In this document: piece by piece, positions 1 through 64,000 of the stretch
How positions within the stretch are numbered: the first letter of the stretch is position 1
Layout of the letters: each line of letters starts with the position of its first letter
Virus record (IMG/VR): IMGVR_UViG_3300021335_000003
From: a virus
DNA: 64,000 bases
Strand: one strand, 5' to 3'
Translations under genes and position numbers: made by a program
Notes under the pieces: generated by a model
Databases searched by the model: none
What the model was told of the DNA's origin: nothing
What the model saw: only the letters and a program-made list of their open reading frames with translations

Positions 1-2
1 AA

Positions 3-1325
3 ACAGCAGGCGGTACTGAAGTAAGTGCAACTGAACCAGTTGGCCTAGATGAAGGCGACCTTTGGTGGTCAAGCACAAGTAATCAGTTGTATGGTAAAAC
101 TGCCGGTGGTGAATTTATTCTTGTTGGTCCTCAGAGTGCTGGTAGTGGTACTACACAAATGCTTAGTGTTAATGTATTATCAGCACCAGATAACATAGAA
201 AAAACTATTATTGTTGCTTTAATTAATGATGTTGCCATTTACGTTATATCAAATGAAGAATTTACTCTTGCTACAACTCAACCTGCCGGAACACCTACAC
301 TTACCACAAGATTTAATACAATCAAACGTGGTATTACTTTTATGAATACTCCAGCAGATGGTATTACAGAAAATGAAGAAGATATTGACGTATCTGGTTT
401 AAGTAATGAACCTATTATTTGGGGAACATCAAGCAACTCACTGAAACTAGGCGGATTTTCAGCTAATGATTTTATTGGTGCAGGAAATTTAAATTTTATT
501 CCATCACAAGATGCTGCTGCCGCTAAAGTACAATTTGCAGATATAGGTGTTACTATTGGAGATACAGACGATTTACTTCTTCATGTTCCGGACAGTGAAA
601 CACCGATTATTGCTAACCAAATTTCTAGTAAATTAAGATTTGCTGCAAAACTAAGCGGTGGTGGAGTGCAAAATATTTTACGCTTACAAGCTCAAGACAC
701 ATTAAATCCTATTTCTGGTATGTATCCAGAAACAACTGACGTATTTAATATTGGTAGTTCGACTGAAAGATTTGCAGAAATTCATGCTGCATCTTTTGTA
801 GGTACTGCTACTAAAGCAGGAACAGTTGATGTGGGCGGAACTGGCAGAAGTGCAAGTACAGCAGCATCACCAAATACTATTGCTGCAAGAGATAGCAATG
901 GCGATTTGACAGCACGTTTCTTTAACGGAACTGCTACACAGGCACAGTATGCAGACTTAGCTGAAAAATACACTACCGAAATTGAACATCCGGTAGGAAC
1001 TGTTATGACTGTATCCGCACAAAGATTTGTAGAAGAAGCAGATGTAAGTGCAGAAACAAGACCGTGTAGATCAAGTGATTTAGCAATTGGTGTTATCAGT
1101 GAAAATCCAGCATACTTAATGAATGCAGATATTGACGGACAAGCTATTGCATTGAAAGGTCGTGTTCCAGTAAGATGCACAGGTATTGTTGAAAAAGGCA
1201 CTCCTGTATATGCATGGGAAGATGGCGTATGTACAACAACTGCAACTAGAGCACTTGTTGGTATTGCGTTAGAAACAAATACAAATCCAGAAGAAAAATT
1301 AGTAGAGTGTGTGCTGAAAGTATAA
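3..1325 (+). CDS. Tail fibre/baseplate structural protein, 5'-truncated by the window edge
   Basis: Frame is open from base 3 (TAGGTEVSATEPVGLDEGDLWWSS...). G/T/S/A-rich. C-terminal ADLAEKY...GVISENPAYLMN...IALKGRVPV segment is typical of phage fibre C-terminal chaperone/peptidase-G2-like domains. Confidence 0.75.
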   Translation, partial: TAGGTEVSATEPVGLDEGDLWWSSTSNQLYGKTAGGEFILVGPQSAGSGTTQMLSVNVLSAPDNIEKTIIVALINDVAIYVISNEEFTLATTQPAGTPTLTTRFNTIKRGITFMNTPADGITENEEDIDVSGLSNEPIIWGTSSNSLKLGGFSANDFIGAGNLNFIPSQDAAAAKVQFADIGVTIGDTDDLLLHVPDSETPIIANQISSKLRFAAKLSGGGVQNILRLQAQDTLNPISGMYPETTDVFNIGSSTERFAEIHAASFVGTATKAGTVDVGGTGRSASTAASPNTIAARDSNGDLTARFFNGTATQAQYADLAEKYTTEIEHPVGTVMTVSAQRFVEEADVSAETRPCRSSDLAIGVISENPAYLMNADIDGQAIALKGRVPVRCTGIVEKGTPVYAWEDGVCTTTATRALVGIALETNTNPEEKLVECVLKV

Positions 1326-1328
1326 GTA
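1321..1328 (+). promoter_or_regulatory. Late-promoter-like motif TATAAGTA
   Basis: One mismatch to the T4 late consensus TATAAATA; lies directly upstream of the GGAG RBS and ATG at 1347. Confidence 0.5.
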
Positions 1329-1346
1329 CTATAACGGAGATTAAGT

Positions 1347-2249
1347 ATGCCAGAAATAGTTTCAGCAGCAAGATACAATGAATTACAAGGTCGAATATCG
1401 GGTTTATTAGGAGTAGGAAACAGAGACAAAGGGTACAATCAGATAGTATCTTCTACAGGACAACCTTCTGAGACAGTGGTTCTTGCGTCACATATGAATT
1501 CTTTATACACTGACTTTGAAAAAGTTTATGTGCATATCAATGGAACAACTCCAACAACTATTTCTACTGTAACTAGCGACGATGATATAGAAGAAGTATT
1601 GTATGCTGCCTATGAATCATTAATCACAACATTAGAAAACGATAGGTTTATACTACATCCTACACAAGCAACTGCTGAATCTGCAGGTGTAAATAGTATC
1701 AAAAATGGTTCAGCATCGCCTTGGGGTGGAACTGCAACACCGCAACAAATCAATCATACTATTGATGTTGGTTTTTCTAGTGCTAATGAACGTAGAGCAT
1801 TTTTTAATGCTGGAGGACAAATACGTTTTGAAGCAAGTATTGATATTAGTTCAGTAGGCGGTGCCGATTTGGCAAAAAACCAAGCATGGGAAACAATGCT
1901 TGATAACAGTGGGCAAGTTCAGTTTGGTAGAGCTGCAACTGCTACAACTGGAAGCGGTACAGCATATACTATTGGTAACGAAGATTTAACAGATACCTAT
2001 CAAAAAATATATCTTAAAGAAGGCGACCCTAGCGGAACATATGCTGAAAATAATTGGTATGTAGAAGCAAAAAATAAAACAGATTCTACCATTACATTTA
2101 ATATTGTTTTTTGGGACTTAGATGTAGGATCAGGCGGAGCCGATGAGTATGTTGCAGGAATTTTAACAAGTAGTGTATCGCATTTGCGAGCCTCAGGTAC
2201 GTATGTTAGTAATGATGCACCAGCATATGTTAAAACTAGCGAGTTATGA
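1347..2249 (+). CDS. Virion structural protein (tail/baseplate-associated)
   Basis: 300 aa, S/T/G-rich. FFNAGGQIRF and WETML..SGQVQF motifs are shared with the next gene. GGAG RBS. Confidence 0.6.
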   Translation: MPEIVSAARYNELQGRISGLLGVGNRDKGYNQIVSSTGQPSETVVLASHMNSLYTDFEKVYVHINGTTPTTISTVTSDDDIEEVLYAAYESLITTLENDRFILHPTQATAESAGVNSIKNGSASPWGGTATPQQINHTIDVGFSSANERRAFFNAGGQIRFEASIDISSVGGADLAKNQAWETMLDNSGQVQFGRAATATTGSGTAYTIGNEDLTDTYQKIYLKEGDPSGTYAENNWYVEAKNKTDSTITFNIVFWDLDVGSGGADEYVAGILTSSVSHLRASGTYVSNDAPAYVKTSEL

Positions 2250-2278
2250 TTGACAAAGTAAATAAATCATACTATATT
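2250..2278 (+). promoter_or_regulatory. sigma70-type promoter TTGACA-N17-TATATT
   Basis: -35 at 2250-2255 and -10 at 2273-2278, in the intergenic gap. Confidence 0.55.
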
Positions 2279-2295
2279 ATAAAAAAGGATATTAA

Positions 2296-3459
2296 ATGGC
2301 TCAATTTACTCCAATATTAGCATCTCATTATAATGCAATTAGAGAACTTGTGGCTGGTAGATTAGGCAGTGTGTCGGTGTATGTAGAGTATCCTAGTTTA
2401 ACAACACCTTTAACAACAAGCGGTGGTTACGGAAGAAATTTTACAAGTGACGAAGTTGTAGGAGGAAGTACGCCTGGTGTAAGTGACATTGTTACTGAAG
2501 ACCAACATTTTAATTTATGGTTAGATTTACAAGCAGGACATAACCATTGTTATGGAACACTAGCAACAGATATATCACCTACTGAATTTGAAGGTAAAAC
2601 AACTTATCCTCTTGATGCCGATCAAAATAATAGAGATTTAATTGCATGGCAGCATAAACTAGATTTGGATACAATCGCCGACACTGTGTTGGCATTTAAT
2701 CATGCAAGCACCGAATTTCCTAGTAGCAGTTTTACAGGAGTAGAGCCATTAGAAACTACAGGCGGTGTTAGTACCAGCAGTACACGAACTACACAGTTTG
2801 GAGGTAGCTCTGATGCTGTAAAAGTAATTAGACATGACGTGACTGTAAATTTTGGTAGTCATAATAATTTAATTTATTATCTAGCAGCTGGTGGTGAAAT
2901 ACTTTTCCAGGCTAGTGCATCAGGAGGTAGTACAGGCACACCAAATACAAAAGATTGGGATTGGGCTCAAACACTATCAGGTGCTGGAACAGTAAGATTT
3001 AGACGTAGAAATCAAACCACATGGGAATGTGAAGCTATTTCGCCAGGATCGGGGACTGGTTATAGTAATGCTACCATTGGTAGCGGTTCCACATGGACAA
3101 AAGTTTTTGAAAAATTTGGAGGTTCGACAGTTGGTGCTCCAAATATTGGCGATCCAACAGGTACAACTATATACGATGATAACGTTTTTAGGATATATGC
3201 TAGAACCAATACTGCATTTGCAAGTGCAACACAATTACAATTTAGAATAGAAGTTGATGATGCCGATTTAGGTACAGGCGGCCAGACTGGGTATCCTGGA
3301 GAAACCGATAGAGGTACTTTGGTTGATGAAAGTGTAACAGCAAATATTACAAGTACAGTATTTACAAAGACACCAAACAGCACATTTGTTTATGACGGTG
3401 TAACCTATAATGGTATTGTGTTAGAAACTCCAACAGGTGTAAAAAATTCCGACTTTTAA
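2296..3459 (+). CDS. Virion structural protein, paralog of 1347..2249
   Basis: YLAAGGEILF and DWAQTLSGAGTVRF align with motifs of the previous ORF. T/G/S-rich. Confidence 0.6.
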   Translation: MAQFTPILASHYNAIRELVAGRLGSVSVYVEYPSLTTPLTTSGGYGRNFTSDEVVGGSTPGVSDIVTEDQHFNLWLDLQAGHNHCYGTLATDISPTEFEGKTTYPLDADQNNRDLIAWQHKLDLDTIADTVLAFNHASTEFPSSSFTGVEPLETTGGVSTSSTRTTQFGGSSDAVKVIRHDVTVNFGSHNNLIYYLAAGGEILFQASASGGSTGTPNTKDWDWAQTLSGAGTVRFRRRNQTTWECEAISPGSGTGYSNATIGSGSTWTKVFEKFGGSTVGAPNIGDPTGTTIYDDNVFRIYARTNTAFASATQLQFRIEVDDADLGTGGQTGYPGETDRGTLVDESVTANITSTVFTKTPNSTFVYDGVTYNGIVLETPTGVKNSDF

Positions 3460-3488
3460 TTGACAATCGTAAAAAACTACTATATAAT
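3460..3488 (+). promoter_or_regulatory. Consensus sigma70 promoter TTGACA-N17-TATAAT
   Basis: Exact -35 (3460-3465) and -10 (3483-3488), upstream of the AGGAG RBS of the glycosyltransferase operon. Confidence 0.8.
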
Positions 3489-3509
3489 AATACTATATAG
3501 GAGAAATAC

Positions 3510-3857
3510 ATGGACGAACGTCTTCAAAAAGCACTTGATCATAGTAATTACATGGTTACACTTAACAATCAAAAAAGATTGTTAAAAGAACAATATCAAG
3601 AAAATTTAGTATATTATTTTAACGGCGGGCAGTTCACAGTTACACAAGGATTGGTTAGTTTTTGTCAAAGTTTAGTTAGTCTAAATCAAGACGAAACTAT
3701 TATAATTGATGACAACGATTTGCCTATTGCAGTAGATGATTTAAAAAACTTTTTAAGTGAAATTGTTACCAAATACTTTGAAGCAGCAAATAGTTATCTT
3801 GTTGAATACAATCAATTAAAGAAAAACAGAACTGTAGAAAGTGTTGTTAATTTATGA
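3510..3857 (+). CDS. Hypothetical phage protein
   Basis: 115 aa ORF with AGGAG RBS and ATGA overlap with the next gene. Confidence 0.7.
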   Translation: MDERLQKALDHSNYMVTLNNQKRLLKEQYQENLVYYFNGGQFTVTQGLVSFCQSLVSLNQDETIIIDDNDLPIAVDDLKNFLSEIVTKYFEAANSYLVEYNQLKKNRTVESVVNL

Positions 3858-4687
3858 GCAAAGGTGTATTGTTATTTGCCAATAACAATGGAAGTATTGA
3901 TTACGTAAAACAAGCAGTATATTTGGCAAAACGGATTGAAAAGTATTTACAATTACCTGTTAGTTTAGTTACAAGTAACAAATTAACAAAAGAACAATCA
4001 AAGGTATTTGACCAAATTATTCCATCTACTTTATCGGTAGCAAAAAGCAGTACTAAGCGTCATTGTGACGGCGATATGTATGATAAAATAACTAAATTTT
4101 ATAATAACGATAGAGCATCTGCATATGATTTAACTCCATATGAACAAACTATTGTTATGGATACAGATTTTATTATATCAAACAACTTATTGAATAATTG
4201 TTTTATACAAAATAAAAACTTTTTAATTTACAAAGATGCTACGCATGTAGGAATACATACTGGTACTCCTGAATTCCAAAGGGTAAGCGATACTAGTATT
4301 GACTTTTACTGGGCAACAGTGTTCTTTTTTAGAAAATCTCAAGATACACAAATATTTTTTGATTTAATAAAACACATTCATGAAAATTATTTGCATTATC
4401 GAAGTATGTATCAGTTTAGGACCACTGTGTTTAGAAATGATTTTGCATTTAGTATGGCAATACATATTATGAATGGTTATCAAACTGGCGAATTCGCAGG
4501 TACATTGCCTGGTAAAAAGTTTTATGCTATAGACAAAGATGTGTTAATTGATATAGTAGATGATGAAATTAAAATATTAGTTCAAAAAACAAACAGGTTT
4601 GGCGAATATACTGCTGTAAAATTAAAAGGTAGTAATTGTCATGTAATGAATAAGTTTAGTTTGGAGAGAATTATTGAAAACAAATAA
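3854..4687 (+). CDS. GT-A (GT8-like) nucleotide-diphospho-sugar transferase
   Basis: GVLLFA..Y...A N-terminus, DLTPYEQTIVMDTD (DxD), and RNDFAF motif. Confidence 0.65.
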   Translation: MSKGVLLFANNNGSIDYVKQAVYLAKRIEKYLQLPVSLVTSNKLTKEQSKVFDQIIPSTLSVAKSSTKRHCDGDMYDKITKFYNNDRASAYDLTPYEQTIVMDTDFIISNNLLNNCFIQNKNFLIYKDATHVGIHTGTPEFQRVSDTSIDFYWATVFFFRKSQDTQIFFDLIKHIHENYLHYRSMYQFRTTVFRNDFAFSMAIHIMNGYQTGEFAGTLPGKKFYAIDKDVLIDIVDDEIKILVQKTNRFGEYTAVKLKGSNCHVMNKFSLERIIENK

Positions 4688-5522
4688 TTTTACAATGCTG
4701 GCACAAAATAGTGATTTTGATTATGTAAGGCAAGCATACCTTGCAGCTATGAGTATCAAGGCAACAAACAATAACAGCAAAATTTGTTTAGTAACAAACG
4801 ATCCAGTTCCTACAAAGTATAAACAAGTATTCGATGACATTGTAGATATCCCTTGGGGCGATCATGCCGAAAATGAAAATTGGAAAGTTAGTAATCGTTG
4901 GAAAATTTATCATGCAATTCCATATACTGAAACTGTTGTTATAGATACTGATATGCTTGTTTTAGACGATTTGTCTTTATGGTTTGATTTTCTGCAAAAT
5001 TATGATCTATTTTATACTAGCACAGTGACCACATATAGAGGAGAACAAATTCCAAAAGACTCTCATTATAGAAAAATATTTTATAATTTTAATTTGCCTA
5101 ATTTATATAACGGATTTCATTATTTTAAAAAGAGTGACACAGCACATGAGTTTAATAATTGGTTAGAATTAATTACTAACAATTGGCAACAATTTTATAT
5201 ACAGGTTAATAATTCCTTAAAACACCTACCACATCCTAGTATGGATATTACAGCAGCAATAGCAAGTTTAATAATGGATAATCAACATTTAATTACAAAT
5301 AACAAAACTAGATATCCAAGTTTTGTACATATGAAACCAAAAGTACAAAACTGGGTAGATAATTTTAGTTATAGATGGCAAGACAGAGTAGGTGTTTATT
5401 TAGATAATGACCTCAAATTAAAAATCGGCAATTATCAACAAAATGGTATCTTCCATTACACTGAAAAAGATTTTGTTACAAGTAACATTGTAAAGAAATA
5501 TGAAACATATTTAGGAATATAA
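4674..5522 (+). CDS. GT-A (GT8-like) glycosyltransferase, paralog of the previous gene
   Basis: IPYTETVVIDTDML (DxD), NLYNGFHYFKK and FVHMK motifs. Confidence 0.65.
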   Translation: MKTNNFTMLAQNSDFDYVRQAYLAAMSIKATNNNSKICLVTNDPVPTKYKQVFDDIVDIPWGDHAENENWKVSNRWKIYHAIPYTETVVIDTDMLVLDDLSLWFDFLQNYDLFYTSTVTTYRGEQIPKDSHYRKIFYNFNLPNLYNGFHYFKKSDTAHEFNNWLELITNNWQQFYIQVNNSLKHLPHPSMDITAAIASLIMDNQHLITNNKTRYPSFVHMKPKVQNWVDNFSYRWQDRVGVYLDNDLKLKIGNYQQNGIFHYTEKDFVTSNIVKKYETYLGI

Positions 5523-5524
5523 CG

Positions 5525-6073
5525 ATGCAGATAAAACGTTATGTGTGCTTTGAAGAAGACGGATCTATTTACAAAATTACAAATAAACCAGATGATAGGT
5601 TTCAAAACTTAGAAGTAGATTTTTCTGAGGTAGAGGATTTTATTACAGGTAAACGTAGTTTGTTAGAACACAAAGTTGAGTTTGATTTTATTGAAAAAAA
5701 ATATAACATCAAAAGTCAAAAACAACTTAACGATGATAAGCTCATGTGGGCATTTTTATATGAGATTCCTACAACTATGCCGGAAGAAAAGCAAATAGTT
5801 ATTACAAAAAATAACTTAAAAAAACAATGGCAATTGTCAATTGACGAAGAATTTGAAAAACAAATTAATGATCAAAAAATTACAATTGATATGACTAACT
5901 ATTTCTTTAGTGTTACTAAACAAAGTGATCCAAACGTGCTGTACAAACTGCTTAACTTTGATGAAACAATGCAATTACCATTTACAGAAGATTTTGAATT
6001 TGACGATAGCAAAATTTCAGTATATACTACACGTAGATTTGATTCTTATTACTACGAGGAAATAAATGAGTAA
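5525..6073 (+). CDS. Hypothetical protein
   Basis: 182 aa ORF tightly packed within the operon. Confidence 0.65.
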   Translation: MQIKRYVCFEEDGSIYKITNKPDDRFQNLEVDFSEVEDFITGKRSLLEHKVEFDFIEKKYNIKSQKQLNDDKLMWAFLYEIPTTMPEEKQIVITKNNLKKQWQLSIDEEFEKQINDQKITIDMTNYFFSVTKQSDPNVLYKLLNFDETMQLPFTEDFEFDDSKISVYTTRRFDSYYYEEINE

Positions 6074-6980
6074 TACATTTAGAGTTGTTGACTATGACAT
6101 TATCTATCTAAGTTATGATGAACCAAATGCAGAAAAAAACTTTGCAGATTTAGTAAGCAAATGTCCATGGGCTGAACACGTCAGCGGAGTAAAGGGCAGT
6201 GATAGTGCGCACAAAGCCGCAGCAGAAAAATCAACAACAGACAGATTTATTACAGTAGATGCTGATAACATTATAAATGATAACTTTTTAAACCAAGTAA
6301 TCGATTTTGACGAAAACACAGATTTGACAAACAAAGTTATAAGTTGGACTGCAAAAAACATTATCAACGGACTTAGTTACGGTAACGGCGGACTAAAGTG
6401 TTGGCCTAAACAGCATGTGTTAAACATGCGCACACACGAGAATGCACCTGCAGATAATCCACATGCACAAGTAGATTTTTGTTGGGATACACAATATATT
6501 CAAATGAACGGCACATTTAGCACTATTCATAACAATGCTACACCACAACAAGCATGGCGTGCTGGATTCCGTGAAGGTGTTAAAATGGCACTAGATCAGG
6601 GTGTGCGTCCAGACTATGAAGGATTTAAACGCAATCACTGGAAAAACTTACACAGACTTTACATTTGGCTAATGGTAGGAGCCGATGTTGAAAACGGACG
6701 TTGGGCAATACATGGTGCTAGAGAAGGTTTATACAAGACCATGTGTACTGACTGGGATTATATTAATGTACGTGATTTTGATTATTTAAACGATTATTGG
6801 AGCAATAAAGATATTGCCGATATGGAAGAACAAACAGAAGAGCTCGGTGCTAAATTGATACATGAATTAGATATTCCAATTGCAGAAGAATGTTTAAATG
6901 CACAACAAAGTGCATTCTTTAAAAGTGTATATCAAAATCCTGTAAGAGATAACAGTACAAAATTTTTAGATAGAGAGTAA
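6066..6980 (+). CDS. GT-A-fold glycosyltransferase-like protein
   Basis: SYDEPNA, GVKGSDSAHKAAA, VDADN (DxD), YGNGGLK and AWRAGFREGVK motifs. Paralog of the C-terminal domain of 11490..12524. Confidence 0.6.
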   Translation: MSNTFRVVDYDIIYLSYDEPNAEKNFADLVSKCPWAEHVSGVKGSDSAHKAAAEKSTTDRFITVDADNIINDNFLNQVIDFDENTDLTNKVISWTAKNIINGLSYGNGGLKCWPKQHVLNMRTHENAPADNPHAQVDFCWDTQYIQMNGTFSTIHNNATPQQAWRAGFREGVKMALDQGVRPDYEGFKRNHWKNLHRLYIWLMVGADVENGRWAIHGAREGLYKTMCTDWDYINVRDFDYLNDYWSNKDIADMEEQTEELGAKLIHELDIPIAEECLNAQQSAFFKSVYQNPVRDNSTKFLDRE

Positions 6981-6982
6981 TA

Positions 6983-8356
6983 ATGGAGCGCAGCGAAAGT
7001 GAAGAAATAAAGCGCATTGATGGTATAACACAAGAAATATCACCAACGTTTTGTTTTGCAAAATGGTATCATGCTAACATATATTTCCAAACAGGTGAAA
7101 CACACAGTTGTTATCATCCTGCTCCTCATAAGATTGACACAGCACCGTTATTAGAAAATCCAAGTGCAATACACAACACAGCACAAAAGAAACAAGAACG
7201 TGCTGCTATGATGCGTGGTGAACAACCTAGTGGTTGTAACTACTGTTGGAAAATTGAAGCACTTGGTAAAGATTATGTCAGTGATAGAAAGCAGCGTAAT
7301 CAAACTATTTTCTTCAAGCATAGACTGAATGCTGTAAAAGAAGGTGGTGCAGAGTTTGACGTTAATCCAGAATACTTGGAAGTATCATTTGGCAACGAAT
7401 GTAACTTTAGATGCGGATATTGTCATCCAAAAGCAAGCAGCAGATATTATCAAGAAATCAAACAACATGGTCCTTACACAAATGTTAAAAATCACAGATG
7501 TGATATTGACTGGTTTCAGATATTTGAAGAAGAAAACAATCCGTATTTAGATGCGTTTTGGCGTTGGTGGCCTGAGCTTAGTAAAGAGCTGCACATTCTG
7601 CGCATTACAGGCGGAGAGCCAACAATACAACAAAGCACGTACAAACTGTTTGATATGTTAGACGCAGATCCTAAGCCCGAACTAGAACTAAACTGTAACA
7701 GCAACTTAGGCGGCAAACCAAAGCAGTTAGAAAAGTTTACAAACCGTGTAAATGATTTGCTTACAAATAATAAAATTCGACGTTTTAAAATGTTCACTAG
7801 TATTGACACTTGGGGCAAACGTGCAGAATACATACGTGACGGATTAGACATAGAAGTGTTTGAACGCAATTTGGATTATTTTATGCGTAACTGTGAAGCA
7901 CCTATGGTGTTGATGATTACGTTTAACATATTCAGTGTAACAACATTCCGCACACTATTAGAAAAGATCTTAGAATGGCGTGCAAAATACAATGATGTAG
8001 AAACACACAGATGGCAACGTTTGGGTTTTGATACACCGCATCTAAAAGAGCCGCTGCAATATGATATTAACATTTTGCCAAACAACTATATGACCTATAT
8101 GCGTGACCATTTGCAGTTTATAAAAGAAAATGTAGATGACAATCGCAAAGATGCGTTTAGCACTATTGAGTATGAAAAATTTAGACGTGTTGTTGATTAT
8201 ATGGATACAACAGAATATCCACTAGAAAAAGTTATACAAGGGCGTAGAGATTTCCACAACTTCTTTGAAGAACAAGGACGCAGACGTGGAGTTGATCACA
8301 AACAAGTATTTCCAGAAATGTCAGACTTTTTTGAGTTGTGCAGCAAATACGTCTAG
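6983..8356 (+). CDS. Radical SAM protein with N-terminal twitch domain
   Basis: CNFRCGYC and ITGGEP motifs; N-terminal FCFAKW..HSCYH..GCNYCW. Confidence 0.9.
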   Translation: MERSESEEIKRIDGITQEISPTFCFAKWYHANIYFQTGETHSCYHPAPHKIDTAPLLENPSAIHNTAQKKQERAAMMRGEQPSGCNYCWKIEALGKDYVSDRKQRNQTIFFKHRLNAVKEGGAEFDVNPEYLEVSFGNECNFRCGYCHPKASSRYYQEIKQHGPYTNVKNHRCDIDWFQIFEEENNPYLDAFWRWWPELSKELHILRITGGEPTIQQSTYKLFDMLDADPKPELELNCNSNLGGKPKQLEKFTNRVNDLLTNNKIRRFKMFTSIDTWGKRAEYIRDGLDIEVFERNLDYFMRNCEAPMVLMITFNIFSVTTFRTLLEKILEWRAKYNDVETHRWQRLGFDTPHLKEPLQYDINILPNNYMTYMRDHLQFIKENVDDNRKDAFSTIEYEKFRRVVDYMDTTEYPLEKVIQGRRDFHNFFEEQGRRRGVDHKQVFPEMSDFFELCSKYV

Positions 8357-8935
8357 TACCTGTTTTGACTCAGGCCATTGTACTTTAGACAGATCATTTA
8401 ACCAGTGTTCAACATCAACTTTCCAAAATGTTTGGAATGCACCTTTGTACTCTAGTTCAAATGGATCTTTAAGATATCCATGACGTGACATAATTTTAGC
8501 CCAAGTTCTATGCACTTTGCGTTGGCTTGCTGTTTCTAGGTTATTTGTGCTTACATACATTGGCTTTTCTAGCCCTAAGTAATAAAAACAAGCAGGTGTA
8601 AGCATCTGACTTGTGTGATGATTCATAGGGCTACGATCATTGTTATGTACTTTGTGTCCTCTTATGTCATCTACACGTTCAATAAGCAATGCTGTACGTG
8701 CAGCAATACGATGTGCATTTTTGCCAAGTATGCCCAATTGTTTTAAACTATGTGTGATTGTTGTACCTATTACTCTGTCTTTATAATACAAAAGTATTAG
8801 TGTAGCATCTTCGTGCTTATCAATATAATCAATAAGCACTGTTTTGTTATGGTTGTTGTAAAAGCCTCTAGCAGCAGCACCTTCGTACCAATCTGCTAGA
8901 TCTTGTGTTCCGTCATAAACTTCTAGTCTATACAA
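8321..8935 (-). CDS. Putative GNAT-like acyltransferase
   Basis: Probable TTG start at 8935, coupled to the upstream stop. LILLYYKDRVIG...HRIAART...MYVSTN beta/alpha pattern; weak fold call. Confidence 0.35.
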   Translation of the reverse strand: MYRLEVYDGTQDLADWYEGAAARGFYNNHNKTVLIDYIDKHEDATLILLYYKDRVIGTTITHSLKQLGILGKNAHRIAARTALLIERVDDIRGHKVHNNDRSPMNHHTSQMLTPACFYYLGLEKPMYVSTNNLETASQRKVHRTWAKIMSRHGYLKDPFELEYKGAFQTFWKVDVEHWLNDLSKVQWPESKQVLDVFAAQLKKV

Positions 8936-9917
8936 AAACTTGCGTCCTGTCAATCTTACGTAGATTATCATCTACTTTAATTTCATCTACTTTTTTAGCT
9001 TTAATTTCGTATGCGCATTTGTGTTGTTTTGTGAACTGTGTAATATCTAAATCGCCTGTGTAATATACAACACATTCGTGTGCAACTTTTCTACATAGTG
9101 CTAAACTTGCACCATTTTCAATCGCAACTTTTTCAATTTGCTCTGGATAAACTCTGTCACCACAATTTTCCATTTTAAATGCATTGAATCTACGCCCTGA
9201 TAGTGCAAACTCATCTGCGTCTGTAAATTCTACTAGATCGCCACTGTTCCACCATTCTGTTTGATCTTTGTACTTGCAGCAGAACTCAGTTGTGCCATCA
9301 TCGTGTTTCTCAAACTTGTATTCAATATTAGGATTTATATCACTAAACTTATACACGTCTTGGCGTTCTGTGCTCATAATAACCGGAGGTACTTCTGTGC
9401 TGCCGTAACCTGTGTTAACCTGTTTTGCTCCTTTTGAACGCAAATCTTCCATTAGTCCTGTAGGAGTAATGTCACTGCCTACCTGCATTTGCTTCATACA
9501 ACTTAAATCCAAGTTTTTCCATTTCTTGTGTCTATGCCAAGTTTTCCAAACATTAGGAAGTATCAACATATTTGTCGGCTGTACTTCACGAATTCTATCT
9601 GGTAGATTGGCAACTGTTGTCTCAATAAATGTATCACAGTTTGCAACGTGACAAGGATATAGGCTCATACTTGTAAAACCAATGCCTCTAGGATTGTATA
9701 ATGCCATCATACTACTGTTTGAATCAAGCATGAAATATTCTGCATTGTATTCTGCAACTTTGCGCATTAGTTTTGCACTGTGTTGATATGTTTTAGGATT
9801 ACCAGTTGTACCGCTGGTAGTCACTGTAATATTCCAATTTTCTAAATAGTTAATAACTGCTGATCTCACGTGATCATTGTTACTTTCCATATAGGGTATG
9901 CCGTCAATATAGATCAT
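8928..9917 (-). CDS. AMP-dependent synthetase/ligase (ANL adenylate-forming), N-terminally minimal
   Basis: TTSGTTGNPK (A3 P-loop), GYGSTE (A5), SGD (A7), GR and VYPEQIE motifs. GGAGG RBS. Confidence 0.85.
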   Translation of the reverse strand: MIYIDGIPYMESNNDHVRSAVINYLENWNITVTTSGTTGNPKTYQHSAKLMRKVAEYNAEYFMLDSNSSMMALYNPRGIGFTSMSLYPCHVANCDTFIETTVANLPDRIREVQPTNMLILPNVWKTWHRHKKWKNLDLSCMKQMQVGSDITPTGLMEDLRSKGAKQVNTGYGSTEVPPVIMSTERQDVYKFSDINPNIEYKFEKHDDGTTEFCCKYKDQTEWWNSGDLVEFTDADEFALSGRRFNAFKMENCGDRVYPEQIEKVAIENGASLALCRKVAHECVVYYTGDLDITQFTKQHKCAYEIKAKKVDEIKVDDNLRKIDRTQVFV

Positions 9918-9947
9918 GCTGAATACACCTCCAAATTTGTAATTTTA

Positions 9948-9975
9948 ATTATAGCACAGATTTAGTGTAAGTCAA
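9948..9975 (-). promoter_or_regulatory. sigma70-type promoter TTGACT-N16-(TG)TATAAT
   Basis: Minus-strand -35 at 9975-9970 and extended -10 at 9953-9948, upstream of the ligase gene. Confidence 0.6.
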
Positions 9976-11419
9976 TCCAATTGTTACCATCGTAACCTTG
10001 AAATTTATTAGTATTAACATTAAAGATAATCATGCCTGCTTCAGCAACCATGCTATCTCTATCTGCAAAAGTAGTACCTCTTGCTTTGAATACCGGTACA
10101 GTTAAAACACCATCACCGTCAAAGCTCAAACGTCTTGGATTTGTTTGGTCGTGATTATCACTGCCTTTTGGCAAACTCACAACAAATTTACTTTCTACAT
10201 ATGTATCAGTTGGTGCTGCATCTGCATAGATACCAAACAAGCCACCAGTAACAAAATCTGATCCATTGTAACCTTCGCCTGAAACAATTGCTAGTGGATT
10301 ATCTGTTCCTACAGCAGTTTTTGCATTTACTGTTCCGTTGTATTTTTTAACATTTAAAAATTCTTCATCTGCACTAGTTTCCACTGTGATTGCATCTGAA
10401 AAAATATTCACATCGCAATCAATTGCATCCGTAATATAGCCACCAATTGTTACTACACCATTTACGGGGTGTAACACTGTTCCTTGCGCACTAGCAGTTA
10501 AAGCATCTTGCGCACCGTTTTCATCACTGTATATAAAGTTACCATCAAAATTTCCTCTAATAGTAGCAGGTGCAGTATCACAGTCTGGATCAATAGGATC
10601 GTGTAGTGTAATAATTTCTTGGCCATTGTAATGATGCACATGCGCACGTAATGCAGTATCTGCTCTTGTAGCGCCAAGCATGACAATCGGGCCACGGGCT
10701 AAGTCATCATCGGCAGGTGCTATATGGTGTTCTAATCCACCGTAAAAACTATATTGAGGATGAGTTATTGTAGTGTTTAAGTTTGTTATGTTTGTGGTAT
10801 CTGGAGCACCTTCGTATGTGTCTAAATTTGTACCGATTAAATGCCCGTTTAAATTACCTACAATATTACCTGTAACGTTACCTACCAAATCTCCTGTAAC
10901 ATCGCCTGTGTGTTCGCCTACACTGTTACCAAAAAATTCACCATATGAAGTACCATTGAAGTCTCCACTGAATGTGCCATACACAACACCTTCACTTGTG
11001 ATGTTTCCATATACATCACCATATAGATCGCCTGTAATTGTTGTAGCAGTTACAGTTCTATTTGTAGCATCAACGATTGTTGTACCTTCTGGATCAACAA
11101 CGTTTCCATAAACAGGAGCATTGATTCTAGCATTTATACCGTCAATAAGTTTTGTTGCGCCACTGTTATCATATACACTACCTGATACATCTGCTTTAAA
11201 CAAACGTTCGCTTGCATTATATACAACATTACCTTCTGGATCGTGTATATCACCAACCAATGGTCCATACAATTTTCCTGTAGATACATCAACTTGTATT
11301 AATCCTTCGTTGGATACAACATCTGCTTTAATAACACCTTGCCAACTATCAACAAGTGTAGATTCATCTGCGCCTACAATATCTAATCTATATGCTTCAC
11401 CTGGTATAAAATCTGCCAT
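9962..11419 (-). CDS. Tail fibre-like virion protein
   Basis: GDVTGDLVGNVTGNIVGNL tetrad repeats; C-terminal RDSMVAEAGMIIFNVNTNKFQGYDGNNW fibre motif; late-like motif and GGAGG upstream. Confidence 0.7.
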   Translation of the reverse strand: MADFIPGEAYRLDIVGADESTLVDSWQGVIKADVVSNEGLIQVDVSTGKLYGPLVGDIHDPEGNVVYNASERLFKADVSGSVYDNSGATKLIDGINARINAPVYGNVVDPEGTTIVDATNRTVTATTITGDLYGDVYGNITSEGVVYGTFSGDFNGTSYGEFFGNSVGEHTGDVTGDLVGNVTGNIVGNLNGHLIGTNLDTYEGAPDTTNITNLNTTITHPQYSFYGGLEHHIAPADDDLARGPIVMLGATRADTALRAHVHHYNGQEIITLHDPIDPDCDTAPATIRGNFDGNFIYSDENGAQDALTASAQGTVLHPVNGVVTIGGYITDAIDCDVNIFSDAITVETSADEEFLNVKKYNGTVNAKTAVGTDNPLAIVSGEGYNGSDFVTGGLFGIYADAAPTDTYVESKFVVSLPKGSDNHDQTNPRRLSFDGDGVLTVPVFKARGTTFADRDSMVAEAGMIIFNVNTNKFQGYDGNNWIDLH

Positions 11420-11436
11420 AACGTCCTCCGCTACAT

Positions 11437-11444
11437 TATTTATC
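11437..11444 (-). promoter_or_regulatory. Late-promoter-like motif GATAAATA
   Basis: Upstream of the structural gene starting at 11419. The same octamer recurs at 41416-41423 and 47899-47906. Confidence 0.55.
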
Positions 11445-11454
11445 TATTCTGTTC

Positions 11455-11483
11455 TTGACTTCGAAGTTAAGTTATCATATAAT
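11455..11483 (+). promoter_or_regulatory. sigma70 promoter TTGACT-N17-TATAAT (probably leaderless transcript)
   Basis: The -10 ends at 11483 and the ATG is at 11490, with no SD sequence. Confidence 0.7.
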
Positions 11484-11489
11484 TACATT

Positions 11490-12524
11490 ATGTATGATAT
11501 TTTTTACATAGGCAATCCGTCTAAATTACAATTTACCAAACTTAAAACTAGATTTCCTACAGCAAAATATGCTGAAGATGTTCCACAAGCAAAACGTAAA
11601 AGTCTTACAAAAATGCTTTGGATTGTTTATGATAACCTTGTGGTTAATGAAGACTTTGATTTTAATTATACAGTTAATGAATATAATGACACATATACTC
11701 ACGTATTCAAGAATGGTGATTTTTATGACGGTATATGTTTAATGCCAAAAAATAGTCATCATGGACCAGGTGAATTAAAAGCAAGATTTTATATTAACAA
11801 AAAGTTTGTAGAAATACAAGCAAGTATGCCTATGGCATCTAATTTTGATAAAGTTTTTATCAGTTACAATGAGCCAAATGCAGACGAAAATTATGAGCGT
11901 ATATTAGAACGTTTTCCAGATGTAAAACGCATACACGGTGTAAAAGGAATTCATCAAGCACACATAGCCGCTGCTAGTTTATGTGAAACAGAAATGTTTT
12001 GGATTATAGACGGTGATGCACAACTGATGGATGATTTTGCATTTGATTATATTCCAGAACATCATAATCAAGGTGCTGTGCATGTGTGGAGAAGTTTAAA
12101 TCCGGTAAATGGGTTAGTATATGGCTATGGTGGTATAAAACTGTTTCCTACAAAACTAACTTTAACAATGGATACAAGCAAACCTGATATGACAACCAGT
12201 ATTAGTGACAAGTTTGTAGCCATGAATAAAATTTCTAATATTACAGCTTTTAACACTGATCCTTTTAACACATGGAAAAGTGCTTTTAGAGAATGTGTCA
12301 AATTGAGTAGTAAAATTATTGACAGACAAAAAGACGAAGAAACAAATAAAAGATTGAGAACTTGGTGTATATATACAGAAAATGATCCTCCTTTTGCAGA
12401 ATATGCGTTAAAAGGTGCAAAAGCTGGCGCTGCTTATGGTGCTCGTCACAGAAACAATACCGAAGAATTGAAACGTATCAATGACTTTGACTGGTTGAAG
12501 GAAAAGTTTGATGGAAATATTTGA
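11490..12524 (+). CDS. Two-domain GT-A glycosyltransferase-like protein
   Basis: Probable start is MYDIFYIG at 11490. Degenerate first domain plus a second domain with SYNEPNA, VKGIHQAH, IDGD, YGYGGIK and WKSAFRECVK. Confidence 0.65.
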   Translation: MYDIFYIGNPSKLQFTKLKTRFPTAKYAEDVPQAKRKSLTKMLWIVYDNLVVNEDFDFNYTVNEYNDTYTHVFKNGDFYDGICLMPKNSHHGPGELKARFYINKKFVEIQASMPMASNFDKVFISYNEPNADENYERILERFPDVKRIHGVKGIHQAHIAAASLCETEMFWIIDGDAQLMDDFAFDYIPEHHNQGAVHVWRSLNPVNGLVYGYGGIKLFPTKLTLTMDTSKPDMTTSISDKFVAMNKISNITAFNTDPFNTWKSAFRECVKLSSKIIDRQKDEETNKRLRTWCIYTENDPPFAEYALKGAKAGAAYGARHRNNTEELKRINDFDWLKEKFDGNI

Positions 12525-13551
12525 AATACTAGATAGATTTGAATTATTAAATAAAAATAATACAAATTTTGAATTGCTACGTAGATCATATGTTGATGAA
12601 GATTTGCACAGTATTCTTAAATTAAGTAATAATGAAGAATTGCGTAAAGCAATTTTAGAAAAAAATATTCATAGTATTTTTAGGATTGTTGAAAACAAAA
12701 GATGTATAGGCGATCTAGAGGATTTGCGTAAAGCGGTTTTAGAAAATAATTTACACAGTTTGTTTAGATTATTACCAGGTAATGAAGATTTACGCAAGGC
12801 AGTCATTGAAAATAATATTTACAGTATTTTTAGACTTACAAAAAATGAAGATTTAAAAAAATTAGTTACTGATAATAATATATGGAGTTTATTTAAATTA
12901 CTTAATACATATACAGAAAGTTATTTTGTAAAAGCACTAAAAGATATAATAACAAATGATATTAATTTTGATAAAGATTGTTTAAGCCGGGGACAAATTA
13001 AAAGTAAAATGTGGCTAGTAGAAACAATACAAGACCTTGATTTAGATTTAGGCACAGTATTTCTATGTGCAGGATGGTATGCCACACTAGCAACAATGCT
13101 TTTTGAAAGTGACGCAAAAATAAATAAGATTGTAAGTTTTGATTCAGATCCTAATGTTTGGAAAATTGCAGAAATTTTTAATAAAAAATGGGTGTTAGAA
13201 GATTGGCGATTTAAAGCATGTACTCAAGATATACATGAAATTATGTTTGATGAGCACATATATGAAGTAAATAAAAGTGATGGAACAAAAGAAACATTAT
13301 GGGGATATCCTAATACTGTAATTAACACAAGTACAGAACATATTAATGATTATGAAAATTGGTATAATAATATTTTAGATAATCAATTGCTTGTATTACA
13401 AGGTAACAATTATTTTGAAATCAATGAACATGTTAATTGTTCAAATGATTTAAATGAATTTAGTAAAAAATCGCCTATGAGTAAAGTTTTATATGAAGGT
13501 GAGTTAGAACTATATAGATATAAAAGGTTTATGAAAATTGGATATAAATGA
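12511..13551 (+). CDS. Class I SAM-dependent methyltransferase-like protein with N-terminal helical repeats
   Basis: SKMWL, FLCAGWYA (motif I variant), SFDSD and VINTSTEH motifs. Confidence 0.6.
   Translation: MEIFEILDRFELLNKNNTNFELLRRSYVDEDLHSILKLSNNEELRKAILEKNIHSIFRIVENKRCIGDLEDLRKAVLENNLHSLFRLLPGNEDLRKAVIENNIYSIFRLTKNEDLKKLVTDNNIWSLFKLLNTYTESYFVKALKDIITNDINFDKDCLSRGQIKSKMWLVETIQDLDLDLGTVFLCAGWYATLATMLFESDAKINKIVSFDSDPNVWKIAEIFNKKWVLEDWRFKACTQDIHEIMFDEHIYEVNKSDGTKETLWGYPNTVINTSTEHINDYENWYNNILDNQLLVLQGNNYFEINEHVNCSNDLNEFSKKSPMSKVLYEGELELYRYKRFMKIGYK
12571..12903 (+). repeat. Five imperfect ~21-28 aa coding repeats (EDLRKAVLENNLHSLFRL consensus)
   Basis: Units begin at 12571, 12634, 12718, 12784 and 12847 and are visible at both DNA and protein level. 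Confidence 0.85.
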
Positions 13552-13762
13552 TTTAGATGTTAGGCAATTGCAAAAGGAAAGTGCAAGAGCACTAAGCACT
13601 ATGCAAGCTACAAATAATAATATTTGGCAGTTTAACAAAAAAGCACACCATAATAGCCAAAATTGGTATAAAGCAGTAATTGAATGGTACATAGAGCAAT
13701 ATGGCGATTTACCAAGCAAGACCGGACCTGGCAAGGATGTAAAGTTAATATACGATGTATAA
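13538..13762 (+). CDS. Small hypothetical protein (W/N/H-rich)
   Basis: 74 aa ORF overlapping both neighbours in the operon. Confidence 0.6.
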   Translation: MDINDLDVRQLQKESARALSTMQATNNNIWQFNKKAHHNSQNWYKAVIEWYIEQYGDLPSKTGPGKDVKLIYDV

Positions 13763-14834
13763 GTATGAAGATATACGTGTAGTTCATTTAGAAAACACAC
13801 AAAACTGTCAAGCCAGTTGTCCTATGTGCGATCGAAATCAAAACGGCGGCGCAATAAACCCGCATATTGATCTCAGCGAACTTACACTAGAAGATTGCAA
13901 ACGCATCTTTGAACCAGATTTTATCAAACAACTTAACACAATGTACATGTGTGGCAACTTGGGTGATCCTATTGTAGCAAGAGACACATTAGATATATTC
14001 AAATACTTTAGAGAGCATAACAGTAAAATGTGGCTCTCTATGAACACAAATGCAGGAGCAAAAGATGAAACATGGTGGCGTGAACTTGCCCAAGTCTTTG
14101 GTAGAATGGGTGCTGTTATTTTCAGCGTGGATGGTCTTAGTGACACTAATCATTTATACAGGCAGGGTGTTGTCTGGGACAATGTAGAACGCAACATGCG
14201 AGCATTTATAGATGCTGGCGGCAGAGCACGTTGGGACTTTTTAATCTTTGAACACAACCAACATCAAGTTGAAGAAGCAGAAGCATTAGCAAATGCTTGG
14301 GGATGTGAAAGATTTATTAAAAAGAAAACAGGCAGATTTGTTACTGCTAGTAGCGAAAAGAAAGAATCTCATCAAGCAGTAAATCGCAAAGGCAAAGAAA
14401 CACAAAAATTATCAAAGCCAAAAGAGGAGTTCCAAAATAATGCAATCAAACAATATGACAAAGTAAAAGACAAACACGGTAGTATGGATGCATACTATAA
14501 CAGAGCAGAAATACAATGCAAAGTTAAAGACGAGGGCAATTTGTTTATTACAGCAGAAGGACTTGCTATGCCCTGTTGTTGGACTGCTGGACGTATGTAC
14601 AAGTGGTGGCACAAAGATCCTAAGGTAGAACAAGTTTGGGACTTCATTGATGACGTAGGCGGCAAAGAAGCAATCAGTGCTAAGAAGCACGGATTAAAGG
14701 CTGTTTTTGATACAGGCATATTTGACAACATAGAAAACAGTTGGAGCAAGCCAAGTTGTGCAGATGGCAAGTTAAAAGTATGTAGTATGAAGTGCGGTAA
14801 AGAATTTGATCCTTTTGGAGCTCAATTTAAATGA
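13755..14834 (+). CDS. Radical SAM protein with C-terminal SPASM/twitch domain
   Basis: CQASCPMC, CGNLGDP and FSVDG motifs; C-terminal C..MPCCW..CSMKC. Confidence 0.9.
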   Translation: MYKYEDIRVVHLENTQNCQASCPMCDRNQNGGAINPHIDLSELTLEDCKRIFEPDFIKQLNTMYMCGNLGDPIVARDTLDIFKYFREHNSKMWLSMNTNAGAKDETWWRELAQVFGRMGAVIFSVDGLSDTNHLYRQGVVWDNVERNMRAFIDAGGRARWDFLIFEHNQHQVEEAEALANAWGCERFIKKKTGRFVTASSEKKESHQAVNRKGKETQKLSKPKEEFQNNAIKQYDKVKDKHGSMDAYYNRAEIQCKVKDEGNLFITAEGLAMPCCWTAGRMYKWWHKDPKVEQVWDFIDDVGGKEAISAKKHGLKAVFDTGIFDNIENSWSKPSCADGKLKVCSMKCGKEFDPFGAQFK

Positions 14835-15901
14835 TACAAAAAGTAGAATTAGAAATTACTAGTGATTGTAATGCAGCATGTCCCGGCTGTGCAAGAACAC
14901 TCAATAACCACTTACTGCAAATAAACAGTTTTACATTGCAAGATTTACAAGATATATTTCCTGATGATGATTACAGTAGTGTTGAATTTAAATTTTGCGG
15001 TGTTTTAGGAGATCCAATTGTTAATCCTGATTGTTTTGAAATGACAAAATATCTATTAGAACGTGGAGCCTACTGTGAATACAGCACTAATGGAGGATAT
15101 AATACAGAGCAATGGTGGAAAAATTTAGGACAACTTGCTAGCCAATACATGGGAAAATTACATGTACATTTCTGTGTAGATGGACATAAAGAAACTAATC
15201 ATATATACCGTATTAACACAAAATGGAATGTTGTTGAACGAAACATGATTGCTTTTTCTGAAACTGCACCTCAACAACATGCTACTTGGGTTTTTATTGA
15301 ATTTGATCATAACGAAAAAGATCTTGTTACTGCTAGAGCACACGCTTCAGTTTTAGGTTTTGATTTTGCAACTAGAACAGGTATGAGAAATAGTTATCAC
15401 CGATGGGTATCTCAAACAGGAAAGAAAAATCAAAAACAAACAAAAGTAATCACTACTACTGGAAACAAAGAACATAAGCAAAAAGATGTTGCTAAAGAAT
15501 TAGATAAATTTATTTTAGAATATAAAACTAAAAAAAGACAAACAGATCAAAATAAAGTACAAGATATTATTTCTAGTATAACTTGTAAGTTTATACATGA
15601 ACAAGAAATTTTTATTGCAAATGATTTAACTGTTTGGCCTTGTTGTTTTTTATGGGATAGTGTTTTTAAAAATTCTGAAAAAATTGTAGATAAATTAAAC
15701 TATTTTGACAATGGATGGAACAATTTAAAAAAACATAGATTAGATGACATTTTAAATCATGAATGGTATAAAAAACTTCTAGAAGCTAGTTGGACACCTG
15801 GGCATCCTTTGCATCTTTCTAGATGTATAAAGACCTGTGCTAAAAATAAAGCCTATCATAACGAACTTTATTATATAGAAACAAATGAAATACGCAAATA
15901 A
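14831..15901 (+). CDS. Radical SAM protein with C-terminal SPASM/twitch domain
   Basis: CNAACPGC, CGVLGDP, WPCCF and CIKTC motifs. Confidence 0.9.
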   Translation: MIQKVELEITSDCNAACPGCARTLNNHLLQINSFTLQDLQDIFPDDDYSSVEFKFCGVLGDPIVNPDCFEMTKYLLERGAYCEYSTNGGYNTEQWWKNLGQLASQYMGKLHVHFCVDGHKETNHIYRINTKWNVVERNMIAFSETAPQQHATWVFIEFDHNEKDLVTARAHASVLGFDFATRTGMRNSYHRWVSQTGKKNQKQTKVITTTGNKEHKQKDVAKELDKFILEYKTKKRQTDQNKVQDIISSITCKFIHEQEIFIANDLTVWPCCFLWDSVFKNSEKIVDKLNYFDNGWNNLKKHRLDDILNHEWYKKLLEASWTPGHPLHLSRCIKTCAKNKAYHNELYYIETNEIRK

Positions 15902-15943
15902 TCATATGACAAATAACTACGTATATAATAAGGTAAGTATAAT

Positions 15944-16684
15944 ATGGACGTTAAAATTGGAATAATAGGTAGTAGTAACAGTAAAGGTAAAAATCACGTA
16001 GGATATGGTGAGACTAGTGATGATATGGCCGATGTGTGCAAACATTTTATGCCTGATTATAAATTTATTAATTGTGCCTATCAAGGATTTGGCAGTGAAA
16101 GATTTTTACAATATACAGTGTATTTGAAAGAAACATACAATATTACACACTTGTTGATTGAAAATGTTGAAAATAGAACTTTTAAAAGTTTTCATAAAAA
16201 TTGGCAATGGTTTGAAAAAATGGAAAAAGAAATTGACGAAACTCCATCAAGTATGAAAGATTATTATCTAAGATTTATGAAAAATTATGATGTTTATTAT
16301 ACTCCTTGGTTTAACGAAGCAAATTGGAAAAAATCAATCTTAAAAGAAGTTCCAGCAAAACAAGCAAAATCTTGGCATGATATAAATCTAATGTTAGTAA
16401 GAGCTAAACAATTTTATATGCAAGGATTAATAGATGTTCAGTCTGTGAAAATACTGTGTAAACATTTAAAAATACGTCCAATAGTTTGGGTTTTTGATCC
16501 ACGCCCAGGAAGAGTTGGAGATCATCCTACTATACCTAGTGCCTTGGAATATTTTAGAGATATAAAAGGTAACAAAAAAAGAGAACATATTGGACCAGAC
16601 GGCGGGCATCTTTCTAAAGAAGCACAATATGAAATAGTTGAGATGTATATAAAACCTATGATAGAAAAGGCAGTAAATGGCTAA
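15944..16684 (+). CDS. SGNH/GDSL-like hydrolase or acyltransferase
   Basis: IIGSSNS block I, G..S block II, and C-terminal DGGH. Confidence 0.5.
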   Translation: MDVKIGIIGSSNSKGKNHVGYGETSDDMADVCKHFMPDYKFINCAYQGFGSERFLQYTVYLKETYNITHLLIENVENRTFKSFHKNWQWFEKMEKEIDETPSSMKDYYLRFMKNYDVYYTPWFNEANWKKSILKEVPAKQAKSWHDINLMLVRAKQFYMQGLIDVQSVKILCKHLKIRPIVWVFDPRPGRVGDHPTIPSALEYFRDIKGNKKREHIGPDGGHLSKEAQYEIVEMYIKPMIEKAVNG

Positions 16685-18077
16685 AGTAAGTGATACATTC
16701 TGCATCCTTCCATGGGTGCATTTAAGCACAAGACCAGATGGTAGTATGAGGGTTTGTTGTACAGCAAACGCATCAAGTGTTGGCCCTACCAATGATAAAG
16801 AGCATGGTGGCCAGGTTGGCATATTAAAAACTGATGACGGAAAACCAAATAATTTGAATGTCACTGATTTTCAAACTGCATGGAATAGTCAGTATATGAA
16901 AAATGTGCGTAAGCAAATGATGAACGGCGAAAAGCCACCTAGTTGTTTAAAGTGTTACAAAGAAGAAGCAGCTGGACACAACTCAAAGCGTATGTGGGAA
17001 ACAGCATATTGGAGTCAGCGTACTAATGTAGATGAACTTATTGCAAATACAACAGAAGACGGTGAAGTACCACCACAACTAGCATATATTGATTTGCGTT
17101 TTGGTACAAAATGCCAATTAGCATGTGTTATGTGTTCGCCACACGATAGTTCAGGTTGGATCAAAGACTACAAAAAGATCTTTCCAGAAGTAAAAAATGA
17201 ATCATTAAAGGAAACAATGCAATGGCAAGACAAAGGCAGCACAAACGGTAGCAGTTATAATTGGCATAAACAAAACCCTGTGTTTTGGCAGCAGTTTTAC
17301 GAACAAATGCCTAACATGCAACAAATTTATTTTGCAGGTGGCGAAAGTCTTATTATCGAAGAACATTATGAAATACTTGAAGAAGCAATACGTCAAGGTA
17401 TAGCAAAAGATTTGGAACTGCGTTATAACTCAAATGGTGTAGAGTGGCGTGAAGACTTATTTGATTTATGGAAAGAATTTAAACTTGTAAGATTCCATTA
17501 CAGTGTAGATAGCATACACGAAATGAATGATTATATACGTTATCCTAGTAAATGGAAACGCACCGAAGAAGTTTTTCATATACTAGATAAAGAAACCAGT
17601 AATAATGTAGAAGTAACAATTGCTTGTGCAGTACAGGCATTAAACATTTATTATTTGCCAGACTTTATAAAATGGAAACTAACACAAAACTTTAATAAAA
17701 TCAATATGTGGCCATTTGGTGCAGGAGGCATTAATTATCACTTTGTGTATCATCCGCCACACCTCAATGTAAAAGTATTACCAGACTGGTTCAAAGCAGA
17801 AGTACGTAAGAAATATGAAGAATTTTATCCTTGGTGGGAAGAAAACTGGGAACTAGGGGTACCTGTTTGGCATAAAGGCAAAATTACAAAAGAAATGTTT
17901 GATAACGCACCTTACGGTTTAAAACGTTTAGAAGGTATGTTAAGTTTTATGGAAAGCGAAGACTGGAGCAGACGTTTGCCCGAGATGCAAGAGTTTTTAC
18001 AAAGATGCGATTCTCAACGTGGTAATAGTTTTGCAGAGGTATTTCCTGAGATGAAGGACATATTTGATGGACGATAA
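16677..18077 (+). CDS. Radical SAM protein with N-terminal twitch domain
   Basis: FCILPW..VCC..CLKC precedes CQLACVMC; FAGGE. Confidence 0.9.
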   Translation: MAKVSDTFCILPWVHLSTRPDGSMRVCCTANASSVGPTNDKEHGGQVGILKTDDGKPNNLNVTDFQTAWNSQYMKNVRKQMMNGEKPPSCLKCYKEEAAGHNSKRMWETAYWSQRTNVDELIANTTEDGEVPPQLAYIDLRFGTKCQLACVMCSPHDSSGWIKDYKKIFPEVKNESLKETMQWQDKGSTNGSSYNWHKQNPVFWQQFYEQMPNMQQIYFAGGESLIIEEHYEILEEAIRQGIAKDLELRYNSNGVEWREDLFDLWKEFKLVRFHYSVDSIHEMNDYIRYPSKWKRTEEVFHILDKETSNNVEVTIACAVQALNIYYLPDFIKWKLTQNFNKINMWPFGAGGINYHFVYHPPHLNVKVLPDWFKAEVRKKYEEFYPWWEENWELGVPVWHKGKITKEMFDNAPYGLKRLEGMLSFMESEDWSRRLPEMQEFLQRCDSQRGNSFAEVFPEMKDIFDGR

Positions 18078-18915
18078 ACACTACCTTGAATATTTAGAAC
18101 AAGGATATAAAAACAAGAAATTTATAGACACTTATGAATTATTGTTTAGACCATATCCTGAGATACATAGGATAAACGGATTACCTGTGCATTTTGATCC
18201 AAATGCAAAAAACTTACTTGTAAGTTTAAGTGGTGGTGCAGATAGTAGTATCCTAACTTATATGCTTTGTGACTACATAGAAAAGAACAATTATAATAAT
18301 AAAATTTATTGTATGACACTTGTACGTTTTTGGAAAGAAAAACCTTGGCTTGCTCCTATGGCAGAGGATGTGTATAATTATTTAAAGGAACGCTTTCCAA
18401 ATATTATACAAGAACAAGTGTGGGGCTTTTTACCGCCAGAGTTTGAAGACGTACCTCTTACACGTTTAGGTAAAGAACATATTTTTACAAAACTACCAAG
18501 AGAAGCAAACTGTGATGTGTTATGCACATTGGATTTTCAAGAATATGTAATGCACAGATACAAAATTGATTTGATATATACTGGTATCACAATGAATCCT
18601 CCGTTTGCTACTGAAGATGAACCTACATTCCGCAATGAAGAATATATGAAAGACAATTGGGATTGGGCTATTAGCGGCCCTGCTATCAATCCATTTGGAC
18701 TATTACGCAAAAATTTTACAATGGCACAGTATCATAATTATAATCAATGGGACTTGTTAAAACTTACTAGAAGTTGCGAAGGCGATGTAAGAGAATTTGG
18801 TGAAGAATACAGACACAATAGACAATATCCACCAGAGTGCGGACACTGTTTTTTCTGCCAAGAAAAGCAATGGGGTTTGGATAATTGTAATGGCTTCTTA
18901 TTGGAGAACATATGA
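18067..18915 (+). CDS. QueC-like PP-loop ATP pyrophosphatase
   Basis: SLSGGADS PP-loop; C-terminal TRSCE...CGHCFFC zinc motif. Confidence 0.7.
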   Translation: MDDKHYLEYLEQGYKNKKFIDTYELLFRPYPEIHRINGLPVHFDPNAKNLLVSLSGGADSSILTYMLCDYIEKNNYNNKIYCMTLVRFWKEKPWLAPMAEDVYNYLKERFPNIIQEQVWGFLPPEFEDVPLTRLGKEHIFTKLPREANCDVLCTLDFQEYVMHRYKIDLIYTGITMNPPFATEDEPTFRNEEYMKDNWDWAISGPAINPFGLLRKNFTMAQYHNYNQWDLLKLTRSCEGDVREFGEEYRHNRQYPPECGHCFFCQEKQWGLDNCNGFLLENI

Positions 18916-20240
18916 GCTTACCTTGTTATTACTCAATAGGTGGATTAAACTTTAAAAACGGCTTTGTAACAAGTTGTCCGCAGCAGCACGAAAAAATGCA
19001 AATACTAGATGATGCTTGGCTACCCAGCGATTTTTACAACAACGAACTATTCCGCAAACACAGATTAGAAATGATGCGTGGTGAATGGAGTTTTGGTTGC
19101 GATATGTGCGAGCATGTAGAACGTGACCGTAGCGGTACAAGTATGCGCCAAGAACAGGAAGCAGATCTTACACATTACAATCCAAAAACTGGAGAAGTAG
19201 ATTTTGCAGGACTTAAAACTGTAGAAATACGTTTTAGTCATAGTTGTAATATGGCTTGTCTGCATTGTAGTCAAGTGTTTAGTAGTGGTTGGATGAAGAA
19301 ACTCAAAGAATATACACCAGACGACGAAGATCACAAACACCAATTACATCAACTTACAGGACGTATGCACAGATCATCTGTTGATGATGATTTTACAATG
19401 CAGATTAGTACTAAACGTGCATTAGAAATTGCAGAAGATTTAAACAAAAACTTTCCTAACTTAGAACGCATTGATTTTGCAGGCGGCGAAGTATTGTATC
19501 AAAAACAGTTTTTGCCTACTCTAGAAAAATTAAGCGAACATCCAAATGCAGAAAACATAAAAATTATATTCCATAGTAACTTTAATGCAGATTTTGATCC
19601 AGAGGCCTTAAGTTTTCTCTTGAAAAAATTTGGATATTGTAATATAATGATAAGTGTAGATGCAGGTCCTAAGTTGTATCCATACTTTAGACAAGGAGAT
19701 TGGAATAAACTCAAAGAAAACATTGAAAAATTCAAAGCAGTTGATAACAAGCACAGTCACATCAATTTGGTATGTACAACTAGTGTTTACCAGCTAATGG
19801 AATTCGAAGATGTAATGCGTGGTTTTATATCATTAGAATGTGATTATATCAATTGTAGTATTGTTTATACACCTGCTTATTTAAATCCTAGTGTAATGAT
19901 GTTAAAATACAGAGGCCCTACACTAAATGAAATTGAAAACGCAAGGAATGCTGTAATTAAATTAGATAAAGAACGCAGAAGAAATATACTCACAACCAAA
20001 AATATGTATAATTATGTTTGGGATGACGAAATTAAATATGGATGGTGGACTGATATTACCAGTGCATTACAGGCTATTGAACAAGTGCGTGAATATGTTT
20101 TAAAACATCAGTCTAGTAATAAGGATTATGAAGCATTGCTAAGGTATATTCCAAAAAGTGATATGATTTGGAAGCAAAATTTTAACGATCATATAACCAA
20201 ATTCAAATTTGAAAATGGAGAATTACATTATAATGTATGA
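18912..20240 (+). CDS. Radical SAM protein with N-terminal twitch domain
   Basis: C..TSCP..CDMC followed by CNMACLHC; FAGGE. Confidence 0.9.
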   Translation: MSLPCYYSIGGLNFKNGFVTSCPQQHEKMQILDDAWLPSDFYNNELFRKHRLEMMRGEWSFGCDMCEHVERDRSGTSMRQEQEADLTHYNPKTGEVDFAGLKTVEIRFSHSCNMACLHCSQVFSSGWMKKLKEYTPDDEDHKHQLHQLTGRMHRSSVDDDFTMQISTKRALEIAEDLNKNFPNLERIDFAGGEVLYQKQFLPTLEKLSEHPNAENIKIIFHSNFNADFDPEALSFLLKKFGYCNIMISVDAGPKLYPYFRQGDWNKLKENIEKFKAVDNKHSHINLVCTTSVYQLMEFEDVMRGFISLECDYINCSIVYTPAYLNPSVMMLKYRGPTLNEIENARNAVIKLDKERRRNILTTKNMYNYVWDDEIKYGWWTDITSALQAIEQVREYVLKHQSSNKDYEALLRYIPKSDMIWKQNFNDHITKFKFENGELHYNV

Positions 20241-21063
20241 AGTTAATAACAGCTACTATAAAAACATTGCTGATGATGTAATATTACATACTGTATCTCA
20301 TCTTACAATTCCATTTGATCAAAAATGGAAAAAAATTGCTGTAAATTTAAGTGGAGGTGCTGATAGCGCATTACTAACATATATATTGTGTAAAATTATA
20401 AAAGAAAATAAATTAGATACTGTAGTAGATATAATTACATATCAAAGGTGTTGGGAAACAAGACCGTGGCAAGGCTATATTAGTAAAAAAGTTTATCATT
20501 GGCTTAAACTTGAATTTCCAAAAATTATAGGAGAACGTTTAACAACTTATATTCCTCCAGAAATTGAACACGGTGTAATAGGTAATATTGTAAATGACAG
20601 AAGTGGCGATCAAATCATTGTAGGTAGTTTTAACAAATTTGCTGCTTGGGAATATAATTTAGATGCTGTATATAATGCTACAAGTAAAAATCCTGATGAT
20701 TTACGTGAAGATCGTATGACCAACAGAGATAAAGATGCCGAAGATGGAAATTTAATGGATTTATGGATGCCTAGTAAAAAAGTAAATGCTACTTTTGTAC
20801 ATCCGTTTAGATTTGTAAAAAAAGATTGGATTGTTGCCCAGTATCATATATTGAATATTTTAGATTTATATAATACTACACGTAGTTGTGAAGGTGATAT
20901 AAATCATCACGATATTGTAAAAAGTGCATGTCCTAGCTTTGATAATTATTTTCCTGGTATGCATGTTCCAGAATGTAAGCAGTGTTGGTGGTGTGAAGAA
21001 AGAAAATGGGCAGAAACTAGAGTTAAAAAAACAATAGAGGAAATAAATGATTATAACAGGTAA
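20233..21063 (+). CDS. Second QueC-like PP-loop ATPase
   Basis: NLSGGADS and TRSCEGD...CKQCWWC motifs; paralog of 18067..18915. Confidence 0.7.
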   Translation: MYEVNNSYYKNIADDVILHTVSHLTIPFDQKWKKIAVNLSGGADSALLTYILCKIIKENKLDTVVDIITYQRCWETRPWQGYISKKVYHWLKLEFPKIIGERLTTYIPPEIEHGVIGNIVNDRSGDQIIVGSFNKFAAWEYNLDAVYNATSKNPDDLREDRMTNRDKDAEDGNLMDLWMPSKKVNATFVHPFRFVKKDWIVAQYHILNILDLYNTTRSCEGDINHHDIVKSACPSFDNYFPGMHVPECKQCWWCEERKWAETRVKKTIEEINDYNR

Positions 21064-21610
21064 CAAAGATTTTGGTGTGGCTGCTGCACTTTACAAATTG
21101 TATCCAGATGCAGAATTTATCAGCAGAGACACAGGATACGATTTTGGCAAAAAATTAGATATGGAACGTTGTGCAGAAGCAGTACTAGCACACGATGTTT
21201 TTGTTAATTGTAGTGCATTGTTTCGATTTAATCAAACTAGTCTGTTAGATATTGTTTATAAAAAATGTGTGCTAGAAAAACATAACTGTCATATTATTAA
21301 TATAGGTAGCACAACAGATAGAGTGAAAAAAGGTGGCGCTTGGCTGTATAATGCAGAAAAGAAAGCATTGCGTGATTATTCAAACACACTAGGATTAACA
21401 GGCGTATGGGCAAGCGGACCTAAAATCAGTTATATCAGTTTTGGTACCTTGGATAATAACCAACACAAACACCCTGATAGAAAATGTATGAATATAGATG
21501 TAGCTGCAAGCTACATTAAATGGATTGTTGATCAACCTAAAAATCTTAATATAAATGAAATAAGTATTGATCCTATGCAACCGGAAATGTGGCATGAAGA
21601 AGATACCTAA
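21047..21610 (+). CDS. Short-chain dehydrogenase/reductase-like protein
   Basis: IITG...FG, IINIGS and catalytic YNAEK (YxxxK). Confidence 0.7.
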   Translation: MIITGNKDFGVAAALYKLYPDAEFISRDTGYDFGKKLDMERCAEAVLAHDVFVNCSALFRFNQTSLLDIVYKKCVLEKHNCHIINIGSTTDRVKKGGAWLYNAEKKALRDYSNTLGLTGVWASGPKISYISFGTLDNNQHKHPDRKCMNIDVAASYIKWIVDQPKNLNINEISIDPMQPEMWHEEDT

Positions 21611-22739
21611 ACATGCATGTGTAATGCCATTCCATCATATGGCAATGCGTCCAGATGGACAGATATTTCCTTGCTGTATATTTAGACAGGAAGAAGTGCC
21701 TGATGATTTGAATGTAGCACACCCTGATCCATTTAATCACGAATATATGAATTGGTTAAGACAAAAAATGCTCAATGATGAGTATGTGCATGGTTGTAAA
21801 AAGTGTTATGAAGATGAAAAACACAGTGCTAGAAGTATGCGAACTGATCTAATATCTCCATGGGGAGGAGATTTTGGATTACCGAGTGAAGAAGAAGGGC
21901 TAGGGCGTGTAAAGAAACTTACAAATATTGATTTAGCATTATCTAATGTGTGTAATAACAAGTGTAGAATGTGTATGCCTCAATTAAGCACACACTGGTA
22001 CAGTGATGCTAAAAAACTAGGTATGGAAATACCCAAAGGTGTTATCACTAACAATACAATTGTTGATTCATATGACTTGAGTGACTTGCGTTTTATCAAA
22101 GTATTAGGCGGTGAACCTATGATGGAGCAAGCAAAACTCAAAAAAGTGCTGAATAAATGCACACTTGAAAATATAACAATATTACTAGTCACAAATGTTA
22201 GTATATTGCCTGATGACGAATTATTGGATTTGCTAAAACAATGTAAAAATGTTAATATTGATTTAAGTATTGATAGTTATGGTAAATTAAATGAATTTTT
22301 ACGTAAAGACAGCAACTGGCAAAATGTATATAACAATATTCAATGGTATAAAGAACATTTTGATAATATAAATGTACATAGTGCTATTAGTGCTTACAAC
22401 GTAAATAAATTACACGAAATAATTAACTTTTGTGTTGAACAAAAACTGTATCATGAATGTGTAGTAGTGGACGGCCCTCAGTGGATGCAACCAAGAAATC
22501 TTCCTAATGAAATAAAATCTTGGCTATTAGATTATTTAGAAGACTTGGAAAATAATACAACTGTAATTTATAAAAAAATTATTAATTTATTAAAAAATGA
22601 AATGAAAACAGATGGCGATTTTGGATTATTTGTCCGTAACGATGCACAATTTAATAAAATAAGGAATGAACATTGGATGGATAAAAACGAAGAATTATGG
22701 AACAGGATTGAAAAACTTATTACACCGGAGTTATTTTAA
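21594..22739 (+). CDS. Radical SAM protein with N-terminal twitch domain
   Basis: CVMPF..PCC..CKKC, then CNNKCRMC and LGGEP. Confidence 0.9.
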   Translation: MKKIPKHACVMPFHHMAMRPDGQIFPCCIFRQEEVPDDLNVAHPDPFNHEYMNWLRQKMLNDEYVHGCKKCYEDEKHSARSMRTDLISPWGGDFGLPSEEEGLGRVKKLTNIDLALSNVCNNKCRMCMPQLSTHWYSDAKKLGMEIPKGVITNNTIVDSYDLSDLRFIKVLGGEPMMEQAKLKKVLNKCTLENITILLVTNVSILPDDELLDLLKQCKNVNIDLSIDSYGKLNEFLRKDSNWQNVYNNIQWYKEHFDNINVHSAISAYNVNKLHEIINFCVEQKLYHECVVVDGPQWMQPRNLPNEIKSWLLDYLEDLENNTTVIYKKIINLLKNEMKTDGDFGLFVRNDAQFNKIRNEHWMDKNEELWNRIEKLITPELF

Positions 22740-24052
22740 TGACAGAAACATTTTGTCCTATACCTTGGATATTTCAAGCAGCTAGATCAAATGGTGATAT
22801 AAGAATTTGTTGTCAAGCTAACATTACAAAAAATCAAGGTGTTATACGTAAGGAAGATGGTAGTGCATATAATGTAGGTATTGACGATCTAAATGAGTCT
22901 CGTAACGCTGACCTTATGAAAAATGTTAGACTTAATATGTTAAATGGTATATGGAGCGACGAATGTGGACGTTGTAAAAACGAAGAACTCAATGGATTAA
23001 GCAGCAGGCGAAAATACGAAGAAAAAAATTGGCCTAATTTTACATTTGATAAAGCTAAAAGTATAACAAATGCAGATGGCAGTATTGATACCAACAAAAA
23101 TCCTGTTCAATATTATGATTTACGTTTTGGAAATTTTTGTAATTTAAAATGTCGTATGTGTGGTCCAACTGATAGTGACACGTGGTATGAAGATTGGGAA
23201 AAACTTACAGGAAAAACAACTTATAAAGAAACTAGCGGTGAAGTACAAATATATCGTAAAGGAAACAAACTTGTTTCTGATGCATACAATTGGGTACATA
23301 ACGACAGTTTTTGGAAACAATTATATAATAATGTGCAAAATATAGAACATGTATATTTTGCAGGTGGAGAACCTATGCTTATAGATAGGCATTACGATTT
23401 TTTACAACATTGCATTGATACCGACAGCGCAAAAAATATCATAGTCGAATATAATACAAATATGAGCACATTGCCTCCGAGAGTAATTGATATGTGGAAG
23501 CAGTTTAAACAAGTTAGAGTAGGTGCTAGTATAGATGGAATGGGTAAAGTATTGGAATATCAACGTAATCCTGCCAAATGGAGTAAGTTACTAAAAAATT
23601 TATATACATTAGATGCATCATCGCCAAATATTGTTGCTTGGTTAGCATTTACAGTGACAGCATACAATGTGAATCATATGGTATATTTTATGAAATGGAA
23701 ACTTATGGAGAGCGGTTTTAAAAAACTTAACTGTTTTAAAGGCAAACCTATTATCACTTTCCACATGGCACATCATCCTAAACACTTAAATATCCGTGTG
23801 CTACCAGATGAACTAAAAAACAAGGTAACAGAAAATTTTGATAGATTTGTTGATTGGATTGAAACTTCTGATTTTCCTGAAAACACTAAAAATAAAGCTA
23901 AAGACATACGCAATAGCATAGTAAGTTATATGACAAGCGAAAGCTATTATAAAGAGTATTGGGATTATTTTAAGCAATATACCAATACTTTAGACAAAAT
24001 TAGAGCTGAAAGTTTAATTGATGTAGAACCTATATTTAAGGATTATATTTAA
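22739..24052 (+). CDS. Radical SAM protein with N-terminal twitch domain
   Basis: FCPIPW..ICC..CGRC, then CNLKCRMC and FAGGEP. Confidence 0.9.
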   Translation: MTETFCPIPWIFQAARSNGDIRICCQANITKNQGVIRKEDGSAYNVGIDDLNESRNADLMKNVRLNMLNGIWSDECGRCKNEELNGLSSRRKYEEKNWPNFTFDKAKSITNADGSIDTNKNPVQYYDLRFGNFCNLKCRMCGPTDSDTWYEDWEKLTGKTTYKETSGEVQIYRKGNKLVSDAYNWVHNDSFWKQLYNNVQNIEHVYFAGGEPMLIDRHYDFLQHCIDTDSAKNIIVEYNTNMSTLPPRVIDMWKQFKQVRVGASIDGMGKVLEYQRNPAKWSKLLKNLYTLDASSPNIVAWLAFTVTAYNVNHMVYFMKWKLMESGFKKLNCFKGKPIITFHMAHHPKHLNIRVLPDELKNKVTENFDRFVDWIETSDFPENTKNKAKDIRNSIVSYMTSESYYKEYWDYFKQYTNTLDKIRAESLIDVEPIFKDYI

Positions 24053-25188
24053 TGAGTTTTGATACAGTTGATTTATTAACAGGCAAAGTTTTCCAAGTTA
24101 CTTGGGACTTAGGAAGACGTTGTAATTATGATTGTAGTTATTGTCCTGCACATAGGCACGATAACTTTAGTCCTCACGCTAGTTTAGATGAACTTAAAAG
24201 TGCTGTAGATTTTTTATTTGAATATATTGACACCTATATGGAAAAACGTAGCTATAAACACACAAGTATTAGTTTTACAGGTGGAGAACCGACAGTCAAT
24301 CCAAATTTTATTCCTTTTGTAAAATATTTAAAAGAAGAATACGAAGCCAAGTATAAAGATAAATGGGCTTGTGGTTTTGCTCTTACAAGTAATGGTGCAA
24401 TGAGCGCAAAAATGGCTGATGCAGTAATGGAAAATTTAGGACACATTACAGTTAGCTATCACGCAGAAAGTGATAACAAACTTAAACAACAAGTACGTGA
24501 TAGAATAAAACAATTTCATGATGCAGATTTTAGTATTAGTTGTAATGTAATGTTTCATGCAGCGTATTTTGACGAATGTAAAGATTTGTGTGATTATCTA
24601 CATGATTTAGGTGTGAAATATGTTCCTAGAATTATTGGCGAAGAGCCAGACAGCAAAAGTAATTTTGCACATATGTACACTGATGAACAATTAGATTATA
24701 TGAAAAATTATTGGACATATAAAAATGCAGAATTAAATGAAACAAAAGAAGAAGCTGCTGTTTTAAGTGCTGCCGGAGAAAAAACTAGTGAAAAGAAAAA
24801 ACTAGGTATGACAATTGGACGTCCTTGTTGCGGAAGTAGAGAAATGTGCTTGAGTTTGAACGGTGAAAGTCGTAAAAGCACCTTTGTTGATTTGAGAGAA
24901 TTTAAAGGATGGCATTGTAGTGTAAATTATTTCTTTTTACATCTCGAACAACAAACAGATAGTGTTTATCATCATCAAACTTGCCAAGCTCGCTTTGATC
25001 AAACTCGAGGTCCTATTGGCAAAATTAGTGAAGGCGCAAAAATTTTATCAGATCTTAAAGAAAAAATGAACAACAACACTTTGCCTACAATTATATGTCC
25101 TAAACACACTTGTGGTTGTGGTTTGTGTGCACCAAAAAGCAAATACGAAGAAAATTATAACAAGGTAATGGAAAACCATATTTTATGA
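24052..25188 (+). CDS. Radical SAM protein with C-terminal Cys-rich domain
   Basis: CNYDCSYC and FTGGEP; C-terminal GWHC..TC..CPKHTCGCGLC. Confidence 0.9.
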   Translation: MSFDTVDLLTGKVFQVTWDLGRRCNYDCSYCPAHRHDNFSPHASLDELKSAVDFLFEYIDTYMEKRSYKHTSISFTGGEPTVNPNFIPFVKYLKEEYEAKYKDKWACGFALTSNGAMSAKMADAVMENLGHITVSYHAESDNKLKQQVRDRIKQFHDADFSISCNVMFHAAYFDECKDLCDYLHDLGVKYVPRIIGEEPDSKSNFAHMYTDEQLDYMKNYWTYKNAELNETKEEAAVLSAAGEKTSEKKKLGMTIGRPCCGSREMCLSLNGESRKSTFVDLREFKGWHCSVNYFFLHLEQQTDSVYHHQTCQARFDQTRGPIGKISEGAKILSDLKEKMNNNTLPTIICPKHTCGCGLCAPKSKYEENYNKVMENHIL

Positions 25189-25817
25189 ACTTCAAAGAAA
25201 TACAAAAACTAGATTCATATTTTGTTGTTTATGCATTAATTGCCGGTCATTGGAAAGGCAGAACTTGTATAGATGTTGGTTTAAATGACAGAAAGTATCT
25301 AAGTTTTTGGCAACCTATGTTTGAAAAAATTATAGGTTATGAACCAAATCCGTGGTGTAATATAGATACAAGTGAAAGTAAATATGATGATTGTGTAGTA
25401 CACAAAAAAGCAATTAGTAATTATACTGGAGAAGCTATACTTTATTGTAATATGGATGATAGTGGGTATTCTACATTAGAAGATTATACTAAACTTAATT
25501 TTGGAAATAATTGGAAAAAAATAAAACAAATAGAAGTAGAAGTTACCACATTGGACAATGAACATTACAATAAAACATCAGATATAGATTTTATAAAAAT
25601 TGATATAGAACAGCATGATAATTATGCATTGTTGGGTGCAGAAAAAATTATCAAACAATGCAGTCCTTTGGTTCATGTAGAACATTTTGATTCTTATACC
25701 CGTGATATTTTCAAAACTTTTAACTATATAAGTTTTGTACCTTATGATAAGAGATTAGGTTTATGGGGAATTCCAAAAGAAAAATCACATTTTTTTGAAA
25801 GATGGACAAAAAAATAA
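25185..25817 (+). CDS. FkbM-family methyltransferase
   Basis: IDVG, GYEPNP, TTLD and DFIKIDIE motifs. Confidence 0.8.
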   Translation: MNFKEIQKLDSYFVVYALIAGHWKGRTCIDVGLNDRKYLSFWQPMFEKIIGYEPNPWCNIDTSESKYDDCVVHKKAISNYTGEAILYCNMDDSGYSTLEDYTKLNFGNNWKKIKQIEVEVTTLDNEHYNKTSDIDFIKIDIEQHDNYALLGAEKIIKQCSPLVHVEHFDSYTRDIFKTFNYISFVPYDKRLGLWGIPKEKSHFFERWTKK

Positions 25818-25821
25818 AATT

Positions 25822-26844
25822 ATGCAATACGTGGATAAGAATAACTTATTTGAAATTCAAATAGATGTAACTAGCTATTGCAATAGTTATTGTGGTGCTT
25901 GTGTTAGAAATATAAAAGGCGGTCCTGTTAATCCAAACGTTATATTAGAGCATATTGATTGGAATGTTTGGAAAGATATTTGTACTTTTTGTGGCGAAAA
26001 CAATGTCAAGCTAATGACATTTAATGGCAACTTTGGAGATATTTCTAGTCATCCTAATTATATTGAAATGTTAGAATATCTATATAAAAAAACAAAAAAG
26101 ATTAAATTAAATATTCACACAAATGGAGGTGCGAGATCGGAAAAATTTTGGAAAGATTTAGCTGGTTGTGTTAAAAAATTTCCTTCATCTATTGTAACTT
26201 TTAGTATAGATGGATTAGAAGATACTAATCATATATATCGTCGAGGTACAGATTTTTCAAAAATTATTCATAACATGACCGCATATATAAAAAGCGGTGG
26301 TTTAGCTCGATGGAGAATGATTGTATTTGATCATAATAAACATCAAATTCAACAAGCAAGTGATCTTGCAAAAAAACTAGGATGCTACGCTTTTTCTTTG
26401 AATAGAAGTTTTGATACTAATATCGAAGTAATGCAATACAGAACCTTTGATGCAGGATATATTACTTCTCCTAATCACGATGAAGTAAAAGTTTTATCAG
26501 CAAAATTTGATTGGGAACTGAAATTAGATCAAGAAATGTCACAATACAAAGGTTTAGAAAAAAATGATACGTTATGTCCTTGGCAACAAGATAAAAAAAT
26601 TCAAATTAATCAAATAGGAGAGGTATGGCCTTGTTGTTATTATAGTATGCACACAGGACGCCCTAACGATAGACGTAGATTTATTTGGTTTGATGAGCAA
26701 TTAAAACAATACCAAGAACATTTTAATAATATTAAATTTTATAAATTATCTCAAATTCTTGAGCATGAATTTTTTACTAAAGATTTGCAATATAGTTTTA
26801 AAAATAGTAAAATGGGATTATGTAAAGAGAAATGTGGAGTGTAA
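25822..26844 (+). CDS. Radical SAM protein with C-terminal SPASM/twitch domain
   Basis: CNSYCGAC, NGNFGD, FSIDG, WPCCY and CKEKC motifs; paralog of 13755 and 14831. Confidence 0.9.
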   Translation: MQYVDKNNLFEIQIDVTSYCNSYCGACVRNIKGGPVNPNVILEHIDWNVWKDICTFCGENNVKLMTFNGNFGDISSHPNYIEMLEYLYKKTKKIKLNIHTNGGARSEKFWKDLAGCVKKFPSSIVTFSIDGLEDTNHIYRRGTDFSKIIHNMTAYIKSGGLARWRMIVFDHNKHQIQQASDLAKKLGCYAFSLNRSFDTNIEVMQYRTFDAGYITSPNHDEVKVLSAKFDWELKLDQEMSQYKGLEKNDTLCPWQQDKKIQINQIGEVWPCCYYSMHTGRPNDRRRFIWFDEQLKQYQEHFNNIKFYKLSQILEHEFFTKDLQYSFKNSKMGLCKEKCGV

Positions 26845-26845
26845 T

Positions 26846-27514
26846 ATGAAAGTTGTCTGTGTTGGATGTAGTTTTACTGATGGTTTATTACAATATCAAA
26901 CTAAACATCATGGAACATATCCATACATATTAGGTAGATTGTTACCTGAAGCAACTATATATAATCTTGGACATAAAGGAAGTGATAATTTATTTTCTTT
27001 AATTATGATAGAACAAGCAATAAAAGAAATTCAACCAGATGTTATTGTAAGGCAAGTTGCAAGTCCTCAAAGATTTTTTATTGTGAAACCAGATATAAAT
27101 GTTAATTTTTTTGATTTTGTAAAAAATATAGTTCTAAACTATAATGCATTAGATAAAAAAAAGTTACAACATTTTATAAATTTTTTTACTCCTACTACCG
27201 GTGTAGGAAAATTATATGATGAAAAAACGCAAGACAACCTAAGAAATATGCATTATAGGTATCATAATCTTATGTTATCTCAATATCAAACTGACGCATA
27301 TTTAAATTACGGTGATATTTTAATGGAACAAAATAAAATCAAGAATGTTACTTTTTCATGGTTAAAAAACAATAAGTACAAAGACTGTGTTTCTATAGAA
27401 GAAACAATAGGATTTAATAAAAATTACTTTTGCGACCCACAAGGGCATTTTAATGCAGAAGGTAACGCATTAGTAGCAGAGCAAGTAAAAAATATGATAA
27501 TGGAAAAAAGATGA
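26846..27514 (+). CDS. SGNH/GDSL-like protein
   Basis: VGCSFT block I, NLGHKGSDN block II, and DPQGHFN. Confidence 0.6.
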   Translation: MKVVCVGCSFTDGLLQYQTKHHGTYPYILGRLLPEATIYNLGHKGSDNLFSLIMIEQAIKEIQPDVIVRQVASPQRFFIVKPDINVNFFDFVKNIVLNYNALDKKKLQHFINFFTPTTGVGKLYDEKTQDNLRNMHYRYHNLMLSQYQTDAYLNYGDILMEQNKIKNVTFSWLKNNKYKDCVSIEETIGFNKNYFCDPQGHFNAEGNALVAEQVKNMIMEKR

Positions 27515-28680
27515 CAAAAGAAAAACAATTTGAATGTGGATTTTTATCTTCAGGTATATGGATAGGACCTGGAGCAAAAAATGTTATGCCCTGTTGTCAT
27601 GTTAGTAAATTTGGTAATAGAAATAGTTTTGAAGAATTTGATAGTTTAATAAATCATCCTTCTCTTGTTGCAGTAAGAAAAGAAGCAGCACAAGGAAAAA
27701 TACCTTCGATATGTAATGATTGCGTATCAAAAGAAAAAGACGGTTTGTTTTCTCCTAGAAATAAAGCAAATAAATTTTTTAGTAATAAAGGCGTTGTAAA
27801 AGAAATCATCGATTATACCGATGTAGAGCAAATTTATGTAAGTCTTTCAAACATTTGTAATTTTAAATGTGTTATGTGCAGTGGAGGTCAAAGTCATTTA
27901 ATCGCTAAAGAAAGAAGTGCAGACTCTATTAGAGATCCTTTGTTAATGGTTAATGATGATAAATTTGAACAATTTATTGATGTTATAAAAAAAGCAAAAA
28001 ATCTTAAAAATATTCAAGTTACAGGTGGCGAACCATTTCAACATAAAATTAGACTACGTAAATTATTAGAACATTTACCTAAAGACATATATTTTTATAT
28101 GCACACCAATGGAAGTTTTTTTGATAAAGAAACACAGGAATTGTGTAAGATGATGGAAAGTTTTAGAGAGGCATCTGTAATTTTTAGTGTTGATGGTTAT
28201 GAGAATTCTTTTGAATATCAAAGAACAAATGGTGTATGGAAAGACGTTTTGTATAATCTTGAACAATTCAATAAAGTAATTGACACAACAAAAGTAAAAC
28301 CTAGATTAGGATATACAGTAACGTGTTTTAATGTAATTGATGTAGTAAATTTTATTAAAAATTATCATTATCTTTTTGACAGACTAGATTTTCATCCAAT
28401 AAGAAAACCTGAAGAATATGTGATTGGAATGTTAAACCAAGATACATTAGAAAAAACTTATGACGAATTGAAAAACTTTTTACAAAACATTAACGATGAT
28501 GTAAAAAATAAAATTCATGTAAAAGAAGTTTTAGTAAATTTAGAAAATTACATAAACAATAACGTTTCTGAGACTAATATTGAACAGTTTTGGAAAACCG
28601 CCAAATATATGACAGAAGTAAGAGGTATCAATTTAGAAACAAAATTGCCTTCTTTAATAAAAAAATTAAGGACAGTATAA
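27511..28680 (+). CDS. Radical SAM protein with N-terminal twitch domain
   Basis: C..MPCC..CNDC, then CNFKCVMC and TGGEP. Confidence 0.9.
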   Translation: MTKEKQFECGFLSSGIWIGPGAKNVMPCCHVSKFGNRNSFEEFDSLINHPSLVAVRKEAAQGKIPSICNDCVSKEKDGLFSPRNKANKFFSNKGVVKEIIDYTDVEQIYVSLSNICNFKCVMCSGGQSHLIAKERSADSIRDPLLMVNDDKFEQFIDVIKKAKNLKNIQVTGGEPFQHKIRLRKLLEHLPKDIYFYMHTNGSFFDKETQELCKMMESFREASVIFSVDGYENSFEYQRTNGVWKDVLYNLEQFNKVIDTTKVKPRLGYTVTCFNVIDVVNFIKNYHYLFDRLDFHPIRKPEEYVIGMLNQDTLEKTYDELKNFLQNINDDVKNKIHVKEVLVNLENYINNNVSETNIEQFWKTAKYMTEVRGINLETKLPSLIKKLRTV

Positions 28681-29447
28681 TGAATTTTGATAAAATAGTA
28701 TTATTAGGAACAAGTCATACTTTACCAGAATTCAATTCTATTCAAACTGAAGTAACTGAAAATTTTGATATAGAATTTGATAATCACGCTGTAAGTTCTT
28801 TAGGAATTGATAGTTATTTTTTAAGAATGCAAATGATTTTTGAAAATAACAAAGAAAAAAAATTATTACTACTTGCAGAAATTCCATGTGGTGGAAGGTA
28901 TCATGAATTTTATCATAATAATGATAAAGATTATTCAAAATGGAGTATGCTAAAAAAAGAGTTTTGGGGTATTCACGGAGAATATTGTACATTAAAACAT
29001 GGAAAATATCCTAATTACATTACATATTTTAATGTAGCTAAATTATTTAATGCTAAACATACTTTAGTAGATTCATCGATTACAAAAGCACTTTTAAAAC
29101 TCAAAACTTTATCTGATAGGCGTATGGAAGACGAAAATTCTGTTGCACAAATTTTAGCTTTAAATGCATTTGCCAAAAATACAGGAAATGAAATAATTTG
29201 GTTTAGTTTTAACAATCATCTTATTAAGGAAAAACAGGTAAAAAAAGATTTTGAAAAATATTCAGTTAATCTTGTAACAAAAATTGTTTTAGAAGAATGC
29301 TTATGTGAAAAGTATGGATACAATGACGTCATAGAAATGAAAAAAAATTCTGAAATATATCCCGATGGTAGTCACATCACAAGACAGGATTGGAAATTTT
29401 TAGCAAATAAATTTTTTATACCTTTGCTAAAAGATAAATTGACGTAA
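28680..29447 (+). CDS. SGNH-like protein
   Basis: LLGTSHT block I and C-terminal PDGSH. Confidence 0.5.
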   Translation: MNFDKIVLLGTSHTLPEFNSIQTEVTENFDIEFDNHAVSSLGIDSYFLRMQMIFENNKEKKLLLLAEIPCGGRYHEFYHNNDKDYSKWSMLKKEFWGIHGEYCTLKHGKYPNYITYFNVAKLFNAKHTLVDSSITKALLKLKTLSDRRMEDENSVAQILALNAFAKNTGNEIIWFSFNNHLIKEKQVKKDFEKYSVNLVTKIVLEECLCEKYGYNDVIEMKKNSEIYPDGSHITRQDWKFLANKFFIPLLKDKLT

Positions 29448-29467
29448 GTAAGAATAGATGTTATAAT
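29439..29467 (+). promoter_or_regulatory. sigma70 promoter TTGACG-N17-TATAAT (probably leaderless transcript)
   Basis: The -10 ends at 29467 and the ATG is at 29473, with no SD sequence. Confidence 0.7.
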
Positions 29468-29472
29468 TAAGA

Positions 29473-30585
29473 ATGAACGAAAATTTAAAATGGTCAAATT
29501 ATGACTTCACTAAAATACCGTTTGATGATATTGTCAGTGTTGGCCAACGTACTCTTTTGTATCGTGATATATTTACAGTATCTTGGTTGTTAGGCAGATT
29601 TTGTAACTATAGATGTAGTTACTGCTGGCCCTATGCAAGAAGTGATAGGAAAGATCATAGACCAACTGAATTATGTTTAAAAACAATTGATGAAATAAAA
29701 AGGCAAGCACGTGAAAACAGTTTTAACAGTTTCCATTTTAGCCTTAGTGGCGGCGAGCCAACTTTCCATCCTGGTTACTTAGATATTTTACAGCATCTTG
29801 CCGATGATGTTGATAATACCAATTATACCTCTGTCCATATGACATCAAACTGTAGCCGTCCAATGAGTTGGTTTGAAGATTATGTAGAACGTGTAAAGCT
29901 ATTTCATAGAGCAAGTATTACAGCCAGCCTACATACAGAACACTTAAATACTCGTGAGAAGATGCAAGACTTTGCAGACAAGTTGATATTGTGTCAGGAG
30001 CATGATGTACAGGTTACGATCAATATGGTTATGGTTCCGGACTGGTTTGAGCGTGATTGGGAAAACGCTCTATTCTTTCATGAGCAAGGTATTAATGTCA
30101 CCCTTAAACCGCAGTCCGACCCTACGGCGTCAAGAATCGTTGAAGGATACAAAGAAGAAGATTTGAAACGTTTATGGAATGGTATGCCACAACGTGCATA
30201 CACAGAAAGCAAACGTGTATGGGCAGAACGTCCAAAGCCAAAGTTTGAAATACCCAAAGATGCATATCACAAACCAGATGCAAGTGTTCCATGGCATTTC
30301 CAAGTAGAGTTTAGAGACAAAGACGGTAAAGCATGGTATATGGATCAAGCAGAACGTTTTAATGCTTTCAACTTTAACAAGTTTAAAGGCTGGAGTTGTA
30401 ATGCTGGTTATCAAGGTATTATCATTCGTGAGCCTGATGGTAGTGTAAAACGTTCATACAGTTGCCATGATGTTCCAATTGGCAATATAGAAACTGGATT
30501 TAAACTATTTGATAAACCAATGCCTTGTATTACAGAAAGTTGTGTAAGTAGTGCAGATAGTAAAATACCAAAAAGAAAGTTATAA
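29473..30585 (+). CDS. Radical SAM protein with C-terminal twitch domain
   Basis: CNYRCSYC and LSGGEP; GWSC..SC..CITESC; paralog of 24052. Confidence 0.9.
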   Translation: MNENLKWSNYDFTKIPFDDIVSVGQRTLLYRDIFTVSWLLGRFCNYRCSYCWPYARSDRKDHRPTELCLKTIDEIKRQARENSFNSFHFSLSGGEPTFHPGYLDILQHLADDVDNTNYTSVHMTSNCSRPMSWFEDYVERVKLFHRASITASLHTEHLNTREKMQDFADKLILCQEHDVQVTINMVMVPDWFERDWENALFFHEQGINVTLKPQSDPTASRIVEGYKEEDLKRLWNGMPQRAYTESKRVWAERPKPKFEIPKDAYHKPDASVPWHFQVEFRDKDGKAWYMDQAERFNAFNFNKFKGWSCNAGYQGIIIREPDGSVKRSYSCHDVPIGNIETGFKLFDKPMPCITESCVSSADSKIPKRKL

Positions 30586-32133
30586 CATTTGCCAAAATTC
30601 ATGTGTTTGACGGTTAGGATCACTTTCCCAACCTAGTACTTGTTTTACATATTCATCTTCTAATTTTAGATCCGTGCTGTGTTCTAATTTATGTATTTTA
30701 TTTACAATGTCTCTATCTTCAACATCACCTACTAGTTGTCCACCAGTGCCATAAACACTATTAGTTCCTAACCCAAATTCTTCAGCCCATTTTATCAAAT
30801 CTTTACGTCTTGCGTTTCGGATTTTCATATTGTTTATTTCTTTTCCGTTAGTTACTACCCAATCTCCGTTATCATCTACATAGTATTCAAACATATTTTC
30901 ATAAAACACAGGAGAACCCGGAAATACTAACATTGTAGTCCCAACTTCGATTTGTTTGATAGGATTGCCTGCAAATTGTCTGTTATTTTTCATCCATTCA
31001 TAATTTTCTTTATGATGTTTTTCTAGTTCGCCAGGATAACCCACAATCATTAAGAGTACTAAATTTATTTTATATTTTTTGTAATGTTCTAAATTTTCAT
31101 GCATTATTTTGTTAGAGAATTTTTTACGCATATGATCACGCACTTCTTCGCTAAAACTTTCAACTCCAATAATCATGCTATGCCATCTTGCTTTTCGCAT
31201 TTTTTTAAATATACGTTCAGGCATTCTTTTAAATATTGCAAGCCCTTGCATTCCTTTAAATGGCGAACCCGCAGCAATAATTAGATCAAGTAACTCTTCA
31301 AATTGTTTTGTGTTACCATTTACTAAGCTATCATAAAAGAAAAACCTATCAATGCCATAAGTATTTTTGTAGTGCATCATTTCGTCAAATATGTTTTGTG
31401 CGCTACGCCAACGGAATTTGGGCCAATATGCTTCTACATCACAAAATGTACATTTTCTAACACAGCCTCTACTACCAATAATTGCTAGTTCGTTACGCTT
31501 TTTATATTTTACATCTCTTACTTGATCACCTACAGGAGAACCTCCTGTGTATTGTGTTACATCTAAACCTGTATAGTCTGGAATTGCCAGATTGTCTAAA
31601 TTGTCTATTTGTTTTGTTTTTATTATACCAGGTTTATATTTTCCTTTTACAATATCAGGTAACACTTCCTCACCTTCACTTAACACTACAAAATCTGCAA
31701 GACCCATTTCTATTATATGTTTGCCGTATTGTGTCATAGGAGCACCTCCTGCAATTATAAGTTTTGCAGGGTCTAATTTTTTAACTTCTGTAGCAAGTTT
31801 TTTAAATGTAGGCAAACTTCTATGACTAAAACAACTTATACCAATATGTGTATGATTTGTAGAAACAATTTCTTTTGCCCAAGAACATATTTCGTCATCG
31901 TACATTTCTTCGCAAAACTGTTTAAATTCTTCACCTTTAAACAATGTTTGATCTGTTTCTAACCAAATACTGTGCCATTTGTCTGTGTGTATTGTTTTTT
32001 GCCATAAGTCAAAATTAAAGTCACGTATTTGTACATCTACTCCATGCTTTTTACAAGCGCCTTGTAAAAAACCAAGACTCAAAGGTGGCACATTTACACT
32101 GTGCTTTGGTATTACACATAAAAATAAACTCAC
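30580..32133 (-). CDS. Cobalamin-binding (class B) radical SAM methyltransferase-like enzyme
   Basis: PPLSLG, IGISCFS, IIAGG and SEGE in the B12-binding domain; GSRGCVRKCTFC; GVES; IVGYPGE. Confidence 0.85.
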   Translation of the reverse strand: MSLFLCVIPKHSVNVPPLSLGFLQGACKKHGVDVQIRDFNFDLWQKTIHTDKWHSIWLETDQTLFKGEEFKQFCEEMYDDEICSWAKEIVSTNHTHIGISCFSHRSLPTFKKLATEVKKLDPAKLIIAGGAPMTQYGKHIIEMGLADFVVLSEGEEVLPDIVKGKYKPGIIKTKQIDNLDNLAIPDYTGLDVTQYTGGSPVGDQVRDVKYKKRNELAIIGSRGCVRKCTFCDVEAYWPKFRWRSAQNIFDEMMHYKNTYGIDRFFFYDSLVNGNTKQFEELLDLIIAAGSPFKGMQGLAIFKRMPERIFKKMRKARWHSMIIGVESFSEEVRDHMRKKFSNKIMHENLEHYKKYKINLVLLMIVGYPGELEKHHKENYEWMKNNRQFAGNPIKQIEVGTTMLVFPGSPVFYENMFEYYVDDNGDWVVTNGKEINNMKIRNARRKDLIKWAEEFGLGTNSVYGTGGQLVGDVEDRDIVNKIHKLEHSTDLKLEDEYVKQVLGWESDPNRQTHEFWQML

Positions 32134-33326
32134 ACGTTATCCCAAATCATTTTATCATTACACATTTTAAAAAGTATTCCTGTACGTGTATTTAATAAAC
32201 TTGCGTGTTCGCCTACGTGTTCAACAGCAACATTTACAAAGTAAGCTCTTCCTGGTTTAAACATATATTCAACACGTTTTTCAAACGTCATTTTCATTTC
32301 AGCAAATGGAATTATAATTCTAAATCCTTGTGTTGTATAATCTTCGTGATCCTTATGAGATTTTGTTTTCCATCCTTTGTGAGTAGTAATATAATTTACT
32401 CTGCATATATCATCAAACTTATCTAACAAATCTCTAGTAGCAGGACCTACTGACTCTTTTAATTCTAAACTTCCTGGTTTGTTTAAACTTACACCTTGAT
32501 ATACACTACTTCTAAATCCCAGGTATGTCATTAAAATTATGTTTATACTTGGACTTATTACAAAATCATTTAGGCGTTTAAGCATATAATTATCTTTTTT
32601 ATCAAAATCATCAAATTCTTTTTGTAGAACATCTACATCTACAGATAATCCTAAATCTACAACATAAGGATATTTTTCTGGTTGTGTAGGATATTTTGCT
32701 TTTACAGGTAAAGTTTCCTCATTTTTCATTTCAAGAAGATATGGATCGTATTTTTTAAAAAGTTTTTCAAAATCTATACTAAAAATATGTTGATCTACAC
32801 CATTAAGACTTTTTATACCTTTGTAATCAAATTCTTGATGCAAGATGTTTCCTGCTACATCTGCATAGCCTTTGTGTTTTAAAGCCCGCACTTGTGCAGT
32901 CATTTTTCTGTTATACTCATATACAGTTAATATTAATTCTTTTTTACCTAACTCGCAAGCTCTTATGGATTGATGTGTTAAAAACCCAAATTCTTTGAAA
33001 TTTAAACTTCTAAATTTTGCTCTTTTAGATTTAAGTGTATATGTTAAATATCCACCTCTATAAGTGTTGTTATCAATTTCATATCCTGCACTAATCGCAA
33101 CATTAGGCATCAACCACACTTTATCTATTTTTTCATCGTTCCATTTTACATTAGATGCTTTATATGCATTCTGATATTCTTCTTCGCTTAGTTTATTATT
33201 TGTTATTCTTTTTAGTTTGTTTAAGCCATAATTCATATAACTTAAAGGCAAATTTAAATCTTCTTCAAATATTTTTTCTCTAAATTTAGTAATTTTAGGA
33301 TCATCTTTATCTAACATAATTATCAT
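32130..33326 (-). CDS. Fusion of an N-terminal GNAT-like/unknown domain and a C-terminal Asp/Asn beta-hydroxylase-like 2OG-Fe(II) oxygenase
   Basis: C-terminal HKD...RIIIP...GRAYFVNVAVEH..R facial-triad pattern. Confidence 0.55.
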   Translation of the reverse strand: MIIMLDKDDPKITKFREKIFEEDLNLPLSYMNYGLNKLKRITNNKLSEEEYQNAYKASNVKWNDEKIDKVWLMPNVAISAGYEIDNNTYRGGYLTYTLKSKRAKFRSLNFKEFGFLTHQSIRACELGKKELILTVYEYNRKMTAQVRALKHKGYADVAGNILHQEFDYKGIKSLNGVDQHIFSIDFEKLFKKYDPYLLEMKNEETLPVKAKYPTQPEKYPYVVDLGLSVDVDVLQKEFDDFDKKDNYMLKRLNDFVISPSINIILMTYLGFRSSVYQGVSLNKPGSLELKESVGPATRDLLDKFDDICRVNYITTHKGWKTKSHKDHEDYTTQGFRIIIPFAEMKMTFEKRVEYMFKPGRAYFVNVAVEHVGEHASLLNTRTGILFKMCNDKMIWDNV

Positions 33327-34084
33327 TTTAAAGATTCCTTTTTCATCAAAAACTTTTCAATAATCCAACCATCTAAGTCCCATTCCCACCATTTGACTTT
33401 TGTAGTATAACTGCCAGGATTAGCATGATGATTGTTATGCCATCCGCTTCCACCAAAAGTTGCATAAAGATTTACCCACCAATTATTTGTGCTTTGGTCT
33501 TTTGTTTCAAAATTTCTATATCCAAATTTATGACATAGTATGTTTATTGCTGCACCACTTAAAAGTCCTGTTGCTCCTGGAATAGCAAATAGATAAATTG
33601 CAATACGTGGATCTATAATAAATGCAACTATTAATGTTAAATACCAAATTGTAAAGTACCAATCACGCAAAAATTTATGAAATGGATTTCGTAGCAAATC
33701 TCTAACTACACTAGGATTTACTGGAACTTTATCATTTAACCAAAAAAATGTTTTCCAAGTTTCTGAAGCAGGATGAGGATCACCTTCCCTATCACTGTTT
33801 TTATGATGTACTCTATGATTAGCCGTCCAAGTTAAACTAGGACCAAAACCACCATATACTCCTAAGAATGTTAAAATGTTTTCTACTGTTCTGCTTGTAG
33901 TAAAACTTCTATGCGATAGTAATCTATGATAACCAATTTCTAAACCTAAATTAGCAAATATATATTTTCCAAACACAGATAACAGTAGCCATATAGGATC
34001 CCAATAAAATATTAAACCAATAATGCTTGTTATGTAAAGCACTGATTGTAAAAATAATAGTTTTTGATGAAAAGTTTTTAACAT
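33323..34084 (-). CDS. Membrane fatty-acid desaturase (delta-9/DesC-like)
   Basis: Three His boxes (HRLLSH, HRVHH, HNNHH), DPHP motif and hydrophobic TM segments. Confidence 0.9.
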   Translation of the reverse strand: MLKTFHQKLLFLQSVLYITSIIGLIFYWDPIWLLLSVFGKYIFANLGLEIGYHRLLSHRSFTTSRTVENILTFLGVYGGFGPSLTWTANHRVHHKNSDREGDPHPASETWKTFFWLNDKVPVNPSVVRDLLRNPFHKFLRDWYFTIWYLTLIVAFIIDPRIAIYLFAIPGATGLLSGAAINILCHKFGYRNFETKDQSTNNWWVNLYATFGGSGWHNNHHANPGSYTTKVKWWEWDLDGWIIEKFLMKKESLK

Positions 34085-34087
34085 TTT

Positions 34088-34885
34088 TTAACCTTCTAAA
34101 TATAAATCTACTTCTTCTGATCCTTGTATGTGTAATGCATAACTGTTTGATTGTTTTGCTTTTACAATTTGTTCTTGTAATGTATGCTTCAACTGTCTTT
34201 TTACATTTGCATCTTTATATTGTATATAGTTTGTAGGATGAAATACATCGCTTTGATAAATTGAAACTTGTTCGCTATGTGTAGTATATCCATTGACATC
34301 GCAGAATTTTTTTGCAACATGTGTTGTTAGCATAGGTCCATTACCATAATCTACATAACTAAATCTTTTATCTACAGGCAAGTCTAATTGTTCTAAAAAA
34401 GCATCAAGCATTTCATTTATAAATTTTCCTCTTGGCTCACTGCCTATTAAATTATTACAAAGGTATATGTCTGTATTGTAAAAATTATAAACATTTACAA
34501 AGTTCTTTACGCAATCTCTTAAACTTAAACCTGTTGGTGTTTTTTTAAGTTTTTTATTTTCTGGTATATGCGGAAATTGATATGTGCAAAAAGCAGGAGT
34601 ACTTAAAAAATTTTTTATATCTTTTAAAAACATAACATCTAAATCTGCATACACTCCGCCATATTTTTTTAAAATGCATAATCTGACATAATCTGAAATC
34701 ATGGTTGGACCATAGTGTTTTTTTAAATACTTGTAGGTTTTGTCGTTTCTAAATTCTGCTTCTATATTTTCATCACGCCAATTAGTAATTCTAAAGTTTG
34801 GCATAGCATCACGCCAAGTTGGCGTAAAATCAAAAGTAGGTATTTTTTCACCTATCCAAACATTATGTAGAACACTAGGTATCAT
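34088..34885 (-). CDS. GT32 (Och1-like DxD) glycosyltransferase
   Basis: MIPSVLHNVWIG and SDYVRL...YGGVYADLDV motifs. Confidence 0.85.
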   Translation of the reverse strand: MIPSVLHNVWIGEKIPTFDFTPTWRDAMPNFRITNWRDENIEAEFRNDKTYKYLKKHYGPTMISDYVRLCILKKYGGVYADLDVMFLKDIKNFLSTPAFCTYQFPHIPENKKLKKTPTGLSLRDCVKNFVNVYNFYNTDIYLCNNLIGSEPRGKFINEMLDAFLEQLDLPVDKRFSYVDYGNGPMLTTHVAKKFCDVNGYTTHSEQVSIYQSDVFHPTNYIQYKDANVKRQLKHTLQEQIVKAKQSNSYALHIQGSEEVDLYLEG

Positions 34886-35465
34886 GTAAAATTCTATCTA
34901 ATTCGTTAAATGATATATTTGATTGCCAATTACAAGCAACTCTATAATGATTATCAGGATGATCAGGTATAAGTTCATATGCCCCATGAAGTATTTTTGT
35001 ATTCATAATATGAGGAGTTGACATATTATGCACTTCAGCAGGTTCAAACCAATCGCAATGTTGAATTGTGTATTCTATACCACCTGGAGCAATCCTATCT
35101 ACATCATAAATTTTGTCCTTAGGAGGATCATAAAATGCTGTACCTGCCCCTTCACTATGTACAACAGGAAAAAATAAACTACCTTCTTTATCGTGATTAT
35201 GTGGCTCACATTGATAAAGCTGCTTCGACGGATCATTATAAGATAAAAATAAAATACCTGGCGTCAAATTAAGAGAATTTTTAAATTCAGATAAAATAGG
35301 AAATTTATCGTACATAATTTTTAGAGTTTCTTCAGTAGATCCTGCATAATGCATATATTTGTACCTACCTTGAAAACGTTTGTCATTTTGCACAAGATTC
35401 CATACACCTTTAATTGCTTCAAATACATCATGTATAATAGGATTATCAATTTCTTTCACATACAT
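34875..35465 (-). CDS. Putative 2OG-Fe(II) oxygenase/cupin
   Basis: PHNHD, GTAFY and NTKILH...R motifs. Confidence 0.45.
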   Translation of the reverse strand: MYVKEIDNPIIHDVFEAIKGVWNLVQNDKRFQGRYKYMHYAGSTEETLKIMYDKFPILSEFKNSLNLTPGILFLSYNDPSKQLYQCEPHNHDKEGSLFFPVVHSEGAGTAFYDPPKDKIYDVDRIAPGGIEYTIQHCDWFEPAEVHNMSTPHIMNTKILHGAYELIPDHPDNHYRVACNWQSNISFNELDRILHDT

Positions 35466-35467
35466 AA

Positions 35468-35953
35468 TTAAAACCTTTTATTGATTGTAATATAATTATC
35501 ATATTTTTTGTGCCAACCTGTGATTTCTTCAATTTCCGAAAAATATGTTTTCCAGTTTTTATTCCAGTCTTCGTAATCTTTATAGAAAAAATTTAATTTG
35601 CCTATGTTATCATTTTTCCAATTAATCCAGGCGTAATAAATATCTTCTGTTTTCTTTTCTTCTTTGTTAGGAAAATTATGAGATACCCAAAAATCTACTC
35701 TGCGTTTCTTTATACTTTTCCAAAATGCGTCAAAATCTTTACAGGTTGCAATGTAAAATACATTTGGATCTAATTCTAGCAATGAACCAGAAGGTCCGTG
35801 TATATTGTAGTAAGCAGGATTTTGTCCTAATGGTGTTAAGTGCTTCCAAAATGTTTGTTTGCGTGTTACTGTAAAGTTTTCTTTTACAGTAGCATGTAAC
35901 CAGTTTGTGCCAGTTCGTTGCAAACCAATTACATGATAATGTTTGTACTTCAC
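35468..35953 (-). CDS. Short sulfotransferase-like (PAPS-binding P-loop) protein
   Basis: GLQRTGTNWL 5'-PSB-like motif, WKH and YED. Confidence 0.55.
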   Translation of the reverse strand: MKYKHYHVIGLQRTGTNWLHATVKENFTVTRKQTFWKHLTPLGQNPAYYNIHGPSGSLLELDPNVFYIATCKDFDAFWKSIKKRRVDFWVSHNFPNKEEKKTEDIYYAWINWKNDNIGKLNFFYKDYEDWNKNWKTYFSEIEEITGWHKKYDNYITINKRF

Positions 35954-36663
35954 ATAAGAACCTTTTGACTATCCAAACTTATTATTAAATGATTGCGAGG
36001 AGTATTTCCTCCATTTACAGCATAATGTTTTACACCTGGATTTACCAGCCAAACACTACCATCAGCAGGAATATGCTCTCTATATTCGTTACCGTCTTTA
36101 TCCCAACCGCCGTTAAAACATTTATCATTAGTTTCTAGTGCAATGTGCAGTCTTATACCATAAAGTGTGTCATAGTCTATATGAGGTTTAACTTCGCTAT
36201 GTGGTGCTAGATTTGCAAATCGAGTCCTGTGCGACCCTGTGAACGTGTCGAGTACCTCACGTAAATACAAAGGAACATCATCTTTAACTTTTCTATACCA
36301 GCGTTCATCTGCTTTAGGATCACGTTTTGCTACTCTTGTATCCCAAGCACTACCACTTAATTCAGTCCTTTGGCTTATATCATATGACTCGTCAAACTCA
36401 GTCAAACTTAATTGTTGATAACTAGACGTTTCCCAGTCTAAATCACAAACACAATCAACTTTCTCTAGTTCTTCTTCTTTGAAAAACATTTTTGGAAGTT
36501 TAGTATGTGTTTCGCACATATGAGCGTAGTCACTGCCAAGCCCATCCCAAACTTTGTCTGCTGCAAACTGATTTAATTCTTCCTTGAGTCTTTTGATGTC
36601 AAATCTGTAATCAAGTCTAGCAATGACTGGTAGTTCGTGTCGTCCTTTCCAGCTACTTGACAT
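35950..36663 (-). CDS. Aspartyl/asparaginyl beta-hydroxylase-family 2OG-Fe(II) oxygenase
   Basis: PHID, RLHIAL and GSVWLVN...H.A.N.G..PR.HL motifs; GGAGG RBS before 36663. Confidence 0.8.
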   Translation of the reverse strand: MSSSWKGRHELPVIARLDYRFDIKRLKEELNQFAADKVWDGLGSDYAHMCETHTKLPKMFFKEEELEKVDCVCDLDWETSSYQQLSLTEFDESYDISQRTELSGSAWDTRVAKRDPKADERWYRKVKDDVPLYLREVLDTFTGSHRTRFANLAPHSEVKPHIDYDTLYGIRLHIALETNDKCFNGGWDKDGNEYREHIPADGSVWLVNPGVKHYAVNGGNTPRNHLIISLDSQKVLM

Positions 36664-36702
36664 TTTAACCTCCAATATACTTCTCCAACTGTATTTAATC
36701 CT

Positions 36703-37422
36703 TTAGACCACAGGTGTGGTTTTATCTTTGATGAATATTTTTTCAATTATCCAACCAATCAAATCATATCTGTGTAATCTGTACTTATTTGGATTATCAT
36801 GATGCACATCATGGAAAGCATCACCAAATGTAATTAAAGCTAACCAAAGAACGGTTCTTGGTTGATAATCTTTATGTGCCCAACTTAAAACTAAAGTTCC
36901 AAAAAACAAAGTCAATGCTGCCGGAAAAAGTAATCCATAAACTGCGAACATAGGATTTATAAGTAAAAATAAAATTAAAACACTGAAACATATTTTTGTG
37001 TAGTATTTGTGTTGCCATTTATAAAAGCGGTCACGCATTAAATCTGTAGCATATCTGCCTTCTACTTCAGCAAACGCAGTAAAAAATTGCACTCTCCAGA
37101 ATCCTAAATGATCTGGGCTATGTGGATCTTTGTCTGTATCTGCAAACTTATGATGTTTTCTATGTATTGCTATCCAAGTTATAGCACTTCCAGTGAAACT
37201 AAAAGTTGTAATGAAAGCAAGTGTATATTCCAACCATTTAGGACAAGTGAAACTTCGATGGGTTAGTAACCTATGATAAGTCATTATCATGCCTAGTCCA
37301 TTGAATACAAAATACAATAATGCACCAACTAGCCACTGCCACCAACTTGCAAACATAATCATAGGTATTACTGATAGATATGATAAAATTTGTAATCCAA
37401 ATATTTGGAATCTAATATTCAT
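36703..37422 (-). CDS. Second membrane fatty-acid desaturase
   Basis: His boxes HRLLTH, HRKHH and HDVHH; DPHSP. Confidence 0.9.
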   Translation of the reverse strand: MNIRFQIFGLQILSYLSVIPMIMFASWWQWLVGALLYFVFNGLGMIMTYHRLLTHRSFTCPKWLEYTLAFITTFSFTGSAITWIAIHRKHHKFADTDKDPHSPDHLGFWRVQFFTAFAEVEGRYATDLMRDRFYKWQHKYYTKICFSVLILFLLINPMFAVYGLLFPAALTLFFGTLVLSWAHKDYQPRTVLWLALITFGDAFHDVHHDNPNKYRLHRYDLIGWIIEKIFIKDKTTPVV

Positions 37423-37463
37423 TGATAGTCCTATACAAATGTACTACATTTAATATAGCATAC

Positions 37464-39860
37464 TTATCTGCCTCTGTCAAATCTATTTACACGAGTTATG
37501 CTAATGCCGCTGCCTATATTCAAGCCAGTACCGATGTTTGCAGCACGTTTAGGTGGTGTTGTTTGTGTAAGTTGTGAAATATCTTGATAACCTACTTTTG
37601 CTGCACCGCCTTCTAAACTGTTGTAATCACTCCAATTACTATCAGTTGGGCTTGTTGATTCTGTTCCGTAATAAAAATCTGATGCTGCTTGATTTTCCAG
37701 TCCAGACAAATAACTTTTAACATTTGTATATGTCCAGTTTCTATTCAAACCGACTAGTGTAGCAATAAATCCTGCTCCTACAGGACATGCAGCACTTGTA
37801 CCGCCAAATGCGCAATCCTCTGGAATACCTGAACCTGAACCACTGTTAGCAGTAAATCCTGGATATGTGTTAGGGTACTGTCCTTCTGATGTGTAACCTC
37901 GGTTAGCTGCTAGTGTTCCGTCTGCTGCAAAATATGCATCAATTCCATTGCCTCTATCGCTGTAATTAACTTTACGCTCTAAATTACCTGTTGCGTATTC
38001 ATCATCTAGCGCACCAATATTAATTGTTCCATATTCAATTTCACCTTGTGTAACACGTATTTCTCCACCCATACTAGAATGGTTTAAACATTTATAGTAG
38101 TATGTTCCAATTTCAGTAGGTGTCCAAGTAATAGTTGATCCACCATAAGCACCTTGTCCTGTAGCACCTGAAACTTGATCACCGGCTCCTGAAGTATTTG
38201 ATGTCTTAATAAACATAGTATGACTAGAATCAGCATCATTTGTAAGTTCAATTGTGTCGCCAGTTCTAACAGTGATAGGACCATTGTTGTAATCAATAGC
38301 ACCTGTTCTATCAGTGCCAACTATTCTATAATATGCAGTTCCTGCAGGTGCAGTTGCATTAAATGTGTATGTTGCTTGATTTACTGCACTCTTTCCACCT
38401 TGCTGAGGAAATCCACGTCTGTTAGTTGTGCCTGTTGTTTCTACACTGAATTCAAAGAAACTGCTTTCCTCTAAGGTGTCAAACGGATCTGTTGCAATAT
38501 AATTTGGAAAATCTTGGTGATCCCAATTGACTTGTTTTTGATTACTATTACCAGCAGCGCACACAAATAATACACCAGATTCTATTAATTCATCTAGTGC
38601 TGTTGTAAGAGAGTTGGTTTTCATTTCACTTTTCCAACGTCCGCCATCGCCAGTTAATCCCATGTGTGATAACCATACTGGTTCAGAGGTATATGCTGTT
38701 GCATCGCCTTCTCTAAAGTGATAATAATATGTTCCAACTGGATTTTTGTTAGCTCTGTATCCCCAACTGTTTGAACTTACTGTTGGATCTTGTGTGCCAT
38801 ATTTTGAGTTAACTGGTTTTGTATTATGAAAAATCTTTTGAATATCAAACCCACGTTCAATATCTGATCCGTTGGTTCCGTAAAGATTTAAAACCCATTT
38901 GTTTGCATTGTAAGCCCAACCTTGTGTTCTACCGTATGTAAGCGCCATACAGGGCGTACAGTGATTGCCTACGCTGCTTTGTGCTGTGTTGCTACCATTA
39001 CAGTAACTACGTGTATAGCCTGTTGTAATGCTTGTAGTAGTACCTGCACTTGGATATTTTCCATTAAACGTATCACTTCTGTTGGCAGTGCTTGTCCACC
39101 AATTACGTGCAAAACTTTCTACAGGAACAGTTGTACCGTCCCAGCGTGTGGTAAGTCTATTTGCAGCATCTGCATCAAAATAGTCTGGATCTAAATAGTA
39201 CGGTGCATCTAAAACTAAATCTAAAACATCGCAAGTACCGTCTCCTGGCAAAACATTACCACCTGTGTATCCGTCTGGATTAGGAGCATCTGTGCAATTG
39301 TTTTGGAATTCAGGATGACCAATCCATCCACCGCCATCATCTGCTACAATAACATCAACATCGGCACCGTCTCCATATTGTTGCGGAACCGCTTCTAAGA
39401 TATAATTGTCTGCTCTACTTTCATCTACCCATCTATCTAATTTTTGTCCGTGTCTTATAAGTGACCAACTAGCTCTATTTACTTCGGTACTATCTGGAGT
39501 ACCGCCCGGCAGTGTATTACTATTTTCAAATTCTCTATACAATTTTACTGATGAACTGTATCTGTTTAGAAGATCAGGCGAACTTGATTGAAGTTCTTCC
39601 GGAGGCGGAGCATAAGTTTCTGGATAAAGAACATAATCAATATTGATAAATCTAATCCTGCTATCTGCTTTTAGTGCTGTTGCTTCATCGTCAGTAAGTA
39701 GAAATGTACCTCTTGTTGGCGAGTGGACTTTGTCATCATGACAAGTACAAGCTCTATCTGGAATATTAGCAACTCCGTCTGTTGCTTCGCAAAGTAACTC
39801 GTGTATCTCGTGATATTGCTCGGCAGTGTGAGTACCTAGTTGATAATACTTCTCAGTCAT
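37464..39860 (-). CDS. S8 subtilisin-like serine peptidase (probably virion-associated) with an inserted cupredoxin-like domain
   Basis: VIVADDG (Asp), NHCTPC (His), AAGN oxyanion and FGGTSAACP (Ser). Insert ends YYYKCLNHSSMGG. Confidence 0.8.
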   Translation of the reverse strand: MTEKYYQLGTHTAEQYHEIHELLCEATDGVANIPDRACTCHDDKVHSPTRGTFLLTDDEATALKADSRIRFINIDYVLYPETYAPPPEELQSSSPDLLNRYSSSVKLYREFENSNTLPGGTPDSTEVNRASWSLIRHGQKLDRWVDESRADNYILEAVPQQYGDGADVDVIVADDGGGWIGHPEFQNNCTDAPNPDGYTGGNVLPGDGTCDVLDLVLDAPYYLDPDYFDADAANRLTTRWDGTTVPVESFARNWWTSTANRSDTFNGKYPSAGTTTSITTGYTRSYCNGSNTAQSSVGNHCTPCMALTYGRTQGWAYNANKWVLNLYGTNGSDIERGFDIQKIFHNTKPVNSKYGTQDPTVSSNSWGYRANKNPVGTYYYHFREGDATAYTSEPVWLSHMGLTGDGGRWKSEMKTNSLTTALDELIESGVLFVCAAGNSNQKQVNWDHQDFPNYIATDPFDTLEESSFFEFSVETTGTTNRRGFPQQGGKSAVNQATYTFNATAPAGTAYYRIVGTDRTGAIDYNNGPITVRTGDTIELTNDADSSHTMFIKTSNTSGAGDQVSGATGQGAYGGSTITWTPTEIGTYYYKCLNHSSMGGEIRVTQGEIEYGTINIGALDDEYATGNLERKVNYSDRGNGIDAYFAADGTLAANRGYTSEGQYPNTYPGFTANSGSGSGIPEDCAFGGTSAACPVGAGFIATLVGLNRNWTYTNVKSYLSGLENQAASDFYYGTESTSPTDSNWSDYNSLEGGAAKVGYQDISQLTQTTPPKRAANIGTGLNIGSGISITRVNRFDRGR

Positions 39861-39869
39861 TATATCTCC

Positions 39870-41384
39870 TTAATAACCGCTAATTGAAACTGCTAGTGGA
39901 TTTGATGTAAATGTTGTTTGTCCTGTAACAATCATACTTGCACCGCTAATTGCTGCATCTGGTGATCTCAGTGTAAATGTTAGGAAGAAATTGCCAGCAT
40001 CTTCAACAGAAGCCACTGTTAAACTAGTAAATAAGCCTGCGTTGCCACTGGTACCAATCTCTGTTACTGTGAAAGCACTACCATCTCCTGCACTATCGTG
40101 GAATAGGAATTTTTTAACTAGGAATTGATCTGCACCTGTTGTTGTACTAACATCATTTATAGTAAGTAAAATTTCACCACCTGATGTGTAACGTGCATAA
40201 TCGTATCTTGCAATCTCTTTAACACGATCTGTGCCATCCAGCGTGTCGTCATTAGCAATAGCACTCAGTATAACTAAATTCACTGCACCGGGTACAAAAG
40301 CAGTAGCATCGTTACTTGCTACTTTACCTAATTGCACATCACCTATAACTTGGATTGGATTTGCTGATTTTACTACTGTATCAGTCAATACTAAATTTGC
40401 TGAATCGACTTCAAAATTACCTGCACCAGAATTTGCTGTAATGATAATATCACTAGCACTTGAAATTTCCGGAGTGCCTGCTGCATCACTTACAATGTTG
40501 CCTGCTGTAAGTGTGCCACTAATATTTGCATCTCCTACTACATCTAATTCTACTGTAGGAGTTAAAGCACCTACACCAAATCTACCATTTTGAAATATTA
40601 AGTTATATGGAGCACTAAATGTACCACTAGGATCACTTGCAATAATAATTGTATCTCTACCGCCTTGTATAAATCCTGTAGTAACTTTGCCTACACTATC
40701 ATCTCTAGTAAAAGAAATTCTGCCATATGGTAATGTGTCACCACTTATGTCAGTTTGTGCTTCTCTAGTTAAATTTATTAAACTTGAATTGTTATCACTT
40801 GCTATATTTGCACTAACAGTGGTATTAGGTGAAGCAGGATCTGATATATTTAAAATTGCACCTTCTACATTTATTTCAGCAGTAGTAAGAGTAGTTGCAT
40901 TTACACTGCCATCTAAACCGTCAATAATTGTACTACTATTATCTGCAAACACACTACCTGTTAAATCACCTACGAATGGACCAGACGCTGTAATTCCTGT
41001 AAGCGCACTACCATCACCTACGAAACTATTTGCTGTAATTACACCTGTACCATCACCACCTGCTGTAATATCTCCTGTGATTAAAATATCGCCATCGCCG
41101 TCAATTCGATAGTTTGTTATATCTAAATCGCCACCTAGTGCTACCGCAGTTTCCATTTCAATAAGTGCGTTACCTAAAGTAATTGCTTTAAACCCGCCTG
41201 TTGTATTGTCTTGAATACCAGCAATTTCGGTTCCGCCACCGCTGCCTGTTACTAAGTTACCACCTGGTTCTATGCCGTCTCCAACATATAGTAATTTTGT
41301 ATCAGTGGTATAGATTAACTCGCCTTCTGCAGGCGTAAATGAAGTTCGTGTAGTGCTTGATCCGCGTCTTAGCTTTAAAGCCAT
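39870..41384 (-). CDS. Tail fibre/receptor-binding protein with Mtd-N-like N-terminus
   Basis: MALKLRRG...PAEGELIYTTDTKLLYVGDG; G/T/S-rich; late-like motif upstream. Confidence 0.75.
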   Translation of the reverse strand: MALKLRRGSSTTRTSFTPAEGELIYTTDTKLLYVGDGIEPGGNLVTGSGGGTEIAGIQDNTTGGFKAITLGNALIEMETAVALGGDLDITNYRIDGDGDILITGDITAGGDGTGVITANSFVGDGSALTGITASGPFVGDLTGSVFADNSSTIIDGLDGSVNATTLTTAEINVEGAILNISDPASPNTTVSANIASDNNSSLINLTREAQTDISGDTLPYGRISFTRDDSVGKVTTGFIQGGRDTIIIASDPSGTFSAPYNLIFQNGRFGVGALTPTVELDVVGDANISGTLTAGNIVSDAAGTPEISSASDIIITANSGAGNFEVDSANLVLTDTVVKSANPIQVIGDVQLGKVASNDATAFVPGAVNLVILSAIANDDTLDGTDRVKEIARYDYARYTSGGEILLTINDVSTTTGADQFLVKKFLFHDSAGDGSAFTVTEIGTSGNAGLFTSLTVASVEDAGNFFLTFTLRSPDAAISGASMIVTGQTTFTSNPLAVSISGY

Positions 41385-41415
41385 TATAGTCTCCTAGGTA
41401 ATGTACTGTTTTATA

Positions 41416-41423
41416 TATTTATC
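41416..41423 (-). promoter_or_regulatory. Late-promoter-like motif GATAAATA
   Basis: Upstream of the AGGAG RBS of the fibre gene starting at 41384. Confidence 0.55.
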
Positions 41424-41429
41424 ATATTA

Positions 41430-41987
41430 CTAAGTATTTAAACAAAACACCAGATGCACTCTAGGGTCTTTACTAGCGTTTAATGCAGTATGAGGCACTG
41501 TAGTATCAACCAAATAGGTAGCTCCAAATGGCATTCTATAAACTTGGTCATCTATAATCATCATACAATCATTGTTTGTATAGATAGGTATGTGAATACG
41601 TTTGCTAGGATCTTTATGATATGTCAAACAGGTTTTATGTTGCATTAACATAAATCTTCCACGTATAATATCATAGTTTTGTTGTATTTTTTTAATTAAT
41701 TCTTCAAATAATGTATTTTTAAATATTTCACAGACACTGTTAAACTGCTCTTCCTCAAAAATTTCTTTGCGTAATGGTAAATCGCCTTTTCCTGTGTATG
41801 CAGGCCAATCATAATATAAACTACCGCAACTTTCAATTAGTTGATTTTCTAATAGAGCATCTGTTCTGCATTGTATTGCTAACTGTTTTAATCCATGATT
41901 TTTATAGATACGATCATCTATATTTAAATCATGATAGTTTTCGAGTAATTTATCATAATCAATATCAATATTTAAATTTTCAATCAT
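41430..41987 (-). CDS. Aspartyl/asparaginyl beta-hydroxylase-family oxygenase
   Basis: YHKD, RIHIPI and DTTVPHTALN....RVHLV motifs. Confidence 0.8.
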   Translation of the reverse strand: MIENLNIDIDYDKLLENYHDLNIDDRIYKNHGLKQLAIQCRTDALLENQLIESCGSLYYDWPAYTGKGDLPLRKEIFEEEQFNSVCEIFKNTLFEELIKKIQQNYDIIRGRFMLMQHKTCLTYHKDPSKRIHIPIYTNNDCMMIIDDQVYRMPFGATYLVDTTVPHTALNASKDPRVHLVFCLNT

Positions 41988-41991
41988 AAAT

Positions 41992-42282
41992 TTATTTATT
42001 GAGTTTTAAAAATCTACGGGTACGTTTTGCTACATCTCTTTGTAATTTTTTTAAGTTTAGTCTAAAATCCACAGTATCTATTGTGTCTTCATATTCTTTA
42101 AAAAAATCATCTAGTGTTTTTTCAATATCAAGTTCAGAATTTTTACTTTTTTGAACTTCTATTTCCCATTCTTTACCATCCGTAAATTTTACGACCACTG
42201 AGCTCATATACTCTAATGGAATATAATCCATATCAATTTGTTGGAGTAATTCGTCCCAGTAGTCGTCGTCTTTAGGCTTCAC
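41992..42282 (-). CDS. Hypothetical phage protein
   Basis: 96 aa acidic ORF coupled to the upstream gene. Confidence 0.65.
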   Translation of the reverse strand: MKPKDDDYWDELLQQIDMDYIPLEYMSSVVVKFTDGKEWEIEVQKSKNSELDIEKTLDDFFKEYEDTIDTVDFRLNLKKLQRDVAKRTRRFLKLNK

Positions 42283-42895
42283 TAGTTTCTGTCTTTTTTG
42301 TAGTCTTTTTCTTTGTTGGAACTAATTCTTCTGCTTGTTCTCTTAATGCTTTTGCTTCTTTAAAAAGTGCATCTGCTTGTGATCTGTATTGTGCTGCTAG
42401 AGCCGCATCATCTAAAACACCATCTGTAGTAGGTGTTTCTGTATAAGTTGAAACTGGATCAACTGCTTCTTCTGTTTCGATTGTAGCAGGTTCTACAGTT
42501 TCACCATCTGGACCTTTTAGGGCTAAATCGGCAACAGTTACACCTTGCTGTTCTGCAATAGTTTTGTTAAGTTCTTCTAAAGAAATACTTGTATTCCTGT
42601 TAGGCGTCATTTCTACACTGCTAGTTGGAACTTTATTTAATTTACCAGTTTTACTAAAACCTGCCAGCATGTTTCTGCCATCTGGCAAATACGCTCTTGC
42701 CATACATTCTGCAAATTCGTATGCTTCTTGGCCAGCAGCTGATTCAACTGCTTTAATTAGTGCATCATGTTCGTCTGCACTTAGGTTTTCTGTTTGTACA
42801 ACCAGACAATAATCGGGATCGCCTGGAATTACTCTATATGCAACCACAACTTTACGCTGGTTAGTTGCAATTCTTCCTACATGTTTAAGAGCCAT
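42272..42895 (-). CDS. Hypothetical phage protein
   Basis: Start MALKHVGR at 42895 with GGAGG RBS; C-terminal coiled coil. Confidence 0.7.
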   Translation of the reverse strand: MALKHVGRIATNQRKVVVAYRVIPGDPDYCLVVQTENLSADEHDALIKAVESAAGQEAYEFAECMARAYLPDGRNMLAGFSKTGKLNKVPTSSVEMTPNRNTSISLEELNKTIAEQQGVTVADLALKGPDGETVEPATIETEEAVDPVSTYTETPTTDGVLDDAALAAQYRSQADALFKEAKALREQAEELVPTKKKTTKKTETSEA

Positions 42896-43142
42896 TTGCA
42901 GCCTCCGTTTCTGGCGTTGGAGCAGGAGCCGGTTGTGCTGCTGCTGCACCTTCTTGTGCTGCTTTTGCTTGTGCTTCAACTTCTTTTAGGAAAGCATCAA
43001 GTTTATTATATAAAGCACCGACACTAGCAATTTCATTTGCTTTAAACGTACCACGTTCTGTAGCAAGTTCAATAACTGCTCTTGCCAATGCCAAATCTTG
43101 AATGTTTAGTTCATTTTGATTTGTTTGTGTGTTTTCGGTCAT
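42885..43142 (-). CDS. Hypothetical phage protein
   Basis: 85 aa, AGGAG RBS, TATAAGTA motif at 43163-43170. Confidence 0.7.
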   Translation of the reverse strand: MTENTQTNQNELNIQDLALARAVIELATERGTFKANEIASVGALYNKLDAFLKEVEAQAKAAQEGAAAAQPAPAPTPETEAANGS

Positions 43143-43179
43143 ATTTTGAACTCCTTGTATATTACTTATAACCTAGGTT

Positions 43180-43458
43180 TTAATTGTATTTCAAATGTGG
43201 ACAAGCAAGCATAAAGAAACTTAATTCTTTTTCTTGTTCAAACCCAACTCTGTTGTATTGATTTAGATTTTTCATTTCGTCAAAGCCAATACTATTGCCA
43301 AAAAAATATCTACCACTCAAATTATCTTCGATCCAATCACAGATGGCTCTATCAATATTGTACTTCCGCTGTATATCAACAGTGGCAAAGTGAGGAGGGC
43401 AAAAAGTTACCCTCCTTAAACCTAAAACATCTAATGGATTGGGTTCTTTTAGTTTCAC
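43180..43458 (-). CDS. Hypothetical phage protein
   Basis: 92 aa, GTG start with GGAGG RBS. Confidence 0.65.
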   Translation of the reverse strand: MKLKEPNPLDVLGLRRVTFCPPHFATVDIQRKYNIDRAICDWIEDNLSGRYFFGNSIGFDEMKNLNQYNRVGFEQEKELSFFMLACPHLKYN

Positions 43459-44735
43459 GCAGCCTCCTCATAATGGGCAGTTATACCAAACGGACCTTCT
43501 AAGTTTTTATTGTGATTGCTGTGAATAATAAAAATAGTTTCACAGTATTCCGAATCACCCCAGCTATCCCAAGCATACCCATCTGTGAACATAATGAATT
43601 TTTTAGGTTGAATATCGTTGTCTTTCATGTATGTCCAGTTTACCATAAAGTCAGTGCCGCCACCGCCTAGCACTTCATATTCACTCAAGTCTCTACCACC
43701 ATCAGCAGTAAAGTCTTCTTCGTTATAAACTGCTGTATCAAAACACCATACTTTGATCTTGTAATCTTTGTATTCGTCCATGATACCTTTAATTTCGCTT
43801 AGGAAGTCTTTTGCTTGATCGTCACCAATAGAACCTGACATATCAATGCTAACACAAATGTCAATTGTATCTTGGAAGTTCATTCCTGGAAGAATAGCAC
43901 CTGTGTGCCAGCCTTTACGTGATGGACGAGCAAATGTGTAATCGCTTTTGATTGTACTTTGGATTTGCTGACGTAGCAATTCACGCCAGTTCATTTTAGG
44001 CTCTGTTAGTTGTTTAATAAGACGTTGCACACCGCCTGGAACATTACCAGCACCAGCAGTTTGTGCAGCCTGAATCATTGCTTCTTTGATCTCGTCTTTG
44101 ATTTGATCAAGTTCGCCTTTACTGTACTTAGGACGGCCTTTGCCGTCTTTGTTATCTTCTTCTGTGCCGTCACCTTCTAAATCCAAATGCTCGTCTAGCA
44201 TTTCACCTAATTGCTCTAAAAACTCTTGTCCGTTTTTTTCTGCTTCTTTAAACAGTTCGTCATATACTTCTTCTGAACTCCAGCCTTCGTATTTAAAATC
44301 TTGATAGCAATCTACAATGCTAGGCTTTTCACCAATGCGATCACGTACAAGCAAATTATTTACAATATAGTCAGCAGCAATGTTATACAACATTGGATTG
44401 CGTTCATCTCTACGACCTAAGTGATCAAATACACAGTGTAGAATTTCATGTGCAATAACAAACTCAATCTCTTTGTTATTCATTGCATTAAAGAATTGTG
44501 TATTAAAGTACAAGTTACGTCCGTCAACTGCGGCAGTAGGGCACCACTCGTCTGCACATTGAATACGCAAACGTGTTGCCATATTACCAAAGAACGGATG
44601 TCGTAGTAGCAAACCTACTCGTGCAATAATGATGCGATCTAGCACATCTTTACGCATTTCGTCTAATTCTTTTTCTGTAAGATCTGGATTAGGTTCCCAG
44701 TTTTTTAATTTACTTGATGTATCTTTAGTGGACAT
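43455..44735 (-). CDS. HEXXH metallopeptidase-VWA domain protein (DUF2201-like)
   Basis: AHEILH zincin motif, NIAADYIVN, MIDAS DMSGS, GGGTDF and FTDG. Confidence 0.85.
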   Translation of the reverse strand: MSTKDTSSKLKNWEPNPDLTEKELDEMRKDVLDRIIIARVGLLLRHPFFGNMATRLRIQCADEWCPTAAVDGRNLYFNTQFFNAMNNKEIEFVIAHEILHCVFDHLGRRDERNPMLYNIAADYIVNNLLVRDRIGEKPSIVDCYQDFKYEGWSSEEVYDELFKEAEKNGQEFLEQLGEMLDEHLDLEGDGTEEDNKDGKGRPKYSKGELDQIKDEIKEAMIQAAQTAGAGNVPGGVQRLIKQLTEPKMNWRELLRQQIQSTIKSDYTFARPSRKGWHTGAILPGMNFQDTIDICVSIDMSGSIGDDQAKDFLSEIKGIMDEYKDYKIKVWCFDTAVYNEEDFTADGGRDLSEYEVLGGGGTDFMVNWTYMKDNDIQPKKFIMFTDGYAWDSWGDSEYCETIFIIHSNHNKNLEGPFGITAHYEEAA

Positions 44736-44764
44736 ATTGTACCTCTTTATCAGTGCCTAGTATT

Positions 44765-44792
44765 AATATAACATATTTAATTGTATTGTCAA
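44765..44792 (-). promoter_or_regulatory. sigma70-type early promoter TTGACA-N16-(TG)TATATT
   Basis: Upstream of the VWA gene; the leader carries TAGGCACTGAT. Confidence 0.65.
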
Positions 44793-44799
44793 GCAAATA

Positions 44800-44833
44800 A
44801 AGAAAAAATGGGCAGCCTAAGCCACCCATTTTC
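44800..44833 (-). terminator. Rho-independent terminator after the AAA gene
   Basis: Minus-strand GGGTGGC-TTAG-GCTGCCC stem followed by ATTTTTTCTTT. Confidence 0.75.
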
Positions 44834-44840
44834 ACTCTAA

Positions 44841-45926
44841 TTACACCGCCTGTGCTGCTTTTATATACTTACCATAACGGTTGTGGAACTCGTCAAAGCA
44901 TTCCACTTCGTCTGGATCAATTGGCAGCGCATACTGTGTTAGCGCAAGTTTAATACCCATAACAACTAGTTCTGTGTCAAAGTTATCCATTGCAAAGCGT
45001 AGGAAGTTATTAACTTTATCATCAAACTTTTTGTCATTTTTATCTGATGCTTCTTTTAGTTCATAGCAAAGACTAACAGTCAGCGAATACATGGCACTGA
45101 TTTCTGACGTGCTCATGTCTTTTACTTTGCCTGCAAGAATATCAGTTGGATTAGGCATACTTGCGGCTACCTTGCGGTGCGCCATAAACTTAACACCGAG
45201 TCCTTCGCCTACTGAGCCGGAAACCAAATCAGTAGTAGTACCTTCGTCAAGTTCGTCATCAAGTAACTCACTTACAAACGCCCAACTACGTGGTGTTGCA
45301 AATGAACGACTTGCGGATTTAGGATCGAAGTCATACAAGTCTTTTTTAGCAAAAGTCAAGTAACCAACAACGTCCTTGTGTTGATTGTTATCAACTGCCC
45401 ACTGGAACCAATCGTCAAATTCGACAGCCATTTCAATGTGAATAAAGCGATTAGCAAGTGGTGAAGGCATACGATATGTAACGCCTTTGTCTGCTTCACG
45501 GTTACCCGCAGCAACGATGATAACATTGTCCGGCAGTTTATATTGCCCGACACGACGATTAAGAATCAACTGATATGCTGCCGCTTGTACAGCAGGAGCA
45601 GCTGAGTTCATCTCGTCAAAAAATACAACAATATTGTCGTATTGTGCTGCCATTTCTTCGTCTGGCAGTTCTGAAGGAGCACCCCAAACCATTTTAACAT
45701 TTGTGCTGTCAAAATATGGAATGCCTTTAATATCAGTTGGATCCCAAAGACTCAACCGAATATCAATTAGATGTGAGTTAGAAAACTCGTCTGTAACCTG
45801 CGCAACGATATCGGATTTACCAATACCTGGAGGACCCCACAAGAACACAGGACGCTTTTTCTTCATAGCGTGACGCAGTGCGTTTTTTGCTTTGTTAGGA
45901 GATAGTGTACGAATAACGTCTGACAT
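44841..45926 (-). CDS. MoxR-like AAA+ ATPase
   Basis: Walker A GPPGIGKS, Walker B VFFDE, AAGN sensor and LANRF Arg finger; adjacent VWA partner. Confidence 0.9.
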   Translation of the reverse strand: MSDVIRTLSPNKAKNALRHAMKKKRPVFLWGPPGIGKSDIVAQVTDEFSNSHLIDIRLSLWDPTDIKGIPYFDSTNVKMVWGAPSELPDEEMAAQYDNIVVFFDEMNSAAPAVQAAAYQLILNRRVGQYKLPDNVIIVAAGNREADKGVTYRMPSPLANRFIHIEMAVEFDDWFQWAVDNNQHKDVVGYLTFAKKDLYDFDPKSASRSFATPRSWAFVSELLDDELDEGTTTDLVSGSVGEGLGVKFMAHRKVAASMPNPTDILAGKVKDMSTSEISAMYSLTVSLCYELKEASDKNDKKFDDKVNNFLRFAMDNFDTELVVMGIKLALTQYALPIDPDEVECFDEFHNRYGKYIKAAQAV

Positions 45927-45959
45927 TTGTATTCCTTTCTAAATCAGTGCCTATGTCTT

Positions 45960-45988
45960 ATATTAGCGTATCTAGTTTTCGTTGTCAA
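45960..45988 (-). promoter_or_regulatory. sigma70-type early promoter TTGACA-N17-TAATAT
   Basis: Upstream of the AAA gene; the leader carries TAGGCACTGAT. Confidence 0.65.
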
Positions 45989-46152
45989 GTAATTAATTTA
46001 AAAATTACATAGAAAATAACACAAGTCCAAAAAATACTCCAAAATTCACCTGTCACCACTTCTTTATTAGATACTGGTTGAACGCAATTTGGACATACTT
46101 TTGCTCCAATAGGTTTATCTAAAAAACACTTTGGACATTGAACATTCATCAT
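45985..46152 (-). CDS. 55-aa zinc-ribbon protein with C-terminal TM helix (absent from the ORF track)
   Basis: Hand translation: MMNVQCPKCFLDKPIGAKVCPNCVQPVSNKEVVTGEFWSIFWTCVIFYVIFKLIT. GAGGAG upstream. Confidence 0.65.
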   Translation of the reverse strand: MMNVQCPKCFLDKPIGAKVCPNCVQPVSNKEVVTGEFWSIFWTCVIFYVIFKLIT

Positions 46153-46154
46153 AA

Positions 46155-46550
46155 TTAAAACTCCTCATAAGTTGCAATTGCGTCAATCTCTTTTACAAGT
46201 GACTTGCCATAATCTGTGAACAAGATACCCTGCTCCCAAACAAAATGCTCAACATCTTGAATGTGATAGAAAGTTTCTTGTTGTGCAATCCAACGTAGTG
46301 CAGTTGTACGATTGCCTGCACCAAGACTAATAACGTCTTTGACACGATCTTCAAAACGTGCAACACAAGCTGCTTCGCGGATCTTCTCCTCAGCAATTTG
46401 CATCTCAACGGTATCGCAATACTCGTCCCAAGTTTTCTGCTTTTCAGCAGGAGTGCAGTTATTCCAATCTGCCCAAAACGCTTCGCCAGGACGGCAGCCA
46501 TACACATCTTTGTGTAGGTCTGAAATAATATCATCGCAGTATGTAAACAT
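46155..46550 (-). CDS. Hypothetical early phage protein
   Basis: SDLHKDVYGCRP motif; has its own promoter. Confidence 0.7.
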   Translation of the reverse strand: MFTYCDDIISDLHKDVYGCRPGEAFWADWNNCTPAEKQKTWDEYCDTVEMQIAEEKIREAACVARFEDRVKDVISLGAGNRTTALRWIAQQETFYHIQDVEHFVWEQGILFTDYGKSLVKEIDAIATYEEF

Positions 46551-46581
46551 TTTGTTACCCTCTATGTTGCCCTATACAAAT

Positions 46582-46610
46582 AATATACTATAAAATACTA
46601 TCGATGTCAA
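46582..46610 (-). promoter_or_regulatory. sigma70-type early promoter TTGACA-N17-TATATT
   Basis: -35 at 46610-46605 and -10 at 46587-46582. Confidence 0.7.
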
Positions 46611-46613
46611 CCT

Positions 46614-46922
46614 TTATCTGCCTAAAAGTGCATCTAAAACTACAATACCTAGCAATATATTTAATGCATCATTGCTATTGCTGTGACCATGACTGTGTCC
46701 ATGTGTAGGACTATTGCCATGATTATATCCTGGATTTGTTGTAACGGGAGGATCTGTTACTAGCCCACGGTCTGTGTAATATGAACGAGCCATATGATGA
46801 CAGTGCCACATACCACGCCAGCCATCTGTTGATCCGTAATGACATCCGTGTTGATTCAAATAACCTGCATCTGCGTTTGCTGTTGATGCAAAAAGTGTAA
46901 GTGCTAGTATTAAACGTTTCAT
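46614..46922 (-). CDS. Small exported His-rich protein (YHYH-like)
   Basis: Signal peptide MKRLILALTLFASTANA, HGCH...WHCH, His-rich linker and C-terminal hydrophobic segment. Confidence 0.55.
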   Translation of the reverse strand: MKRLILALTLFASTANADAGYLNQHGCHYGSTDGWRGMWHCHHMARSYYTDRGLVTDPPVTTNPGYNHGNSPTHGHSHGHSNSNDALNILLGIVVLDALLGR

Positions 46923-46955
46923 TTTGTGCCTTCTTGTGCCTATTAATTTAATATT

Positions 46956-46984
46956 AATATAGTACAATAGTATTAGAAGGTCAA
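46956..46984 (-). promoter_or_regulatory. sigma70-type early promoter TTGACC-N17-TATATT
   Basis: The leader carries TAGGCAC and AAGGCAC. Confidence 0.65.
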
Positions 46985-47211
46985 CCTTTTTTATTTAATT
47001 TTATAGAAAAACTTCCAGGATTATTTTGTGTTTGTTTGCATTCTCTAATACGTGGATGATTTCTAGCCCAAGTTTCAAACTCACGCATCATAGCACCCTG
47101 CCCTGTAATTACAATACATTTTTTATGTCCAGCAAAATATGCCTCAGTTATTTTCGTATTAAAGTGTTGCCAAGCATTATGGATGTGATATCCGTGTAAA
47201 TCAATTCTCAT
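46981..47211 (-). CDS. Stand-alone Smr/MutS2-domain protein
   Basis: MRIDLHG, VITGQG and NPGSF motifs. Confidence 0.8.
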   Translation of the reverse strand: MRIDLHGYHIHNAWQHFNTKITEAYFAGHKKCIVITGQGAMMREFETWARNHPRIRECKQTQNNPGSFSIKLNKKG

Positions 47212-47587
47212 CCTTCTTTGACCTTGACATTGCTTTTGTTAAACCATATTTACGTAAGTCTCCGCTGAACAATCCAAGTTCAACTGCTTTACGTTCGTTT
47301 GTAACTGTTATACTTCTATTTGTTAAGTAATACGGACAATCAATAAATTTATCTAAAAATATAATAACTTGTGTAGTCATAGGCATATCACGTGGATATG
47401 GAATATCATATGTTTGTAGTTCAATCTTGTTTATAACATCAAAACCATCATCTGTTAGTCTAAGCCCACCTACATCTTTCTGTCGTGTGTTATACCACCA
47501 AAGTGGCATATGCTCTTTTACACTAAGATCGTTGTAACTTTTACCTAATTCTTTTAAAAAAAGTTTGGTGTATGTAACCTTGTTCAT
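47201..47587 (-). CDS. Hypothetical phage protein
   Basis: 128 aa, GLRLTDDG and PYY motifs, translationally coupled. Confidence 0.7.
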   Translation of the reverse strand: MNKVTYTKLFLKELGKSYNDLSVKEHMPLWWYNTRQKDVGGLRLTDDGFDVINKIELQTYDIPYPRDMPMTTQVIIFLDKFIDCPYYLTNRSITVTNERKAVELGLFSGDLRKYGLTKAMSRSKKDEN

Positions 47588-47868
47588 TCTAACTTTTCGC
47601 CTGCTGTTAATTTATAAACAGCAAACTCGTCTGTGTTAAACATGTCGTTTAATTTTTTTGCCAAGTTGTGGGCATGTCCTGGATTACTAAAACTTGTTTT
47701 TTTATACTTTGGTCCAGGATAGCCAGTTAAACTATTACTGCTTTTTAAATTAAAAGGTTTATCTTGGTAGAAGACAGCCCAGATTGCTTCCGCATCTAAC
47801 ACTTGCTCACATTTGTATGTAACTTTATTTGTAAACTCAAGTTTTACTGTAGGCTTAGGTCTACTCAT
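47584..47868 (-). CDS. Hypothetical phage protein (MSRPKP...)
   Basis: 94 aa basic ORF with AAGGA RBS and a late-like motif upstream. Confidence 0.7.
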   Translation of the reverse strand: MSRPKPTVKLEFTNKVTYKCEQVLDAEAIWAVFYQDKPFNLKSSNSLTGYPGPKYKKTSFSNPGHAHNLAKKLNDMFNTDEFAVYKLTAGEKLE

Positions 47869-47910
47869 ATGCGTTTCCTTTAATATAAACTACGCATATA
47901 TTTATCTTTT

Positions 47911-48153
47911 TTACCAGCCACCTGAATCCATATTAATCTCAATAGTTTGGTCTTGATTGAGTTTATCTATTTTTTCATCTAGTATTTTTTCTAAATCGCC
48001 ATGTAATCTAGCCATTACTTCACCTAATGTAAAGGCTAGAGTTTTTGCTTGAGTAATATCAAGGCGCACTTCTTTTGCTCTACTTTGTTCAGCAACTTTT
48101 ACCATTTGTATTAGTTGCTGTATAGGCATTGTGTTAATGGGTTCTGTTGACAT
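47911..48153 (-). CDS. Hypothetical phage protein
   Basis: 80 aa ORF within the operon. Confidence 0.65.
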   Translation of the reverse strand: MSTEPINTMPIQQLIQMVKVAEQSRAKEVRLDITQAKTLAFTLGEVMARLHGDLEKILDEKIDKLNQDQTIEINMDSGGW

Positions 48154-48607
48154 TTGCTAAAGCCATTTTCATTTCTAATTCTGTTTTATATGGACCCATA
48201 TATTCATTACGTTCAACTGTAATTAGTTTAGGACAATAACTTTTTAACCAATTTACATTAAACTTGATTAGATAGTATCCTGCACAATAAACTGATTTGC
48301 TTTTTTCACTTTTTGTAAAAAGAGGCAATTTACGTTGAATATCAAACATACTATTGTATGGAATGGTTCTAGTAGGATATCCATGAACATCTTTTGATTG
48401 AATTCCATTAGTAGTTTTAATATTTGCAACTAAAAAATTCTTACCAAAAGTTTTTTTAAGTTGATTTTCATTTTTGTAAATGTCTATCTTGCCTTTACTG
48501 TTAATAACAAATCCTTCGTCATTTTTACTTAGTGTGCCAATACGCACACCTTCTTGTTCTACAATCCAAAACTTGTCTTCTAAAACTGGTTTAGCTGTTA
48601 TACTCAT
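48134..48607 (-). CDS. Hypothetical phage protein
   Basis: 157 aa ORF coupled to the RNase H gene. Confidence 0.7.
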   Translation of the reverse strand: MSITAKPVLEDKFWIVEQEGVRIGTLSKNDEGFVINSKGKIDIYKNENQLKKTFGKNFLVANIKTTNGIQSKDVHGYPTRTIPYNSMFDIQRKLPLFTKSEKSKSVYCAGYYLIKFNVNWLKSYCPKLITVERNEYMGPYKTELEMKMALANVNRTH

Positions 48608-49581
48608 TTATACCTCGCTTGTAACGGTTCTGCATATTGTGCTGCATTATCTGCAATACGCTGAAGATCCCAACGGGCACAAAACTTCATAAGTCTCATA
48701 CCAACTTGTGATACATTCTTGCTATCTGCTGATTGGATAGTGTTATTTATTTCTGTGCGAATATGCTCAGGTTGTGCAGTCAAATCACACAATGTAACAT
48801 TACGTGTATAATCATCTAACACACGATGCTCTGCACCTTCATGATCTACCCAACGTTGTAGCATCATGTTATTCCAGTTGTAGCCTTTGTTATCTTTATC
48901 AGCAAATGCTTCTAACAAACCTACTTTGTTCTTTGTGCCTTTCTTGCGCACACCAGGGTAGGCACTAAAAACATTGTCGCTAGTGTCGCCACGCATACAC
49001 TTCTCAAAAAGCAAGTATGCGGGTTCAGGAGCAGGCTTCGGCTCGCCTGTCTTCTTATCGCACACGGGCTGTCCTTTGTCATCAAAGTATCCTTCTACAG
49101 TAATTGTAGTATTACTTACCCCGTTGTATTGACGTACATTAGGAGCAATCAGCTGTGCAAAGTCACCGTCTGTACTAATAATAACATGATCGTCATTGGG
49201 ATGATTTTGTATCCAACCTGCAATAAGATCATCTGCTTCTAGCACAGGATTATGCAAAACTGTGCAGTTAGTTTTGTCTGTAACAAACTCTTTGAACTCG
49301 TCGAAGATTTCCCAAAACACTTTATCTTCTTCTGCTTCACGTGGGCTCATAGCGTCACGATGTTCTTTGCGGTTACGCTTGTAAGGCTCGTAATAGTCCT
49401 TGCGCCAACTACGTCCTTCTAAGCAGAATACAACATGCGAACCATCAAAGTCCTGCCACGCTTTCTTAATACTGTTAAGGGTGATATGCATTGCCATGCC
49501 AACTTTTGTATCAATGTCGCCACGTACAACATGACGAGCACGAAAAAATGTGTTAGCAGTGTCAATTAGAATATAAGTCAT
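48604..49581 (-). CDS. rnh: T4 RNase H-like 5'-3' exonuclease (FEN/PIN)
   Basis: ILID..N, WRK.YY..YK.NR, EADD, ISTDGDFAQL and GDTSDN motifs. Confidence 0.85.
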   Translation of the reverse strand: MTYILIDTANTFFRARHVVRGDIDTKVGMAMHITLNSIKKAWQDFDGSHVVFCLEGRSWRKDYYEPYKRNRKEHRDAMSPREAEEDKVFWEIFDEFKEFVTDKTNCTVLHNPVLEADDLIAGWIQNHPNDDHVIISTDGDFAQLIAPNVRQYNGVSNTTITVEGYFDDKGQPVCDKKTGEPKPAPEPAYLLFEKCMRGDTSDNVFSAYPGVRKKGTKNKVGLLEAFADKDNKGYNWNNMMLQRWVDHEGAEHRVLDDYTRNVTLCDLTAQPEHIRTEINNTIQSADSKNVSQVGMRLMKFCARWDLQRIADNAAQYAEPLQARYK

Positions 49582-49982
49582 GATACTTCACTTTTGCCTT
49601 TGTCTATTGGTACTACATTAATATAACCGGCATTTCGTGATGTGTCAAGTCCTTCTTCTGCCAACATATTATAAACAATGTCTTTGAACCAACGATCTAC
49701 AATTTGCTCTGGTTCGTCACCTTCACTGCCATAACCTGCTGCCAATAATTCTTCAATAAAGTAATCATTCCAATCAAGTTCAAAAAACCCGTTGCGAATA
49801 TTATCTTCATTGACTTTCATATCCAACACATTTACCCAAGGTTCTCCTTTTTTAGTAGCATATGCTTTAGGATCTTTTACTTTGAGTTTTTTGTCTGATT
49901 CTGCTTCTAGTGCAGCTTTTTGTTCAGCAATACGCTTTTCTTCTGCTTCAATACCTGTAATCTTCTTTAGCCATTGTTTCAT
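49578..49982 (-). CDS. Hypothetical phage protein
   Basis: 134 aa, GFFELDWN motif, AAGGA RBS. Confidence 0.7.
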   Translation of the reverse strand: MKQWLKKITGIEAEEKRIAEQKAALEAESDKKLKVKDPKAYATKKGEPWVNVLDMKVNEDNIRNGFFELDWNDYFIEELLAAGYGSEGDEPEQIVDRWFKDIVYNMLAEEGLDTSRNAGYINVVPIDKGKSEVS

Positions 49983-50051
49983 ATTAGTTTCCTTATCTTT
50001 TCGTATTCCTCTTCGCTTTTGATGCCTTTTGGAATACTATCCAAGTTTTCT

Positions 50052-50948
50052 TTAAGTGCCCCAGGCATTTCCGAATAGGCTAATGTGGAGTCTTGGCGAG
50101 AACCTCCACCCTCGTTCCATACAGAGGTTCGCCACCTCTTGTACGTTGAGAGTGTATTCTTCCGACCTACCCCCAAGCGGCATGAGATATACAGGAACGT
50201 CCACGCCTGCTTCACGATAGGCGTCAACTGCTCTACCAACTTCATCAACATCGTCTTGATCAGCAACAACAAACTTAAAATACATATCGCTGCCATCAAC
50301 AAGGGAATACTCACGAGCAACGTCAGGCTTAATAGCATCATCCCAAGACTCGCCCGAAACGGATAGTTTGGGAGAACAGCTAAAAGTGAGCTGAATTCGT
50401 TCATGCTGGTTGAGATAGTTGTAGAAGTCATCGTGTAGATGCTGTGTAGTGTTGGTTTCGATTGTGACATTTTTAAGATCCTGCATACCTGGGTGTTCAA
50501 ATAGCTCGACATACAACCGTTGCCAAGCAAGTAGTGGCTCTCCGCCTGTTAGAATAAGATGAACATCTTGTCCATTATCCATAGTCCATTTGCCTTCTGG
50601 CAACAAACTAAGCAAGTGTTCTACAACTTCATCGATAGTTGCTAATTTGTTAAAGTCCTTAAACTCTGGATAGATACTTGCGTATGTATCACATCCTGTA
50701 TGCACAATAGGCAAGTCCTCAAACTTTTCTGTTTTTTCTACAATGCCATCGTCGAGCAATGCTTTTACTTCTGCATTATAACGATTGCCTTCTGCGTGTT
50801 GTTTCCAGCGATCACCTACGCTTTTATCAACACCAAAGTTCATACAACGAAAGTTACAACCAAATGTACGTAGGAATACACTGGGTACTCCTACAAACTT
50901 GCCTTCGCCTTGCACTGAATAAAATGCTTCACTATATCTTAGTTTCAT
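50052..50948 (-). CDS. queE: 7-carboxy-7-deazaguanine synthase (radical SAM)
   Basis: EAFYSVQGEG..VGVPSVFLR..GCNFRC...GCDT, TGGEP, ETN, SPKL and RLH motifs; adjacent to folE. Confidence 0.9.
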   Translation of the reverse strand: MKLRYSEAFYSVQGEGKFVGVPSVFLRTFGCNFRCMNFGVDKSVGDRWKQHAEGNRYNAEVKALLDDGIVEKTEKFEDLPIVHTGCDTYASIYPEFKDFNKLATIDEVVEHLLSLLPEGKWTMDNGQDVHLILTGGEPLLAWQRLYVELFEHPGMQDLKNVTIETNTTQHLHDDFYNYLNQHERIQLTFSCSPKLSVSGESWDDAIKPDVAREYSLVDGSDMYFKFVVADQDDVDEVGRAVDAYREAGVDVPVYLMPLGGRSEEYTLNVQEVANLCMERGWRFSPRLHISLFGNAWGT

Positions 50949-51643
50949 CTTGGTGCAAACTCCTGCTGTAGTTTAATGTTGTCAAAGAACTCTTTCTTTG
51001 TACCAGGATCGGTTTTAAATGCACCTTTTAACACACTTGTTTGTGTAAGACTACTGTGTGCCATAATGCCTCTATTTTCACAGCAACCGTGTGTTGCTTG
51101 GATATAAACACCACAGTCTGTTGCACCTGTAACCTTCATAATCTCTTTAGCAATATCCATAGCAAGTTCTTCTTGCAATGTGCCACGTCTTGCACACCAT
51201 TGTGCAATGCGTGTGTATTTGCTCAAACCAATTAATTTGTCAGCAGCAATAATGCCAATATATGCTACACCTGTAACTGGCTGATGGTGATGCGAGCAAA
51301 CACTTTTAAGTTCGCTGCGTACCACAAGCATACCATCATATGGATCATCAGTTTCGTTTGGAAAACTTGTAGCATTAGGCTGTGGATAGTAACGACCACG
51401 CATTAATTCGTGAATATACATTTTTGCCAAACGCTTTGCAGTTTCATTACTGTTTGGATCATTTTCTGTATCAATAATAAGTGTATCTAGTACATCCTGG
51501 AACTTGTATGTTAGTTCGTTTTGAATCTCTTGCAGTTCCCACTCACTGATGTGTTCGCTAATATTGTCGTTAGCATAAAAACGCACGTTGTTTTTTTGTA
51601 GTCTTTCACGTACAACTTGACTAACTTTTACTTCTTCTGTCAT
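50945..51643 (-). CDS. folE: GTP cyclohydrolase I
   Basis: SVCSHH, GLSK..R, LQEEL and HGC..RG motifs. Confidence 0.95.
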   Translation of the reverse strand: MTEEVKVSQVVRERLQKNNVRFYANDNISEHISEWELQEIQNELTYKFQDVLDTLIIDTENDPNSNETAKRLAKMYIHELMRGRYYPQPNATSFPNETDDPYDGMLVVRSELKSVCSHHHQPVTGVAYIGIIAADKLIGLSKYTRIAQWCARRGTLQEELAMDIAKEIMKVTGATDCGVYIQATHGCCENRGIMAHSSLTQTSVLKGAFKTDPGTKKEFFDNIKLQQEFAPR

Positions 51644-51699
51644 TTATTTCTCCGAGTTATAGACGAGGATGTCATAAAATATGGTACAACACTACAAGT

Positions 51700-51728
51700 A
51701 TTGTACCATGTATTTAGGTTTTTGTCAA
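51700..51728 (-). promoter_or_regulatory. sigma70 promoter TTGACA-N17-(TG)TACAAT for folE-queE
   Basis: -35 at 51728-51723 and -10 at 51705-51700, overlapped by an inverted repeat. Confidence 0.7.
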
Positions 51729-51937
51729 GCACTAAAATATTTTTGAATCATTTCAATGCGATCACTAGCTGCTGCCATAGTGTCTAATTCTTGTTGAATT
51801 GCTTCAACAATGTCTGCATGTTCGCCGATACCTACAGATTGATTCATATACACCATGATATTTGTTTTTGCTCTCTCAAGCTCGCCTTCGGCATGCATAC
51901 GTGCTGCCTTTGCTAATTGTGCTGCCATATCACTCAT
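51725..51937 (-). CDS. Small hypothetical protein
   Basis: Start MSDMAAQ, VGIGEH motif, AGGAG upstream. Confidence 0.65.
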   Translation of the reverse strand: MSDMAAQLAKAARMHAEGELERAKTNIMVYMNQSVGIGEHADIVEAIQQELDTMAAASDRIEMIQKYFSA

Positions 51938-52061
51938 CCTTTTTCTCCTTCTGTCTCTGTCTTTCTTCATATTGTGTTTTTTTCTCGAGGTATTGCTCCT
52001 CTGTTAATGAATGCCAACCAACGCATTTGCCTGTTGGCGATCTTCCGCAACCGCAACTCAT
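51930..52061 (-). CDS. 43-aa CDGSH-like iron-sulfur/zinc protein (absent from the ORF track)
   Basis: Hand translation: MSCGCGRSPTGKCVGWHSLTEEQYLEKKTQYEERQRQKEKKDE. Fills the gap between neighbouring genes exactly. Confidence 0.65.
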   Translation of the reverse strand: MSCGCGRSPTGKCVGWHSLTEEQYLEKKTQYEERQRQKEKKDE

Positions 52062-52062
52062 A

Positions 52063-53199
52063 TTATTTTCCTATTGTTGATGATTCGTAAACCGAATTAT
52101 GTGTCTGAGTACAACGAATAAAAGTTGCACATTTACTTAATTGCTTGAGTTTCATTGCACCTGTATATGTGCAAGCACTACGCACTCCTCCTAGTATCTC
52201 CTGCACTGTTTTAGCTACAGGTCCTCTATAAGGCACAAGCACTGTGCGTCCTTCTGATGAACGATAATCTTTAAGTCCACCAAAATGCTTATCGTTTGCA
52301 CTTTCACTACTCATACCGTAGAACTGCACAAACTTTTTTTCTTTTATAACACGAGCATCGTTTTCAAACTCGTCTGTAATAAACCGTTTTGTGATTACTT
52401 CACCACCGCCTTCATCGTGTCCGGCAAGCATACCACCCAGCATTACAAAGTCAGCACCAGCAGCAAATGCTTTGGCTACATCGCCAGGGCAAGTGCAGCC
52501 ACCATCCGCAATAATATGGCCACCAAGACCATGAGCAGCATCAGCGCACTCAATAACAGCGGAAAGCTGAGGGTAACCAACACCAGTTTGGATCCGTGTT
52601 GTACAAACACTTCCAGGGCCGATGCCCACTTTAACAATATCTGCGCCAGCAAGAATAAGTTCCTCCGTCATTTCTCTTGTTACTACATTTCCAGCAATGA
52701 TTACCAAGTCTGGAAACTCTGCACGTACTTTGCGAACGTGTTGTGCAAAGTGATCACTATAACCATTGGCAATGTCCATACAAACATATTTCAGTCTATA
52801 ATCGCATTCTTTTTTAACTTTTTCTAGTTTGTAATAATCACTTCCGCTGGTGCCAATGCTCATGGCAACATTTTCAGTTCGCTCTAGTCCTACGTCTGCT
52901 GCATTGAAATAATCAATCAGTTCGTCAGCACTGTAAGTTTTTACAAGACAAGTAAAGATTTCACCTTCTGCTAGTTTGTCAGCCATTTCAAATGTACCAA
53001 CACCATCCATATTAGCAGCCATAATAGGAATACCATTGTAATGGATTTCATCAGGTAGCGGTTCTGCAATGTCATGATCATAGTTTCTAAATTGAAATTT
53101 ACGATGCAGTTTTACTTGACTACGACTTTTAAGTGTACTGCGCTTTGGACGAATAAGCACATCTTTATAATCTAATTTTACGTCTTCTTCTAATCTCAT
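52063..53199 (-). CDS. guaC: GMP reductase
   Basis: [43 protein letters not shown] and YRSSEG motifs. Confidence 0.95.
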
Positions 53200-53762
53200 T
53201 AATCATATTCCCACGGAAAAACAATCCAAGTGTCTTTTTCACTTGTGTCAATAGTTTGCCATACATAATCAACACCATCAAACTCTGTATGCGTTTTTTC
53301 ACACATTACGGCAAAACGTACATTTTTACCCCATACAGTATCCCAGTTTGGATTATCAGGTAAGCATCCGCTTTGCCAATCTTGTTTAATCCAATTGAAA
53401 GTAGCACCTGTATCGTTAATATCATCAACTATAAGAATATTTTTCTTTTTATCTGCATGACTTGTAAGATTTTCAAAAATACCATCTCTATCTAATTCTG
53501 ATATGTAACCAAACGCATCTTCTGCCATCCAGCAGTTTGATTCCGGTCCTGACTCGCCTTTGTTGTCACGCAGTCTAACATCTAGCGCATAATGATCACA
53601 GTCAAGTAAATGACTAAGCACAACACTAACTGGCAACCCGCCTCTGTTTAGTCCTACAATATAATCTGGACGGAATCCTGTTTTATACATTTCCAGTGCA
53701 AGTTTGTGAGCACATTTATGTACATCGTCCCATGTGTAATGTTTTCTATCTATTTTTTCCAT
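53199..53762 (-). CDS. Type I purine phosphoribosyltransferase (Gpt-like)
   Basis: [13 protein letters not shown]-binding [13 protein letters not shown], and WIVFPWE. Confidence 0.85.
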
Positions 53763-53971
53763 TCATCCATCTCTGTTTTAATTTCAGTAATTGATTCATT
53801 TGCAATACCAGCAGCCATTGACTGTACCTGCTCTAGTATGTTTTTTACTTCTGCATAATCATATGTTTGCTCAACTAGATCACTATATTCGTTGCGCAAT
53901 CTGTGTGCTTGGATACACATATCTTTCATTGCATTAATACGTTCTATCCATTGTTCAATACTATGTTGCAA
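53750..53971 (-). CDS. Hypothetical protein
   Basis: 73 aa helical ORF with GGAGG RBS. Confidence 0.6.
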   Translation of the reverse strand: MQHSIEQWIERINAMKDMCIQAHRLRNEYSDLVEQTYDYAEVKNILEQVQSMAAGIANESITEIKTEMDEWKK

Positions 53972-55019
53972 AATAATCCTCCAAACTGCCTTTGCGTTTA
54001 GTGTCTAATGTAGCACAATGGAAGCCTCCGCTCATACTACGTGCTTGACGCATTGGAAGGCCTATTGTATCAATACCATGTTTGCCTAATATGCGTCTCA
54101 ACTGCTCTTGTTTTTCATCAACAATAACCAGTTCTTCATTTACACTCAAAAAGTTCAATCCAATATAAGGTGAGCAAGGAGCAACACCTGTGTTTGCCGG
54201 CGGCACATGTAAGTCTTCTTCGCCAACCCAAATCTTATCCCAATCCTTAAATATAGGTGGATACCAATCCTCACTTAAACGTCCTGCGTTTAGTAGCACC
54301 AGTCCTGGACGCAATGGCAATACTGTGCTGTCAAAGTGTGCAAAACTATAATACTTTTCTGCTACGTGGATACGATAGCCTTTGGGTTCTAGTATAGTTT
54401 TCAGCCACTCAAAACCAAGTTGGTTGCCACTATTGCTAACTTGGCAGAGAAGATCCCTACCAAGGCGAACGATATTAGGAGCATCAAAAATAATTTCTTT
54501 GTTAACAAGGGTGGCTTCACTGCGGTCCTCCAGTTGATAATTATCATCAGTTAGAATAGGTTTAGGAGCATTTATCCATTGTACGCCTTCTTTCATCCAG
54601 CCATACAAATGTTTATAATATGCTCTAGTTTCAAAATAACGTGCCCGCATTGGGCTAGGACATTCGATAATCATATTGTCCAATGGCAGCAGCAAATCTC
54701 TTGGACAGAATGTATACCAGCCTGTGGTAGTCCATTCTGGTGTGCTGTATATTTTATTATGATCAATAGGATCAGGACGTAGTGTCTTTACACCTAGTCC
54801 TTGCAAACACTTTTCTAATCCTTCTAGATCTTCATTTGCTTCATCTACAATCCATTGTTCAATAGGTTGCCCGTCAAAGTGTTTGATATCTTCATAATCT
54901 TCACCACCATAGATAAAACTATGTGTGCTGATATTCATAGTGGGATGCACACAGTTTTCTGCTGTGCCGATAATAATTTCTTCTAATGGATCCCAATCGT
55001 TGTTACTTTGTACTGGCAA
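53961..55019 (-). CDS. Glycine/inosamine-phosphate amidinotransferase family protein
   Basis: NDWDPLEEIIIG, CPRD, FDA (Asp), HFDST (His) and GGFHCATLD (catalytic Cys). Confidence 0.9.
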   Translation of the reverse strand: MPVQSNNDWDPLEEIIIGTAENCVHPTMNISTHSFIYGGEDYEDIKHFDGQPIEQWIVDEANEDLEGLEKCLQGLGVKTLRPDPIDHNKIYSTPEWTTTGWYTFCPRDLLLPLDNMIIECPSPMRARYFETRAYYKHLYGWMKEGVQWINAPKPILTDDNYQLEDRSEATLVNKEIIFDAPNIVRLGRDLLCQVSNSGNQLGFEWLKTILEPKGYRIHVAEKYYSFAHFDSTVLPLRPGLVLLNAGRLSEDWYPPIFKDWDKIWVGEEDLHVPPANTGVAPCSPYIGLNFLSVNEELVIVDEKQEQLRRILGKHGIDTIGLPMRQARSMSGGFHCATLDTKRKGSLEDYFAT

Positions 55020-55905
55020 TATCTAGTCCTTTGATATATTGTTTGTGGAAACTTAATCTGTTTGTCTTTCCGCCTCTATTATACTGCGGAAACTTGTTAT
55101 TATAATCTATACCAAACAGCACAGTCTTACTTACACATACTCCTATATTATTACAGAAATCTGCTTGTTTGTCAACATATTTGTTTGGTATATAATCTGG
55201 TGTAAAGTTATCTAAATATTCTAATCCTAGCAATGCACCTATTTTGTTGTTGTAGTTAATTTTATGATACACAAACATTGTGTCATCATCATCTACTTTG
55301 GTATATCGCATTCCGATACGTGCATATGCAACAGGAAATGTTTTGCTTAAACTAAATGTAACATCTGTTATACACGGGTATGCTAGGTCAATGTGTATGT
55401 GCCTACAAGCGCCATAGTATGCACAATCCACTAGCACAGGTACGCCTAGTTCGCTGCACTCACGCATTAAATCGTGATATTTGTCGTGCTTGTCACCTGT
55501 GTCTGCAAATGGCAAACTAATAACAACTGCATCCGCTTTGTGTAGTTTTTCATCTTCTAGATATGCCCAAACAAACTTGTCTCTCCACGCAAGTTTGTGA
55601 TACATATATTCACCTTTGAAGCAGCGGAATCTACGCTTTGCATTGCGCATATAAAACTTGTCAAATGCTTCTGTAGTGCCGTTACTGTAACACTTGTATC
55701 CAAAGTCTTCTAATCCAGTGAACACATTAAGTGTACCTGATTTAATCCAAGTATCGTATTCGTGTAAAAATTCATCAATGATACTATCGCTATTGAGATC
55801 TGTAAAACTATAATGCTTTCTCAATAGTTTCATAGTTTCTGGATCTTGTATAGCAAATGCACTACCAAAATCCATACCACGTTTGTCATTGGGAATATCG
55901 GTCAT
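55003..55905 (-). CDS. PLP-dependent (fold I) aminotransferase-like enzyme
   Basis: GTTEAF, VLVDCAY, FSLSKTF (PLP Lys) and RIG motifs. Confidence 0.7.
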   Translation of the reverse strand: MTDIPNDKRGMDFGSAFAIQDPETMKLLRKHYSFTDLNSDSIIDEFLHEYDTWIKSGTLNVFTGLEDFGYKCYSNGTTEAFDKFYMRNAKRRFRCFKGEYMYHKLAWRDKFVWAYLEDEKLHKADAVVISLPFADTGDKHDKYHDLMRECSELGVPVLVDCAYYGACRHIHIDLAYPCITDVTFSLSKTFPVAYARIGMRYTKVDDDDTMFVYHKINYNNKIGALLGLEYLDNFTPDYIPNKYVDKQADFCNNIGVCVSKTVLFGIDYNNKFPQYNRGGKTNRLSFHKQYIKGLDIASTK

Positions 55906-56497
55906 CTTCGTCCAAAAAGGTTACTTGACTAATAACAATATCAGTAGGACCAAAGTTTGCCATACCATGCCAAGTGTCACCTTTCCAAGTGTATGTGTCA
56001 CCTGCACTCCAGCCTGTATATACTTCGTCGCCTACTTGTAATACTTGCCCTCTGTCCCAGTCGTTCATCATAACAACAGTTCTACAAACATTATGTGCAT
56101 TATCTTCTTCAATGTTGTTGTACTTTACAAATGTTGCATAGGTGTCAAAATGCCACATTAAACTACAACCCGGTGTGAGTTTTAGGAAGTTGTAATTGAA
56201 CTTCATGTGTGCATATGGTGCAATAATACTTGCTAGTCCTTTTGTAAGTTCAGGACGTATGCTCATGTAATGTAAGCTACCTTCTTTGGGTACTCCCCAC
56301 TGTGCATACATTGCTTCCAATGCTTTTTTGTTTTTTGTAGCAAACGTATCCCAACTACTATCTTCTGGGATTTCGTCTGTCATATATGTTGGAGACCACG
56401 GTAGTGTAAGCAAGTCGTTTTTATTCCAAGTAACTTCTTCTACTGAACTTTCATCAGCACCGTGTTCTCTCCAGTTTTCATAACTTCGCATATCCAT
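55886..56497 (-). CDS. 2OG-Fe(II) oxygenase-like protein
   Basis: PG..MWHFD, WSAGD and WHGMANFG motifs. Confidence 0.7.
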   Translation of the reverse strand: MDMRSYENWREHGADESSVEEVTWNKNDLLTLPWSPTYMTDEIPEDSSWDTFATKNKKALEAMYAQWGVPKEGSLHYMSIRPELTKGLASIIAPYAHMKFNYNFLKLTPGCSLMWHFDTYATFVKYNNIEEDNAHNVCRTVVMMNDWDRGQVLQVGDEVYTGWSAGDTYTWKGDTWHGMANFGPTDIVISQVTFLDEDDRYSQ

Positions 56498-57423
56498 TAT
56501 GCGTCTCCTTGTAAGTGTGCCTTTATATATTGCCTGTTTGGTATATCATATGTATCCAATATTTTTTCTAGTTTTGTTTTGTCACACTGCTCTAAGTTTA
56601 TTATATCCAGTTCTTTTGGAAATGTCAAGACATTTGTTGTCCATTTTTTATAATTTTTTGTAAATTCTGCAAGTTCTGGTAATCCTTGCCAGTTGTTTTT
56701 ATGCACAACACTGTGTATTGTATAATCAAATACATCAGCTATTTCATCTAATGTTTTTACTACTCTGCTCCAAACACTACCGCTACGCACTGTTTCATTT
56801 ATAGTTCCGTATCCATCAATACTAATAGTAAAATGCACTCTTTTGCATTTACTTAAAACTTGATAATCTTCTTCTTGTAACTTGTGCATACCATTTGTAA
56901 AATATTCCACAGATAGATTTTCTAAATTGTCAAATGTTTGTAAAAAACGTCTGTGTCTATTTGTCATAAGTGGTTCTCCACCTAAAAACACCACACGGTT
57001 TATGGTATCGGGTATGTGTGTAAATTCTTCTGTGCTGGTAATACCTTGTTTAGGCGGAAGGTTTGGATTCTTTTTAGCCCACCAACTGCTGCTCCATTCT
57101 TCCCAACAGCCGTCACAGGTCAAATCACAGATATTGTCAAACCCTACTTCCAAATAATCAAGTGTAGGATACGTCATTTGATAACGTGCATTAAAACGCT
57201 GTCTTAAACTTTCTACACCCAGTTCTTCTTCGTGCTTGCATTTACCACAACCTGGCAGCCAATCTGTTTCCATATCAGTGCGTAATTTTTTATAGATATA
57301 ACTATCCATAATTTTGCCAACATTGCCATCAAAGTGCATTACACTTTCTTTGTAACGACAGCAAGGATATATACGGTTACCCCCACGTATGTTTGTGTGA
57401 TTATATAGTGCTGCGCATTTCAT
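56497..57423 (-). CDS. Radical SAM protein with N-terminal twitch domain
   Basis: C..YPCC..CGKC, then CDLTCDGC, LGGEP and ISIDG. Confidence 0.9.
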   Translation of the reverse strand: MKCAALYNHTNIRGGNRIYPCCRYKESVMHFDGNVGKIMDSYIYKKLRTDMETDWLPGCGKCKHEEELGVESLRQRFNARYQMTYPTLDYLEVGFDNICDLTCDGCWEEWSSSWWAKKNPNLPPKQGITSTEEFTHIPDTINRVVFLGGEPLMTNRHRRFLQTFDNLENLSVEYFTNGMHKLQEEDYQVLSKCKRVHFTISIDGYGTINETVRSGSVWSRVVKTLDEIADVFDYTIHSVVHKNNWQGLPELAEFTKNYKKWTTNVLTFPKELDIINLEQCDKTKLEKILDTYDIPNRQYIKAHLQGDA

Positions 57424-58681
57424 AATCTTGTATATCCATTTCTTTTAACCACATATAATTATGATTGATAACTTCTAACATTTCTACATATTTTTGTTGG
57501 CATTGTTTTATACTCCAACTATTAATTTCCAGTAACAAATCAAAAATCATTTCTAGTCGTTTTGTGTGGTCCCATTCTTCATCGTAACTTTCGTTCCAAA
57601 AATTACCAAATGTTTTAAATCCATCTTTACGCATAAGTTCTAAACTACCAGGCGGGCCACAAAACACAAAAGGACGTCTGTTTATAATTGCATTTAAAAC
57701 TTTTTCATCATAACTAGGAAAAGGCTCATTAAATGTGCTGTAATTTACTATACTGCAAAAAGTGTTGCCATACAAGTTTTCGTTTGTGTATTCTTCTAAC
57801 ACAGGACCAGACATTTTTGTGCCTGTTGGTCTAATAAATTTATCTTCGATAGTACCACTGATATCTACAGGATCTGATTCTATATCTATACCTTTGATAT
57901 TTTCATTTAGATAATATATGCCTTCTACTACTTGGTGTTTGTGTTTTAATTCATTAATATCAAACCAAATATTTTCCAACACACGATGTTCGTTGTCTCT
58001 ATAATACCAACTATATTCTGTATCCAATTGACTTGCAAATGCTGTTATAATATGTCTATGCGGTTCATAGCGCCAATTGCCACACCAAAACCTTTTATCA
58101 ATCTTTGCCCCAATAAAGTCTTTTTCTAAAGTTTTGAATCGATTTGTTAAGGCATTTAGTGTTGCATCTTGTCTTTGTAGCTTGAAACTGTAAGTGTCTT
58201 TGTAAATATCAGTAGGATCTTCAAAACTCACATACACTGTAACATTTTTTAACTTATTTAATTTAACAAAATTTTCTACACTTTCTAATTCGGGCGACCA
58301 ATAGTTTCCTTGAGTGTTGTCTAAATTATATCTACTTGTACCATCTGCAACTAAATTTTGAATATTGCCTGTTGTATGAAAACATTGTTCAGTCAAGAAT
58401 ATATACAAACCTTCTAAATTTAAAAAATCACGTTCAATTATACCTAGTTTTAATCCTTCTATATAATCAAGTGTGCCTACATCATAAACTTGAATAAAAC
58501 TAAAAGGAAAATTTTTTAGATAACTGTTGGTGTATATTTCTTGTAAGCCTTCATAATTTTCTAGTGAAGGTAAAACATTATACTCTTTATCTACAAACAT
58601 TGTGTTATTGCCAATTTTATAAACAAAGGCTTTTTCTAATGCACTATCGGTACGTCTATATGCCTGTGAGTTGGACTGCAT
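57401..58681 (-). CDS. Putative glycosyltransferase-like protein
   Basis: C-terminal DEKVLNAI...PFV..G......LMRKDGFKTF....NESYD pattern resembles GT-B nucleotide-binding halves; tentative. Confidence 0.4.
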   Translation of the reverse strand: MQSNSQAYRRTDSALEKAFVYKIGNNTMFVDKEYNVLPSLENYEGLQEIYTNSYLKNFPFSFIQVYDVGTLDYIEGLKLGIIERDFLNLEGLYIFLTEQCFHTTGNIQNLVADGTSRYNLDNTQGNYWSPELESVENFVKLNKLKNVTVYVSFEDPTDIYKDTYSFKLQRQDATLNALTNRFKTLEKDFIGAKIDKRFWCGNWRYEPHRHIITAFASQLDTEYSWYYRDNEHRVLENIWFDINELKHKHQVVEGIYYLNENIKGIDIESDPVDISGTIEDKFIRPTGTKMSGPVLEEYTNENLYGNTFCSIVNYSTFNEPFPSYDEKVLNAIINRRPFVFCGPPGSLELMRKDGFKTFGNFWNESYDEEWDHTKRLEMIFDLLLEINSWSIKQCQQKYVEMLEVINHNYMWLKEMDIQDYEMRSTI

Positions 58682-59153
58682 ATCTATCCTCCGTGCTTAA
58701 ATTTATAAAGGTGTGTTTTGTACTATCTTTCCAACCAAATACATCACCTGCTTCCCACATAGTGTATGCTTCGTCTCCAATAACACTCATTTGTCCTTCG
58801 ACACTGTCTTCCAACATAATTATATATCTATAAATTGTTTCTGATGTAAGCCTGTGATGTTTTTTATATGCACCATATAAATCACTATGTACTGGCAAAT
58901 ACTGTCCTGGCTTAAACAAGTTAATTGCAACCGAAATGTTTTTTAGTTCTGGAAAATAACTACAAATATATTCTATGCTAGGCGGCATAGGATTTGGTTC
59001 AAAATAGTTATACAGGGTCATAGCCTCTGCACTATGCCCTGCATCTAAATACTTTTGTATTAAATCTGTATCTTTGTGATGGTCTAGTTTATATTCTAAC
59101 GCACGATAGCGTTCCATATTCCATACTGGTTCTATATTAAAATGGAGGCTCAT
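58656..59153 (-). CDS. 2OG-Fe(II) oxygenase-like protein
   Basis: PGQYLPVHSD, WEAGD and KHTFINLS..DR motifs; paralog of 55886..56497. Confidence 0.7.
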   Translation of the reverse strand: MSLHFNIEPVWNMERYRALEYKLDHHKDTDLIQKYLDAGHSAEAMTLYNYFEPNPMPPSIEYICSYFPELKNISVAINLFKPGQYLPVHSDLYGAYKKHHRLTSETIYRYIIMLEDSVEGQMSVIGDEAYTMWEAGDVFGWKDSTKHTFINLSTEDRYAVQLTGI

Positions 59154-59490
59154 TTTCTGCGTCTTGTTTGCCTTGCCAGTCTTGATGCACCATAGCGTAA
59201 ATAGTTTTAAATTTTTCGTATGCTTGTGACAGTGCTGGATAATCATTACACATATCTTCTACTTTAGCAACACTTGGCATATGATCTTCAAACTCTACAG
59301 GTTCAGTTAGTGTGATTGTAAGATCATCCATTGCAATTAAATCGTCAATTCCTGAAGTGATTGTGCTTGTGGTTATATTACTAATATCAATAGTGTGTCC
59401 ATAATGATGATTGATATCTAAATCCAGTGTATCGGTTGTGTTTATAGTTATTGTAGTTTCATCTGACATGGTAATATATTCATTAGCCAT
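59137..59490 (-). CDS. Hypothetical protein
   Basis: T/I/D-rich N-terminus and MCNDYPAL..AYEKFK C-terminus. Confidence 0.6.
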   Translation of the reverse strand: MANEYITMSDETTITINTTDTLDLDINHHYGHTIDISNITTSTITSGIDDLIAMDDLTITLTEPVEFEDHMPSVAKVEDMCNDYPALSQAYEKFKTIYAMVHQDWQGKQDAENEPPF

Positions 59491-59713
59491 TGAGCGCTTC
59501 CCTAATGTTTTCAATGTTTGCCATAACTGCTGCCCAATCTTCATCATCTACATAATCTCTTTGTGTTAGCCATAATTTTACAAAAGCATCATCGGGATCT
59601 AAATCATCCAATATACCACGAATGTTAGATTCAAAAAGACTGTAACAACTCATTAAATCACCATTGTCCATGTGAGTCATAATTTCTTGTGAGTATTCAA
59701 TAAGTTTGTCCAT
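59483..59713 (-). CDS. Hypothetical protein
   Basis: Acidic 76 aa ORF, translationally coupled. Confidence 0.55.
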   Translation of the reverse strand: MDKLIEYSQEIMTHMDNGDLMSCYSLFESNIRGILDDLDPDDAFVKLWLTQRDYVDDEDWAAVMANIENIREALNG

Positions 59714-60572
59714 TTTTCCCAACTTCCAATTTGTATTGATCCAAACACATATCTTCAATGCTTTTTTCCAGTGTAACCAAATCGCTTAACTTATCTACTA
59801 CACTAGCAACAGCATCTCCAGCTCTGCGTTCAGCTTCAATAATATTTAACTTTTTACCAGTAACTTGTTCCATAGTACTGATTACTTCACGCACACTATA
59901 GCCTACGTTAGAACCAAGACATTCATAGTCCGTATTGGCTGGTCCTCGTTCCACTCCGTTGACAATGGCACTAGCCAAATCAACAACATGAATATAATCA
60001 CGAATACAAGTACCATCCCTAGTATCATAGTCCGTACCAAAGATCTTAATGTTGGGTAATTTCTCAGCAGCCACCATAGCAGCAACACGAATAAGATGGG
60101 TAGGAACGCCCAATTGACGATTATGCCCGTCAGTACCAGATACGTTAAAAAATCTAAAGATAGTGTATCCACGGGCTTTCTCCTTTATCACATCTTCTGC
60201 TGCCACTTTACTACGTGCATATGGGCTTGCCATTTCCCAAGCACTACTAGTACTAGCAAATAGTACATGTGGTGTTTCTACACGATCCAACAAGTTAGCA
60301 GTACCCATAACATTTACTCTATAGTATTCTGTAGGCTCTTTTAAACTGTCAGGTACTACACTGCGTCCTGCTAAATGTACAACAGCATCATATGTGCCAT
60401 GCACAAACTTTGTAATATCAAAACTTGAATAGTGGTCACAGTATGCCATGATATCATTGTATTCACCATGAATATTTATATCCCAAGCAGTAACGTGATG
60501 TCCGTGTTCTTTAAGTAACTTACAAACGTGACTTCCAATATAGCCTGTAGCACCTGTGACTAAAACTCTCAT
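59697..60572 (-). CDS. galE: NAD-dependent epimerase (UDP-glucose 4-epimerase-like)
   Basis: VLVTGATGYIGSH, YARSK and FGTDYDTRDGTCIRDYIHV.DLA motifs. Confidence 0.85.
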   Translation of the reverse strand: MRVLVTGATGYIGSHVCKLLKEHGHHVTAWDINIHGEYNDIMAYCDHYSSFDITKFVHGTYDAVVHLAGRSVVPDSLKEPTEYYRVNVMGTANLLDRVETPHVLFASTSSAWEMASPYARSKVAAEDVIKEKARGYTIFRFFNVSGTDGHNRQLGVPTHLIRVAAMVAAEKLPNIKIFGTDYDTRDGTCIRDYIHVVDLASAIVNGVERGPANTDYECLGSNVGYSVREVISTMEQVTGKKLNIIEAERRAGDAVASVVDKLSDLVTLEKSIEDMCLDQYKLEVGKNGQTY

Positions 60573-60955
60573 AAGTTATAACCTCTGTATTTTACTGGTG
60601 TATCCTTTAACATAATGTCGTCATCATTTACTTGTGTAATACCAAACTCATCTACCAAATGATTATACATTTTAGCAGCAGCACTAATATATGCTACGTT
60701 TTTTTGTTTGTCAACATTGTTATCAACATATGTGTCTTTTGTAAAACTGTCATCAAAACCTATGTCACGTGCAAAGTCGCTGTGGTGTTTTGCACAAAAC
60801 TCACAGCCATTGTCTTCGCTAACATAAGAAAAAATCATTTCTCTTTCTGCTCTAGTGTAACTGTTGTCAATGCCTTTGGTAAGCACAGCATCTAAAATAG
60901 TTGCTGCGCCTTTCCAAAATTCAGGTTGTTGTTTTACAAACGATAAGAAGTTCAT
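60569..60955 (-). CDS. AhpD/carboxymuconolactone decarboxylase-like protein
   Basis: EREMI..YVS..NGCEFCAKHH motif. Confidence 0.65.
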   Translation of the reverse strand: MNFLSFVKQQPEFWKGAATILDAVLTKGIDNSYTRAEREMIFSYVSEDNGCEFCAKHHSDFARDIGFDDSFTKDTYVDNNVDKQKNVAYISAAAKMYNHLVDEFGITQVNDDDIMLKDTPVKYRGYNL

Positions 60956-61242
60956 TCTTTACTTCCGATGACTCCAAAAACAATTGTTGCAATTGTTCCA
61001 AGGTATGGAACGAGAATAGCTAATGTCCACCAAGTGTTCAATCCTGCATCACGGAGACGCTTGATTGTAACAGCAATACATGCCCAAAGTGCAGCAACAA
61101 AAATACCCAGTGCAATCAATGCACCCAATGCTCCACTTTCTAGCACAATAAATCCTGCTACGTAAGCAACAATTGATAATACAATCACTGCCCAATACTC
61201 TTGACGTTTAGCCGTTCCTTCAAATTTAAAATATTCTTTCAT
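60952..61242 (-). CDS. DUF805-family membrane protein
   Basis: F.G.A.R.EYW and KRLRDAG..WW motifs; three TM segments. Confidence 0.8.
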   Translation of the reverse strand: MKEYFKFEGTAKRQEYWAVIVLSIVAYVAGFIVLESGALGALIALGIFVAALWACIAVTIKRLRDAGLNTWWTLAILVPYLGTIATIVFGVIGSKE

Positions 61243-62417
61243 TAGTACTTCCTACTTGCTACATGATCTCTGTAGCGGTTATCGTCTCTACGCCACTGTT
61301 CACCGTTACCTTGCATAATATCAATGTAACGATCAATGGTCGCACTGGTCCAATCCGACACCTTGCCCAGATCTTTGTGTGGTGCATCTAGCAATGGACC
61401 TAGTTTGTTCATTGCATCTTCTACACTCCAAGGAACATACATACGTGTATGATCATTAGCAAAGATTTCTGGAAAACTGCGATACGCTGGAAACAGTACA
61501 TTGCATCCTAATGCATCTGCTTCACTTACAGTATTGCTTGTCCAATCTTGCAAAGCACAATTGAACAATACTTTACTACGATTTACAATATCATAGTAAT
61601 GATTCTTTTTCAAGTTTTCATAAATTACAAGCTGACCACGCTCTTCCATTTTTCTAGCACGGTCAATATACTTCTGATTGTTGCTGCGTAATGGTCCACC
61701 TTGTACAATACAAAACTCTACGTCTGCTGTACCAGGAGTACCATACCATTCTTCAATCATGTCCATATAAAAGTCTGGTTGTTTCTCTTGATCAAAACGT
61801 GCTGCAAATACTACACGATTGTCACGGTTTTCCCAAGTGTTGATTTCACCAACACGTAGTGCAACTTCTGTTTTATCAAAAGCAAGTCCGCTGATGTTGT
61901 AGATAGGCGCTTTCCAGTTTGCAATTTTCATGTGTGCAACCATTTCTTCATTACTTGCTAGTACGCCAGTAACAAATTCGTTGCACATTTCTTCATACAA
62001 ACTCATCCACTTGCCCATACCCCAAACATGCACAAAGTCATCTGGATCAACAGCTTGTGCTAAACAACGAATCCAAACCTGTGGACGTTGTTCTGTGGGA
62101 ATCTGATCCATAATGTAAGGCAACGATTCCATACCAGGCTGGAACATATCTTCAAAGAAAATAACATCTTCACCTGTAACTTCACCGTTACGCATCATTT
62201 GCACCAAGTTCATCATTTGCGACATTGCAAAGTAGGAACGGCCGTGTGCATCTAGCACCTGGCCTACTTGAATTGCTTTTGTATTGTCAATTGTTGTGCC
62301 AGGCACATTAACCCAATCGATGGAGCGGCGCTGGAACGCACGCCTACTCCATTCTTCAAGTTGTAATGTATACCTGCCTTCATAGGGCTCTAAACCCATA
62401 TAAAACAGTTTTCTCAT
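61242..62417 (-). CDS. GT-B (GT4-like) glycosyltransferase, possibly DNA-modifying
   Basis: VVFAARFDQEKQP and ALQDWTSNTVSEADALGC...P.YRSFPE motifs. Confidence 0.75.
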   Translation of the reverse strand: MRKLFYMGLEPYEGRYTLQLEEWSRRAFQRRSIDWVNVPGTTIDNTKAIQVGQVLDAHGRSYFAMSQMMNLVQMMRNGEVTGEDVIFFEDMFQPGMESLPYIMDQIPTEQRPQVWIRCLAQAVDPDDFVHVWGMGKWMSLYEEMCNEFVTGVLASNEEMVAHMKIANWKAPIYNISGLAFDKTEVALRVGEINTWENRDNRVVFAARFDQEKQPDFYMDMIEEWYGTPGTADVEFCIVQGGPLRSNNQKYIDRARKMEERGQLVIYENLKKNHYYDIVNRSKVLFNCALQDWTSNTVSEADALGCNVLFPAYRSFPEIFANDHTRMYVPWSVEDAMNKLGPLLDAPHKDLGKVSDWTSATIDRYIDIMQGNGEQWRRDDNRYRDHVASRKY

Positions 62418-62623
62418 TTGCGTCCTCTATTGGCACGAGACTTTGCTCTTTGCCAGTTTCGAAATTTAGTGTAGTTTTTCCACACCCAACTCCGTTCGTT
62501 GTAAAGATTTGCTTCATTAAACGGTAGTGGATTACCGTAGCGATCAGTTTCAGTTGTGCAGTAATCACGAAAATCATCGAGATCGTTAAAAACTTTATTT
62601 ACTACCGGATTCTTGATAGTCAT
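62414..62623 (-). CDS. Small hypothetical protein
   Basis: Start MTIKNP at 62623 with AAAGG RBS. Confidence 0.6.
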   Translation of the reverse strand: MTIKNPVVNKVFNDLDDFRDYCTTETDRYGNPLPFNEANLYNERSWVWKNYTKFRNWQRAKSRANRGRK

Positions 62624-62636
62624 TATACCTTTTTCC

Positions 62637-63089
62637 TTATGCTGGGTATACAATTTGACAGCCGTTTTCGCCATCTTCGGCAACATCAATAACAACAAAC
62701 CGGCCGGGATATTTGCTGTTAATCTGTGTATACAAGTCATCTGCAATCATTTCACATGACTTGTAATCTAGTTGCAGAATATCACCTGCATACAGTGATT
62801 CTAGCCAACGTTTGAATTGAATAAATTCAATATCACGATCATTGTGTGTAACTTGGATCTGCACTTTAAAGTGGAACATATGTCGATGTGGATAACCTAA
62901 GAAACTCACATCATATTCGTCACCTGTTGCCAGTGCTGGATCATCTAATGCTGCTGGATACTTGTGGATACCTTCTTTTGTAAAAGTTACCCAAATACTA
63001 CGTTTTGCATTTTCTAATGCGTTTGTCAATTTTGCGTCCTCTTCTTTCATGCGCCTTAACATATATTCATAATAGCGTTCTTGTTCCAC
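62637..63089 (-). CDS. Divergent QueD/6-pyruvoyl-tetrahydropterin synthase-like T-fold protein
   Basis: EGIH...HRH zinc ligands, SCE and V.EDGENG. Lacks the canonical CxxxHGH Cys. Confidence 0.6.
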   Translation of the reverse strand: MEQERYYEYMLRRMKEEDAKLTNALENAKRSIWVTFTKEGIHKYPAALDDPALATGDEYDVSFLGYPHRHMFHFKVQIQVTHNDRDIEFIQFKRWLESLYAGDILQLDYKSCEMIADDLYTQINSKYPGRFVVIDVAEDGENGCQIVYPA

Positions 63090-63093
63090 TTAG

Positions 63094-63597
63094 TCAACCA
63101 ATTATTTCGTCTGTAGTGTATTTAGACCAATCAGTAAAAACGCCTTTCTCTTTTAAATCGTGTAGTCTATGCACCCACACACCAGGATTAGTAGCATCAA
63201 AATCTTTGTCATCAAGTTTCAAGCAAGCATTGTATCCTAGCTGACTTATATAAGGCATTTTAGCTGATATCATTGGAATAAAACGATTGTATTCTGTGTA
63301 TCCAGACTCTAATACCCATTCAACATCTTTTATATCAAAATCCAATGTTACCCAATATCCTTCCTTTAACAGTGGAAAGATCATTCCATCATATGCATCG
63401 TCAGTTTCGAAGCTCATATTAGCACCTATGTAGATATGCTGTATTTTTTGTTGTTCAGCATATTCTATAATTTCTTCATAATTTTGTAATCCAACAACAA
63501 ACAGTGTTTTCTTACCAAACTGTGGTGTATGTTCAACTTCAGTTCCAATAAAGAAGTTTACATTTTCATTTACACCATTATCGTAATTACGTTTCAT
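63094..63597 (-). CDS. Hypothetical phage protein
   Basis: FIGTEVEHTP..GKKTLFV and KLDDKDF..TNPGVW motifs. Confidence 0.7.
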   Translation of the reverse strand: MKRNYDNGVNENVNFFIGTEVEHTPQFGKKTLFVVGLQNYEEIIEYAEQQKIQHIYIGANMSFETDDAYDGMIFPLLKEGYWVTLDFDIKDVEWVLESGYTEYNRFIPMISAKMPYISQLGYNACLKLDDKDFDATNPGVWVHRLHDLKEKGVFTDWSKYTTDEIIG

Positions 63598-63767
63598 GAT
63601 TTTTTCACCTTGTACATTTCGTTGTATATGTTCCAACGTTGTTTGTTGTATTCATTTATTTGATCTTCAGTATAGTTGTTCTTTTGCATATTGTCAATGA
63701 TTTTATTTACATCGTCAAGTGCCATTTGCAACATTTCTAATCTGCTTGCTCTTTCATGCTCGTCCAT
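63594..63767 (-). CDS. Small hypothetical protein
   Basis: Helical ORF overlapping both neighbours. Confidence 0.55.
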   Translation of the reverse strand: MDEHERASRLEMLQMALDDVNKIIDNMQKNNYTEDQINEYNKQRWNIYNEMYKVKKS

Positions 63768-63975
63768 TAGTATAAACACCTAATTCTTTAAGTTTAGTTT
63801 TTATCCTATATATTTCATCTTTCAAAAATAGTTTCTGTGTTTTTAACACTCTAACTTCTTGAGTAACTTCAATACCGTGCCATCCGTCAATTTCATCATG
63901 TACTTTTTTGTGTTTGCGTTGAAGTTCTTCCAAATGAGATCTCAGTTTATCAGCTTCGTTATCAAAGTTACTCAT
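63754..63975 (-). CDS. Small coiled-coil protein (DUF465/YdcH-like)
   Basis: L...H..V.D.I and LK..KL.LKDEI patterns. Confidence 0.55.
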   Translation of the reverse strand: MSNFDNEADKLRSHLEELQRKHKKVHDEIDGWHGIEVTQEVRVLKTQKLFLKDEIYRIKTKLKELGVYTNGRA

Positions 63976-64000
63976 TTTACATCTCCCAAAGATTATTTTC

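Follow-up and report, generated by a model that had tools for sequence, protein, structure and literature searches.

We propose that an uncultured T4-like jumbo phage of marine origin uses a 34-kb enzyme island, expressed early, to assemble a sugar-based glycoconjugate and edit it through radical reactions, an interpretation that we regard as evenly poised between right and wrong. The island belongs to a 64,000-nucleotide stretch of IMG/VR record IMGVR_UViG_3300021335_000003, the whole of which is called the window here. The original prediction, made from the DNA sequence, had envisaged a glycan or adduct on virion proteins, DNA or the host surface. Our analysis upholds the phage origin, the intact state of the genes and an enzyme mix of glycan type, the last by GT-A, GT32, methyltransferase and radical SAM assignments, whereas DNA as a target is not supported. 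New in this work are synteny with the Ralstonia jumbo phage RsoM2USA, a link to Bdellovibrionota, the promoter logic of the operons and the larger islands of related phages.

3510-37422, both strands: enzyme island, in the tail-fibre (host-recognition) region

Genomic setting of the island

The contig is that of a phage. Its left flank carries a tail-fibre PHROG match (3-1325), and to the right of the island a virion-protein homolog (37464-39860) is followed by an Mtd_N match (39870-41384); with viral flanks, the island is phage-borne, as first claimed, and not part of a cellular contig. Structural proteins of the lineage are just 39% identical to their cyanomyovirus counterparts, and its largest contigs reach 256 kb (about 70% estimated completeness); psbA was not found in three large contigs. 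Neighbouring ORFs overlap by 1-17 nt at most boundaries of the island. Eighteen island genes, all backbone genes included, are under purifying selection, with dN/dS values of 0.05-0.33 that are approximate because dS is near saturation, and this speaks against relaxed selection or decay of the paralogs.

HMM annotation of the radical SAM proteins and a synteny comparison across related phages, both suggested alongside the original prediction, gave four enzyme classes, the RsoM2USA synteny and, in 81 loci, a constant backbone with a mosaic of exchangeable cassettes. Related phages have longer islands (54-59 kb, about 20 radical SAM genes), which additionally encode an NAD epimerase/dehydratase (1.4e-42) and a 2OG oxygenase. 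How does this compare with known phage regions? The pelagimyophage/cyanomyophage host-recognition cluster (PMC7029224) likewise lies between tail-fibre genes, holds many glycosyltransferases and tailoring genes and varies cassette by cassette, and Zaragoza-Solas et al. (2020; PMC7029224) mention in passing that radical SAM cassettes differ between two marine myophage genomes. The radical SAM genes of that cluster were not analysed there, however, and the lineage described here is larger; the earlier statement that no characterised phage pathway of such a size is known stands.

Promoters and embedded fibre genes

3460-3488, +: 12/12 consensus sigma-70 promoter (TTGACA-17-TATAAT) in the 51 nt that precede the first island gene
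9975-9948, -: sigma-70-like promoter (11/12) of the minus-strand pair 8321-9917
9962-11443, -: Gly-rich fibre-like protein (9962-11419) with a T4-type late box, ATAAATA, at 11437-11443

Conserved sigma-70 promoters of consensus (T4 early-type) form stand at the starts of the enzyme operons, whereas the T4 late box precedes the embedded fibre genes. A 12/12 match lies at most 80 nt upstream of the first island gene in 4/4 orthologous loci; the promoter of the minus-strand pair recurs at 10-11/12 in 13 of 21 relatives, that at 29439-29467 at 11-12/12 in 18 of 37, and the late box in 10 of 18. Because the two gene sets carry these different signals, simple co-regulation of enzymes and virion genes is not expected. 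Consensus sigma-70 promoters are early promoters in T4-like phages; transcription by the host's RNA polymerase would therefore yield the enzymes early in infection, a reading that combines the consensus matches with the T4 paradigm. The description of the island as bracketed and interrupted by tail-fibre genes holds for the flanks, whereas the internal gene 9962-11419(-) is assigned by composition, a weak PHROG match (7e-4) and the late-promoter box.

A left block shared with RsoM2USA and a backbone shared with Bdellovibrionota

3510-3857, +: 115-aa protein without family match, opening the RsoM2USA-shared module; 39% identical to ORF354
3854-4687 and 4674-5522, +: paralogous GT8-like (DxD) nucleotide-sugar transferase candidates; 33-35% identical to ORF353/352
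5525-6073, +: 182-aa protein without family match; positional counterparts in RsoM2USA, G001 and G002
6066-6980, +: GT-A-fold glycosyltransferase-like protein, invariant DxD, C-terminal helical domain (AlphaFold pLDDT 83); 45% identical to ORF350
6983-8356, +: N-twitch radical SAM (NF033640, 298 bits) in the shared module; 35% identical to ORF349
11455-12524, +: sigma-70-like promoter (11455-11483), then GT-A-fold transferase 11121 (paralog of 6066, invariant DxD, probable start 11490); 44% identical to ORF348
12508-13551, +: class I SAM methyltransferase with N-terminal helical-repeat domain (pLDDT 93; Foldseek SgvM/PsoF/NodS, prob 1.0)

The left block is syntenic with ORF347-354 of RsoM2USA (MG752970, 215.9-222.3 kb), a run of eight overlapping genes with one orientation. 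The order of seven of them matches that of their homologs 3510, 3854, 4674, 6066, 6983, 11121 and 12508 (methyltransferase half), at 26-45% identity; the eighth occupies the position of 5525 but gives no BLAST match. The RsoM2USA module differs in its single radical SAM gene and in lacking the SPASM class, the small protein f2 and the helical repeats of the methyltransferase, whose number varies across 32 orthologs. It comes after proven virion genes; all eight genes, annotated as hypothetical, receive no discussion in the genome paper.

The model of 6066 resembles B4GALNT1 (VIA Z 10.7), STIV A197 (10.0) and SunS (9.1), and Foldseek places it with GT2/PBCV-1 A64R (A64R prob 1.0, VIA Z 7.3). 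For 3854 and 4674, which have no Pfam match, the nearest ESM Atlas clusters are nucleotide-diphospho-sugar transferase/GT8, a lead only. Thus, among the five glycosyltransferase-like genes originally counted, two have a GT-A fold and one a GT32-type Pfam match, and this pair is GT8-like by the language-model lead and the DxD motif. Viral GT-A transferases near structural genes also occur in virus-encoded virion glycosylation (PBCV-1 A64R, mycobacteriophages); mycobacteriophage capsid and tail glycosylation has reportedly been described by Freeman et al. in 2023 (cited in PMC12619734). Those systems are not known to include radical SAM enzymes, however, and the promoters here look early, not late.

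The backbone (GT-A, methyltransferase and five radical SAMs) is also found on Bdellovibrionota chromosomes (contigs of 0.8-3 Mb) at about 40-67% identity, with 36-43% for 11121 and 37-39% for 12508, and the N-twitch family is expanded there in many copies. Judged by sequence, the island core is not phage-specific but shared with predatory Bdellovibrio-like bacteria. In four Bdellovibrionota genomes the DegT and Wzx genes lie far from the N-twitch clusters and classical polysaccharide genes do not adjoin them, an observation that runs against a glycoconjugate.

Could the island decorate phage DNA, for instance with glycosylated or otherwise modified bases? T4-like phages are known to glycosylate their DNA (compare Pyle et al. 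2024, cited in PMC12619734), and the window also encodes a 7-deazaguanine module. We consider this highly improbable: a hydroxymethyl-pyrimidine synthase is not conserved (a thymidylate-synthase-family gene occurs in just one of three large relatives), no DNA-binding or base-exchange enzyme was found in the island, the island sits in the fibre region and not among DNA-metabolism genes, and bacteria carry homologous clusters in many copies.

Radical SAM enzymes

6983, 13755, 14831, 16677, 18912, 21567/21594, 22739, 24052, 25795/25822, 27511 and 29473, +: ORFs with CxxxCxxC at the expected place
30580-32133, -: ORF with CxxxCxxC and a B12-binding domain
13755-15901, +: two radical SAMs, each ending in a Cys-rich SPASM-like domain (13755-14834, 44-46% identical to Bdellovibrionota genes; 14831-15901)
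16677-18077, +: the N-twitch radical SAM with the strongest conservation in the island (NF033640, 426 bits; dN/dS 0.08); 60-62% identical to Bdellovibrionota genes
21567-25188, +: N-twitch radical SAMs 21567 and 22739, and radical SAM 24052 (N-terminal core, 16 Cys), by family matches and paralogy; 22739 47-52% and 24052 36-46% identical to Bdellovibrionota genes
29439-30585, +: sigma-70-like promoter (29439-29467), then radical SAM 29473; 64-67% identical to Bdellovibrionota genes

All twelve predicted radical SAM ORFs were confirmed by motif together with radical SAM/SPASM models or paralogy. Ten match Pfam Radical_SAM (E 3e-5 to 5e-20), and the remaining two, 14831 and 25795, have SPASM matches and are paralogs of 13755. 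Six are N-terminal-twitch proteins (NF033640), three carry a SPASM-like domain at the C-terminus, one is a B12-binding enzyme and the other two belong to none of these groups. The four N-twitch genes scanned all pass the curated NF033640 cut-off of 170 bits over their full length (16677 and, at 187.5 and 248 bits, 18912 and 21567; also 6983, which at 24.7 bits falls under the 29.5-bit cut-off of Pfam Radical_SAM); the others are their paralogs and share the N-terminal four-Cys domain. Gene 16677 has 159 IMG/VR relatives at 82-98% identity.

A C-x18-C-x41-48-CxxC signature is present in 341 of 362 phage and 171 of 202 bacterial N-twitch homologs. The N-terminal domain of the N-twitch profile aligns exactly to the twitch region of BtrN (butirosin 2-deoxy-scyllo-inosamine dehydrogenase, PDB 4M7T), the twitch archetype with one auxiliary-cluster domain and the same Cys spacing (profile-to-sequence E 0.0025); we take its cluster ligands to be C169/C188/C232/C235. 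The twitch domain precedes the radical SAM core here but follows it in BtrN, and over their whole length the sequences are only marginally similar. NF033640 (N_Twi_rSAM, twitch domain-containing radical SAM protein) is, to our knowledge, a catalogued family in which no member has a known substrate, a point against the glycoconjugate reading; beyond that catalogue, the present work adds arrays in which a phage carries 6-14 copies, the constant set of partner genes and the Bdellovibrionota link. A further N-twitch paralog lies outside the island (56497-57423), among nucleotide-sugar epimerase, PLP-enzyme and amidinotransferase genes; the adjoining epimerase, like the epimerase/dehydratase added by relatives, favours a glycoconjugate.

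13538-13762, +: f2, 74-aa helical protein, Trp/Tyr/His-rich, TTG start, overlapping the genes on both sides

The SPASM class raises a different possibility, which we rate as unlikely: SPASM-type and N-twitch enzymes may cross-link or modify a ribosomal substrate (f2 or neighbouring fibre proteins), with sugars added afterwards. As in the maturases MftC, PqqE and anSME, the three SPASM-class genes have an N-terminal core and then a Cys-rich C-terminal domain, and their best NCBIfam matches are peptide and metalloenzyme maturases; f2 directly precedes them, is translationally coupled to the first and is strongly conserved (dN/dS 0.13; more than 3,200 90%-identity clusters in public data, no Pfam family). 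Both observations count against a glycoconjugate. The GT-A model is also similar to the peptide S-glycosyltransferases SunS and ThuS, and the fibre genes on the flanks and inside the island, as well as the position of the RsoM2USA module behind virion genes, would suit a protein substrate. Yet every maturase match is far under its cut-off, the SPASM-class motif starts at residue 13-29 and therefore leaves no room for an N-terminal peptide-binding domain, and searches of the island genes found neither an RRE/PqqD domain nor a leader peptidase or exporter. The sole, uncertain precursor candidate, f2, is conserved over its full length, as in a folded protein, its candidate acceptor Lys45 is not conserved, and it was not found in the Bdellovibrionota clusters or the RsoM2USA module.

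Partner enzymes and variable cassettes

8321-9917, -: inserted pair, 216-aa protein (8321-8971) and truncated AMP-binding/adenylating enzyme (8928-9917; 4.8e-13)
15944-16684, +: 246-aa protein, SGNH-like by motif only, no family match
18064-21610, +: cassette of PP-loop ATPase (18064), N-twitch radical SAM (18912), PP-loop paralog (20209) and short SDR-like protein (21047)
25185-29447, +: variable cassette of FkbM methyltransferase (25185), radical SAM-SPASM (25795), SGNH-like (26759), N-twitch radical SAM (27511) and SGNH-like (28590)
30580-37480, -: variable block of eight genes behind a sigma-70-like promoter (37480-37452); listed as transcribed, desaturase-like (36703), Asp/Arg (LpxO-type) hydroxylase-like (35950), 161-aa sulfotransferase-like by motif (35468), 196-aa protein (34875), GT32-type transferase (34088), desaturase-like (33323), 398-aa protein (32130) and B12-binding radical SAM (30580)

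Several partner assignments were upheld: the adenylating enzyme, both methyltransferases (class I fold of 12508; FkbM match on 25185, 8.5e-14) and both desaturases (FA_desaturase, 5.5e-16 for 33323 and 3.7e-11 for 36703). The GT32-type Gly_transf_sug match on 34088(-) reaches 6.8e-14. The oxygenase call is backed in part, by an Asp/Arg hydroxylase match on 35950(-) (E 1.2e-8); the PP-loop ATPases 18064 and 20209 keep an invariant SGGxDS with weak HMM matches, and the SDR call is weakly supported. The three SGNH proteins (15944, 26759, 28590) and the sulfotransferase-like gene have their motifs and neither HMM nor PDB support. Cassette 25185-29447 is largely missing from relatives, and only one other IMG/VR contig carries block 30580-37480.

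Family searches inside 3510-37422 recovered neither genes for sugar-nucleotide synthesis nor a flippase, an initiating transferase or a ligase, which weighs against a glycoconjugate. All radical SAM and transferase proteins of the island are soluble, and in the minus-strand block only the two desaturases have TM segments. This solubility would also fit a small molecule (aminoglycoside-, cyclitol- or nucleoside-like, or a cofactor) made in infection or predation and acting on the host or competitors, to which we assign a slightly lower chance than to peptide maturation. BtrN, BlsE (cytosylglucuronate decarboxylase; a profile match), viperin and MoaA use small sugar or nucleotide substrates, the outside paralog has PLP-enzyme and amidinotransferase genes for neighbours, a grouping known from aminocyclitol pathways, and both the early-type promoters and the location of the Bdellovibrionota clusters outside polysaccharide loci are compatible with it. 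However, the island lacks an enzyme that would form the scaffold (cyclase, synthase) as well as a resistance gene and an exporter, its five transferase-like genes and its membrane lipid enzymes suit a conjugate better, and cassette-type hypervariability beside fibre genes is typical of surface-recognition regions (PMC7029224).

A proposed model for glycoconjugate assembly and editing

How might the island work? In the glycoconjugate model that we prefer, the enzymes would be expressed from host RNA polymerase transcripts at an early stage of infection, apart from the late fibre genes among them. The GT-A, GT8 and GT32 enzymes would transfer sugars, and the N-twitch radical SAMs, which keep the four-Cys spacing of the BtrN auxiliary-cluster domain, may oxidise, epimerise, deoxygenate or otherwise edit sugar carbons, the expanded paralogs acting at different positions or on different sugars. 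Further groups would be added by the methyltransferases, by the B12 radical SAM through C-methylation, by the PP-loop enzymes through amidation-type activation and by the acyl and lipid enzymes. The early-type promoters and the membrane lipid enzymes incline us slightly towards a product on a host envelope glycolipid, with the cell surface changed during infection, over one on the virion fibres.

Radical SAM classes and the N-terminal twitch domain

All 12 ORFs listed by the original prediction as radical SAM genes of the island (3510-37422) carry the CxxxCxxC motif. PF04055 matches 10 of the 12 with E values of 3e-5 to 5e-20; the 29.5-bit cut-off is reached by nine, with 6983 below it at 24.7 bits, while 14831 and 25795, paralogs of 13755, are matched by radical SAM NCBIfam models. 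Sorting by Pfam and NCBIfam gives four classes.

Radical SAM classes of the island (genes named by ORF coordinate)
6983, 16677, 18912, 21567, 22739, 27511: N-twitch class, NF033640 (n=6)
13755, 14831, 25795: core N-terminal, Cys-rich SPASM-like C-terminus (n=3)
24052, 29473: separate radical SAM pair (n=2)
30580-32133 (-): B12-binding radical SAM (n=1)

The curated full-length cut-off of NF033640 is 170 bits, and the four island N-twitch genes of six that were scanned score 298 (6983), 426 (16677), 187.5 (18912) and 248 bits (21567); 22739 and 27511 were placed in the class by paralog alignment. SPASM model PF13186 gives 23.3 bits for 25795 and 18.9 bits for 14831 (cut-off 21.5), and 13755 has no Pfam SPASM match, yet five C-terminal cysteines are invariant. 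The minus-strand gene 30580-32133 has a class B cobalamin-dependent architecture (N-terminal B12-binding PF02310, 42 bits; PF04055, 72.8 bits); it reaches no NCBIfam equivalog cut-off, and a pattern-limited search of IMG/VR matched one other contig. Outside the island, the window also encodes a QueE and, at 56497-57423, a seventh N-twitch paralog.

Upstream of the radical SAM motif, the signature C-x~18-C-x~41-48-CxxC occurs in seven of the eight window proteins in which that motif lies more than 80 residues in. These seven are all the N-twitch proteins, and the eighth, which lacks the signature, is the B12-binding enzyme. The four cysteines are kept in 341/362 phage and 171/202 bacterial homologs, and in an alignment with the family profile this region falls on the twitch domain of BtrN (E 0.0025), whose ligand spacing is the same. 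The N-twitch family is very large, with 6,933 clusters at 50% identity (E <= 1e-30). Many of its top relatives are 790-1,400 aa long and are matched twice by the profile, being proteins in which two N-twitch radical SAM units are fused in tandem. We found no paper on NF033640; the family is catalogued but unstudied, without a known substrate.

Phage setting and variation among relatives

The window is AT-rich (28-41% G+C). From 3510 to 30585, overlapping plus-strand genes form a single run, broken at 8321-11419 by three genes on the minus strand, and a minus-strand run follows at 30580-37422. PHROG matches in the flanks include a tail fibre, an HNH-type protein, an ATPase, an exonuclease, QueE and GTP cyclohydrolase, and dN/dS is 0.05-0.33 across 18 island genes, values that are approximate because dS is near saturation. 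The original prediction had named a cellular contig and relaxed selection or decay as outcomes that would count against it; instead the flanks are those of a phage and the island genes are under purifying selection. When 41 kb of the window was compared with GenBank phages by Megablast, no match was obtained. For the virion protein 37464-39860 the closest isolates are large cyanomyoviruses, at 39% identity. This minus-strand gene product (798 aa) has a subtilase (Peptidase_S8) match and a plastocyanin/azurin-type copper-binding domain, and its homologs in S-SSM7-like cyanomyoviruses adjoin petE. A cyanophage identity is unsupported, as psbA is absent from three large relatives (137-256 kb, CheckV 38-72% complete).

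Relatives are numerous: IMG/VR contains 159 relatives of the 16677 protein, with identities of 82-98%, and a search of public data gives 2,145 matching proteins at E <= 1e-5. Compared over 81 related loci, the island has a mosaic structure, in which cassettes are gained, lost or swapped between backbone genes that recur in the order 11121 - 12508 - f2 - 13755 - (14831) - 16677 ... 22739 - 24052 ... 29473, where f2 is a 74-aa ORF. The synteny comparison proposed by the original prediction found the same flanks around islands of 54 kb in a 256-kb contig and 59 kb in a 246-kb contig. Each of these contigs has 19 Pfam radical SAM matches, with 12-14 N-twitch genes above cut-off, and one of the two islands further holds an NAD epimerase/dehydratase, a 2OG oxygenase and a TctA transporter. 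A tripartite tricarboxylate transporter subunit TctA gene lies at the end of one relative's island (G001:C1:187613-188902, that is L086:17613-18902; Pfam 2e-57). The position between tail-fibre genes and the cassette-wise variation among close relatives are those of a hypervariable host-recognition cluster. Such a cluster, with glycosyltransferases, has been described in pelagimyophages, with radical SAM cassettes mentioned in one sentence (PMC7029224). Our literature searches (N-terminal twitch; Bdellovibrio radical SAM; marine jumbo phage radical SAM) found no study of such a system.

A cultured phage carries homologs of part of the island. ORF354-347 of the Ralstonia jumbo phage RsoM2USA match 3510-8356, 11121 and the methyltransferase half of 12508, with seven genes in the same order at 26-45% identity; ORF351, the eighth gene of the operon, is the positional counterpart of 5525 and has no BLAST match to it. 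The operon comes after genes whose products, those of ORF356, 359 and 361, were detected in virions (PMC8504454).

Homologous clusters in Bdellovibrionota

A pattern search with one genome per prokaryotic species placed the N-twitch family mostly in Bdellovibrionota. Copies above cut-off occur in 31/151 sampled Bdellovibrionota genomes, 3/251 Pseudomonadota and 0/14 control genomes, single genomes hold 6-19 copies, and clusters with island homologs lie on contigs of 0.8-3 Mb.

Island homologs in Bdellovibrionota clusters (identity)
29473: 64-67%
16677: 59-62%
22739: 47-52%
13755: 41-46%
24052: 35-46%
11121: 36-43%
12508: 37-39%

In a quick ML tree, the phage 16677 clade is nested within a Bdellovibrionota grade and the two groups are interleaved for 22739, a topology that hints at gene flow between phages and Bdellovibrionota. 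Ten recurrent neighbours in the bacterial clusters have no informative Pfam match. The clusters repeatedly pair a multi-pass membrane protein (262-327 aa) with a small N-terminally anchored protein (132-167 aa), for example at L098:2509-3958, L095:11574-12757 and L099:5735-6921; neither protein has a Pfam match.

N-twitch matches also appear in marine MAGs of other phyla, confined in each to a single contig or a handful (two to six). Some of these also have f2; they are probably mis-binned phage contigs. Phage-type islands, with f2 and with 16677 at 52-59% or more, were seen on MAG contigs assigned to Gammaproteobacteria MED685 (L133), Acidimicrobiaceae NP20 (L136), Chloroflexota NAT137 (L144), Rickettsiales MED657 (L163), Crocinitomicaceae (L131) and Neisseriaceae (L107). 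In the five of these six MAGs that were searched, every N-twitch gene lay on a single contig or a handful (two to six).

Other enzymes of the island

The enzyme mix of the original prediction stands in part. HMMs confirm an AMP-binding enzyme, an FkbM methyltransferase, two FA_desaturase proteins, a GT32-type transferase and an Asp/Arg (LpxO-type) hydroxylase. A language-model lead and a DxD motif make 3854 and 4674 GT8-like candidates. The PP-loop pair has an invariant SGGxDS with weak matches confined to that region, and by their C-terminal CxxCxxC these proteins may be QueC-like. Three SGNH genes, a 'sulfotransferase' and two putative oxygenases were called by eye, and they stay motif-only calls because Pfam, NCBIfam, PHROGs and PDB searches gave nothing. 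The genes without a match in those searches are 3510, 5525, 8321, the SGNH-like 15944, 26759 and 28590, 32130, 34875, the sulfotransferase-like 35468, and f2 (among families, f2 against PHROGs only). Membrane segments are confined to the two desaturase-like proteins. Two genes belong to the Asp/Arg beta-hydroxylase family, 35950-36675(-) in the island and 41430-41987(-) among fibre genes; the family is reported as core in pelagimyophages (PMC7029224).

Sequence-based PDB profile searches were empty for two backbone families that structure prediction could place. The 6066/11121 family has a predicted GT-A fold with an invariant DxD (D65, D67; pLDDT 83) and aligns with many GT-A enzymes at Z 8-10.7 over residues 3-177; transferase activity is a putative assignment because nucleotidyltransferases of the same fold also reach Z 8.5-9.5. 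By predicted fold (pLDDT 93), 12508 is a class I SAM methyltransferase that follows a helical-repeat domain. A helical repeat of ~25 aa (consensus EDLRKAVLExNLHSLFRLL) occurs 2 to >7 times in the product of 12508-13551 and its orthologs, and its copy number varies even among close relatives; bacterial homologs of the methyltransferase are longer, at 411-448 aa.

Could the radical SAM enzymes instead mature a peptide, acting on a ribosomal substrate such as f2? This ORF (13538-13762) has a TTG start, overlaps both neighbouring genes, falls below the 80-aa ORF listing threshold, and is highly conserved and highly abundant in metagenomes, without a Pfam family. It adjoins the SPASM-class enzyme 13755 and is thus a candidate precursor, and the SPASM class itself also speaks for maturation. 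We nevertheless regard this as rather unlikely, since f2 is missing from the Bdellovibrionota clusters and from the RsoM2USA version, and no RRE/PqqD-like domain, leader peptidase or exporter was found in the 37 ORFs of >= 80 aa searched with Pfam and/or NCBIfam (f2 with PHROGs only). A predicted complex of f2 with 13755 scored 0.00, which gives no verdict and counts neither way. Kinship of f2 with the N-terminal repeats of 12508 was considered and rejected; those repeats form one compact domain of helices that resembles a scaffold and not a multi-core precursor.

Promoters and timing

In T4-like phages, consensus sigma-70 promoters serve early genes and a TATAAATA-type box late genes, as established for T4. 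In the first 40 kb of the window, the best sigma-70 consensus matches fall precisely in the few short gaps that precede operon starts.

Sigma-70 consensus matches
3460-3488: 12/12, before 3510
2250-2278: before 2296
11455-11483: before the probable start of 11121
29439-29467: before 29473
9975-9948 (-): before 8928
37480-37452 (-): before 36703

Of the ten sites at 11/12 or better, six lie in ~1% of the sequence, for which we estimate a chance of < 1e-7, and internal genes score at background. In orthologous loci the promoter is conserved in 4/4 cases before 3510, 18/37 before 29473 and 13/21 before 8928. The T4-type late box ATAAATA is strongly depleted in the window (8 against 37.8 expected), as is TATAAATA (1 against 11.3), consistent with avoidance of the late promoter word elsewhere in the window. 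Two fibre-like genes are preceded by ATAAATA: 9962-11419, where 10/18 relatives have it too, and 39870-41384. Because the enzyme operons have sigma-70-type promoters and the fibre-like genes a late box, island enzymes and the fibres intermixed with them seem to follow different timing. The ATAAATA sites are at 11437, 13120, 35636, 41416, 41993, 47899, 48744 and 60473; most minus-strand copies are directly upstream of minus-strand gene starts, and that at 41993-41999 is directly upstream of the hydroxylase-family gene 41430-41987(-).

Product and target

What might the island make, and where would the product go? The transferases, the sugar-type context of the N-twitch paralog outside the island and of relatives' cassettes, and the BtrN-like auxiliary domain together point to sugar assembly and radical editing. 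Of the heavily tailored product that the original prediction had placed on virion proteins, DNA or the host surface, the sugar-type mix holds up and DNA finds no support. Phage DNA modification is very improbable: among the three large relatives, all incomplete contigs, no conserved hydroxymethyl-pyrimidine synthase of the kind expected for DNA glycosylation was found, PF00303 occurring in 1/3 and being ThyA-like there. That ThyA-like thymidylate synthase gene, G002:C1:207055-207906 (-), directly abuts its island's end and is absent from the other two contigs. A soluble metabolite as the product is unlikely.

Unlike an O-antigen or capsule locus, 3510-37422 contains no Wzx/Wzy or ABC export, initiating transferase or nucleotide-sugar synthesis gene; sugar genes lie 16-25 kb off, at 53961-62417 of the window, and others inside relatives' islands. 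These absences, together with the location of DegT and Wzx far from the N-twitch clusters in four Bdellovibrionota genomes, disfavour a classical polysaccharide pathway. For an edited sugar product, the host envelope is a somewhat better target than the virion because the promoters are of early type and membrane lipid enzymes are present; the virion is kept as a possible target because the island lies beside structural genes in two unrelated phages.

Implications

As far as we can see, four results are new here: the synteny with RsoM2USA, the conserved split between early and late promoters, the folds assigned to 6066 and 12508, and the non-linkage to DegT and Wzx in the bacteria. NF033640 was already catalogued, and the radical SAM cassettes of pelagimyophages had been noted briefly (PMC7029224). 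The separation of early-type enzyme operons from late fibres suggests that what is called the 'host-recognition cluster' in marine myophages combines two sets of genes with separate functions. Since radical SAM enzymes are costly and sensitive to oxygen, a phage living in the oxic ocean that keeps 12 of them (~20 in relatives) under purifying selection must derive an important benefit. The fixed partner genes and the cultivable entry points, RsoM2USA and Bdellovibrionota isolates, make N-twitch chemistry testable. Both giant phages and predatory Bdellovibrionota kill Gram-negative cells, and the link between them raises the question of gene flow or a shared strategy between phages and bacterial predators. 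Tentatively, and as one possibility, both may share an undescribed biosynthetic system. Its fixed core would consist of a GT-A transferase, a methyltransferase with repeats, and radical SAMs of the SPASM and N-twitch classes, and exchange of paralogous radical enzymes would diversify it; its product would be a surface or attack molecule of a new, radical-edited class, used in recognising or remodelling prey envelopes.

Follow-up and report, generated by a model that had tools for sequence, protein, structure and literature searches.

We identified the region at 50052-63089 on the minus strand of the window (the whole stretch of viral DNA analysed, 64,000 nt) as what is probably the downstream two-thirds of a DpdA/DpdL-type 7-deazaguanine DNA-modification module, in which a Gpt-like phosphoribosyltransferase (PRTase) is a helper and a GMP reductase (GuaC) a stray; we give this reading a probability of about 0.62. 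The gene identities, their synteny and co-occurrence, and the TGT fold encoded next to the module in relatives are established. A very abundant family of uncultured phages, whose genome size is put at approximately 350 kb by CheckV completeness estimates, has this module in its core gene set. Exchange of guanine for 7-deazaguanine in DNA is an already known kind of phage system, and an antibiotic-like nucleotide pathway is not favoured. The original prediction was right that the region holds a phage 7-deazapurine gene set, now identified as FolE, a QueE-like enzyme, DpdL and the PRTase, and that the PRTase is inherited together with folE and queE; its toyocamycin/tubercidin-like route did not hold up.

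Predicted genes for 7-deazaguanine synthesis

All features of the module described here lie on the minus strand. As first noticed, queE, folE, guaC and the Gpt-like PRTase gene fall within 3.7 kb on one strand (50052-53762, 3.71 kb). GTP cyclohydrolase I (FolE), which performs the first step of 7-deazaguanine synthesis, is encoded at 50945..51643 (PF01227, E = 4e-39) and is 37% identical to the FolE of phage phiST and 62% identical to that of Phosso. The adjoining gene at 50052..50948 encodes a QueE-like radical SAM enzyme of the 7-carboxy-7-deazaguanine (CDG) synthase type. It matches the NCBIfam QueE models at E-values of 1e-12 to 1e-9 with scores far under their cut-offs, and its family profile matches only three solved QueE structures (6NHL, 4NJG and 5TGS). 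The cluster cysteines, Cys31, Cys35 and Cys86 (CxxxC-x50-C, then DTY), are invariant in 48 relatives, with an insert of about 50 residues between the second and the third. Between FolE and the PRTase, a small conserved ORF of 81 aa (51725..51970) occurs in 61 of 80 related loci and had no family match in a Pfam-type profile scan.

A QueD-like T-fold gene had been reported further along the same run. The T-fold gene is present (62637..63089), but its product is DpdL, not QueD: its motif LGYPHRHMF fits the DpdL signature LxxxHRHxF (PMC10516641), and its family profile matches the DpdL of phiST at 3e-40, as well as proteins of ACP17 (4e-57) and Phosso (8e-68). The protein also matches phrog_17812 (E = 6e-35) and nothing in Pfam or NCBIfam. 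A proper QueD was located away from the module in two of five large relatives. The QueC-like genes noted elsewhere in the window are two ORFs (18064-18915 and 20209-21063) that do carry an SGGADS PP-loop and a C-terminal CxxCxxC, but neither has a QueC Pfam match at E 0.05.

A DpdA-like transglycosylase upstream of the module in relatives

The statement that the window contains no DpdA/TGT gene is literally true, since profile scans of the 64,000 nt found none, but the window stops where its relatives carry a TGT-fold gene, ending 24 nt past the last small ORF. In all 71 DpdL-anchored loci with enough flank, the gene immediately upstream of the module encodes a protein of about 490 aa that has TGT motifs and a TGT fold, so that the search for dpdA beyond the window told against the original prediction; a DpdA-like gene is likewise found in 36 of the 36 PRTase-anchored loci with enough upstream flank. 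Neither the phiST-type DpdA3 profile nor Pfam TGT detects this protein. Its motifs in relatives are LGDSGGFQI, LNVLQG, MHFLGTS and TFDCASPF, and for its AF2 model (pLDDT 82, pTM 0.87) all 50 best PDB matches are TGT (E = 2e-7, probability 1.00). At 63977..64000 the window may hold the last seven codons and stop of this gene, where a TAA at 63977-63979 closes an open frame. We place the end of the gene here because its most frequent position in relatives is 162-364 nt upstream of the orf180 homologue. Seven residues do not suffice for an alignment, and the window's own DpdA-like gene is placed by synteny, which puts its start just beyond the window end.

Fixed and variable partners

DpdL is accompanied in 80 of 80 DpdL-anchored loci by a probable GT-B (GT1/GT4-like) glycosyltransferase (61242..62417). 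Its Pfam matches, to GT1, are weak, while its family profile matches ACP17 ASD50404 at 2e-138 and the Phosso glycosyltransferase at 8e-107. A conserved 180-aa alpha/beta protein (63094..63636), always encoded between the DpdA-like gene and DpdL, is found in 68 of 71 related loci and is homologous to ACP17 ASD50402 (2e-40); a fold search with its AF2 model (pLDDT 72) gave no convincing match (best Z 6.4). An NAD-dependent sugar epimerase/dehydratase (59697..60572; PF01370, E = 6e-37) often accompanies the glycosyltransferase and is found in 26 of 43 DpdL-anchored loci. Between the PRTase and the epimerase lies a cassette (53961..59758) that co-occurrence in 80 related loci marks as variable. 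It comprises three unknown ORFs, a twitch-domain radical SAM gene (56497-57423; NF033640, 172 bits), a 426-aa unknown ORF and a 2OG-oxygenase-like ORF; each cassette gene is found in only 6-16 of the 80 loci, except for a small ORF at 59137-59547, found in 40.

In the proposed mechanism, GTP would be turned into CDG by FolE, the QueE-like enzyme and a QueD whose gene lies elsewhere in the genome. We infer the next step from the proposed role of DpdL as the CDG decarboxylase of the Cellulophaga phage phiST dDG system (PMC10516641): decarboxylation would yield 7-deazaguanine, which the TGT-fold DpdA-like transglycosylase would exchange for guanine in DNA. The final base may be decorated further, because the glycosyltransferase and the 180-aa protein always accompany DpdL.

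The phosphoribosyltransferase is conserved and a probable helper

The Gpt-like (6-oxopurine type) PRTase is encoded at 53199..53762 (PF00156, E = 5.6e-11), and among solved structures it is nearest to archaeal purine PRTases and Gpt. The family profile matches 1VDM of P. horikoshii (1.7e-12), Sulfolobus GpT-2 and GpT-1, and, weakly, E. coli Gpt. With Gpt (1A98), 1VDM and the Sulfolobus enzymes (4TRB, 4Z1O) it has in common an N-terminal helix with an RGG loop, the PRPP loop (VDD..DTG.T) with its conserved Asp, and the Trp-containing C-terminal motif of Gpt-type PRTases, W..FPWE; the latter and a further 13-letter motif are invariant or nearly so. It differs from them in a conserved insert of about 40 residues that includes RLRD and in a Cys/Trp-rich segment after the PRPP loop, and it scores 41 bits against a Gpt equivalog cut-off of 138, far under it.

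The PRTase is truly linked to the module. FolE is present in 76 and the QueE-like gene in 74 of 80 PRTase-anchored loci, with a median PRTase-FolE distance of 630 nt, and 40 of 43 DpdL-anchored loci contain the PRTase. We found no paper explaining its presence in the literature searched. Our leading but tentative suggestion, which we hold at slightly under even odds, is that it makes GMP from the guanine that the exchange sets free. The transglycosylase would thereby be rid of a competing substrate, and the guanine would re-enter the GTP pool on which FolE draws. TubE, a small PRTase able to use CDG (PMC6112128), counts against guanine salvage. Such a PRTase is missing from ACP17 and Phosso, which do encode DpdL and the glycosyltransferase, so that some systems can do without the helper.

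The GMP reductase is an accessory gene

The gene at 52063..53199 encodes a canonical GMP reductase, and the earlier caveat that it looks very canonical was well founded. GuaC scores 530 bits against NF003470 (cut-off 397) and 504 bits against TIGR01305, exceeding both NCBIfam equivalog cut-offs as E. coli-type GuaC does. It aligns to human GMPR2 (2A7R) at 431 bits with an 11-letter motif intact, and is 57% identical to Salmonella GuaC with the catalytic Cys/Thr loop preserved. It differs from canonical enzymes in being phage-encoded and in two short insertions that together add about 30 residues.

The presence of GuaC does not depend on the que genes. It is found in about 2-4% of the related modules (2 of 80 PRTase-anchored loci and 1 of 43 DpdL-anchored modules), and at 76 of 80 viral GuaC loci the surrounding 10 kb contain no gene of the module. 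Of 17 large contigs bearing the module, just 3 have GuaC; in large contigs, GuaC and DpdL are about 11 to 240 kb apart. None of the 28 DpdL-bearing records is among the isolated phages with GuaC. GuaC is an ordinary GMP reductase that this phage family carries as a wandering accessory metabolic gene. In the window it sits at the variable PRTase/orf81 junction, its start overlapping the PRTase stop. It directly follows the PRTase in four loci (L011, L030, L180 and the window), an arrangement compatible with either canonical or deaza substrates. In the window's lineage GuaC was inserted at a variable site beside the PRTase, and from there it could channel salvaged GMP towards IMP and adenine nucleotides.

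Alternative explanations

In the route originally proposed, the PRTase joins CDG or preQ0 to PRPP, GuaC reductively deaminates the resulting 7-deaza-GMP analogue, and host PurA/PurB then give 7-deaza-adenine nucleotides for DNA or effector use, with no DpdA. The Streptomyces tubercidin and toyocamycin clusters (TubA-G, ToyA-M; PMC6112128; bioRxiv 10.64898/2026.04.15.718813) also combine, on one strand, GTP cyclohydrolase I with QueE, a small PRTase (PF00156) and a GMP reductase (PF00478). The 194-aa PRTase TubE is specific for CDG, and TubD, which is homologous to GMP reductase, reduces GMP as well (PMC6112128); the tubercidin route, like the phage module, has no QueC step and does not need cluster-encoded PurA/PurB (PMC6112128; bioRxiv 10.64898/2026.04.15.718813); and the PRTase and GuaC are translationally coupled in the window. 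We nevertheless consider this route very improbable. The universal DpdA-like gene of the relatives' modules marks nucleic-acid modification by the rule of a 2026 genome-mining preprint, about 96% of modules lack the canonical GuaC, and 95% of its close viral homologues are elsewhere. The T-fold protein is DpdL where Streptomyces has a CPH4 synthase, scans of the window matched no UbiD-type decarboxylase, Nudix/HAD protein, PurA or PurB, and PF00709 is missing from five large relatives, all of them fragments.

A pre-replicative 7-deazaguanine route would not involve GuaC. The PRTase might make a CDG or 7-deazaguanine ribonucleotide that kinases and ribonucleotide reductase carry to dDGTP for the polymerase, with DpdA only clearing residual G or serving another role. 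Joint retention of the PRTase and the module by two unrelated groups of phages, the TubE precedent (PMC6112128), the failure of DpdA3 and DpdL experiments in E. coli (PMC10516641), and the position of the phiST PRTase three genes from ribonucleotide reductase in a phage that replaces 100% of G all fit. Yet the transglycosylase is universal in the module, the PRTase adjoins FolE, the GTP-consuming entry point, rather than DpdL, ACP17 and Phosso have DpdL without it, TubE rejects 7-deazaguanine (PMC6112128), and the window's module has no recognisable dGTP-clearing enzyme or dedicated kinase; we regard this as unlikely. Less probable still is that the PRTase and GuaC are generic purine-salvage genes without a functional tie to the module, linked to it only because one phage family conserves the gene order of its replication region. 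Gene order is indeed kept over >20 kb around the module, GuaC is clearly free-floating, ACP17 and Phosso do without the PRTase, and a fecal phage scaffold has a PRTase homologue and no FolE in its 55.7 kb. However, the PRTase stays with FolE although the genes from DpdL to the PRTase swap freely, and the only other homologues that 50,697 phage records yielded belong to the phiST group, known dDG carriers with a different genome architecture.

Relation to the phiST system

The Cellulophaga phage phiST dDG system consists of FolE, QueD, QueE, DpdL and DpdA3 (Cui, Hutinet et al., NAR 2023, PMC10516641). Like the module, it combines a QueC-less FolE/QueE set with a DpdL bearing LxxxHRHxF, and, like the module in relatives of the window, it has a divergent TGT-family transglycosylase adjoining DpdL. 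Its genome also encodes a homologous small PRTase (CGPG_00045), located near ribonucleotide reductase and outside the dpd cluster; among isolated phages, only the phiST group has such a homologue. In phiST, dDG replaces all G (PMC10516641). Replacement of 100% is unusual for post-replicative exchange and counts against the DpdA/DpdL exchange reading; heterologous expression of DpdL with DpdA in E. coli failed (PMC10516641). For the module family the DNA base is predicted from gene content, and, unlike in phiST, a MazG-like gene was not found in the window. The family further differs from phiST in the transglycosylase of about 490 aa that a phiST-type DpdA3 profile misses and in a QueD far from the module. 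As in ACP17 and Phosso, and unlike in phiST, its module has the GT-B glycosyltransferase and the 180-aa protein as fixed partners.

Gene content of the module

The region holds a very abundant form of the DpdL/DpdA 7-deazaguanine system, a known type, in which three further partners are fixed: a GT-B glycosyltransferase, a protein of 180 aa, and a phosphoribosyltransferase (PRTase). The window is phage-like DNA of about 35% GC, and the genes of the original prediction belong to a minus-strand run that extends from base 64000 down to approximately 48000. The predicted arrangement of queE, folE, guaC and a Gpt-like PRTase on one strand, with a T-fold gene further along, was borne out, including the span of 3.7 kb. 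On the minus strand we find a QueE-like radical SAM gene (50052-50948), whose solved relatives are three QueE structures only, followed by FolE (50945-51643), GuaC (52063-53199), the 187-aa PRTase (53199-53762) and a 150-aa T-fold gene (62637-63089) that matched neither Pfam nor NCBIfam. The cluster cysteines of the QueE-like protein follow the pattern CxxxC-x50-C, a spacing unusual for radical SAM enzymes, and the insert of approximately 50 residues is kept across 48 relatives. We rejected as a gene a further open frame, orf183 (49979-50530), which is an alternative frame inside queE and whose identity in more distant relatives is well below that of QueE itself.

The window has FolE and the QueE-like gene but no match to PF06508 (Pfam QueC), which is the FolE/QueE-without-QueC combination of the system in the Cellulophaga phage phiST. 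The QueC-like genes reported elsewhere in the window do exist as open reading frames (ORFs), a paralogous pair on the plus strand (18064-18915 and 20209-21063). Their PP-loop reads SGGADS, a zinc-type motif (RSC...CxxCxxC) lies at the C terminus, and each is flanked by radical SAM genes, but neither matches PF06508. Located 30 kb from the module, they score only as generic PP-loop proteins, and preQ0 may not be their product. Because their homologues in related loci reach 11 to 27 bits on PF06508, we retain a reservation for QueC-like activity.

A putative DpdA-like gene past the edge of the window

The original prediction noted that no DpdA/TGT gene is present, and this is correct for the window itself; a tblastn search with the proteins of phiST and two other isolated DpdL phages, ACP17 and Phosso, found neither DpdA3, the transglycosylase of phiST, nor MazG there. 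Searches of five large relatives with Pfam TGT (PF01702) and with A5, a profile of the phiST-type DpdA3, also gave no match, but these blanks are uninformative because both profiles miss ACP17 and Phosso as well, and Pfam TGT misses phiST itself. What the relatives do contain is an ORF of 485 to 529 aa with the motifs LGDSGGFQI, LNVLQG, MHFLGTS and TFDCASPF, directly upstream of small ORFs, orf180 (the 180-aa protein) and DpdL. Wherever the flank was sufficient this DpdA-like gene (approximately 490 aa) was found, in 36 of 36 loci collected around the PRTase and 71 of 71 collected around DpdL. The best 50 PDB matches of its AF2 model (pLDDT 82, pTM 0.87) were all tRNA-guanine transglycosylases (E 2e-7, probability 1.00). 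Profile searches of the PDB with A4, A6 and A8 gave no match, and hhalign of the family against phiST DpdA3 gave a probability of 6%; the assignment to the TGT family is based on the motifs and the fold search.

In the relatives the DpdA-like gene mostly stops 162 to 364 nt ahead of orf180, and the equivalent position in the window is approximately 63977-64000. An open frame at that position closes with TAA, and the C-terminal peptide that it encodes is too short for alignment with DpdA-like proteins. By synteny, the putative DpdA-like gene of this phage would begin beyond base 64000. Its fixed upstream position in the relatives, together with the TAA-terminated frame at the end of the window, suggests that the absence of DpdA is probably an edge effect.

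Identity of the T-fold protein

The T-fold gene had been described as QueD-like. Its product carries LGYPHRHMF, which fits the LxxxHRHxF signature of DpdL, a QueD paralogue that has this motif in place of CxxxHGH and was described for phiST, a phage in which all G is replaced by 7-deazaguanine (dDG) (Cui, Hutinet et al., PMC10516641). All 30 aligned relatives retain this motif, phiST, ACP17 and Phosso included, and a profile of the window's T-fold family matched the DpdL proteins of the three phages with E-values of 3e-40, 4e-57 and 8e-68, respectively. From motif and profile together, the protein is DpdL and not the CPH4 synthase QueD, and the earlier label gives way to this one. No QueD was found in the window, either by family scans or by tblastn with the proteins of the three phages; a proper QueD (PF01242 above cut-off) occurs in two of the five large relatives, approximately 55 kb from the module.

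Linkage of the PRTase and of GuaC to the module

Co-occurrence with folE and queE, a check named in the original prediction, held for the PRTase but not for GuaC. Among 80 PRTase-anchored loci, FolE was present in 76 and QueE in 74. The median PRTase-FolE distance is 630 nt, and no fusion of the two was found among 141 PRTase ORFs. In a sample anchored on DpdL instead, 40 of 43 loci had the PRTase. The linkage of the PRTase to the module is real. In 50,697 phage records, the sole homologues were CGPG_00045, from phages of the phiST group, and one on a fecal scaffold that has no FolE. The PRTase is missing from ACP17 and Phosso, which do have DpdL and the glycosyltransferase. The nearest solved relatives of the protein are 6-oxopurine PRTases (1VDM and Sulfolobus GpT-1 and GpT-2, with E. 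coli Gpt matching weakly), and its RGG loop, a 10-residue motif and W..FPWE vary little or not at all. These similarities place it with the 6-oxopurine PRTases. The literature that we searched offered no phage PRTase linked to deazaguanine and no explanation for this one; the phiST study nowhere mentions a phosphoribosyltransferase, though phiST itself encodes CGPG_00045 (PMC10516641).

GuaC, by comparison, was found in only 2 of the 80 PRTase-anchored and 1 of the 43 DpdL-anchored loci. When viral loci were collected around GuaC (80 loci, 66-89% identity), 76 of them had no module gene within 10 kb. DpdL is present in all four of the largest GuaC contigs, at distances of approximately 11 to 240 kb, and just 3 of 17 large module-bearing contigs have GuaC. 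Its placement within the module also varies: after the PRTase (the window and relatives L011, L030 and L180), after FolE (L176), or between DpdL and the glycosyltransferase (L148). None of the isolated GuaC phages (XacN1, CM1, RAS14, Xoo-sp13 and Cr30) is among 28 DpdL-bearing records. GuaC is a wandering accessory gene outside the conserved module set; the module itself belongs to the core of this phage family, whose genomes are approximately 350 kb by CheckV estimates. The caution that GuaC looks very canonical proved apt. It scores above both NCBIfam equivalog cut-offs (530 versus 397 bits for NF003470, 504 versus 492 for TIGR01305), is 57% identical to Salmonella GuaC, and aligns to human GMPR2 at 431 bits with the 11-residue catalytic Cys/Thr loop intact, all of which marks it as a canonical GMP reductase. 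The junction (53199-53202) of the PRTase with orf81, a small conserved ORF, is an insertion hot spot, holding GuaC here and DUF805 in relative L050; in other relatives the gap varies between 0.25 and 2 kb.

Relation to the toyocamycin and tubercidin clusters

Besides the PRTase, the signature of these Streptomyces clusters consists of a co-inherited GMP reductase, no dpdA, and either a UbiD decarboxylase and Nudix hydrolase (tubercidin) or QueC with PurA, PurB and HAD (toyocamycin) (PMC6112128; bioRxiv 10.64898/2026.04.15.718813). The tubercidin PRTase, TubE, is specific for CDG; the phage has a PRTase of PF00156 whose nearest solved relatives are of the 6-oxopurine type. The reductase homologue TubD/ToyE is inherited with the cluster, whereas the GuaC of this family is found in just 2 of 80 and 1 of 43 related modules. 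No counterpart of the UbiD-family decarboxylase or Nudix hydrolase (TubF, TubG) was detected by Pfam among the scanned window ORFs. For the toyocamycin-type QueC, adenylosuccinate synthetase and lyase, the window scans gave no match to PF06508, PF00709 or PF00206, and PF00709 was not found in the five large relatives, all fragments. The DpdA-like gene adjacent to the module in all 71 relatives violates the 'no dpdA' rule (bioRxiv 10.64898/2026.04.15.718813). By family membership the phage set does not belong with these clusters, and as a mechanism the analogy is weak. The original prediction of a toyocamycin/tubercidin-like pathway is largely refuted. For this locus the outcome is largely a disappointment: an antibiotic-like route finds no support, and what is left is the role of the PRTase.

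Proposed mechanism

FolE, QueD and QueE convert GTP to CDG, and base exchange by enzymes of the TGT family sets guanine free. One guanine would be freed per exchange and could compete for the transglycosylase intermediate. The Gpt-like PRTase beside FolE would take away this guanine and return it towards GTP, and where GuaC lies behind the PRTase it would convert surplus GMP to IMP in an AT-rich phage. The decarboxylation of CDG by DpdL and the insertion of 7-deazaguanine into DNA by DpdA are a proposal of others, and the published DpdA3 and DpdL model has not been reconstituted (PMC10516641).

Alternatively, the PRTase may act on CDG or 7-deazaguanine by analogy with TubE, which acts on CDG (PMC6112128), and such an activity would suit the 100% replacement in phiST. 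In its full form, this would mean that abundant ocean jumbo phages and phiST make 7-deaza-dGTP before replication, and that the few lineages with GuaC behind the PRTase, this one among them, go on from 7-deaza-GMP to 7-deaza-IMP and tubercidin-type adenine nucleotides; we consider that chain very improbable. The choice between guanine clearance and deaza-nucleotide synthesis as the role of the PRTase bears on whether insertion is post-replicative or pre-replicative. The module is widespread in metagenomes, and IMG/VR contains at least 600 stretches with DpdL and at least 481 with the PRTase (6915 PRTase protein clusters). Much of the DNA of uncultured jumbo phages may therefore have guanine replaced by a substitute, with effects on restriction, sequencing and CRISPR targeting.

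Partner and neighboring genes

All 80 DpdL loci examined for it have the GT-B glycosyltransferase (61242-62417, minus strand), and 26 of the 43 DpdL-anchored loci have a sugar epimerase (59697-60572, minus strand). A sugar may be attached to the inserted base. Genes for a cytidylyltransferase, a phosphomannomutase and a UDP-sugar dehydrogenase lie just upstream of the DpdA-like gene in relatives (L014:1134-3006).

The gene orf180 (63094-63636, minus strand) has a fixed place between DpdL and the DpdA-like gene and encodes an alpha/beta protein; ACP17 has a homologue of it, ASD50402. Among the sub-threshold matches of the DpdA3 HMM this protein ranked first, and hhalign to DpdA3 gave a probability of 28%. 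Fold searches were non-specific, with a best Z of 6.4 to STAS and QueE partial barrels, and neither a family nor a fold emerged. The protein is a candidate for a missing step or for a partner of DpdA.

Elsewhere in the window, an island rich in radical SAM genes (6983-30585, plus strand, and 30580-32133, minus strand) contains at least 11 ORFs with CxxxCxxC, some with SPASM and one a B12-binding radical SAM protein; the plus-strand ORFs scanned also matched FkbM methyltransferase and AMP-binding enzyme. Dispersed along the minus-strand run are two fatty-acid-desaturase-like genes and three that encode Asp/Arg-hydroxylase-like proteins of the 2OG oxygenase type (33323-34084, 36703-37422, 35950-36675, 41430-41987 and 58656-59246). 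Two adjoining minus-strand genes, one encoding a 798-aa protein with weak subtilase and plastocyanin-like matches (37464-39860) and the other a 504-aa protein with an N-terminal Mtd_N (major tropism determinant) domain (39870-41384), are possibly tail-fibre or receptor-binding genes.

Follow-up and report, generated by a model that had tools for sequence, protein, structure and literature searches.

The run of genes between positions 53961 and 62417 belongs to an uncultured marine giant phage and lies in a window of 64,000 nucleotides, the whole stretch of DNA that was analysed. All of its genes were found intact; they share the minus strand, and the stops and starts of neighbouring genes overlap or abut. 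The limits drawn in an earlier sequence-only reading proved exact: 53961 is the stop of an amidinotransferase gene and 62417 the start of the first transferase gene. Every enzyme type named in that reading (GalE, oxygenases, glycosyltransferases, twitch radical SAM enzyme, PLP enzyme and amidinotransferase) gained support, and five extra ORFs were found in the run, encoding a DUF805 protein, an AhpD-like protein and small products of 91, 136 and 73 aa. Instead of being a single module, the run combines three evolutionary layers and consists of two functional units, A and B, and two unrelated insertions, the DUF805 and AhpD-like genes. Its features and their context are as follows.

62637..63089, minus strand: context, DpdL ortholog (QueD paralog, catalytic Cys replaced by Leu), by identity to phiST CGPG_00067
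61242..62417, minus strand: Unit A GT4-like GT-B glycosyltransferase, 391 aa, by weak Pfam matches, family alignment motifs and HMM A6
60952..61242, minus strand: DUF805 small membrane protein, 96 aa, inserted accessory gene (Pfam DUF805, E 5.8e-17)
60569..60955, minus strand: AhpD/CMD-like protein, 128 aa, insertion (TIGR01926 and TIGR00778, weak, below cut-off)
59697..60572, minus strand: Unit A GalE-like extended SDR epimerase, 291 aa (Pfam Epimerase, E 6e-37)
59483..59758, minus strand: small conserved ORF, about 79-91 aa, without a family match, by homologs in related loci
59137..59547, minus strand: backbone small ORF, about 110-136 aa, bounding the cassette insertion site on the left, by conservation
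58656..59153, minus strand: cassette Fe(II)/2OG oxygenase-like protein B, about 165 aa (invariant HxD...H and Arg, alignment A3)
57401..58681, minus strand: cassette GT-B-fold protein, 426 aa (AlphaFold2, Foldseek and VIA-align)
56497..57423, minus strand: cassette core radical SAM protein with N-terminal twitch (auxiliary Fe-S) domain, 308 aa (NF033640)
56600..56628, minus strand: sigma70-type promoter TTGACA-17-TATAAT, 12/12 match to consensus
55886..56497, minus strand: cassette core Fe(II)/2OG oxygenase-like protein A, 203 aa (invariant motif residues, alignment A3)
55003..55905, minus strand: cassette core short fold-type I PLP aminotransferase-fold protein, 300 aa (alignment A1, AlphaFold2, Foldseek)
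53961..55019, minus strand: cassette core StrB1-like L-arginine amidinotransferase, 352 aa (phmmer against PDB, kept motifs)
53750..53971, minus strand: backbone small ORF, 73 aa, bounding the cassette insertion site on the right, by gene order in cassette-free relatives
53199..53762, minus strand: context, phosphoribosyltransferase (PRT) of the deazapurine cluster (Pfam Pribosyltran, E 5.6e-11)

Unit A and the 7-deazaguanine cluster

The GT4-like transferase and the GalE-like epimerase, together with small ORFs, form Unit A, which belongs integrally to the PRT-type 7-deazaguanine cluster containing DpdL, PRT, FolE and QueE. The transferase matched Pfam Glycos_transf_1 and Glyco_trans_1_4 weakly (19-20 bits, E ~1e-3, below cut-offs of 26-27 bits), and its 14-member family alignment A6 carries the GT4-type motifs 'E..GIS..E', which is E-x7-E-like, and 'FPHR.APEKQ'. 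HMM A6 matched 73 of 111 PRT/FolE loci, with no exception where the flank was long enough, and none of the 31 amidinotransferase loci without a PRT/FolE match. The gene always stands directly after DpdL and a small ORF and is a signature of this cluster type; the cultured Synechococcus phage BUCT-ZZ01 has a 70% identical copy adjoining DpdL. The epimerase scored 201.7 bits against TIGR01179 galE, under the cut-off of 262.3, carries the GATGYIGSH (GxxGxxG) and YARSK (YxxxK) motifs, and in the compared loci always follows the 391-aa subfamily of the transferase. Other versions of the cluster have sugar-nucleotide genes beside the GT4 gene, encoding PMM, a UDP-Glc/GDP-Man dehydrogenase and an SDR. 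The small ORF at 59483-59758 has homologs of 49-68% identity in two relatives, L008 and L010.

The PRT has 481 related viral loci and is 27% identical to that of phage phiST. The upstream gene, earlier described as QueD-like, turned out to be a DpdL ortholog, with 38% identity to phiST DpdL (CGPG_00067) versus 18% to phiST QueD, and with 'LGYPHRH' where QueD has C-x3-H, so that Cys is replaced by Leu. DpdL was described in phiST, where it accompanies side-chain-free 7-deazaguanine; phiST, the cultured analog of the DpdL/PRT/FolE/QueE cluster, has 100% dDG DNA (PMC10516641). Unit A would likely place a hexose, supplied via GalE, on the product of the 7-deazaguanine cluster.

Unit B, a portable cassette

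Unit B (53961-59153) contains six genes, for a 2OG oxygenase, a GT-B protein, an N-twitch radical SAM protein, a second 2OG oxygenase, a PLP protein and an amidinotransferase, and is a portable cassette; neither a kinase nor a nucleotidyltransferase gene was found in it. Its core occurs together in nearly all of 62 viral loci (amidinotransferase in 59, PLP in 52, radical SAM in 45, 2OG in 42), canonically in the order radical SAM, 2OG, PLP, amidinotransferase, with the PLP gene adjoining the amidinotransferase gene in 46 of 50. In 31 cassette loci there are no deazapurine genes (PRT/FolE) within 10 kb, and in L026 and L017 the cassette lies beside genes for a tail sheath stabiliser, a virion structural protein or a tail-fibre-like protein. 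The complete genome of cyanophage S-SCSM2R, in which FolE was not found, has an amidinotransferase module that is more distant, and a related module of Campylobacter phage CP220 has been known since 2010. In Bdellovibrionota, cellular proteins related to the PLP protein are paired with twitch radical SAM proteins without an amidinotransferase.

Because cassette-free relatives such as L098 join the 59137-like ORF straight to the 53750-like ORF, followed by PRT, the cassette is inserted exactly between these two backbone genes. The former ORF is kept in 19 amidinotransferase-anchored loci and in the cassette-free PRT loci L098, L117, L134 and L149, and returned only viral hypothetical clusters in a protein atlas search. 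The single eight-gene module proposed earlier falls apart, with the GT4-like and GalE genes tied to the deazaguanine cluster and the cassette a separate insertion with its own GT-B. In two sublineages the cassette occupies the identical slot, with 60% identity between the amidinotransferases but only ~20% between the GT4 proteins. Unrelated cargo is found in the same cluster slot: GuaC, restricted to this window and a few relatives; DUF805, absent from amidinotransferase-anchored loci and located in relatives after PRT (L134, 76% identity; also L100 and L138) or at other cluster positions; and the AhpD-like gene, seen only in this window, with no homolog in any compared locus.

The transcription signals are early-type sigma70 promoters, 14 such sites being observed in the window against 6.5 +/- 2.5 expected, in orientations that agree with the genes. 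The perfect one (56628-56600) lies inside the 3' end of the radical SAM gene, ~100 nt ahead of the next gene, and is kept in all window-type relatives and at the same relative place in L028.

The amidinotransferase retains FDAxN, H-x-D-S-T and GGFHCATLD, so the Asp/His/Cys motifs are indeed intact. In a phmmer search against PDB it matched StrB1 (1bwd) with E 4.7e-84 (286 bits), followed by HsvA (1e-61), SxtG (3e-57) and AGAT (2e-56), and is thus nearer StrB1 than the glycine amidinotransferase AGAT. HsvA, SxtG and AGAT, of the same family, also take glycine, polyamines and other amines. The PLP protein has D160, Y163, S187-K188 and R196 ('SLSK...aRiG') invariant in alignment A1, and its AlphaFold2 model (pLDDT 84.6, pTM 0.86) found PatB, HisC, CobD and AspAT at the top of a Foldseek search (E 6e-11 and up, probability 1.0).

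The radical SAM protein scored 172.4 bits against NF033640 N_Twi_rSAM (cut-off 170), with C3, C21, C22, C59, C62, C99-x3-C103-x2-C106 and GGEP at 148-151 invariant. The two 2OG-like proteins are paralogs (33% identity over 87 residues), each with weak matches to known families. Protein A has H116-x-D118, H177 and R139 invariant in A3, and protein B matched Pfam Asp_Arg_Hydrox (E 4.5e-4, below cut-off) and AtsK in PDB (E 1.2e-3). Residues 1-31 of the 196-aa ORF of protein B merely mirror the overlapping neighbour gene, and its true start is probably M32.

The gene once called GT-like (57401-58681) encodes a GT-B fold (AlphaFold2 pLDDT 79, pTM 0.83), for which Foldseek against PDB returned WaaG, SdgB and others at E 3e-4 to 1e-3. 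VIA-align placed T4 beta-glucosyltransferase first (Z 11.9, rmsd 4.6, 266 aligned), followed by the phage HY126 DNA arabinosyltransferase (Z 10.4), a fucosyltransferase (Z 10.0) and T4 alpha-GT (Z 9.8), and a BFVD search returned a large uncharacterised Caudovirales family. HMM A2 of this protein matches cassette loci only, and its place inside the cassette varies.

Proposed chemistry and candidate targets

The best explanation overall, to which we give about an even chance, combines Unit A with a portable Unit B performing amine-then-guanidine chemistry. The radical SAM protein and/or the 2OG oxygenases would turn C-H or C-OH into a carbonyl by oxidation, or introduce a hydroxyl; the PLP enzyme would transaminate the carbonyl to a primary amine; the amidinotransferase, by its Cys-His-Asp triad, would pass the amidino group of L-arginine to that amine, giving a cationic guanidino group; and the sugar-like carrier would be transferred or received by the cassette's own 426-aa GT-B. 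From the gene content it is plausible that a hydroxyl is first replaced by an amino group, which then becomes a guanidino group. Since the core genes co-occur and the amidinotransferase is nearer StrB1 than AGAT, the hydroxyl-ketone-amine-guanidine logic suggested earlier is reasonable; the radical SAM protein, however, showed no specific kinship to BtrN or to other known sugar or cyclitol dehydrogenases, the PDB profile search giving only generic SPASM/twitch relatives (ChlB, SkfB, YydG, MoaA, BlsE), and the PLP protein is not of the DegT/StsC type. Because its structural neighbours (HisC, PatB, CobD) are amino-acid aminotransferases, C-S lyases and a decarboxylase, and because of its length, 60-100 residues below theirs, the modelled PLP protein might be no transaminase or might not act on sugars. 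Also weighing against this chemistry are the range of amines taken by the amidinotransferase family, the lack of kinase and nucleotidyltransferase genes in the cassette, the Bdellovibrionota pairs without an amidinotransferase, and the unrelated cargo in the cluster slot.

DNA or a deazapurine is a possible target, but the 31 loci without deazapurine genes within 10 kb, the loci beside tail genes and the S-SCSM2R module in a genome without FolE weaken the earlier proposal of such an acceptor; as the cassette occurs in phages without the deazaguanine cluster, some phages must offer another substrate. The cassette has close to an even chance of acting on a different glycan or small molecule; that in this phage it tailors a sugar attached by Unit A to a deazapurine product, nucleotide or DNA, falls somewhat further below even.

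Among the alternatives, a guanidino sugar for a virion-protein or infected-cell-envelope glycan, unrelated to deazapurines, is unlikely but fares best. The tail-gene neighbours in L026 and L017 and the cassette's own GT-B agree with it, and the cluster position would be due to chance, in a T4-like genome with a hyperplastic slot, as the unrelated cargo, differing among close relatives, suggests. However, no flippase, polymerase or lipid-carrier transferase gene for membrane glycan assembly was found in or near the cassette, the promoters are early-type, and the nested position is kept across two deeply diverged sublineages.

Slightly less likely is DNA hypermodification, the main reading given earlier, in which a 7-deazaguanine derivative would replace guanine, the transferase would glycosylate the base in DNA, and the cassette would yield an amino, then a guanidino sugar, making the DNA positively charged and restriction-resistant. 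Action on DNA is not known for any amidinotransferase. This reading draws on the position within a cluster whose cultured analog has fully dDG-substituted DNA, the GT4-like transferase as an obligate cluster member, promoters of early type as for T4 DNA-modification genes, an adjacent 5'-3' exonuclease gene, and the phage DNA glycosyltransferases (T4 beta-GT, HY126, T4 alpha-GT) as nearest folds of the cassette GT-B (PMC13326640), but their Z margin over ordinary GT-B proteins is small and the viral fold search gave the uncharacterised family only. Furthermore, searches of the window and of five related contigs, all fragments or partial, did not find DpdA/TGT, and from a DpdL-type pathway one would expect 7-deazaguanine without a side chain to bear the sugar. 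The 31 loci lacking nearby deazapurine genes and the FolE-free S-SCSM2R genome also argue against it, and CP220 carries an amidinotransferase module, yet its DNA reportedly contains dADG instead of dG (cited in PMC10516641).

A diffusible product is improbable. FolE, QueE, PRT, GuaC, GT4 and the cassette would yield, in free form, a glycosylated 7-deazapurine nucleoside or base (tubercidin-, huimycin- or dapiramicin-like), or else a compound resembling an aminocyclitol, that acts on the host or competitors. PRT, GMP reductase and a QueC-free CDG pathway follow tubercidin gene logic (bioRxiv 10.64898/2026.04.15.718813), the huimycin GT4 modifies a deazapurine base (PMC7439116), StrB1 is an antibiotic-pathway enzyme, and the S-SCSM2R authors label the homologs 'antibiotic synthesis genes' (PMC12801897). 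Against this, an exporter, a resistance gene and a regulator are all missing, cyclitol synthase is absent, GuaC is restricted as described, and a secreted antibiotic would be of little obvious use to a phage.

The earlier alternative, in which a preQ1-like base is guanidinylated on its aminomethyl group, is hardly credible, even though an amidinotransferase requires a primary amine, which preQ1 has, and the related cluster L107 encodes a transporter of the YhhQ/Vut_1 type, a family of preQ0/preQ1 importers. It lacks support because QueC and QueF were not found in the cluster (elsewhere on related contigs, weak PP-loop matches only) and the supposed QueD is DpdL, which accompanies side-chain-free dDG in phiST (PMC10516641); it also leaves the PLP, radical SAM and 2OG genes without a role, and the cassette is also found without any deazapurine genes.

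Compared with known systems, the amidinotransferase aligns gap-free with StrB1 where AGAT, HsvA and SxtG carry insertions. In the streptidine order, an aminotransferase precedes StrB1; the PLP protein here resembles HisC, CobD and PatB rather than DegT/StsC-type sugar aminotransferases. For a GT4 enzyme in a deazapurine cluster, the precedent is HuiG of huimycin biosynthesis, a GT4-type enzyme that glycosylates the 7-deazapurine base at N2 (PMC7439116).

Gene layout and transcription signals

All genes from 53961 to 62417 lie on the minus strand with abutting or overlapping stops and starts, which bears out the co-oriented run described in the sequence-only reading.

Genes of the 53961-62417 run in order of transcription, each with the basis of its assignment
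61242-62417, minus strand: GT4-like transferase, 391 aa (Pfam, family alignment)
60952-61242, minus strand: DUF805 membrane protein, 96 aa (Pfam)
60569-60955, minus strand: AhpD/CMD-like protein, 128 aa (NCBIfam, weak)
59697-60572, minus strand: GalE-like extended SDR, 291 aa (Pfam Epimerase, E 6e-37; GxxGxxG, YxxxK)
59483-59758, minus strand: small conserved ORF, about 91 aa
59137-59547, minus strand: small conserved ORF, about 136 aa
58656-59153, minus strand: 2OG-oxygenase-like protein B, about 165 aa (HxD...H + Arg)
57401-58681, minus strand: GT-B-fold protein, 426 aa (predicted fold)
56497-57423, minus strand: N-terminal-twitch radical SAM (rSAM) enzyme, 308 aa (NF033640)
55886-56497, minus strand: 2OG-oxygenase-like protein A, 203 aa (HxD...H + Arg)
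55003-55905, minus strand: PLP-fold protein, 300 aa (alignment, predicted fold)
53961-55019, minus strand: amidinotransferase, 352 aa (StrB1 match)

Downstream of the amidinotransferase follow, in order, a 73-aa ORF, a phosphoribosyltransferase (PRT), GuaC, FolE, a QueE-like gene and a 5'-3' exonuclease. A 183-aa ORF at 49979-50530 lies in another frame within the QueE-like gene, and its conservation in relatives is probably a shadow of QueE. Megablast with the whole 64-kb window as query found no match among 50,697 phage records, and five of the proteins were left without a family by Pfam, PHROGs and NCBIfam scans, so that folds or motif alignments were required.

A scan for terminators and promoters in general gave nothing above chance; strict TTGACA-type sites alone exceeded it, with TTGACA-N16-18-TANNNT found 14 times in the window against 6.5 +/- 2.5 expected, always in the orientation of the genes. 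Three TTGACA-type sites belong to the region under study, at 63697, 60714 and 56628. The last, a perfect TTGACA-17-TATAAT at 56628-56600, lies in the 3' end of the rSAM gene about 100 nt ahead of the next start; every window-type relative retains it, at only 67-93% identity between the rSAM proteins, and it recurs at the same relative place in L028, a fetched viral locus without deazapurine genes. Such sites point to early transcription of the region by the host polymerase, and early-type promoters would slightly, if weakly, favour nucleotide or DNA work over late virion decoration. The glucosyltransferases of T4 are early genes. Of the T4-type late promoter word TATAAATA, the 64 kb contain a single copy (60473-60480) where 11.3 +/- 3.5 are expected, a depletion so strong that the T4 late promoter is unusable for classing genes here. 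A second perfect TTGACA-17-TATAAT, at 3460-3488 on the plus strand, sits right at the beginning of the 34-kb radical SAM island; an early-type promoter seems to serve this island as well.

Composite structure of the run

The sequence-only reading had taken eight of these genes, from transferase and epimerase to amidinotransferase, as one guanidino-sugar module. A census of 62 viral loci fetched on the amidinotransferase (40-97% identity) and 80 fetched on the PRT revealed a composite instead, in which the GT4-like transferase and the GalE-like epimerase go with the 7-deazaguanine gene cluster, while the genes of 53961-59153 (both 2OG paralogs, the 426-aa GT-B protein, the rSAM, the PLP protein and the amidinotransferase, hereafter the cassette) are a separate insertion. 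In the amidinotransferase-anchored set, the amidinotransferase was recovered in 59 loci, the PLP protein in 52, the rSAM in 45 and the 2OG paralogs in 42, so the core genes do co-occur in relatives as had been supposed; FolE was present in 30 loci, PRT in 29 and QueE in 28, and the two transferases and GalE in 15-19 only. The canonical cassette order is rSAM, 2OG, PLP and amidinotransferase, with PLP adjoining amidinotransferase in 46 of 50 loci.

The PRT-anchored set displayed a widespread backbone of a 180-aa ORF, DpdL, a small ORF, a transferase, a second small ORF, the 73-aa ORF, PRT, FolE, QueE and the exonuclease. Three natural states were observed, namely the backbone with GT4, the backbone with GT4 and GalE, and the backbone with GT4 (with or without GalE) and the cassette. 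In cassette-free relatives the 53750-like ORF directly follows the 59137-like ORF, and therefore the cassette (53961-59153) is a precise insertion between them. An apparent remnant of 2OG-B in two cassette-free loci, L091 and L092, was rejected as an overlapping-frame artefact. The two transferases differ in distribution: an HMM of the 391-aa protein detected it in 73 of 111 PRT/FolE loci, with no exception where the flank was full, and in none of the 31 amidinotransferase loci lacking PRT and FolE, whereas the HMM of the 426-aa GT-B family found it only with the cassette, in 25 of 26 loci, the 26th being cut at its end. Each transferase thus belongs to a separate unit.

Outside the cluster, 31 cassette loci carry no deazapurine gene within 10 kb; genes near them include those for a tail sheath stabiliser and a virion protein in L026, for a tail-fibre-like protein in L017 and for an RNA-binding protein in L040, and FolE lies at a greater distance on some such contigs (the related contigs G006, G009 and G005, and phage CP220). 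In the complete genome of cyanophage S-SCSM2R, from which FolE is absent, a 35% identical amidinotransferase stands beside a 2OG oxygenase, an rSAM, a DegT-like enzyme and transferases, named 'antibiotic synthesis genes' by the authors without data (PMC12801897). An interchangeable rSAM and amidinotransferase module was described in CP220/CPt10 (Timms et al. 2010, PMC2853527).

Smaller differences accompany these units. Of all the loci fetched, only this window has the AhpD-like gene, and GuaC (GMP reductase/IMPDH family, 52063-53199, between PRT and FolE) is limited to this window, L003, L095 and L114; GuaC is a recent addition to the cluster. DUF805 occupies other positions of the cluster in relatives. 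Upstream of the deazapurine region, at 43455-45926, lies a conserved pair encoding a 361-aa AAA-type ATPase (phrog_1297) and a 426-aa protein (phrog_1314), and the same pair adjoins the cassette in L035 and L048.

Enzymes of the cassette and of the deazaguanine cluster

The amidinotransferase, which had no Pfam match, found its closest solved relative in StrB1 (PDB 1bwd; E 4.7e-84, 286 bits; about 41% identity, counted on the printed alignment), followed in the PDB by HsvA (1e-61), SxtG (3e-57) and human AGAT (2e-56) at 195-212 bits. The Asp, His and Cys motifs, read earlier as intact, were confirmed by alignment to StrB1 and AGAT, in which the triad is kept as FDAxN (Asp), H-x-D-S-T (His) and GGFHCATLD (Cys). 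The choice between StrB1 and AGAT types was made from PDB bit scores and indel patterns; before the FDA motif, the StrB1 alignment is gap-free where AGAT has 7+6, HsvA 6 and SxtG 4+3 extra residues. Both bit scores and absent insertions favour the StrB1 side, and the protein is assigned by sequence to the AGAT/StrB1 family of the pentein superfamily, StrB1-type by similarity. Members of this family take a wide variety of amines. For the amidinotransferase alone, 2612 environmental relatives were counted at E <= 1e-10, and a second paralog (36% identical) lies a few kb downstream in some cassette loci (e.g. L026:14677-15663).

In a 12-member alignment of the PLP protein, K188 (in SLSK), D160 and Y163 are invariant, spaced as in class I/II aminotransferases, and its AlphaFold2 model (pLDDT 84.6) was matched by Foldseek to HisC, PatB, CobD and AspAT with probability 1.0 (E 6e-11 to 1e-8). 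With its Lys, its Asp and this modelled fold, it is a predicted fold-type I PLP enzyme, at 300 aa shorter than these four proteins, the full two-domain length being about 330-400 aa. Sequence matches were weak (none in Pfam at E <= 0.01; TIGR01140 at E 0.006; PDB profile at E 0.28). Pfam and NCBIfam gave no DegT/DnrJ/EryC1/StsC match, and the top listed Foldseek neighbours were HisC, PatB, CobD, AspAT and NifS, with DegT-type enzymes not among these; a DegT/StsC-type sugar aminotransferase was rejected since family scans and nearest structures both disagree with it. Cellular relatives come mostly from Bdellovibrionota, where they are paired with twitch rSAMs and have no amidinotransferase; their surroundings hold more rSAMs and proteins of no known function, with no clue to a target.

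The rSAM scored 172.4 bits against NF033640 (N_Twi_rSAM; cut-off 170) and carries CxxxCxxC (C99/C103/C106), GGEP and five invariant N-terminal Cys, which assigns the 308-aa protein to this N-twitch family by sequence. A PDB profile search returned generic relatives only (ChlB, SkfB, YydG, MoaA, GDGT-MAS and BlsE) and not BtrN, to which no specific link was seen. The 2OG paralogs A and B have H116-x-D118, H177 and R139 in every one of 20 sequences drawn from the two, corresponding to the HxD...H triad and basic residue of Fe(II)/2OG oxygenases, of which they are putative members; matches to known enzymes were weak (Asp_Arg_Hydrox 20.5 bits against a cut-off of 22.6; in PDB profile searches AtsK at E 1.2e-3 and ALKBH8 at E 0.04). 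The 426-aa protein adopts a GT-B fold in its AlphaFold2 model. WaaG and SdgB were ranked first by Foldseek; VIA-align gave T4 beta-glucosyltransferase (Z 11.9) and the HY126 DNA arabinosyltransferase (Z 10.4), next a fucosyltransferase (Z 10.0), T4 alpha-glucosyltransferase (Z 9.8) and many others at 9-9.8, a small margin. Its relatives in a viral structure library form an uncharacterised family from uncultured phages.

On the cluster side, the gene at 62637-63089, formerly labelled QueD-like, was reassigned by comparison with the genes of phage phiST. Its protein is 38% identical to phiST DpdL versus 18% to QueD, and in the alignment it has LGYPHRH where DpdL has LSLNHRH and QueD has CKFLHGY, Leu replacing the catalytic Cys; phmmer against the PDB returned nothing. 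It is a DpdL ortholog, DpdL being a QueD paralog and proposed CDG decarboxylase, on which a single paper was found in the literature. In phiST, which has FolE, QueD, QueE, DpdL and DpdA3, all guanine is replaced by 2'-deoxy-7-deazaguanine (PMC10516641). Neither DpdA/TGT nor a true QueD was found within the 64-kb window, and PF01702 detected no TGT in five related contigs either, of which one is 91% complete and the others 23-48%. QueC yielded only weak PP-loop matches (20-25 bits) far from the cluster in related partial contigs, one of which contains ThyA. Guanidinylation of the preQ1 aminomethyl group, the alternative once offered, found essentially no support.

PRT (53199-53762) is found together with FolE, QueE and DpdL not only in this phage group but also in phiST and BUCT-ZZ01, and may provide a nucleotide-level route (base and PRPP to NMP to dNTP) to full G replacement, beside or instead of DpdA3 exchange. 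BUCT-ZZ01, a cultured freshwater Synechococcus phage (ON615601.1), carries DpdL immediately followed by a 70% identical GT4-like transferase (L176:8638-10167), the pair lying within a QueE-PRT-QueD-FolE cluster that lacks the cassette; no paper on its DNA chemistry was found. Variants of the cluster contain a YhhQ/Vut_1-type transporter (L107:9122-9727), a PnrA/Bmp nucleoside-binding protein (L125:7763-8854), a xanthine/uracil permease (L115:8392-9684), or phosphomannomutase, UDP-Glc/GDP-Man dehydrogenase and SDR genes (L134:2207-4418), which makes base salvage and sugar-nucleotide supply recurrent partners.

The 391-aa transferase matched Pfam weakly (19-20 bits against a cut-off of 26-27); its family alignment A6 has a conserved E-x7-E-like motif, and a protein atlas returned viral clusters for it in which 21-92% of the proteins carry Glycos_transf_1. 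The transferase family adjoining DpdL comprises two subfamilies, about 20% identical, both with the GT4-type motifs E..GIS..E (E-x7-E-like) and FPHR.APEKQ; GalE always follows the 391-aa type, and phosphomannomutase, UDP-glucose/GDP-mannose dehydrogenase and SDR genes lie just upstream of the 350-aa type. A DpdA3-like transglycosylase was considered for the 391-aa protein, which holds the position of DpdA3 in phiST and gave the only match to a phiST DpdA3 query (tblastn, E 0.023), and was dropped because the family alignment shows GT4 motifs. The GalE-like protein, at 201.7 bits against the TIGR01179 equivalog cut-off of 262.3 and ending about 40 residues short of the model, is not called as a strict UDP-glucose 4-epimerase, and is still an intact extended SDR (GxxGxxG, YxxxK).

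Proposed chemistry and known systems

The conserved core would act by oxidation or hydroxylation, then transamination to an amine, and finally arginine-dependent amidination to a guanidine. This chemistry is most consistent with the core, and we hold it at about an even chance; the PLP protein is atypical, and the amidinotransferase family takes many amines. For the target, the chance that the cassette works on something other than the cluster product falls just short of even, another target being suggested by its occurrence apart from the cluster in other phages, by the transferase that it brings along and by the mixed content of its slot. Coupling to the product of the deazapurine cluster in this lineage is a tentative but serious possibility, and an attractive one, since the cassette entered an operon already containing a transferase and an epimerase tied to the deazapurine pathway, in two sublineages (amidinotransferases 60% identical). 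The fullest form of this coupling, in which virion DNA or the dNTP pool would carry PRT-route 7-deazaguanine glycosylated by the GT4-like enzyme, with the sugar then aminated and guanidinylated from arginine in cassette-bearing phages, is improbable. If true, both a glycosylated deazapurine and a guanidino-sugar hypermodification would be described in DNA for the first time; no report of a guanidino DNA hypermodification was found in the literature.

Few unexplained enzyme modules are as common in large phages as the rSAM/PLP/amidinotransferase cassette, known from Campylobacter phages since 2010; this locus places it in a defined neighbourhood, a 7-deazaguanine cluster always accompanied by a sugar transferase. 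The three natural states of relatives allow the question to be tested by mass spectrometry, comparing nucleosides, glycans and metabolites between them. The association of GT4, DpdL and PRT suggests that phage deazaguanine chemistry may reach glycosides, and that phages may have a PRT route at the nucleotide level in addition to base exchange by DpdA. If a cationic guanidino group is indeed placed on DNA or on a virion glycan, this would be a chemistry new to phages and could affect the evasion of restriction or defence.

In the cassette a PLP enzyme lies directly upstream of the amidinotransferase, in agreement with the streptidine branch of streptomycin biosynthesis, where the aminotransferase StsC acts before StrB1 (L-arginine:inosamine-phosphate amidinotransferase) and the amine thus precedes the guanidine. 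The PLP enzyme here is short and HisC/CobD/PatB-like rather than DegT/StsC-like, the setting is a phage, and the cassette has no inositol dehydrogenase, kinase, phosphatase or cyclitol genes, so that oxidation would fall to the N-twitch rSAM or the 2OG oxygenases. The modules of CP220/CPt10 and S-SCSM2R resemble the cassette as phage-borne sets of rSAM, amidinotransferase (29% and 35% identical) and transferases, interchangeable between related phages; CP220 differs in its GT-A enzymes and five rSAMs, S-SCSM2R (AHBA-synthase-like, rSAM and amidinotransferase genes) in its DegT-like aminotransferase, and neither module is nested in deazaguanine genes, unlike the cassette here. T4 beta- and alpha-glucosyltransferases and the enzyme of HY126, the source of a phage 5-hydroxycytosine arabinosyltransferase (PMC13326640), share with the 426-aa protein a minimal, phage-encoded GT-B fold and are its best VIA-align neighbours by a small margin, at a sequence identity of about 8%; the window showed no pathway to hydroxymethyl- or hydroxy-pyrimidines. 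At the family level, the 7-deazapurine core with a GT4-type transferase recalls huimycin/dapiramicin, HuiG of huimycin glycosylating a 7-deazapurine base (PMC7439116), and PRT with GMP reductase but no QueC recalls tubercidin, made by a CDG pathway of that composition (bioRxiv 10.64898/2026.04.15.718813); these are actinomycete secondary-metabolite clusters with regulators and without an amidinotransferase/PLP/twitch rSAM cassette. With phiST the window shares the DpdL ortholog, bearing the same Cys-to-Leu change, as well as FolE, QueE and PRT. It differs from phiST in the GT4-like transferase, which is absent from phiST, CP220 and S-SCSM2R and always present in the cluster here, and in the cassette that this lineage adds to it.
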